The notes under the pieces were generated by a model. The model did no database searches, had not been told where the DNA came from, and saw only the letters and a list, made by a program, of their open reading frames with translations. This document shows, piece after piece, positions 1 through 20,000 of a stretch of 20,000 bases of DNA. The translations under genes were made by a program, and so were the position numbers. How positions within the stretch are numbered: position 1 is the stretch's first letter; each line of letters begins with the position of its first letter. This DNA comes from an uncultured virus (IMG/VR IMGVR_UViG_3300046524_000574) (taxonomy: Duplodnaviria; Heunggongvirae; Uroviricota; Caudoviricetes), in IMG/VR virus record IMGVR_UViG_3300046524_000574. One strand, given 5' to 3'.

Positions 1-54
1 AGGGTTAATCTTTTGTGTTTGAATCGGAGGGTTCGTCCTTCCTGGAACGTGCGT

Positions 55-1551
55 ATGGGTTTGCAGGCTTGGTTCGAACGGCTTGTGCCCCGGAAAAGCG
101 GTACTGCTGTTGAGTCGTCCACATTCCCTGTCGAAGTATTCTGGCGGTCGGTATGCAGCCTCAAGCAGCCTGTGTTGCTTGTAACCGGTGCGAGCGTGCT
201 GAAGGTTCTGGCTGCAACTGAAGAGGCGCATGCGCTTCTTGGTTGCAGCAATGCGGCGGAAATCAGCAATCTGGTTCACAGCGGGCTTGACCCGCATACG
301 CTGTCGCGTATACAGATTGCTGTTGCGAACCCGGGCAACATCGTGAACGACCTGCCTATCCGTATGCAAACCTCGGATAACTACGTCACGGTCAATGTTT
401 CGGTATCGGCGCTGCCGGAGTATCCCGAGAAGAACGCCGCGCTGCTGTTTCTGAAGGACAGCAAGGACTCGCTGTATCCGGCCTGGTCGAGTCTTACTCG
501 CGACCTCTTGTCGGTTATGCCGCATCCGTGCTGGGTCGTCGATGCGGCGGGCAGCACTGTGTTTTCGAACGCGGCGTTTGGTGGCTCTCCGATGGATGTG
601 TTGCGCGCACGCACGTCTGCTAGCCAGAGTCGCGACCTGGCGGAGCTTGAGCAGCTGGGCGCGTTGCGGGCGGACTTGAAAGACCGTCCGGCGCAGGTGC
701 GCAATGGGGACTCGATTGCCTCGCACATTTACGACCTCGGGGTCGACGGTCGCTGGGATGTTTTGCACTTTCCGCTGACGAGCCGGGATGGCGAGGGGTT
801 TGTCGGCGTCATGGCGCTTTCACTTGAGCCGCGTGAAGGCATGCGCTACGTGATACAGAATGGGGCGCTCGGCAAGCAGGAGCTGCAACGCATGCTTGCG
901 GTGAAGGAAGCCGAACGCACGATGCTTGCACGCGAAATACACGACTCGCTGGGCCAGCAGTTTACGGTGCTCAAGCTTGCCATGCGCCGGCTGGACAAGC
1001 TGGTGCTGGGGTCGAACACCGCGTCCGCGGAAGCGGTCCAGCAGTTCCAGTCCGTGCGTGCGCTGGTCGACTCGCTCGCCAAGGCGGCGCGCCGTATCGC
1101 GTTCGAGATGCGTGAAGATAACGTGACGCTGCAGGGTCTCGCGCATTCCATCCACGAGCTGGTGTCGGACCTGCGCACCCGACTCGGGATTCAGATTCAG
1201 TTCGAGCTGGCGCCAGGCTTTGTGGAGCCGGAGCAGAAGTTGGCGCAGAACATGCACCGCAGCGTGCAGGAGCTGCTCAACAACGTGAGCAAACACGCCA
1301 AAGCGAGCCGTTGTCTCGTGCGAATGGGCCTCGACGAGAACACATACTGGCTCGAAGTGCAGGACAACGGGGTGGGCATGCCGTCCCACCTGAAAACGCG
1401 GTCGATGGGACTGCGCAGCATGAAAGAACGAGCGGACCTCTACGGCGGCAAGGTCATCTTCACGACCCGGCCTGACGTGGAGGGAACGCTGGCGCGTATG
1501 GAGCTGCCCGAGCGACGGATACCACCTGCGGGAGTACCAGCAGGGGAATAG
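55..1551 (+). CDS. Cytoplasmic sensor histidine kinase, HisKA_3 (NarX/UhpB/ComP type), with degenerate PAS-like N-terminal regions
   Basis: H-box ERTMLAREIHDSLGQ, N-box VQELLNNVSKHA, G1 EVQDNGVG, G2 MGLRSMKERA. PAS-like segment PHPCWVVDAAGSTVFSNAAF. No clear TM helix. Start uncertain (TTG13, GTG49 or ATG55). Confidence 0.92.
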   Translation: MGLQAWFERLVPRKSGTAVESSTFPVEVFWRSVCSLKQPVLLVTGASVLKVLAATEEAHALLGCSNAAEISNLVHSGLDPHTLSRIQIAVANPGNIVNDLPIRMQTSDNYVTVNVSVSALPEYPEKNAALLFLKDSKDSLYPAWSSLTRDLLSVMPHPCWVVDAAGSTVFSNAAFGGSPMDVLRARTSASQSRDLAELEQLGALRADLKDRPAQVRNGDSIASHIYDLGVDGRWDVLHFPLTSRDGEGFVGVMALSLEPREGMRYVIQNGALGKQELQRMLAVKEAERTMLAREIHDSLGQQFTVLKLAMRRLDKLVLGSNTASAEAVQQFQSVRALVDSLAKAARRIAFEMREDNVTLQGLAHSIHELVSDLRTRLGIQIQFELAPGFVEPEQKLAQNMHRSVQELLNNVSKHAKASRCLVRMGLDENTYWLEVQDNGVGMPSHLKTRSMGLRSMKERADLYGGKVIFTTRPDVEGTLARMELPERRIPPAGVPAGE

Positions 1552-1602
1552 TGGGTCATTCCGCGGTATTACAACAACATAAAATTGAACGAGGGGTTTA
1601 GG

Positions 1603-2241
1603 GTGAGTGTGCCAGAGGTTGTAGTTGTCGATGACCACAGCATGGTGCGCAAAGGCATCGCCATGCTTGTGCAGGAGCTCGGATGGTCGATTTGCTATGA
1701 AGCGTCCTCGCTTCAGCAGGCGCGCATGGCTGTCCGGACGACGGGTTGGACCATGATGGTGCTGGACCTGCAGTTGCCCGACGGGGACGGGCTCGAACTG
1801 ATTCAGGAGTTGCGCTCGGCTGGCTACAAGCAGCCGATTCTCGTGCACAGCCTGATGCCTGATTCCGCAGCGGCTGGCCGGGTGTTCAAGGTCGGCGGAA
1901 GCGGCTTCATCAACAAGACGTGCGACCCGTCGGAATTCCTTGTGGCTTGCCAGAAGGTGGCCAAAGGCGGCCGGTACGTGAGCCCGGAGTACGCGGAAGA
2001 ACTGGTCATGCAGGCGGGCGGCGTGCCGTCGACCAATCCGCATGAAAAGCTCTCGGAACGGGAGTACCAGGTGATGTGTCACCTGGCGGCGGGCAAGTCA
2101 CCCTCCGAAGTCGCGGCCGCGCTCAACGTTGAGGTGGGCACCATCTCGACCTTCCGCGCGCGCGTGCTGAAAAAACTCGGGCTGAAAACCAACGCGGACA
2201 TCATGCGTTACGCGCTGAGCCGCAAGCTGGTCACCATTTAA
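1603..2241 (+). CDS. NarL/UvrY(GacA)-family response regulator (REC + LuxR HTH)
   Basis: VVVDDH, phosphoacceptor VLDLQLP, GFINK; HTH LSEREYQVMCHLAAGKSPSEVA...TISTFRARVLKKL. GAGGGG RBS at 1591-1596 supports GTG1603. Confidence 0.93.
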   Translation: MSVPEVVVVDDHSMVRKGIAMLVQELGWSICYEASSLQQARMAVRTTGWTMMVLDLQLPDGDGLELIQELRSAGYKQPILVHSLMPDSAAAGRVFKVGGSGFINKTCDPSEFLVACQKVAKGGRYVSPEYAEELVMQAGGVPSTNPHEKLSEREYQVMCHLAAGKSPSEVAAALNVEVGTISTFRARVLKKLGLKTNADIMRYALSRKLVTI

Positions 2242-2254
2242 GCCGGCGACCGAG

Positions 2255-2278
2255 GAGGGAGCGTAGACCCTCTTTTTT
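2255..2278 (+). terminator. Intrinsic terminator after the response regulator
   Basis: GAGGG-N8-CCCTC followed by T6. Confidence 0.6.
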
Positions 2279-2355
2279 GACCACCTTGCTTCGACCGTGG
2301 AGCAAAAAAACGCGGTTTTTCCAAGCCTGCAGCCTTCAAGGCAGGGCGCCTCGCG

Positions 2356-2362
2356 CTATACC
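2356..2362 (+). promoter_or_regulatory. CTATAC(G/C) upstream motif
   Basis: GCTATACCAC, 28 nt before ATG2390. Confidence 0.65.
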
Positions 2363-2389
2363 ACAGCAGACCTCAAGGTATACCGCCAA

Positions 2390-4339
2390 ATGTCCGCCAC
2401 ATCCACAGCTTTCCTTCGCAAGACCGTCCTCGCTGCTGCCCTGGCTGCCAGCATGTCCGCGTTCGCGTCCAACTATTACGTCGTCGTGCCGGTCCCCGCG
2501 CGCACTGACACGGGCGCCGCCAACATCTCCGTATCCCTGAACGCCTACACACCGCCCGCGGGTTTTGTAGGTGACGCCTACCCGGGTTTCGACTTCAACC
2601 AGGCGCTGCAAGTCACCGGCGACCAGAATTTCAATCCATCGAACGTGCGCTGGCAGGTCTCCGCCGGCGCGCTGCCTGCGGGGCTCACGCTGAACCCGAC
2701 CGGCAAACTCACCGGGACACCAACCGCAGCCGGTACATCAAGCTTCGTGGTCACGGCGGTATCCCGCACAAAATCGGGCACGAACACTTTTCAGGTCAGC
2801 GTGACGAACCTGCAGGTGAGTCTCGGCAGTGCGGCATTGCCGAATGCGACCCAGGGCGCAACGTACAGCTACGACATGAAGACGCGCCTGTCGGTGACCG
2901 GGGACTCGAGCTACTCGGGCGCAGGAGTCAGCTGGAGCATCGCGAGCGGCAACCCTCCCGCGGGCCTGAGCCTGGGCGCGGATGGTGTCATCACAGGTGT
3001 GGCCACCGCAGAAGGCACGTACCCGTTCACGGTGAGGGCCGCATATCGGACGAAGTCCGGCACCCAGGGCTATCAAGTTGTCGTCGGCGCCATCACGGTC
3101 GGCCTGCAATCGGCTACCTTGCCTGATGCGAAGCAGGGCACAGCTTACAGCTATGACCTCAAGACGCTGCTCACGGTCAGTGGCGACGCAGCCTACTCGA
3201 GCTCGGGCGTGAGCTGGAGCGTCACGAGTGGTGCGCTGCCCGCCGGCCTCAGCATCGGAGCCGATGGCGTCATCACGGGAAGTGCTACGGCCGAAGGTAC
3301 TTTTCCGTTCACGGTGAAGGCCGCGTACAAGACGAAATCGGGCACGCAGGGCTATCAGGTCGTGGTGGGCGCCATCACGGTCGCATTGGCCGCGGCCACG
3401 CCGCCGGGCGGCATCGTGGGCCTGGCCTATAACAATGGTTCGGGTTTCGACCTGAAGCCGTCGGTCAACGTGAACGGCGACGGTGCTTATGCCGGCACCG
3501 GCGCCGGCGTCACATGGTCGGTGACCGGAGGCGCGTTGCCCGCGGGCATGAGCCTCTCGACTGCCGGCGTCATTGGCGGCACGCCGACGACAACCGCGGT
3601 ATCGTCGACTGTCCAGGTGCAGGCCTCGTACAAGGGCAAGACTGCTACCCAGTCGTACTCGCTGCCCATCACTGGGTCCATCAAGCAGTTCAGCGGATAC
3701 CGCGCGTACGCGGACGGTACCTATGCGTCGACTTGCAATGCATATCGCAATCCGAGCGCGCCGCACTACTACCAGGGTGCCACGGGCGACGGCATTTATC
3801 GCATCACGCCGGGCGGTACGCCGTACGACGTGTACTGCGACATGACAACAAACGGCGGTGGCTACACCGTCATCGAAGCGCTGCACGACACCCGGTATTA
3901 CGCGGGCGCCAGCTTCAACGAAGCTCCCGCCGGCTCGCCGCCAGTTCCGGGTGAAGCGAACGGGTCGTACCTGACATCGTCGGTTGCAATTGCCCTGGCG
4001 AATCTGTCGTCGGAAGTGCGTATCTCCGAATACGGCACAAGTAACGCCGCCTGGACGACGAGCGCAACGATGCTGAACAACCTGCGCCAGGGGCTGCTCG
4101 CGAATTACAACACGCAAACGACTTACGACCCGACGTCACTGTGGTCGGTGAGCTCGGCGGGTCTCACGCAGTTCAATACTGCCCAGAGCATTGCCGGCAT
4201 GGGAGCCGACAACTACCCAACGATTTTCTGGTCGGGCGGCAACAGCAGCGGGCTGCATGTAACCGGCGGCGGTGGCGTCGCTAACGCATCGTGGCACTTC
4301 AACATCCAGAACGGTCCGATGGTCGTCAGCTACCGCTGA
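2390..4339 (+). CDS. Secreted putative-Ig (He_PIG-like) repeat protein with C-terminal fibrinogen-like (YCDxxxxGGGW-type) domain; probable adhesin
   Basis: Sec signal (RKTVLAAALAASMSAFA). Four ~94-aa units with W..G.LPAGL.L...G...G motif. Tip TCNAYR...GDGIYRI...VYCDMTTNGGGYT. ATG2390 chosen by comparison with the paralog at 11637. Confidence 0.85.
   Translation: MSATSTAFLRKTVLAAALAASMSAFASNYYVVVPVPARTDTGAANISVSLNAYTPPAGFVGDAYPGFDFNQALQVTGDQNFNPSNVRWQVSAGALPAGLTLNPTGKLTGTPTAAGTSSFVVTAVSRTKSGTNTFQVSVTNLQVSLGSAALPNATQGATYSYDMKTRLSVTGDSSYSGAGVSWSIASGNPPAGLSLGADGVITGVATAEGTYPFTVRAAYRTKSGTQGYQVVVGAITVGLQSATLPDAKQGTAYSYDLKTLLTVSGDAAYSSSGVSWSVTSGALPAGLSIGADGVITGSATAEGTFPFTVKAAYKTKSGTQGYQVVVGAITVALAAATPPGGIVGLAYNNGSGFDLKPSVNVNGDGAYAGTGAGVTWSVTGGALPAGMSLSTAGVIGGTPTTTAVSSTVQVQASYKGKTATQSYSLPITGSIKQFSGYRAYADGTYASTCNAYRNPSAPHYYQGATGDGIYRITPGGTPYDVYCDMTTNGGGYTVIEALHDTRYYAGASFNEAPAGSPPVPGEANGSYLTSSVAIALANLSSEVRISEYGTSNAAWTTSATMLNNLRQGLLANYNTQTTYDPTSLWSVSSAGLTQFNTAQSIAGMGADNYPTIFWSGGNSSGLHVTGGGGVANASWHFNIQNGPMVVSYR
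2810..3373 (+). repeat. Tandem 282-bp (94-aa) Ig-unit duplication
   Basis: Units 2 and 3 share TKSGTQGYQVVVGAITV and GADGVITG.ATAEGT.PFTV.AAY. Matching DNA at 3061 and 3343 (offset 282). Confidence 0.85.
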
Positions 4340-4358
4340 GCGGTACCGGGGCAAACAG

Positions 4359-4386
4359 AAAAACGCCGCGAGAGTCTCGCGGCGTT
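4359..4386. terminator. Hairpin terminator between convergent genes
   Basis: Perfect inverted repeat AACGCCGCGAGA-G-TCTCGCGGCGTT with an A-run on the left. Confidence 0.75.
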
Positions 4387-4389
4387 GAG

Positions 4390-4902
4390 TTAGTCAATCT
4401 GCCCAGCCTCTTTCAACCTTTCCGGGCGCAAAACCTTCCACAGTCGACGTAGGGCTAGCCCATCCGGGCAGTTTTTGCGAAGGTCGCAAATCCCGGAAAG
4501 GACGAACAAGGCTCCGAAAATCGACGCCGTATAAACGTGGCTATGCTGGACCAGCAGAAAAAACAACGGTCCCGCACATACGACCGACAATGGGCCAGCA
4601 AGGTACGTCACCAGCACCTGCCACGTGTCCGGAAAATTCCCTTCATCCACGAAAGTCGTGTGGCCCGAGGTAGGCAGCCAGCCCACGGTGATGGAATAGC
4701 CGAGCACAACTACCTTAAATATCGGCCTGGTTCCAATCCGGATTCCCGTTGACGGAACGCCAAGTAGCGCTCCAGCAACAGCATGGCCGCCTTCATGAAT
4801 GACGAGCATCATGTGCGAAAACAAGAAGTACACGCCAATCGTGAAGGGGTACTGCTTGACCGAATCTTCGATAGCCCACAAGAAAAACTGAAACGAAACC
4901 AT
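4390..4902 (-). CDS. Site-2 protease / M50-family membrane metallopeptidase
   Basis: IHEGGHA zinc motif in a hydrophobic segment, YLAGP, NCPDG (NPDG-like) third ligand, several TM stretches. Confidence 0.8.
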   Translation of the reverse strand: MVSFQFFLWAIEDSVKQYPFTIGVYFLFSHMMLVIHEGGHAVAGALLGVPSTGIRIGTRPIFKVVVLGYSITVGWLPTSGHTTFVDEGNFPDTWQVLVTYLAGPLSVVCAGPLFFLLVQHSHVYTASIFGALFVLSGICDLRKNCPDGLALRRLWKVLRPERLKEAGQID

Positions 4903-4980
4903 TTACGTACCTCAGCAATTGTCCTACCCAGTATAAGGGTCAAGGCGCGTGAAAGCCTTACGCAGCGAGACGGTAGCAAT

Positions 4981-5006
4981 AAAAAAGCGCCCCGAAGAAG
5001 GGCGCT
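4981..5006 (-). terminator. Intrinsic terminator of the 5029-5418 gene
   Basis: AGCGCCC-N7-GGGCGCT, with A6 on + (U-tract on -). Confidence 0.7.
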
Positions 5007-5028
5007 GAGTGAAGAGTTGGTCGACGAG

Positions 5029-5418
5029 TTACTGGTGGGCGCCTACGATGAAAATGCCCAGTTCGTTGGCCGTTTCTTTTGCCTCGGACTTGCGCATGTC
5101 CCACGGCTGGACCAGGTCGGAACCCGCTTCAGTCACGATGCGCCAGGCAGTCACGAACCAGCCACGCTTCGTGTTAAAGCGTTCCATGCGGTCACGCTTG
5201 AAGTAGCCGACCTTTTTGAAGCCGTCTTCACGCGGGCGGAATGTGTCCAACAGTTCCGCGCCGCCATTGTTGCGCAACTGCTGCAACAGGCACTGGTCGG
5301 AGGCGCTCGTGGTCACGGGATAAATACCGCACATCCAGCTCGAAAAGAGCCTGTCTTTCCAGCCACGTTTGTGTTCGAGAGCGAAACGGTTCAGGGCGTT
5401 AATTTGGTCGATGTTCAT
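5029..5418 (-). CDS. Hypothetical protein (129 aa)
   Basis: GAGGA RBS, own upstream motif and terminator. Confidence 0.75.
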   Translation of the reverse strand: MNIDQINALNRFALEHKRGWKDRLFSSWMCGIYPVTTSASDQCLLQQLRNNGGAELLDTFRPREDGFKKVGYFKRDRMERFNTKRGWFVTAWRIVTEAGSDLVQPWDMRKSEAKETANELGIFIVGAHQ

Positions 5419-5454
5419 GAGATTCCTCGCAAAATAGTAGTTGGCCTGCAGTCC

Positions 5455-5461
5455 CGTATAG
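5455..5461 (-). promoter_or_regulatory. CTATAC(G/C) upstream motif
   Basis: CCTATACG on -, 37 nt before ATG5418. Confidence 0.65.
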
Positions 5462-5479
5462 GCCGCGGCCGCCTGAATG

Positions 5480-5504
5480 AAAAAACCCGGGCAGGTGCCC
5501 GGGT
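5480..5504 (-). terminator. Intrinsic terminator of the 5526-6320 gene
   Basis: ACCCGGGCA-GG-TGCCCGGGT preceded by an A-run on +. Confidence 0.75.
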
Positions 5505-5525
5505 GCGAGGAGTTGCTGAGTCGAA

Positions 5526-6320
5526 TTACTTTGCCGGCTTCGGTGGCTTTTGCGGCAACAATGCGATTTCCGACATCTGGTAGATGAAGACTTCGACACT
5601 GCGCAACTTGAAACCGCCCGTTGAGCGACCGTGGTGGTTCTCGAACGAGGTGACCTTTGCCGACGGCAGCCGTTGGGCAAAGAGCTTCATGAGTGCGTCG
5701 CGGCTTGCGTCGCAGTCACGAATTTCCCAGTCACGGTCTTCCTCTTCGACCACAAAGCCTCGCTCCTGAAGACTCGCCAGCCACAGTGCCTTGCGCTCCT
5801 TATCCGACACGGGGGTATCCGACTGGAAGCTGAAATCGCCGAACAGCGAGCAGCTGAACTTCACCTTGCAGCCGTACTTGCCGAACGATAGGTCGTTGAT
5901 GTGACCGAAACCTTCAAGGTCCCACCAGCTGTTGAGCTGCTCATCGAGCTTCTGCAGGCAGGCTTTCGTCACGTCCGGGCCTTGCGCGGCACCAAGCTGG
6001 GATTCCAGCTCGCGTACGCGCATGTTCGCAGCACGGATACGCGCGAAACGTTGTTCTAGCTCCGCAGCCGAATCGGTCTCGATGGCCAACAGCTTACCCA
6101 GGTCGGCCATGCGGTGTTCGGCGAGCGACAGGCAATTGGTCGCAAGTCCACGCGGCAGGCCATCCTTGAACACGCTGCTGTCGGGCCCTTTGAGAGCGCT
6201 CGCCATAGTGCCCATCGCCTGCTGCAGCTCCAGGATTTGTCGCAACGCGACGGCCCGCTGGTCGGCGGTTACTGCAATGATGCTGTGGTCTTCGGGGGGA
6301 ATGCTGATTTCGAACGTCAT
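5526..6320 (-). CDS. Hypothetical protein with coiled-coil N-half (264 aa)
   Basis: AAAGGAA RBS before ATG6320 (MTFEISIPP); heptad-like segments. Confidence 0.8.
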   Translation of the reverse strand: MTFEISIPPEDHSIIAVTADQRAVALRQILELQQAMGTMASALKGPDSSVFKDGLPRGLATNCLSLAEHRMADLGKLLAIETDSAAELEQRFARIRAANMRVRELESQLGAAQGPDVTKACLQKLDEQLNSWWDLEGFGHINDLSFGKYGCKVKFSCSLFGDFSFQSDTPVSDKERKALWLASLQERGFVVEEEDRDWEIRDCDASRDALMKLFAQRLPSAKVTSFENHHGRSTGGFKLRSVEVFIYQMSEIALLPQKPPKPAK

Positions 6321-6353
6321 GATGTTCCTTTCATAAGTGAGTTGGCCTGACTC

Positions 6354-6360
6354 CGTATAG
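6354..6360 (-). promoter_or_regulatory. CTATAC(G/C) motif in the loop of a 10-bp inverted repeat
   Basis: GCTATACG on -, 34 nt before ATG6320; flanked by GTGAGTTGGC (6337-6346) and GCCAACTCAC (6364-6373). Confidence 0.65.
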
Positions 6361-6393
6361 CCCGCCAACTCACGGCGGCAATATCTTATTAAA

Positions 6394-6402
6394 TGGTATA
6401 CT
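6394..6402 (+). promoter_or_regulatory. Extended -10 promoter (TGnTATACT)
   Basis: TGGTATACT in an AT-rich spacer before GGAG RBS and GTG6434. Confidence 0.55.
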
Positions 6403-6433
6403 AAATCAGTTATCTATTCTGGAGTTATCGCAC

Positions 6434-7057
6434 GTGAGCACTGAATCAAACGAGTCCCCATCGTGGGGTTCGCGGCTATTGGGCACCGCAAAGACGGCGC
6501 TGACTTCGATATTCCCTGCGCTTGGTGCCGTTGACGCAGCCAGGGAATTCATCTCGGACGCTGTGGCACAGAAAATCCGTGACGAAGCCTGCGTCAAGGC
6601 TCAGGCGCTGATTGCGCAGGCGCACCGGAAGGTCATCTTCTCCATCGTCTGGCAGAACGGACTGCTCATGCTCTCGATGGTGCCGGTCTACTTCCTGCGC
6701 GCGCAATGGCCGTTCTATGTGGCGTACGCGTGCGTGTTCGGCTACTCCGCGTGGTCGGCATACGAGTATCGCGGCATCATCTGGCGCCTGTGCAAGACAC
6801 GCAGCGTGACTCAGACTCTCGCGCTCGAGGTTCGGGGAGCTATCGAGACCGAGCTGACGTCGCGTCAGTTCTACGAGCGTAAGGCCGTCGAATGGCTGGG
6901 CCCCGACATGAAGCGCCTGGCGGACGACGTCGCGCGTAAGCTCAAGCCCGACGTGCTGATGGCGGGCTTCAACATGGGCTTCACGCTTTTGACGGCTTTC
7001 CTGGCCTTCCGGGTGTTCGTGATTCCGCTGCTCGAGCATCGCGCACTTATGCATTGA
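6434..7057 (+). CDS. Hypothetical membrane protein (207 aa, ~3 TM)
   Basis: GGAG RBS; hydrophobic segments IVWQNGLLMLSMVPVYF, FYVAYACVFGYSAW, FTLLTAFLAFRVFVIP. Confidence 0.8.
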   Translation: MSTESNESPSWGSRLLGTAKTALTSIFPALGAVDAAREFISDAVAQKIRDEACVKAQALIAQAHRKVIFSIVWQNGLLMLSMVPVYFLRAQWPFYVAYACVFGYSAWSAYEYRGIIWRLCKTRSVTQTLALEVRGAIETELTSRQFYERKAVEWLGPDMKRLADDVARKLKPDVLMAGFNMGFTLLTAFLAFRVFVIPLLEHRALMH

Positions 7058-7091
7058 CCGGCGGTCCGCGTCCGGCCGTACCCGCGCGATA

Positions 7092-7120
7092 TGGACAAAA
7101 TAGCATTAAAACGCTATAGT
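7092..7120 (+). promoter_or_regulatory. Sigma70-type promoter of the ruvB operon
   Basis: TGGACA-17 nt-TATAGT. Confidence 0.65.
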
Positions 7121-7157
7121 ATTATTTCCTGCAACCAATCAGTAAAAAGCAAACAGT

Positions 7158-7544
7158 ATGAACACTGCAAGTGCACAAGGTCTCGTTTCGTTCGCCTTCG
7201 ACAAGGTCGTGGCCAGTCTGACCGCTGACGAGGTTCGCTGCGCGTTGTCCGCTGCAATGGGCGAGGGCGTGGCGCTGGTCCATGTCGCGTACCCGAGCGT
7301 GGACAGCCGCAACCACAAGAGCCTCGAATCGCTCGTGTCGCAGCTCTCCGGCCACGGTTTTACCGAAACGGCTGCGCTGGTCCACGAAGAAGTCCCATAT
7401 CTCGCATTCAAAGACCTGAGGGAAGCCTTGCACGTGTACCAGGAAATCCAGAAAGACTCGATGGCCATTTCTGCATCGCTGTACTACGGCGGCGTGAATG
7501 GACTGCGCGCCGAAGCTGCCATTCTGCAGGCTACCGGCCAATGA
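7158..7544 (+). CDS. Hypothetical protein translationally coupled to ruvB
   Basis: 128-aa ORF; ATGA overlap with ruvB at 7541-7544. Confidence 0.75.
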
Positions 7545-8758
7545 CCGCTGCGCCGCGCAAACGCCGCTCGAGCGCGAAGGCCAGTGCGGACGCCGCGCCG
7601 GCCGCGGTCGCACCCATCGTCTCTCCTGTTGCGCAAGCCGGTGAGCCGGTCGAAGACCGTGCGCTGCGCCCCAAGCGCCTCGCAGACTACATCGGTCAGC
7701 AGGCGCTGCGCGCGCAGCTTAGCATTTTCCTGAACGCGGCCAAGCATCGCGCTGAGGCGCTCGACCATGTACTGCTGTCCGGCCCGCCGGGCCTGGGCAA
7801 GACGACGCTCGCGCAAATCATCGCTGCCGAGCTCGGGGTCGGGCTCAAGGTGACAACGGGGCCGGTGCTCGAGAAGCCGGGTGACATCGCCGCGCTGCTC
7901 ACCGGACTCAATCCGCACGACGTGCTCTTCATCGACGAGATTCACCGGATGCCTCCCGTTGTTGAGGAAATGCTGTACCCGGCGATGGAAGACTACAAAC
8001 TCGACATCCTGGTCGGAGAAGGGCAGGAGGCCCGCACGGTGACCGTGCCGCTGGCTCCCTTCACGCTCGTTGGCGCCACCACGCGTGCGGGCAGTCTCTC
8101 TGCGCCACTGCGCGACCGCTTCGGTATTACCGGGCGCATGGAGTTCTACACCGACGAGGAGCTTGAGGCCATCGTGAACCGCTCGGCGGGGCTTCTGGGT
8201 GTGGGTATGGCCCCTGACGCAGCGCTCGAAGTAGCCCGGCGCTCGCGCGGCACGCCGCGTATTGCCAACCGGCTTCTGCGTCGTGTTCGCGACTACGCGA
8301 CGGTTCTCGGTGCAAACAAGAACGAAGTCGCCTCGCTCGATGCGCAGGCGGCACTTGCGATGCTCGGCGTCGACTCGCGCGGGCTGGATTCGATTGACCG
8401 CCGGCTGCTTCAGGCCATGGTCGATTTCTATAACGGCGGCCCGGTTGGCCTGAACACGCTTTGCGCTGCCATCAGTGAAGCGGAAGACACGGTGGAGGAT
8501 GCGGTCGAGCCGTTCCTCATTCAGCAGGGGCTTCTGCAGCGCACACCGCGCGGCCGCGTCATCACCGAGCTGGGTCGTGAGCATCTCGGCGCCTGTCCTG
8601 GTCAGCCACCCGTGCAGGCCTCGCGCGCTGGTGGCCCGGTGTATGTCGGCGGTATCCATCCGGCCGGGCAAGGGAAGGGCGCAGTGCTGAAGCTGGACCC
8701 GAGTGGCCTTGGTGTCGTGCGGGACCCGAAAACGGGCGAATACCTTCCGACCTATTGA
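7541..8758 (+). CDS. ruvB: Holliday junction branch-migration AAA+ ATPase RuvB with N- and C-terminal extensions
   Basis: LRP..L.DYIGQ, Walker [10 protein letters not shown], Walker [53 protein letters not shown]. Confidence 0.97.
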
Positions 8759-8780
8759 ATACATAAACCGGAGCCAGAAG

Positions 8781-9044
8781 ATGACTCGACTCAAGCAGAT
8801 GACCCACGGCATGGATGTCGCGTTCTATGAGCGGCTCGCTGTGGTTTTCGCTTACTACGGCGCGATTGTGGCGACGGGTCGTTTCTGGTTGGTTCCGGCG
8901 TTTGTCTGGATGGACCAGCACCATCCCCAGGCTCATGAATACGCGGTGTGGGCCGCGGTCTTGCCGCTTTCGCTTATCGGCGCGGTGCTTCTTGCCCGGA
9001 CGCTTACCGCGCCGGCGCCGGCGCATACCCAACACGTGAGGTGA
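8781..9044 (+). CDS. Small membrane protein (87 aa, 2 TM)
   Basis: GGAG RBS at 8770-8773; two hydrophobic stretches. Confidence 0.65.
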   Translation: MTRLKQMTHGMDVAFYERLAVVFAYYGAIVATGRFWLVPAFVWMDQHHPQAHEYAVWAAVLPLSLIGAVLLARTLTAPAPAHTQHVR

Positions 9045-9049
9045 CCAAA

Positions 9050-9484
9050 ATGGAAAATAACCAGCCTGATTTCACGATGCCTCGTTGGACCGAGGCTCAA
9101 ATCGTCAACATCCGACGTAATCTTAGATTCTGGATGGCGAGCTTCACGGCGGTCGCCAGCATCGCGCTGTTCTTCCTGTCGCTGTACAAGCTCGCCGAAG
9201 CGATGGGCGCCATGCCTCAGCCCGCGGTTGTGGTGCTCTTTGCCGCGCTCAGCATCTTTCTCTCGAGCTGTGGAATTCTCCTCGTCTTTCAGCTCGCGCC
9301 GCCGCTGAATCTGCGTCGCTACGCATGGGTGCATGACGAGCAGAACCGGCACCTGGGTCGATTGTGTGCCGAGAATCCCGGGTTACGGCATTACCGGAAC
9401 CTCGTGATGGCGCAAGGGCGGCCCATGATGGTCGGCGAGTACCTCGCGATGCGCGCCTGGGTCGTGCGTCAGTCGAAATCGTGA
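9050..9484 (+). CDS. Membrane protein (144 aa, 2 TM plus soluble C-terminal domain)
   Basis: GAGGTG RBS; TMs FWMASFTAVASIALFFLSL and VVVLFAALSIFLSSCGILLVF. Confidence 0.75.
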   Translation: MENNQPDFTMPRWTEAQIVNIRRNLRFWMASFTAVASIALFFLSLYKLAEAMGAMPQPAVVVLFAALSIFLSSCGILLVFQLAPPLNLRRYAWVHDEQNRHLGRLCAENPGLRHYRNLVMAQGRPMMVGEYLAMRAWVVRQSKS

Positions 9485-9491
9485 CCAAAGG

Positions 9492-9498
9492 CTATACG
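9492..9498 (+). promoter_or_regulatory. CTATAC(G/C) upstream motif
   Basis: GCTATACG, 49 nt before ATG9547. Confidence 0.6.
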
Positions 9499-9546
9499 CT
9501 CAGGTAGGAACAATTAAACTTGAGTGAATAGCCCAGAGGACACATC

Positions 9547-10047
9547 ATGAAAGAATGGCGAGTACGTGGAAGGCGCGACGGTTCCAGCAAGATTGTGGAA
9601 CTCATCGTCGACGCAAAGAGCTGGGCAGGGGCAGTCTCCGAAGCACAATCGGGCGCGCATCAGCTCAAGGTACGTGATGCGGTGCGTATCGACCTCGAAG
9701 CACTGGCAATCGGCCGGCTCATCACTGAGCATGGCTGGATGTCGTATGCGCAGCACCCGTGGAAGTCGTACCGCGATAATCCGATTTTCACCACAAAAGA
9801 CTTTCCGACTGCAGTTGGCCCGCAAATGGCAGTGATTCGCCCGATTGTGCCGGACAACGGAATGGGTCAATTGTGGCTCGTTGGCGAATACATCAGCGAA
9901 GGAAACAACGCACTGGTGGGCACGATGGCCATTATCTCGCAAGACGCTGACGACGCTGAGGTATTCAAGCACGTCGACGACTTCGCGGCGCGCGTTACGC
10001 AGCGCATCTCCGAGACGTATGCGGCACGCCTGCTTAAGGTAGCCTGA
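9547..10047 (+). CDS. Hypothetical protein (166 aa)
   Basis: GAGGA RBS, downstream terminator. Confidence 0.78.
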   Translation: MKEWRVRGRRDGSSKIVELIVDAKSWAGAVSEAQSGAHQLKVRDAVRIDLEALAIGRLITEHGWMSYAQHPWKSYRDNPIFTTKDFPTAVGPQMAVIRPIVPDNGMGQLWLVGEYISEGNNALVGTMAIISQDADDAEVFKHVDDFAARVTQRISETYAARLLKVA

Positions 10048-10069
10048 CACACTCTGAAGCAGCATCTCG

Positions 10070-10099
10070 AGCCCAGCAATCTTGCTGGGCTTTTTCTTT
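10070..10099 (+). terminator. Intrinsic terminator
   Basis: AGCCCAGCAA-TC-TTGCTGGGCT followed by a T-tract. Confidence 0.8.
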
Positions 10100-10142
10100 G
10101 AGAGCCAGGCCCGGCGCGGCTCTTGAGACAATCCAACATGCT

Positions 10143-10149
10143 CTATACC
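10143..10149 (+). promoter_or_regulatory. CTATAC(G/C) upstream motif
   Basis: CTATACC, 52 nt before the proposed TTG10201. Confidence 0.5.
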
Positions 10150-10200
10150 GAATTACGCGAGCGCAAACGCTCATATCGTGTAATCCCGTTGGAGTTTCAT

Positions 10201-10455
10201 TTGAACATTCTTCTCGTCATCGCAGCGACCTGCCTCATCAGCGGATTTCTGTTTATCGTCGTCGGCGCGTTTCTCGAAGTCCGTGCCGCAGTCAAGTTCC
10301 AGGCCACGCTGAAAACCAAGCTCGGTTTCCTGGCGTTTCGCCAGCAAATCCGGAAGTCGGAATTCGGCCAGATGCATCGCAACGGGCGCATCCTGCGCAC
10401 GCTAGGCATTGTGACCCTGGCGGGCTTCTTCCTCTGGGCCTGCCTGCATCACTGA
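10201..10455 (+). CDS. Small membrane protein (84 aa, 2 TM)
   Basis: GGAG at 10191-10194 supports TTG10201; two TM segments flank a basic loop. Confidence 0.65.
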   Translation: MNILLVIAATCLISGFLFIVVGAFLEVRAAVKFQATLKTKLGFLAFRQQIRKSEFGQMHRNGRILRTLGIVTLAGFFLWACLHH

Positions 10456-10471
10456 AGCCACGCAGCAAAAG

Positions 10472-10498
10472 AAAATCGCTCCGGGAAGGAGCGATTTT
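10472..10498. terminator. Bidirectional terminator between convergent genes
   Basis: AAAATCGCTCC-GGGAA-GGAGCGATTTT. Confidence 0.8.
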
Positions 10499-10510
10499 GA
10501 GTTTGTAGCT

Positions 10511-10891
10511 TTAGTCGTAGCGGCGATTGCAATGCAGCAAGTCGTACGTGCTCATCAGGTCTTGCAGGTTTGCACCGACACGCTTGTCCATCGTCGTATC
10601 AAGAACGCCAATCTGCCGGCAATTCTTCACGTACTGCGAGTCGATGGAGTAAAGCGCTGCATCCTTAATGCTGATAATGACCGTGTCAGCGTGAAAGCCA
10701 GTAGAAGCGTGCGCAGGGCTCTTGCAGGTTAGCAGTACACCACCCGGAAGGACTTCACCGGTTCGCGCCGGATTGGTCGACACCGGTGCGACTGCCACAC
10801 GGCCGTTGACGAGTCCAAGGACGACTGCGGGCCGGCGCTTGCTGTTTTTGTCATCCGGATGAATAAGGCCAGTAACAACGACGAATTTCAT
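10511..10891 (-). CDS. PemK/MazF-like endoribonuclease (orphan)
   Basis: KRRPAVVL...VAVAPVST and C-terminal IGVL match the PemK pattern; 126 aa; GGAGG RBS before ATG10891. Confidence 0.65.
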   Translation of the reverse strand: MKFVVVTGLIHPDDKNSKRRPAVVLGLVNGRVAVAPVSTNPARTGEVLPGGVLLTCKSPAHASTGFHADTVIISIKDAALYSIDSQYVKNCRQIGVLDTTMDKRVGANLQDLMSTYDLLHCNRRYD

Positions 10892-10928
10892 AATGTTTGC
10901 CTCCAATGGGCAGCTATTTCCACATAGC

Positions 10929-10935
10929 CGTATAG
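10929..10935 (-). promoter_or_regulatory. CTATAC(G/C) upstream motif
   Basis: GCTATACG on -, 38 nt before ATG10891. Confidence 0.65.
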
Positions 10936-10992
10936 CGCGAAATGAGGCACAATCGCGAGCATCGGAGGTGTTCGCTGTTACGCGATTCCGTT

Positions 10993-10999
10993 CTATACG
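10993..10999 (+). promoter_or_regulatory. CTATAC(G/C) upstream motif
   Basis: CTATACG, 33 nt before ATG11032; within TTCCGT-N5-ACGGAA. Confidence 0.65.
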
Positions 11000-11031
11000 G
11001 AACGTGGCAACAATCAACTAGCGAGGAAGCT

Positions 11032-11520
11032 ATGAATCAGGCAATGAGCAGTGCAGTTCACGCAGAGATGGAGCAACTTTTCGGTTCGGACGACGCAATC
11101 GGCATGCGTGTGCAAGTCGAGGGCCGTCCCGAGATGCTTTCGATGGCGCAGTTCCGCGATTTCAAAACGCAGAATCCGCAGTTCAAGGGTGACTTCACCG
11201 TCGAAATGCCGGACGGCTCAAGTTCGGTCGAATGCACGAACTACGCGCGGCACATCAAGAAGACGCTGGCTCAACGCAACGTCGAAATCGTGGGTTTTTT
11301 CTGCTCGGACAACCAGGACTGCACGTTCACGCGTATGGACCTGGCTGAAGGGCACGATTTCGCGCTCGTTGACGGCCGCTTTCTGGTCGACCCATGGATG
11401 CGACTCGTCTGCGGTTATGACAACGTTCCGATGGTCTACGACCTGACGAATCAGGCCGAAGCTCAGCAAGCGCACCACATGTACGGAGTGCGCGACCGCT
11501 GGGTTCGTGTGGAAAGCTGA
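11032..11520 (+). CDS. Putative papain-like/transglutaminase-fold enzyme (Cys-His-Asp)
   Basis: ECTNYA...GHDFALVDGRFLVDPW has triad order and spacing typical of this fold; GAGGA RBS. Confidence 0.6.
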   Translation: MNQAMSSAVHAEMEQLFGSDDAIGMRVQVEGRPEMLSMAQFRDFKTQNPQFKGDFTVEMPDGSSSVECTNYARHIKKTLAQRNVEIVGFFCSDNQDCTFTRMDLAEGHDFALVDGRFLVDPWMRLVCGYDNVPMVYDLTNQAEAQQAHHMYGVRDRWVRVES

Positions 11521-11544
11521 TACACCGTTTCCGCAACACCTCAG

Positions 11545-11569
11545 ACCCCGCTTAACTGCGGGGTTTTTT
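11545..11569 (+). terminator. Intrinsic terminator
   Basis: ACCCCGC-N6-GCGGGGT followed by a T-tract. Confidence 0.8.
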
Positions 11570-11603
11570 ATTGCAATGTCGACTGCGTCTCAACCGTTTT
11601 GAG

Positions 11604-11610
11604 CTATACC
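11604..11610 (+). promoter_or_regulatory. CTATAC(G/C) upstream motif
   Basis: GCTATACCAC (same decamer as at 2355), 27 nt before ATG11637. Confidence 0.65.
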
Positions 11611-11636
11611 ACGGATGCCCCTTTTTCGCGTCGACC

Positions 11637-13571
11637 ATGCACATCTCGAACCTCTTTAAAGCCTCGCTGCTGACCGCGGCGCTCGCGGCAAGCCTTCCGG
11701 CCTTCGCCTCCGATTATTACGTCGTCGTCCCGGTGCCCAATCACACCGCGGCCGGGAATGTATCTGTTTCGCTATCGGGATTCGGGTTGCCTGCGGCGCA
11801 GGTCGGCCTGCCGTACGCAGGCTTTGACTTCAAATCGCTGCTTTCGGTCACCGGGGACGCCAGCTACAACGGTTTTGGCGTTCGTTGGAGTGTGGCTTCC
11901 GGCAGCCTGCCGGCGGGGCTGACGCTCAACGGCGACGGCACGCTCACCGGTACGCCCACCGCGGGTGGCTCGTCGACCTTCCAGGTGATGGCCAGCTACA
12001 AGAGCAAGGCCGGCCAGCAGACCTACCAAATTTTCACGGCCGCCATCACGGTCGGGCTTGCGGCGGGCGCGCCGCCACGGGGCTTGGTCGGCCAGACCTA
12101 TAGCTATGACCTGCGGCCGCTCCTGTCGGTCTCTGGCGACTCGGCGTACACCGGCGCCGGCGTGACGTGGACTGTGGTTTCCAACACATTGCCCGCGGGC
12201 CTGTATCTCACGAGCGACGGCTTCATTGGCGGCACGCCGACCGCGTCCGGCACGGGCAGTGTCACCGCGCGCGCGACGTACAAGGGCGTCAACGGCCAGC
12301 AAACCTATCAGGTGGTCACCCAGGCCATCAACGTCACGCTCGGCAGCACGGACCTGCCTGCCGCGTCGCAGGGACTTCCATACGCAGGCTATGACTTCCG
12401 CTCGCTCGTCAGCAGCAACGACCCGACTTTCCAGACGGGCAGCACGACCTGGTCGGTGGTCGACGTGCTTCCCGCGGGCCTGGCGCTCGACGCGAGTGGG
12501 GTGCTTAGCGGAACGCCCACGGCGTCCGGCGCGCAGACATTCACGCTCAAGGCGAGTTACAAGGGCACCGTAGGCCAACAGACCTACGCGCTCGTCAGCG
12601 CACCCAGCTCGCTCGTCACCACGGCTTCGTCGTCGCTCGACTTCTCATCGGTCAGCGACTACACGACCGTCACGAGGTCGGTCACGCTGACCAACGCTGG
12701 CGATGCGACCGGAACCCTGTCGCTTGCCTCCGATTCGTCGAACTTCACCGTCAGCGGCTGCGCCACGATTCCCGCGAAGGGCGCGTGCACCGCGACGGTC
12801 TCGTTCTATCCGACGGGAGTCACCAGCTACACGGGCAAGCTGAGCATCACGGGCGCGACCAGTGGTGCCATCACGGTGCCGCTCACTGGCTCGGCCATCA
12901 CCAACGTCCAGACGTTCACCGCGAGCACGTCATGGACAATCCCGGCGCGGCTCACGAGCGTGAAGGTGCTCGTGGTTGGCGGCGGCGGCGGCGGCGAGGC
13001 CCTTGGCGGCACGGTGAGTGGCGGGCTGGGCGGTATCGGCGGTGGCGGTGGAAAGGTGCTCTACAACGCCAGCTACGCCGTCACGCCGAACTCCACAGTT
13101 CCGGTGACGATTGGCACGGGAGGTGACGTCGGCCCCGACGCAGGCCAGGACGGACTGCCTTCTGCTTTTGGCTCGCTCCAGGCGGTCGGTGGCATCTCCG
13201 GCTATACGACAGGCGCATCTGGCAACGGCTTCCCGGCAGGCGGCGTCATGACCACGACGCTCCAGGGGCCGGGCGGCGGCGGGGCAGGTGGTGCCGGCGG
13301 CGCGCCGAACGCGACGTTCGGCGGCAAGGGTGGCGCGGGCGTCTGCAATGACATTACCGGCACTTCAACCTGCTACGGTGGTGGCGGCGGGGGTGGCACC
13401 TTCGTCGACAACGTGACCCAGGCTGCAGGCGGCATCGGTGGCGGCGGTATTGGTGGCACGCTGTCCGTGTCGGGCGTAGGCGGGACACCTAACACTGGCG
13501 GTGGCGGTGGCGCTGGTGGCGGGGGTGGCCGCGGGGGTGGCGGCACTGGCGTCGTGATTGTCGCCTACTGA
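11637..13571 (+). CDS. Secreted putative-Ig repeat protein with ASH/choice-of-anchor-D-like domain and glycine-rich C-terminal domain; probable adhesin
   Basis: Signal KASLLTAALAASLPAFA. Three LPAGL Ig units. ASH-like LDFSSV...VTLTNAG...CATIPAKGACTATVSFYP. Tip TFTASTSWTIP...KVLVVGGGGGG...GGTGVVIVAY. Confidence 0.85.
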   Translation: MHISNLFKASLLTAALAASLPAFASDYYVVVPVPNHTAAGNVSVSLSGFGLPAAQVGLPYAGFDFKSLLSVTGDASYNGFGVRWSVASGSLPAGLTLNGDGTLTGTPTAGGSSTFQVMASYKSKAGQQTYQIFTAAITVGLAAGAPPRGLVGQTYSYDLRPLLSVSGDSAYTGAGVTWTVVSNTLPAGLYLTSDGFIGGTPTASGTGSVTARATYKGVNGQQTYQVVTQAINVTLGSTDLPAASQGLPYAGYDFRSLVSSNDPTFQTGSTTWSVVDVLPAGLALDASGVLSGTPTASGAQTFTLKASYKGTVGQQTYALVSAPSSLVTTASSSLDFSSVSDYTTVTRSVTLTNAGDATGTLSLASDSSNFTVSGCATIPAKGACTATVSFYPTGVTSYTGKLSITGATSGAITVPLTGSAITNVQTFTASTSWTIPARLTSVKVLVVGGGGGGEALGGTVSGGLGGIGGGGGKVLYNASYAVTPNSTVPVTIGTGGDVGPDAGQDGLPSAFGSLQAVGGISGYTTGASGNGFPAGGVMTTTLQGPGGGGAGGAGGAPNATFGGKGGAGVCNDITGTSTCYGGGGGGGTFVDNVTQAAGGIGGGGIGGTLSVSGVGGTPNTGGGGGAGGGGGRGGGGTGVVIVAY

Positions 13572-13593
13572 CCTGCCTGGCAGTTAACACGAG

Positions 13594-13660
13594 CGCCTGT
13601 TCTTCGGAGCAGGCGTTTTTCTTTTGTCTCGCGAAAAGAAAACGGCCGCGCGGGCCGTTT
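13594..13660. terminator. Back-to-back terminators for convergent genes
   Basis: CGCCTGTTC-TTCG-GAGCAGGCG plus T-tract (+; cUUCGg loop), then A-run plus AAACGGCC-N5-GGCCGTTT (-). Confidence 0.8.
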
Positions 13661-13674
13661 GAGAGGGGTTATGC

Positions 13675-13995
13675 CTAGAGCAAACGAACGTATTTCGCAG
13701 CGTTCGGCATCGAGACATTGAGCCGGTCTCGAAATTTCACACACGCCGCGGAAGGGCTGTGATGCTTCAGTTCGCGACATTCGTCGAGAAGCCGCTCGAA
13801 CTCCTCGAGCGTGATGATGAGCCCTACCCGCAACGCTTCCCACCATTTCCGCGCCAACAATGCGCGGTCTTCGGCAGTTTCAGCACTGCGCAGCGCCTCG
13901 AGCTCTTCCTGGAGCCCGGCCGCGCGCTGATGTAGTTCAGCCAGCTCAGAGTCAAGCTGCTGGATACGCATCTGACGTTGTTCCGGTGCGCTCAT
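13675..13995 (-). CDS. Hypothetical coiled-coil protein (106 aa)
   Basis: Heptads IQQLDSELAELHQRAAGLQEELEAL; starts 1 nt after the upstream stop. Confidence 0.75.
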   Translation of the reverse strand: MSAPEQRQMRIQQLDSELAELHQRAAGLQEELEALRSAETAEDRALLARKWWEALRVGLIITLEEFERLLDECRELKHHSPSAACVKFRDRLNVSMPNAAKYVRLL

Positions 13996-13996
13996 C

Positions 13997-14197
13997 TCAG
14001 TCTTCCTGTTGGCTGCGCATCGACAGGAATTTTCCGTCCTTGTCGAAGTTGAAAATCGTCATGCCGGTGACCCGCTGGTCCCCGCGGCAGATGATTTGAT
14101 GACCCAGTTCATTGTTGATGCATTCGACACCAAAGTCAGCAAGCAGTGCCTGCAGCTTTTCCTTGTGTGTTGCTGCCTCGCGCGATTGCGTACTCAT
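13997..14197 (-). CDS. Hypothetical protein (66 aa)
   Basis: AAGGAG RBS before ATG14197. Confidence 0.7.
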   Translation of the reverse strand: MSTQSREAATHKEKLQALLADFGVECINNELGHQIICRGDQRVTGMTIFNFDKDGKFLSMRSQQED

Positions 14198-14227
14198 GGC
14201 CACTCCTTTTTTGTGTTTGCCTGCAAT

Positions 14228-14234
14228 CGTATAG
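14228..14234 (-). promoter_or_regulatory. CTATAC(G/C) upstream motif
   Basis: GCTATACG on -, 31 nt before ATG14197. Confidence 0.65.
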
Positions 14235-14255
14235 CTGAACGCCAGGCGGCGCGCC

Positions 14256-14292
14256 AAAAGAAAACCTCCACGGCATGGCTGCGCGTGGAGGT
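14256..14292 (-). terminator. Intrinsic terminator of the 16723-14309 operon
   Basis: ACCTCCACG-N11-CGTGGAGGT with A-runs on +. Confidence 0.7.
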
Positions 14293-14308
14293 GGTGAGGT
14301 GCTACGTG

Positions 14309-14680
14309 TCAGCCGCAGAGATACTCCTCGACTGCGATGACGGTCTGACGTGCATCGTCGACAGCTACGCGAGTGGCAGCCTGAACTGCTTCCTCGGTGC
14401 CGGCAACCTTGCCGCTGGCGATTTGACCTTCGATGAGCTGCGTGGCAACCGAACGGATGCGTTGCTGGCTGTCTTCCGGATAGAGCGACAGCCGACACAT
14501 GCACGCGTCTAAGGTGACAACGACCTGGCAAGCCTCCATGAAAGCCTGGTGCATTGCCGCCTTGAGGCCTGCGTCGGTCTCTTCAACCGTGCCGTGGTCG
14601 AGCTTCCCTTCAAGAAGTCGGGTGAGCGTCGCCTTGATGCGCGGTTGCTGTTCTTCGGGATACCCTGACAACTTTGACAT
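14309..14680 (-). CDS. Hypothetical protein made of two internal ~60-aa repeats
   Basis: LSGYPEEQQPRIKATLTRLLEG versus LSLYPEDSQQRIRSVATQLIEG; GGAGA RBS. Confidence 0.78.
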   Translation of the reverse strand: MSKLSGYPEEQQPRIKATLTRLLEGKLDHGTVEETDAGLKAAMHQAFMEACQVVVTLDACMCRLSLYPEDSQQRIRSVATQLIEGQIASGKVAGTEEAVQAATRVAVDDARQTVIAVEEYLCG

Positions 14681-14690
14681 GAACTCTCCG

Positions 14691-15056
14691 TTATATCCTG
14701 AGACCCGAACCCGTGAGCAGTGCCACATCCCCAACGACAGGATGCAGCCTTGCGTTTTCGCCCGCGTGGCCTGCGTGACCCGGCAGCTTCGTCGTCCAGA
14801 TTTCCTTGACGCCTTCACGCTGCTCCTGCTCGGTGAGCTCGCGCACACCAAACAGGATGCCGTAGTCGTACGAGTAGCTCACGCGGCGGCCGCTCCAGTC
14901 TTCGCCCGGATACGTGTGGGGCAGAATCATGTCGAGTGTCACAGCGTGCAACTTTGCTTTGACAATCGCGCGGGCACGTGTGCGTGCCGTTGCGCGGAAC
15001 ATCGTCGCGCCGCGGCAGATAGGCCATTGAAGCCAGACTTCAGCAACAAAGCTCAC
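14691..15056 (-). CDS. Hypothetical protein (121 aa)
   Basis: GTGA overlap with the upstream gene; fills the operon gap. Confidence 0.65.
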   Translation of the reverse strand: MSFVAEVWLQWPICRGATMFRATARTRARAIVKAKLHAVTLDMILPHTYPGEDWSGRRVSYSYDYGILFGVRELTEQEQREGVKEIWTTKLPGHAGHAGENARLHPVVGDVALLTGSGLRI

Positions 15057-15496
15057 GCTGACACCTCGTCACCATAAATCGCGACGACACGCAGCACCCA
15101 GAACCAGTAGTCCCGTGGGCTGTCAGCGCATTCTTCGGCCAGCGGCCAGTTACCGCGCGGATGCGTCAGGTGCTCGCCGAGCTCGTTGCCGTTCGCATGC
15201 TTGTCGATGAGCGCCTGAACCTTCACGTCCAGTTCCTTGCGCACACGACTTGCAATGTCGAGCAGCCACTTTTCCTGCTTTTCCGACAGCGGCAGGTACG
15301 AGTTCAGGCGCTGCTGACAGTTGCGAACGAGACTGCGCTCGTTTTCCGCGAGCGTCTCGCATGCTTCCTGACAGAGGTTGAGCTCACGCCGTAACATCTT
15401 TTCGTGTGCCGCGGCTTTCGCCTCCGCTGCTTCGCGTTCAACGCGCATCTGCTCGCGCCATACCGGGTCGTTCAGTTTCTTGAAATCAACACCCAT
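15053..15496 (-). CDS. Hypothetical protein, paralog of 15529-16068
   Basis: GGAGG RBS; YLPLSEKQEKWLLDIA and GEHLTHPRGNWPL...YWFWVL. Confidence 0.8.
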   Translation of the reverse strand: MGVDFKKLNDPVWREQMRVEREAAEAKAAAHEKMLRRELNLCQEACETLAENERSLVRNCQQRLNSYLPLSEKQEKWLLDIASRVRKELDVKVQALIDKHANGNELGEHLTHPRGNWPLAEECADSPRDYWFWVLRVVAIYGDEVSA

Positions 15497-15528
15497 GACT
15501 TCCTCCGTTATCGTTTATTGTCCGTGGG

Positions 15529-16068
15529 CTACATGTGAAGTTCTTCGCGAGTCACCTCGCCGCTCTCCACCCTGTCCGCGCAGTTGCCACACAGGCCATC
15601 CCAGCCATCGCCGTCGAGCTGGGCACCGCATTCATCGCAGTGCTCTTCGTTGCCGCCGTTACGCTCGATTTCGCTGAGCGCCCAGTGCCAGTACGCCGTG
15701 GGCGGAAGGCCCTTGGCGTCACGAAGCGGCCAGTTCGAGCGCGGATACGTCGGATGCTCTCCATCAGCGTTTCCATTCGCCCAGCGCTGGACGAGCCGGT
15801 CGATTTCTTCGGCCACATCCTCTGCAGAGCGGCGTGCGATGTCGAGCAGCCACGTCTGCTGTGCTGCCGTGAGCGGCAGGTATGTTTTGAGCCGCGAACG
15901 ACTGGACTTCACGAGACCGGTTTCCTGGTCCGAGAGTTCGTCGCGCGCAGCGAGACATACGTGAACCGCTGCACGCAACGTGTTGTGCTTGCGAAGCTGT
16001 GCTTTGGTCAGCGCATCACGGTTTTTCTGCACTTCGGCGTCGGTCAGCTGCTTGTCGTTGTGTGCCAT
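15529..16068 (-). CDS. Hypothetical protein with GEHP-YPR-W...YW-W motif and C-terminal CxxC-CxxC zinc ribbon
   Basis: YLPLTAAQQTWLLDIA, GEHPTYPRSNWPL...YWHWAL, CDEC...CGNC. Confidence 0.8.
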   Translation of the reverse strand: MAHNDKQLTDAEVQKNRDALTKAQLRKHNTLRAAVHVCLAARDELSDQETGLVKSSRSRLKTYLPLTAAQQTWLLDIARRSAEDVAEEIDRLVQRWANGNADGEHPTYPRSNWPLRDAKGLPPTAYWHWALSEIERNGGNEEHCDECGAQLDGDGWDGLCGNCADRVESGEVTREELHM

Positions 16069-16087
16069 TTTTCTATCCTCAGGGTTG

Positions 16088-16723
16088 TCATTCGAAATAA
16101 AAACGGGGCGTCGTCAGCGCGATGAAGCAGGTCTGGTCCGCGAGGTCCCCTACCTGTTCCTTCTTTGCGGTATTCACGTACTCGATGACCCCGAAACCGC
16201 GGGCCACCAGAATGTCGCGGTACGCGCGTGCGATATTTACCTTCAGCAGTTCCTTGGCTGGGTCACCCTTGAGCACGCTCACGAGCTGCCAGTCCCGGTC
16301 CTGCTCCAGCTTGTCGAGACAGGCTTGCGAGCTCGCGTGGCCGGTTTCGGCTGCATACCGAGCGAGCAGCTCGGGGCACTCAGTGAGCACCACCTTGCCG
16401 ATGTCGTATGCAAGCGCGAAGTAGTCCGTGCCAAACAGGCCCACCCAGTAGTGATGCACCGGGTGTGTCAGGCGACTTATCGGGCCCGGAAACTTCGCGA
16501 AATGCTGGTCCACCGTGTAGACGGCGCCAGCAAGCTTCACCGGAATGACCCGGCCGCCCGTGCGCTTGCCGTTACCGTTTCGCCCCGGATTTTTCAGGGC
16601 AAACTTGTTGGCGAGCGCCGGTGTCTTCGAAAAATGGGGTCCGACCATGCGGTCGATTGACGAGTTGCCCGGCGCGAACGTGTCGAAATCGACCTTCGTG
16701 CCGTGATAACCAATGATTTCCAT
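16088..16723 (-). CDS. ADP-ribosyltransferase-like protein (YHGT type, ART-PolyVal-like)
   Basis: GYHGT...F.TF, GPHFS...A..FA, GRVIPVKL, and C-terminal RGFGVIEYVN...E...TCFIAL; GGAGGT RBS. Confidence 0.7.
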   Translation of the reverse strand: MEIIGYHGTKVDFDTFAPGNSSIDRMVGPHFSKTPALANKFALKNPGRNGNGKRTGGRVIPVKLAGAVYTVDQHFAKFPGPISRLTHPVHHYWVGLFGTDYFALAYDIGKVVLTECPELLARYAAETGHASSQACLDKLEQDRDWQLVSVLKGDPAKELLKVNIARAYRDILVARGFGVIEYVNTAKKEQVGDLADQTCFIALTTPRFYFE

Positions 16724-16760
16724 ACCTACATACCTCCAGATGTGTTGTTTCCTCTGGAGT

Positions 16761-16767
16761 CGTATAG
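16761..16767 (-). promoter_or_regulatory. CTATAC(G/C) upstream motif
   Basis: CCTATACG on -, 38 nt before ATG16723; within GTCGTAT-N6-ATACGAC. Confidence 0.65.
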
Positions 16768-16886
16768 GGAAATACGACGGCCCGAACTTACCCGAAAGTT
16801 GACAAAGGCTTATTGTACGATATGCGCTGTTCGGCCGCCAGTGTGATGCTCAGGCATAACACTGATGGAGGCTACTATCACAAACG

Positions 16887-16893
16887 CTATACG
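16887..16893 (+). promoter_or_regulatory. CTATAC(G/C) upstream motif
   Basis: GCTATACG, 27 nt before ATG16920. Confidence 0.65.
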
Positions 16894-16919
16894 CTGGACC
16901 AACCATCAAGGAATTCTCC

Positions 16920-17225
16920 ATGGATGACCACATGCGTGAGCTGTACCAGAAGCTGATGCGCGAGCCGGTCTACCGTGCCCGCGCCACAAAAACCCGCAAA
17001 AAGAAGCTCGAGCAGCGTGTTTATTCGCTCATCACGGCCGTGCTGCTTTTCGGCCTGTTCGGCTCGGGCGCGGTCTGGGAGCTGCAAGGCCCCGATACGT
17101 TCTGGTTTGGGGTGGCGGCCTCGGTCGTCGCGCTCTATAGCCTCGCGGCCTTCCTGATTGACTGGCCGGTCCTCGCCATCGACCTGCGCGCGCGGGAAGC
17201 GGTCGACACCGGCTCGCGCGGCTGA
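16920..17225 (+). CDS. Small 2-TM membrane protein, paralog of 18524-18844
   Basis: Basic N-helix, two TMs, ALYSLAAFLIDWPVLAIDLRAR; AAGGA RBS. Confidence 0.78.
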   Translation: MDDHMRELYQKLMREPVYRARATKTRKKKLEQRVYSLITAVLLFGLFGSGAVWELQGPDTFWFGVAASVVALYSLAAFLIDWPVLAIDLRAREAVDTGSRG

Positions 17226-17253
17226 GCCCTCCTTGCCAGGCGCGCCGCCAATG

Positions 17254-17284
17254 AAAAAACCGCGACCCTTGTGAGGCCGCGGTT
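17254..17284 (-). terminator. Intrinsic terminator (possibly bidirectional)
   Basis: A6 then CCGCG...CGCGGTT hairpin between convergent genes. Confidence 0.6.
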
Positions 17285-17306
17285 GAGTTGCATCTTGAGT
17301 CCGAGG

Positions 17307-18395
17307 TTAAGCCGGAGCCGCCATCATTGCCTCGCGCAATGCGACAGCACGCTCCAGCTTGCCCTTGGCGAGTCTCTGGTAGTCATCCTTGTTGGTCTTC
17401 ACGTACGCATTCGCGCCCGTGGCCACGACAAAATCGCGCAGCACATCCATCGCGAGCAGGTAGTGCGACAGGTCCAGATAGTTCAGGGCGTCGGTCATGC
17501 CCAGCCATATCGAGGATGCCGGCTGCGTCAGGCTGTCTTCGAACGCGAACGCGAGATAGATGCAGAATGACAGGCCGTACTGCTCGCCCATCCCCAGCAT
17601 GAACCACGCGATGTCCGAACGACGGCCGTGGCGCTCAATCGACACATCCCAGCTGCCTTCCCAAAGCCCATACTCGGCACCCATCACGCGGTGTACGAGT
17701 GTGTTGGTGCGCGCCGTGATGCGCGCGCGCTCCGGATGGTTCACGAGCCGGTCAATCCACACTTGCGTGTCGGCGACCCGCACAAACGGATGCGTGACGG
17801 TGGTCACGAAATCGCGTGGCGCCGGCTCGAAACAGTGCGGGTCCATGCGCTGGACTTCGAACAGCGGCAGCGTCTCCGATGCGCGCGGTTCGCCGAACGC
17901 GTTGGCAAGCCTTGCCTTCAGTTCGTCCGGCCGGCACACGATTTTTCGAACGCCACGCGTTTCATGCAGGAGGTTGAACGCCACTTCCTGGTTGCCCGGC
18001 ACCTTCAGCCAGTCATCCAGGTCCACGAGATACAGGTAAGCGTGAGGACCACACCAGTCTTCGGACTTATCCAGCCACATCCCGATTTTCAGGCGAAAGG
18101 TCTCGACGGCGACATCCTGCCACGCCTTCGAGGTGCCGCGGGCACGCCAGCGCTCGACTTCCGAGGCCGCCTTCGCTTCGGCCGCAGTACCGAGTAGCTC
18201 GGTGAGCGACACGAACACGACGCCGCCCGGTTTGGCCGGCACCGGCTCAACCAGATGCACGAGCCCTTCTTTCTCGACACCCGAGAGCCCCAGTTGCGTG
18301 AGCAACTCGAGAATGCGCGCGGGTCCGGTTTCATCCGGCGCCGGCAAGTTGTAGTCATAGTGCGTTTGGCGAATCTGAAGCCAATTAGACGACAT
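17307..18395 (-). CDS. Hypothetical protein (362 aa)
   Basis: GGAGG RBS, long ORF, no motif recognised. Confidence 0.82.
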   Translation of the reverse strand: MSSNWLQIRQTHYDYNLPAPDETGPARILELLTQLGLSGVEKEGLVHLVEPVPAKPGGVVFVSLTELLGTAAEAKAASEVERWRARGTSKAWQDVAVETFRLKIGMWLDKSEDWCGPHAYLYLVDLDDWLKVPGNQEVAFNLLHETRGVRKIVCRPDELKARLANAFGEPRASETLPLFEVQRMDPHCFEPAPRDFVTTVTHPFVRVADTQVWIDRLVNHPERARITARTNTLVHRVMGAEYGLWEGSWDVSIERHGRRSDIAWFMLGMGEQYGLSFCIYLAFAFEDSLTQPASSIWLGMTDALNYLDLSHYLLAMDVLRDFVVATGANAYVKTNKDDYQRLAKGKLERAVALREAMMAAPA

Positions 18396-18427
18396 ATTTT
18401 CCTCCAGTTATTGAACGTTCCTGAAGA

Positions 18428-18434
18428 GGTATAG
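18428..18434 (-). promoter_or_regulatory. CTATAC(G/C) upstream motif
   Basis: GCTATACC on -, 33 nt before ATG18395. Confidence 0.65.
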
Positions 18435-18489
18435 CTTTCAGATGCCGGCGCGCCGCCGGCTACGCATCGGACATGACGCGGTGCCTGAG

Positions 18490-18496
18490 CTATACC
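18490..18496 (+). promoter_or_regulatory. CTATAC(G/C) upstream motif
   Basis: GCTATACC, 28 nt before ATG18524. Confidence 0.65.
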
Positions 18497-18523
18497 GATG
18501 ACTTCAATTCCAGAGGCTCAGCC

Positions 18524-18844
18524 ATGTCCGACCGCCAGGCCCGCGCGTACCGCGTGATGATGACCGATTCCTACATGCGTGAGCGTGCGCGGCGCAGTCG
18601 CACGCAGCCGCTTCGGCTACGCATGGCCAGCGTGGTGGCGAGCGCCATGGCGTTCGGTGCGCTCACGCCAGCCGTGCCGCTCGTGCTCGAGCTGCCTCTG
18701 GGTGGACTGCTCGCCGTGAGCACCGCCGCGGCCGCGCTCTACAGCCTGCAGCGATTCCTCTTCGACTCAACGGTGCTCTATATCGACCTGCGCCGGCGCG
18801 ACGCCGAGCTGCGCGACCGGGCGTTGACGGACGGCGAAGCTTAA
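18524..18844 (+). CDS. Small 2-TM membrane protein, paralog of 16920-17225
   Basis: ALYSLQRFLFDSTVLYIDLRRR; GAGG RBS before ATG18524. Confidence 0.78.
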   Translation: MSDRQARAYRVMMTDSYMRERARRSRTQPLRLRMASVVASAMAFGALTPAVPLVLELPLGGLLAVSTAAAALYSLQRFLFDSTVLYIDLRRRDAELRDRALTDGEA

Positions 18845-19218
18845 CGGTTTGCGAGAACGTATTCGCGCTTGCGACGCGCGAGATTGATGCGGGTGTCGTT
18901 GACGCTCGGGCGCCGGCGGGTCGAACTCGCGTGCCGGGCCGCGCGTTTTTTCTCGAGCATGCGTTCCCTGAGTCGCAGCCAAAGGAGTTGCTTCGCTGCG
19001 GCGGCGCTGTTGTTCTCGCGGCGCTGTGCCCGGCGAAGCGCGAGACTGGCCATTGCCACGACATAGTGTGACGAGTGATTGCCAGACGGGGTGCCGCGGC
19101 GCGCCTTGACGGCGGCACGCAGTGTCTGCCGGTCGATGCTGCGCAGGAGCCTGTGGTTGGCCACCCGGTTGATGGGCCGGTCGACGTGGCGGATGCGTTG
19201 TTCGCAGACGATGCTCAT
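18841..19218 (-). CDS. Arg-rich basic hypothetical protein (125 aa)
   Basis: AGGGAG upstream; stop overlaps the convergent gene (TTAA). Confidence 0.5.
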   Translation of the reverse strand: MSIVCEQRIRHVDRPINRVANHRLLRSIDRQTLRAAVKARRGTPSGNHSSHYVVAMASLALRRAQRRENNSAAAAKQLLWLRLRERMLEKKRAARHASSTRRRPSVNDTRINLARRKREYVLANR

Positions 19219-19830
19219 TGCGCGGTGAGCTCCCTGTTTTTCACCGACGCCCGATTCGCGCGGCGTCCCGTTCGAAGTATATGCGCACGCGCCGGCGCAA
19301 GCGGGAGCTCACCCCAGAGCGACCCGAAGCCATCTCCAAACCGGGCCGCGATTTTCCGGGTGAGACCCATTTCGGGCCCGGCGTGAATTTCCGGGGTAGC
19401 CGCGTTTCCCGCCGCAAAAAATCCCCCTAATTTCAAAAGTCAATTTACGGACAGAGTCCGGCGGACCGAAAACTTCGACTATTTTTCTATCACTTTTGCC
19501 GACGCTTTTTGGAAATGCCGGGACCCGGATAGTCCTAAAATGGTAGTGCCGATTTATGGAAATGCCAGGTCAGGCTATTCCGGAAAAGCGAAAGGCGTTA
19601 TCCAGAGAGAAGAGAGGGACGACGGTTTTTGGCTAAGCCTGATGTCCGTAAATTGACTTCTAGTATTGGGTGATTTTCTAGGCTTGGCGCGCCGTCGGCG
19701 GGCGCACGGTTATGTGAAAGTCTGTCGACGGCATCGCGTTTTCGACCGACTTCATTGGCTCTCGACAGACTTAATTGTTTCCGTCCTGCCTGTCGGGGGA
19801 CAAGAAAGTCGGTCGAGCGTACTGAGTGCG

Positions 19831-19861
19831 AAAAGCCCCGGCCGACTGTGGCACGGGGCTT
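19831..19861 (-). terminator. Probable terminator of the gene entering from the right edge
   Basis: AAGCCCCG...CGGGGCTT hairpin with an A-run on +. Confidence 0.5.
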
Positions 19862-19896
19862 GGTTGAGGCAAGCCATCAGATAGAGGCTGCTGGTA

Positions 19897-20000
19897 TTAG
19901 GCGTTGTCCTCTACAAGACGATTGATGAGCCCATCCGTCGTTTCGGACGAGCTGCCGATGTTGTGGTCCAACGGCTCAAGACGCGTTGCCCAAACATCGG
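19897..20000 (-). CDS. 3' end of a gene cut by the window edge
   Basis: Open frame ...DVWATRLEPLDHNIGSSSETTDGLINRLVEDNA* followed by a hairpin. Confidence 0.4.
   Translation of the reverse strand, partial: DVWATRLEPLDHNIGSSSETTDGLINRLVEDNA

Follow-up and report, generated by a model that had tools for sequence, protein, structure and literature searches.

The RpoS (sigma-38) -10 element of Gamma- and Betaproteobacteria, CTATACT or CTAcacT, has a C at -13 as its hallmark, is accompanied by a degenerate -35 and is followed by an A/T-rich stretch. The late promoters of phage T4 (TATAAATA) are recognised by host core polymerase carrying gp55, together with gp33 and the gp45 clamp, and in the yeast cytoplasmic linear killer plasmids pGKL1/2 each ORF is preceded by a 6-nt upstream conserved sequence that an RNA polymerase encoded by the plasmid recognises. 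Here we describe a hexamer, CTATAC, in a 20-kb stretch of DNA (hereafter the window) and in its relatives. Judging from sequence context, it is probably an element-specific candidate mark of transcription start, and we think it fairly likely that it forms the core of the promoter class used by default in a family of giant conjugative-plasmid-like elements that bear tRNA arrays and come from Burkholderiales-type hosts; the window contig would be one member of this family.

CTATAC occurs 14 times on the two strands of the window, whereas dinucleotide-preserving shuffles contain 1.69 copies on average (sd 1.29, largest 6) and none of 200 reaches 14. Thirteen of the 14 copies lie in sense orientation 27-52 nt upstream of a start codon, on the strand of the downstream gene in every case (13/13); the starts comprise 12 ATG and one TTG, and a Shine-Dalgarno-like word precedes 11 of the 13. 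A preliminary description of this DNA had listed all 14 coordinates and the 13 box-to-start gaps; the former all matched on recount and the latter, given below in window order, were identical on recomputation. The remaining copy (13202..13207, +) falls within a coding region (11637-13571) with no start codon downstream, and is most likely a chance copy, since about 1.7 of these are expected in the window.

The first box (2356..2361, +) stands 28 nt before ATG 2390, the start of a gene (2390-4339) whose Pfam match indicates a secreted He_PIG/fibrinogen-like protein, and its orthologous site is conserved in a related locus, L089. The second (5456..5461, -), also conserved in L089, is 37 nt from ATG 5418 of a 129-aa protein (phrog_16815), and the T-tract of an upstream terminator (5504-5485) ends 13 nt before it. 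At 6355..6360 (-) a box lies 34 nt from ATG 6320, which begins a 264-aa orphan protein widespread on megaplasmids; this box was included in the orthologous-site comparison described below, as were those at 10143, 10993 and 11604. The box at 9492..9497 (+; 49 nt to ATG 9547) is kept in both L089 and L091 with diverged flanks, and that at 10143..10148 (+) is 52 nt from TTG 10201 of an 84-aa ORF, the least certain start of the set. Two boxes stand back-to-back at 10930..10935 (-; 38 nt to ATG 10891, conserved in L089 and L091) and 10993..10998 (+; 33 nt to ATG 11032). The next (11604..11609, +; 27 nt to ATG 11637) heads a second He_PIG/glycine-rich paralog, and a terminator stem at 11543-11566 places its T-tract 28 nt before the box. 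On the minus strand, 14229..14234 (31 nt to ATG 14197) stands before a unit of two genes, 13997-14197 and 13675-13995, and 16762..16767 (38 nt to ATG 16723, conserved in L091) heads four or five genes with no internal box: 16088-16723, a weak ART-PolyVal match and the first in the unit, then 15529-16068, 15053-15496 and downstream ORFs. The box at 16887..16892 (+) is 27 nt from ATG 16920. A final back-to-back pair consists of 18429..18434 (-; 33 nt to ATG 18395 of a 362-aa orphan protein), conserved before both L091 paralogs, and 18490..18495 (+; 28 nt to ATG 18524). An intrinsic terminator ends 13-40 nt upstream of several boxes, and operon-internal genes of the window have no CTATAC box.

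The window holds approximately 19 units, and four beyond the 13 with an exact box have a one-mismatch variant at the equivalent place: GTATAC (6396..6401, +; 32 nt to GTG 6434) and TTATAC (4931..4936, -; 28 nt to ATG 4902 of an M50-like peptidase gene), both kept as variants in L089, CTATAG (7114, +; 38 nt to ATG 7158), and possibly ATATAC (19277..19282, -; 58 nt to a start at 19218), the weakest case. The suggestion that the motif runs a regulon of adhesins and toxin-like genes is not borne out, as the box heads almost every unit in the window and varied genes in the relatives, among them those for ParE, thioredoxin, TraD, IHF-alpha, a porin and MgtC.

Twenty related metagenome loci (L081-L100), drawn from contigs of up to 507,881 and 572,366 bases, carry 2.8-29 copies of CTATAC per 20 kb; proteobacterial ruvB loci with GC>0.55 (641,010 bases) give a background of 1.8. 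L084 is a weak family locus, with only 3 copies in 21 kb, and L101, a distant match (33% identity), has no copy. With genes called by a crude GC3-based script, a sense ORF start lies 15-80 nt downstream of 120 of 146 copies in the related loci and, in the opposite-orientation control, of 55 of 146; this criterion is lenient because 13 control hexamers reach 18-59%. When all hexamers between -75 and -10 of 277 called family genes were ranked without bias, CTATAC came first (65 observed, 4.2 expected, z 29.6). The box is also conserved: at 10 orthologous promoters it is kept in L089 and/or L091, where the upstream flanks have diverged and the encoded proteins are 48-80% identical.

Among the sequences sampled, the box is restricted to the element family. 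CTATAC was not equally frequent upstream of chromosomal genes, being found before 0 of 643 genes in four Burkholderiales samples put through the same pipeline (0/175, 0/174, 0/146 and 0/148), and no such box emerged on five sets of Burkholderiales chromosomal sequence; its whole-genome density in five genomes is 0.5-2.2 per 20 kb. In the ruvB control loci it precedes 4 of 617 genes (1.7 expected) and TATAAT ranks first, as it should; upstream words of host type in the controls are TAnAAT-like. The preliminary description had called the motif private, and this stands with respect to the sampled chromosomes, which are only proxies for the host; at around 200 kb each, these samples would miss a host regulon of under roughly 2% of genes.

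The size of the family contigs (up to 572 kb) and their complement of ruvB, parE, clpX, nrdB, CCA enzyme, tatA, ihfA, chemoreceptor and pilus genes, together with a window RuvB that shares just 58-66% identity with the 80 relatives retained, might suggest chromosomes of an uncultured bacterial lineage with CTATAC as its housekeeping -10. We find this hardly credible, given the plasmid hallmarks they carry (TraD, a TraG-like P-loop protein, KfrA_N, TrfA-like and PcfJ), a 22-tRNA array, NCBIfam matches at 1e-10 for only 65 of 270 ORFs, the lack of any ribosomal protein or core-metabolism gene in about 330 kb of family contigs, and a ParE closest to plasmid copies (67-70%). TraD and other proteins are, moreover, common to a proven plasmid of a cultured Variovorax.

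That plasmid, pSRS16-1 (801 kb), is one of the tRNA-carrying megaplasmids of linuron-degrading Variovorax, with pPBL-E5-1, pWDL1-1 and pPBL-H6-1; as portrayed by Ozturk et al. 2020 (PMC7313664), whose main text never uses the words 'promoter', 'sigma', 'RNA polymerase' or 'motif', these carry their tRNA genes in a single array, have transfer genes of the F type, are lower in GC than their host and consist largely of hypothetical genes. They resemble our family in being giant, in the tRNA array, in homologs on pSRS16-1 of 62 of 313 family proteins, and in a promoter-like box. The most conserved common protein is a DNA methyltransferase (71% identity). The box that dominates pSRS16-1 is looser, CTAnAC followed by G or C: upstream of its 807 genes CTACAC ranks first (59 against 6.8 expected, z 20) and CTATAC second (43 against 4.4, z 18), and 105 of 147 CTATAC copies are in sense with an ORF start 15-80 nt downstream. 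The Variovorax plasmids are distant relatives, however, with TraD 52% identical and orphan proteins 30-57%, and in the window's family the middle letter of the box is fixed as T. Two other large, orphan-rich megaplasmids have proteins in common with the family, Burkholderia vietnamiensis pBVIE01 a ParE (67-70% identical) and Pseudomonas pMPPla107 the 264-aa orphan (46%); neither is enriched for CTATAC (68 copies against 149 control copies, and 131 against 295), and on pMPPla107 the word is present 5 times in the regions upstream of 441 genes (2.0 expected).

Two promoter classes exist in the family elements, since canonical TTGACA-N17-TATA(C/G/T)T promoters coexist there with CTATAC. The window has a contrasting example at 7092..7120 (+), a sigma-70-type promoter (TGGACA-17-TATAGT, 10/12 matches; TTGACA-17-TATATT in L089) that overlaps the CTATAG variant at 7114 and precedes an orphan ORF (7158-7544) and ruvB (7541-8758). 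CTATAC sites have no -35 box, and the preliminary remark that none is shared agrees with a position matrix, built from the 155 unique sites of the window and its related loci, that is flat upstream of -1. A -35 match of at least 4/6 accompanies 41-58% of (A/G)TATACT sites, against a background of 9%; for CTATAC(N) the figure is 9-30%, with means near background (30% when G follows, 9-16% for any other base). Host sigma-70 might nevertheless read the box as a deliberately weak -10, TATAC without the -7 T and with G at -14 helping, which would mean that hundreds of plasmid genes are kept at low cost. The register fits this idea, as TATAC also serves as the -10 of TTGACA-N16/17-TATACT promoters in family elements, and G precedes the box in 9 of 13 window sites and 54% of family sites. 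We regard it as distinctly improbable: weak sites would not be expected to be conserved letter for letter between such diverged proteins, nor to avoid T at -7, the host-type words in controls are of another form, and the C at -13, invariant in the box, is replaced by A or G in sites bearing a -35. The motif is element-wide and behaves as a promoter class of its own, neither a chance word nor a sigma-70 box, and to this extent the preliminary description is supported.

The reader could instead be an alternative host sigma factor resembling RpoS, with nearly all plasmid promoters built to host specification and plasmid genes placed under the host's stress or stationary-phase programme. CTATAC and CTACAC, the two commonest forms on pSRS16-1, agree letter for letter with the RpoS-type -10 region between -13 and -8, C never varies at -13, the absence of a -35 fits, pSRS16-1 yielded no sigma gene, and a small host regulon could have escaped chromosome samples of this size. 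Yet T at -7 is absent from the window (0 of 13 sites), at background level in the family (21%) and depleted on pSRS16-1 (7%); CTATACT, like TATAAT, has 0 copies in the window. The claim that G or C always comes next held within the window (13/13, and likewise at the coding copy) and gave way across the family, where the base is G in 40%, C in 26%, T in 21% and A in 12% (G 49%, C 31%, A 13% and T 7% on pSRS16-1). The second base is G in 52% of family sites, a G-rich context where RpoS promoters are A/T-rich; the box precedes nearly every unit of an element instead of marking out a stress regulon; and in the four chromosome samples, where CTATAC is absent upstream, CTACAC is near chance (1-3 per sample, 1.1-1.5 expected). 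An RpoS-like reader is, in our judgement, unlikely.

Another alternative is that the box is not a promoter core but a target of the methyltransferase shared with pSRS16-1, the operator of an element-wide DNA-binding protein or a 5'-leader RNA signal. Many methylase sites are, like the box, short and asymmetric. A methylation site would not be expected to keep a strict sense orientation or a median gap of 32 nt, though, no other conserved promoter-like element lies between upstream terminators and start codons, and a leader signal would need an upstream promoter for which there is no room; we hold such roles to be very improbable.

As a promoter core, the box, in its fuller form (G/C)CTATAC(G/C)(G), would most likely sit in the -10 register, with C at -13, TATAC at -12 to -8 and G/C at -7. 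It would work without a -35, starting transcripts a few bases downstream and giving short 5' leaders of 20-45 nt that end in the Shine-Dalgarno site. The lack of a -35 and of a -7 T, the absence from sampled chromosomes and the coexisting canonical promoters suggest that it is probably read by something besides the host housekeeping holoenzyme alone. The reader we prefer would be host core RNA polymerase with a sigma-like specificity factor that the element itself encodes, one so diverged that Pfam misses it and analogous to gp55 at T4 late promoters. An element-encoded sigma factor or RNA polymerase had been proposed earlier; the search detected no such gene in the window, in complete pSRS16-1 or in some 330 kb of related contigs, so that this reader is one we infer. 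No sigma or polymerase family was matched by the 23 window proteins, or by 30 large family ORFs, 150 further family ORFs and 30 lenient re-scans, and pSRS16-1 gave no Sigma70_r2, Rpb1 or Rpb2 match; the PF00940 search carries no weight, as it matched no control genome.

Comparable arrangements are known from other systems. The pGKL1/2 plasmids are eukaryotic and cytoplasmic and have their own polymerase, a gene for which was not found in the sequences searched here, but they likewise place a single short private word ahead of each unit of an extrachromosomal element. The T4 late promoters differ in sequence and belong to a phage, not a plasmid, and the sequences searched yielded neither a gp55-like gene nor any other sigma-like one; the likeness lies in one short element at the -10 position, with no -35, used element-wide alongside the genome's ordinary sigma-70 promoters and, probably here as in T4, invisible to the host holoenzyme.

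The 20-kb window contains 14 copies of the hexamer CTATAC, against a mean of 1.69 in dinucleotide-preserving shuffles, none of which (0/200) contained 14 copies or more. Thirteen of the copies in the window share the strand of the gene that follows, at recomputed distances of 27-52 nt from the start codon that agree with those of the preliminary description, which had proposed the motif as a candidate private promoter; the single additional copy that it reported, within a coding region at 13202, is indeed the fourteenth, and is what chance would give. The base that follows the box is G or C at 13/13 of these sites, and the preceding base is G at 9/13, again as described. A Shine-Dalgarno-like word precedes 11 of the 13 box-linked starts. 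On our own gene map the exact box heads 13 of approximately 19 units and a one-mismatch variant occupies the same position ahead of four more (TTATAC at 4931, minus strand; GTATAC at 6396, plus strand; CTATAG at 7114, plus strand; and ATATAC at 19277, minus strand), while genes internal to operons lack it, as in the four-to-five-gene unit headed by the copy at 16762 on the minus strand. Three pairs of divergent genes are separated by back-to-back boxes. Intrinsic terminators are abundant (33 found, 18.7 expected) and several end 13-40 nt upstream of a box, while a scan for sigma-70-type promoters returned only two sites where 4.1 were expected by chance; the box is therefore the sole recurrent element between terminator and start codon.

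The same arrangement extends across related metagenome loci (L081-L100), which carry 146 copies of CTATAC at densities of 2.8-29 per 20 kb, mostly 8-16; for comparison, GC-rich proteobacterial ruvB loci totalling 641 kb have 1.8 per 20 kb. An ORF starts 15-80 nt downstream of 120 of these 146 copies in the sense direction and of 55 in the reverse orientation; by the same test 13 control hexamers gave 18-59%, and TATAAT, a real promoter word, 12/14. In an unbiased count of hexamers between -75 and -10 of 277 script-called family genes, CTATAC ranked first (65 observed, 4.2 expected, z 29.6). When orthologous upstream regions are aligned, the box is kept and the sequence 5' of it diverges, with the window's proteins 68-80% identical to their L089 orthologs and 48-68% to their L091 orthologs, and the variants TTATAC and GTATAC persist as variants at orthologous sites. 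A matrix of 155 unique sites has information at only six to eight positions: the base before the box is G in 54%, the one after it G in 40%, C in 26%, T in 21% and A in 12%, and the second base after the box is G in 52%. Since the box also stands ahead of parE, thioredoxin, traD, ihfA, porin and mgtC genes, the earlier idea of a regulon for adhesins and toxin-like enzymes has to be abandoned. From this positional and comparative evidence, the CTATAC box is very probably a promoter core.

Control sequences were passed through the same gene-calling and hexamer pipeline as the family. Chromosomes were represented by 200-kb samples that included neither the contig's own host nor the SRS16 chromosome, so that a regulon comprising a few per cent of host genes would escape them; CTATAC lay upstream of 0/175 genes in Aquabacterium (G005), 0/174 in Paraburkholderia (G002), and 0/146 and 0/148 in two Xylophilus relatives (G409 and G416; GC 69%). 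The prediction that an element-bound motif would not be equally frequent on chromosomes is thus upheld for these four, none of them the host's own. Across proteobacterial ruvB loci the word precedes 4/617 genes (1.7 expected), with TATAAT ranked first, as it should be, and five Burkholderiales genomes contain 0.5-2.2 copies per 20 kb, at or below a reversed-word control. Other megaplasmids, which have single genes in common with the family, behave likewise: there is no excess of CTATAC on pBVIE01 (68 copies, 149 in the control), on pMPPla107 (131 and 295; upstream of its 441 genes, 5 against 2.0 expected), or on Burkholderia gladioli bgla_3p, a Cupriavidus pauculus plasmid and P. silesiensis pPL1. 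We consider it probable that the box is a signal particular to this element family and not one that hosts use generally. The 300-700 kb region of pMPPla107 has enriched upstream words of its own, TATATT, ATATTG, TATTGA and ATTGAC, which overlap into ATATATTGAC; TATATT alone occurs 32 times upstream of the 441 genes where 3.3 are expected (z 15.9), and these words may represent a different plasmid-wide promoter architecture.

What kind of element carries the box is indicated by its relatives. A metagenome scan with an alignment of the window's two He_PIG paralogs returned 21 loci, on contigs that reach 507,881 and 572,366 bases; two of the loci, L089 and L091, show synteny with the window. The window itself is present in four DNA runs labelled as rhizosphere metagenome and in no RNA run. 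Related contigs encode plasmid hallmarks, namely an F-type TraD coupling protein, a TraG-like P-loop protein, PcfJ, KfrA_N and a weak TrfA match, the last two being the replication-type matches of the visible loci. They also encode extra copies of information-processing genes (parE, clpX, nrdB, CCA enzyme, rtcB/rtcR, ligD and ihfA), and an array of 22 tRNA genes adjoins TraD at L081:535-2917; tRNA and Rfam scans of the window returned nothing. The L081 array is tightly packed and contains duplicates, including Glu three times and Trp, Asp and Gly-GCC twice each. The window encodes a sensor kinase, a LuxR-type response regulator, two paralogous secreted He_PIG proteins, an M50-like peptidase and a RuvB equivalog, the remainder being orphans; in the family only 65/270 ORFs have NCBIfam matches at 1e-10, and 124 of 150 ORFs drawn from those without one also lack a Pfam match at 0.01. 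The window RuvB has an N-terminal extension of approximately 40 aa and only 58-66% identity to the 80 species-genome relatives listed. The element ParE is nearest to that of Burkholderia/Caballeronia megaplasmids (67-70%; chromosomal ParE, approximately 57%), and its TraD is nearest (52%) to TraD of Variovorax plasmids of approximately 800 kb. Judged by this gene content, we conclude that the window comes from a giant plasmid-like element whose host is of Burkholderiales type. A phage origin was considered and rejected, as megablast against phage records gave no match and the 362-aa orphan (gene starting at 18395), the 129-aa protein (gene starting at 5418) and the He_PIG alignment had no relatives in scans of viral contigs; the 362-aa orphan was also absent from 401 sampled Burkholderiales genomes.

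Several of these genes deserve comment in their own right. The 264-aa orphan (5526-6320) has 96 homolog clusters. Cultured bacteria with a homolog include Burkholderia ubonensis (63%), which has the closest of those in isolates, as well as Ralstonia, Paraburkholderia, Pseudomonas and Massilia, and the contigs concerned are often 590-640 kb long. There are also tblastn matches in 184 plasmid records, including pMPPla107, P. aeruginosa plasmids of IncP-2 size and Bacillus plasmids; the orphan is, by this distribution, a widespread megaplasmid core protein. One of 213 Paraburkholderia genomes contained a homolog (46%), on a contig without promoter-like use of the box. The secreted He_PIG paralogs (2390-4339 and 11637-13571; seven in tandem at L086:4491-17063) belong to a large family with the common N-terminus AFAS(N/D)YYVVVPVP; in many members the last domain is fibrinogen-like (YCDxxxxGGGW) or glycine-rich. 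Proteins of 211-215 aa at 16088-16723, L087:8542-9189 and L091:17047-17691 give sub-threshold matches to ART-PolyVal, the ADP-ribosyltransferase domain of polyvalent proteins, and head an operon predicted to be driven by CTATAC. Finally, the right end of the window contains a non-coding segment (19419-19677) with imperfect 35-nt inverted repeats (77% complementary) around 189 nt, and three direct repeats of approximately 20 nt resembling CGnTTTTTGGAAATGCC (70-100% identical) in and beside it, the third overlapping the right arm; these could be an iteron-like origin, a partition site or a small mobile element.

A cultured relative is available in NZ_LR594667.1, which matches in size pSRS16-1, a 'tRNA-carrying megaplasmid' of 801.4 kb with 50 tRNA genes in one array and a GC content of 62.5%, compared with 67.3% for the chromosome; a RepB-ParAB replication module is a trait of such Variovorax megaplasmids (Ozturk et al. 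2020, PMC7313664). Their single tRNA array is matched in the family by that of L081, and the backbone in common is that of distant kin: 62/313 family proteins have tblastn matches on pSRS16-1 at E<1e-6, TraD at 52%. A 10-kb piece of pSRS16-1 found no match in 201 relatives of genome G001. Upstream of 807 genes on pSRS16-1 CTACAC ranks first (59 observed, 6.8 expected, z 20) and CTATAC second (43 and 4.4, z 18), followed by CTATAG, CTAGAC and CTAAAC, and CTATAC lies 15-80 nt before an ORF start at 105/147 copies in sense and 36/147 in antisense. The 396 CTAnAC sites have a median gap of 32 nt to the start codon. The megaplasmid therefore uses the box, in a looser form than the family does. A whole-genome count of SCTAYACS gives a weak signal (239 on pSRS16-1, with 220 in the control; chromosomes have a ratio of approximately 0.5), since CTACAC occurs frequently within coding regions. 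The most conserved protein common to the family and pSRS16-1 (71% over 408 aa) is a DNA methyltransferase with Mrr_N and N6_N4 domains (L097:10813-12147); a connection between it and CTATAC, an asymmetric word, is no more than speculation.

The register of the box can be approached through ordinary promoters in the same DNA. The best sigma-70-type site of the window, TGGACA-17-TATAGT, precedes the unit of the orphan ORF at 7158 and ruvB, and its ortholog in L089 is TTGACA-17-TATATT. This is the only strong promoter of its type in the window; in the unit that it heads (7158-8758) ruvB lacks ruvA and overlaps a 128-aa orphan ORF (ATGA), an arrangement kept in L089. On L081 a near-perfect minus-strand TTGACA-16-TATACT (11/12) at approximately 3510 is aimed at the tRNA array from some 560 nt upstream of it, with no ORF in between. 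The use of TATAC as a -10 element in promoters of the form TTGACA-N16/17-TATACT supports reading CTATAC in that register, with predicted C at -13, T at -12, A at -11, C at -8 and G or C at -7, T-12 and A-11 being the sigma-70 -10 bases and invariant here by definition of the word. Where TATAC in the family has A or G before it and T after it, a -35 match of at least 4/6 is found at 41-58% of sites (background 9%). At CTATAC(N) sites the best -35 match averages 2.45-2.67 against a background of 2.30, and at least 4/6 is reached at 9-30% (9-16% with T, C or A as the next base, 30% with G), with means near background; the 155-site matrix is flat upstream of the box, as the reported lack of a shared -35 had implied. 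The earlier statement that T never occupies -7 holds for the window (0/13), and T is depleted on pSRS16-1, where the base after CTAnAC is G in 49%, C in 31%, A in 13% and T in 7%, but it fails as a rule for the family, with T in 21%. Taken together, this comparison shows the sites with C at -13, no -35 and no T at -7 to be a class separate from ordinary promoters.

Who reads this class is a further question. The motif had been attributed to an element-encoded sigma factor, RNA polymerase or activator, and no sigma or polymerase gene was found when the window, the visible family and the complete pSRS16-1 were searched. On pSRS16-1 there was no match to Sigma70_r2, Rpb1 or Rpb2, and to Sigma70_r4 only sub-threshold helix-turn-helix matches; PF00940 gave no match, but gave none in control genomes either. 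Pfam, PHROGs and NCBIfam profiles found no sigma or polymerase family among the ORFs of the window and the family even when the threshold was relaxed, in a search for a gp55-like reader that covered approximately 330 kb of the family and from which diverged factors can escape. Look-alikes of the 264-aa orphan were followed as a lead to the reader and dropped, with atlas scores of only 0.76-0.77. We regard an element-encoded reader as a serious possibility that falls short of probable. More tentatively, giant conjugative plasmids of soil Burkholderiales may practise a phage-like takeover of transcription, in which a specificity factor encoded by the plasmid, and missed by current profiles, would steer the RNA polymerase core of the host towards a private promoter consisting of a -10 element only, with C at -13 and G or C at -7. 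Such a takeover would insulate hundreds of plasmid genes from host sigma-70 and RpoS, and the few canonical sigma-70 promoters, such as those of the tRNA array and the ruvB unit, would form a host-read 'early' set. Among pSRS16-1 ORFs behind sigma-70-like promoters, the only 'early' candidate common to the family was one AAA-like protein.

Full-text searches on CTATAC promoters, tRNA-array megaplasmids and Variovorax plasmids brought up no account of this promoter class, and neither did term look-ups in the main texts of PMC7313664, PMC12613071 and a 2025 Enterobacteriaceae megaplasmid preprint. New here are a cultured carrier, pSRS16-1, with a relaxed CTAnAC; controls drawn from chromosomes and megaplasmids; a depletion of T at -7; the division into two classes; and the finding of no sigma or polymerase gene on a complete member. 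The usual assumption is that plasmids rely on host promoters. If true, a private code over nearly every unit of plasmids of 0.5-0.8 Mb would amount to self-controlled expression like that of large phages, with implications for what plasmids cost, for their host range and for their silencing. A simple marker for recognising and binning the family in soil metagenomes would also be available, in the form of CTAYAC with G or C as the next base, approximately 30 nt before start codons. Cultured, harmless carriers exist in Variovorax with pSRS16-1 or pWDL1-1, and the identity of the reader is therefore directly testable.

The box can be compared with known promoter systems. With the housekeeping sigma-70 promoter (TTGACA-N17-TATAAT) it shares T at -12 and A at -11, but it lacks both a conserved -35 element 16-18 nt upstream and T at -7, a base essential for sigma factors of groups 1-3, and it is very unlikely that host sigma-70 reads the box alone. 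The RpoS-type -10 element has C at -13, TAYAC from -12 to -8, T at -7 and then an A/T-rich stretch (TAA), with a degenerate -35. The box is identical to this consensus from -13 to -8, and likewise has no conserved -35, which would suit a host alternative sigma factor as its reader; yet T is not enriched at -7 and the bases that follow are G-rich, and we think this explanation improbable, if less so than sigma-70 alone. Promoters of T7-like single-subunit polymerases have approximately 17-23 conserved bases that span the start site, many more than the six to eight informative positions at the box. T4 late promoters, used with gp55, consist of a single element at the -10 position with no -35 box, and this is the design that the CTATAC box appears to share.
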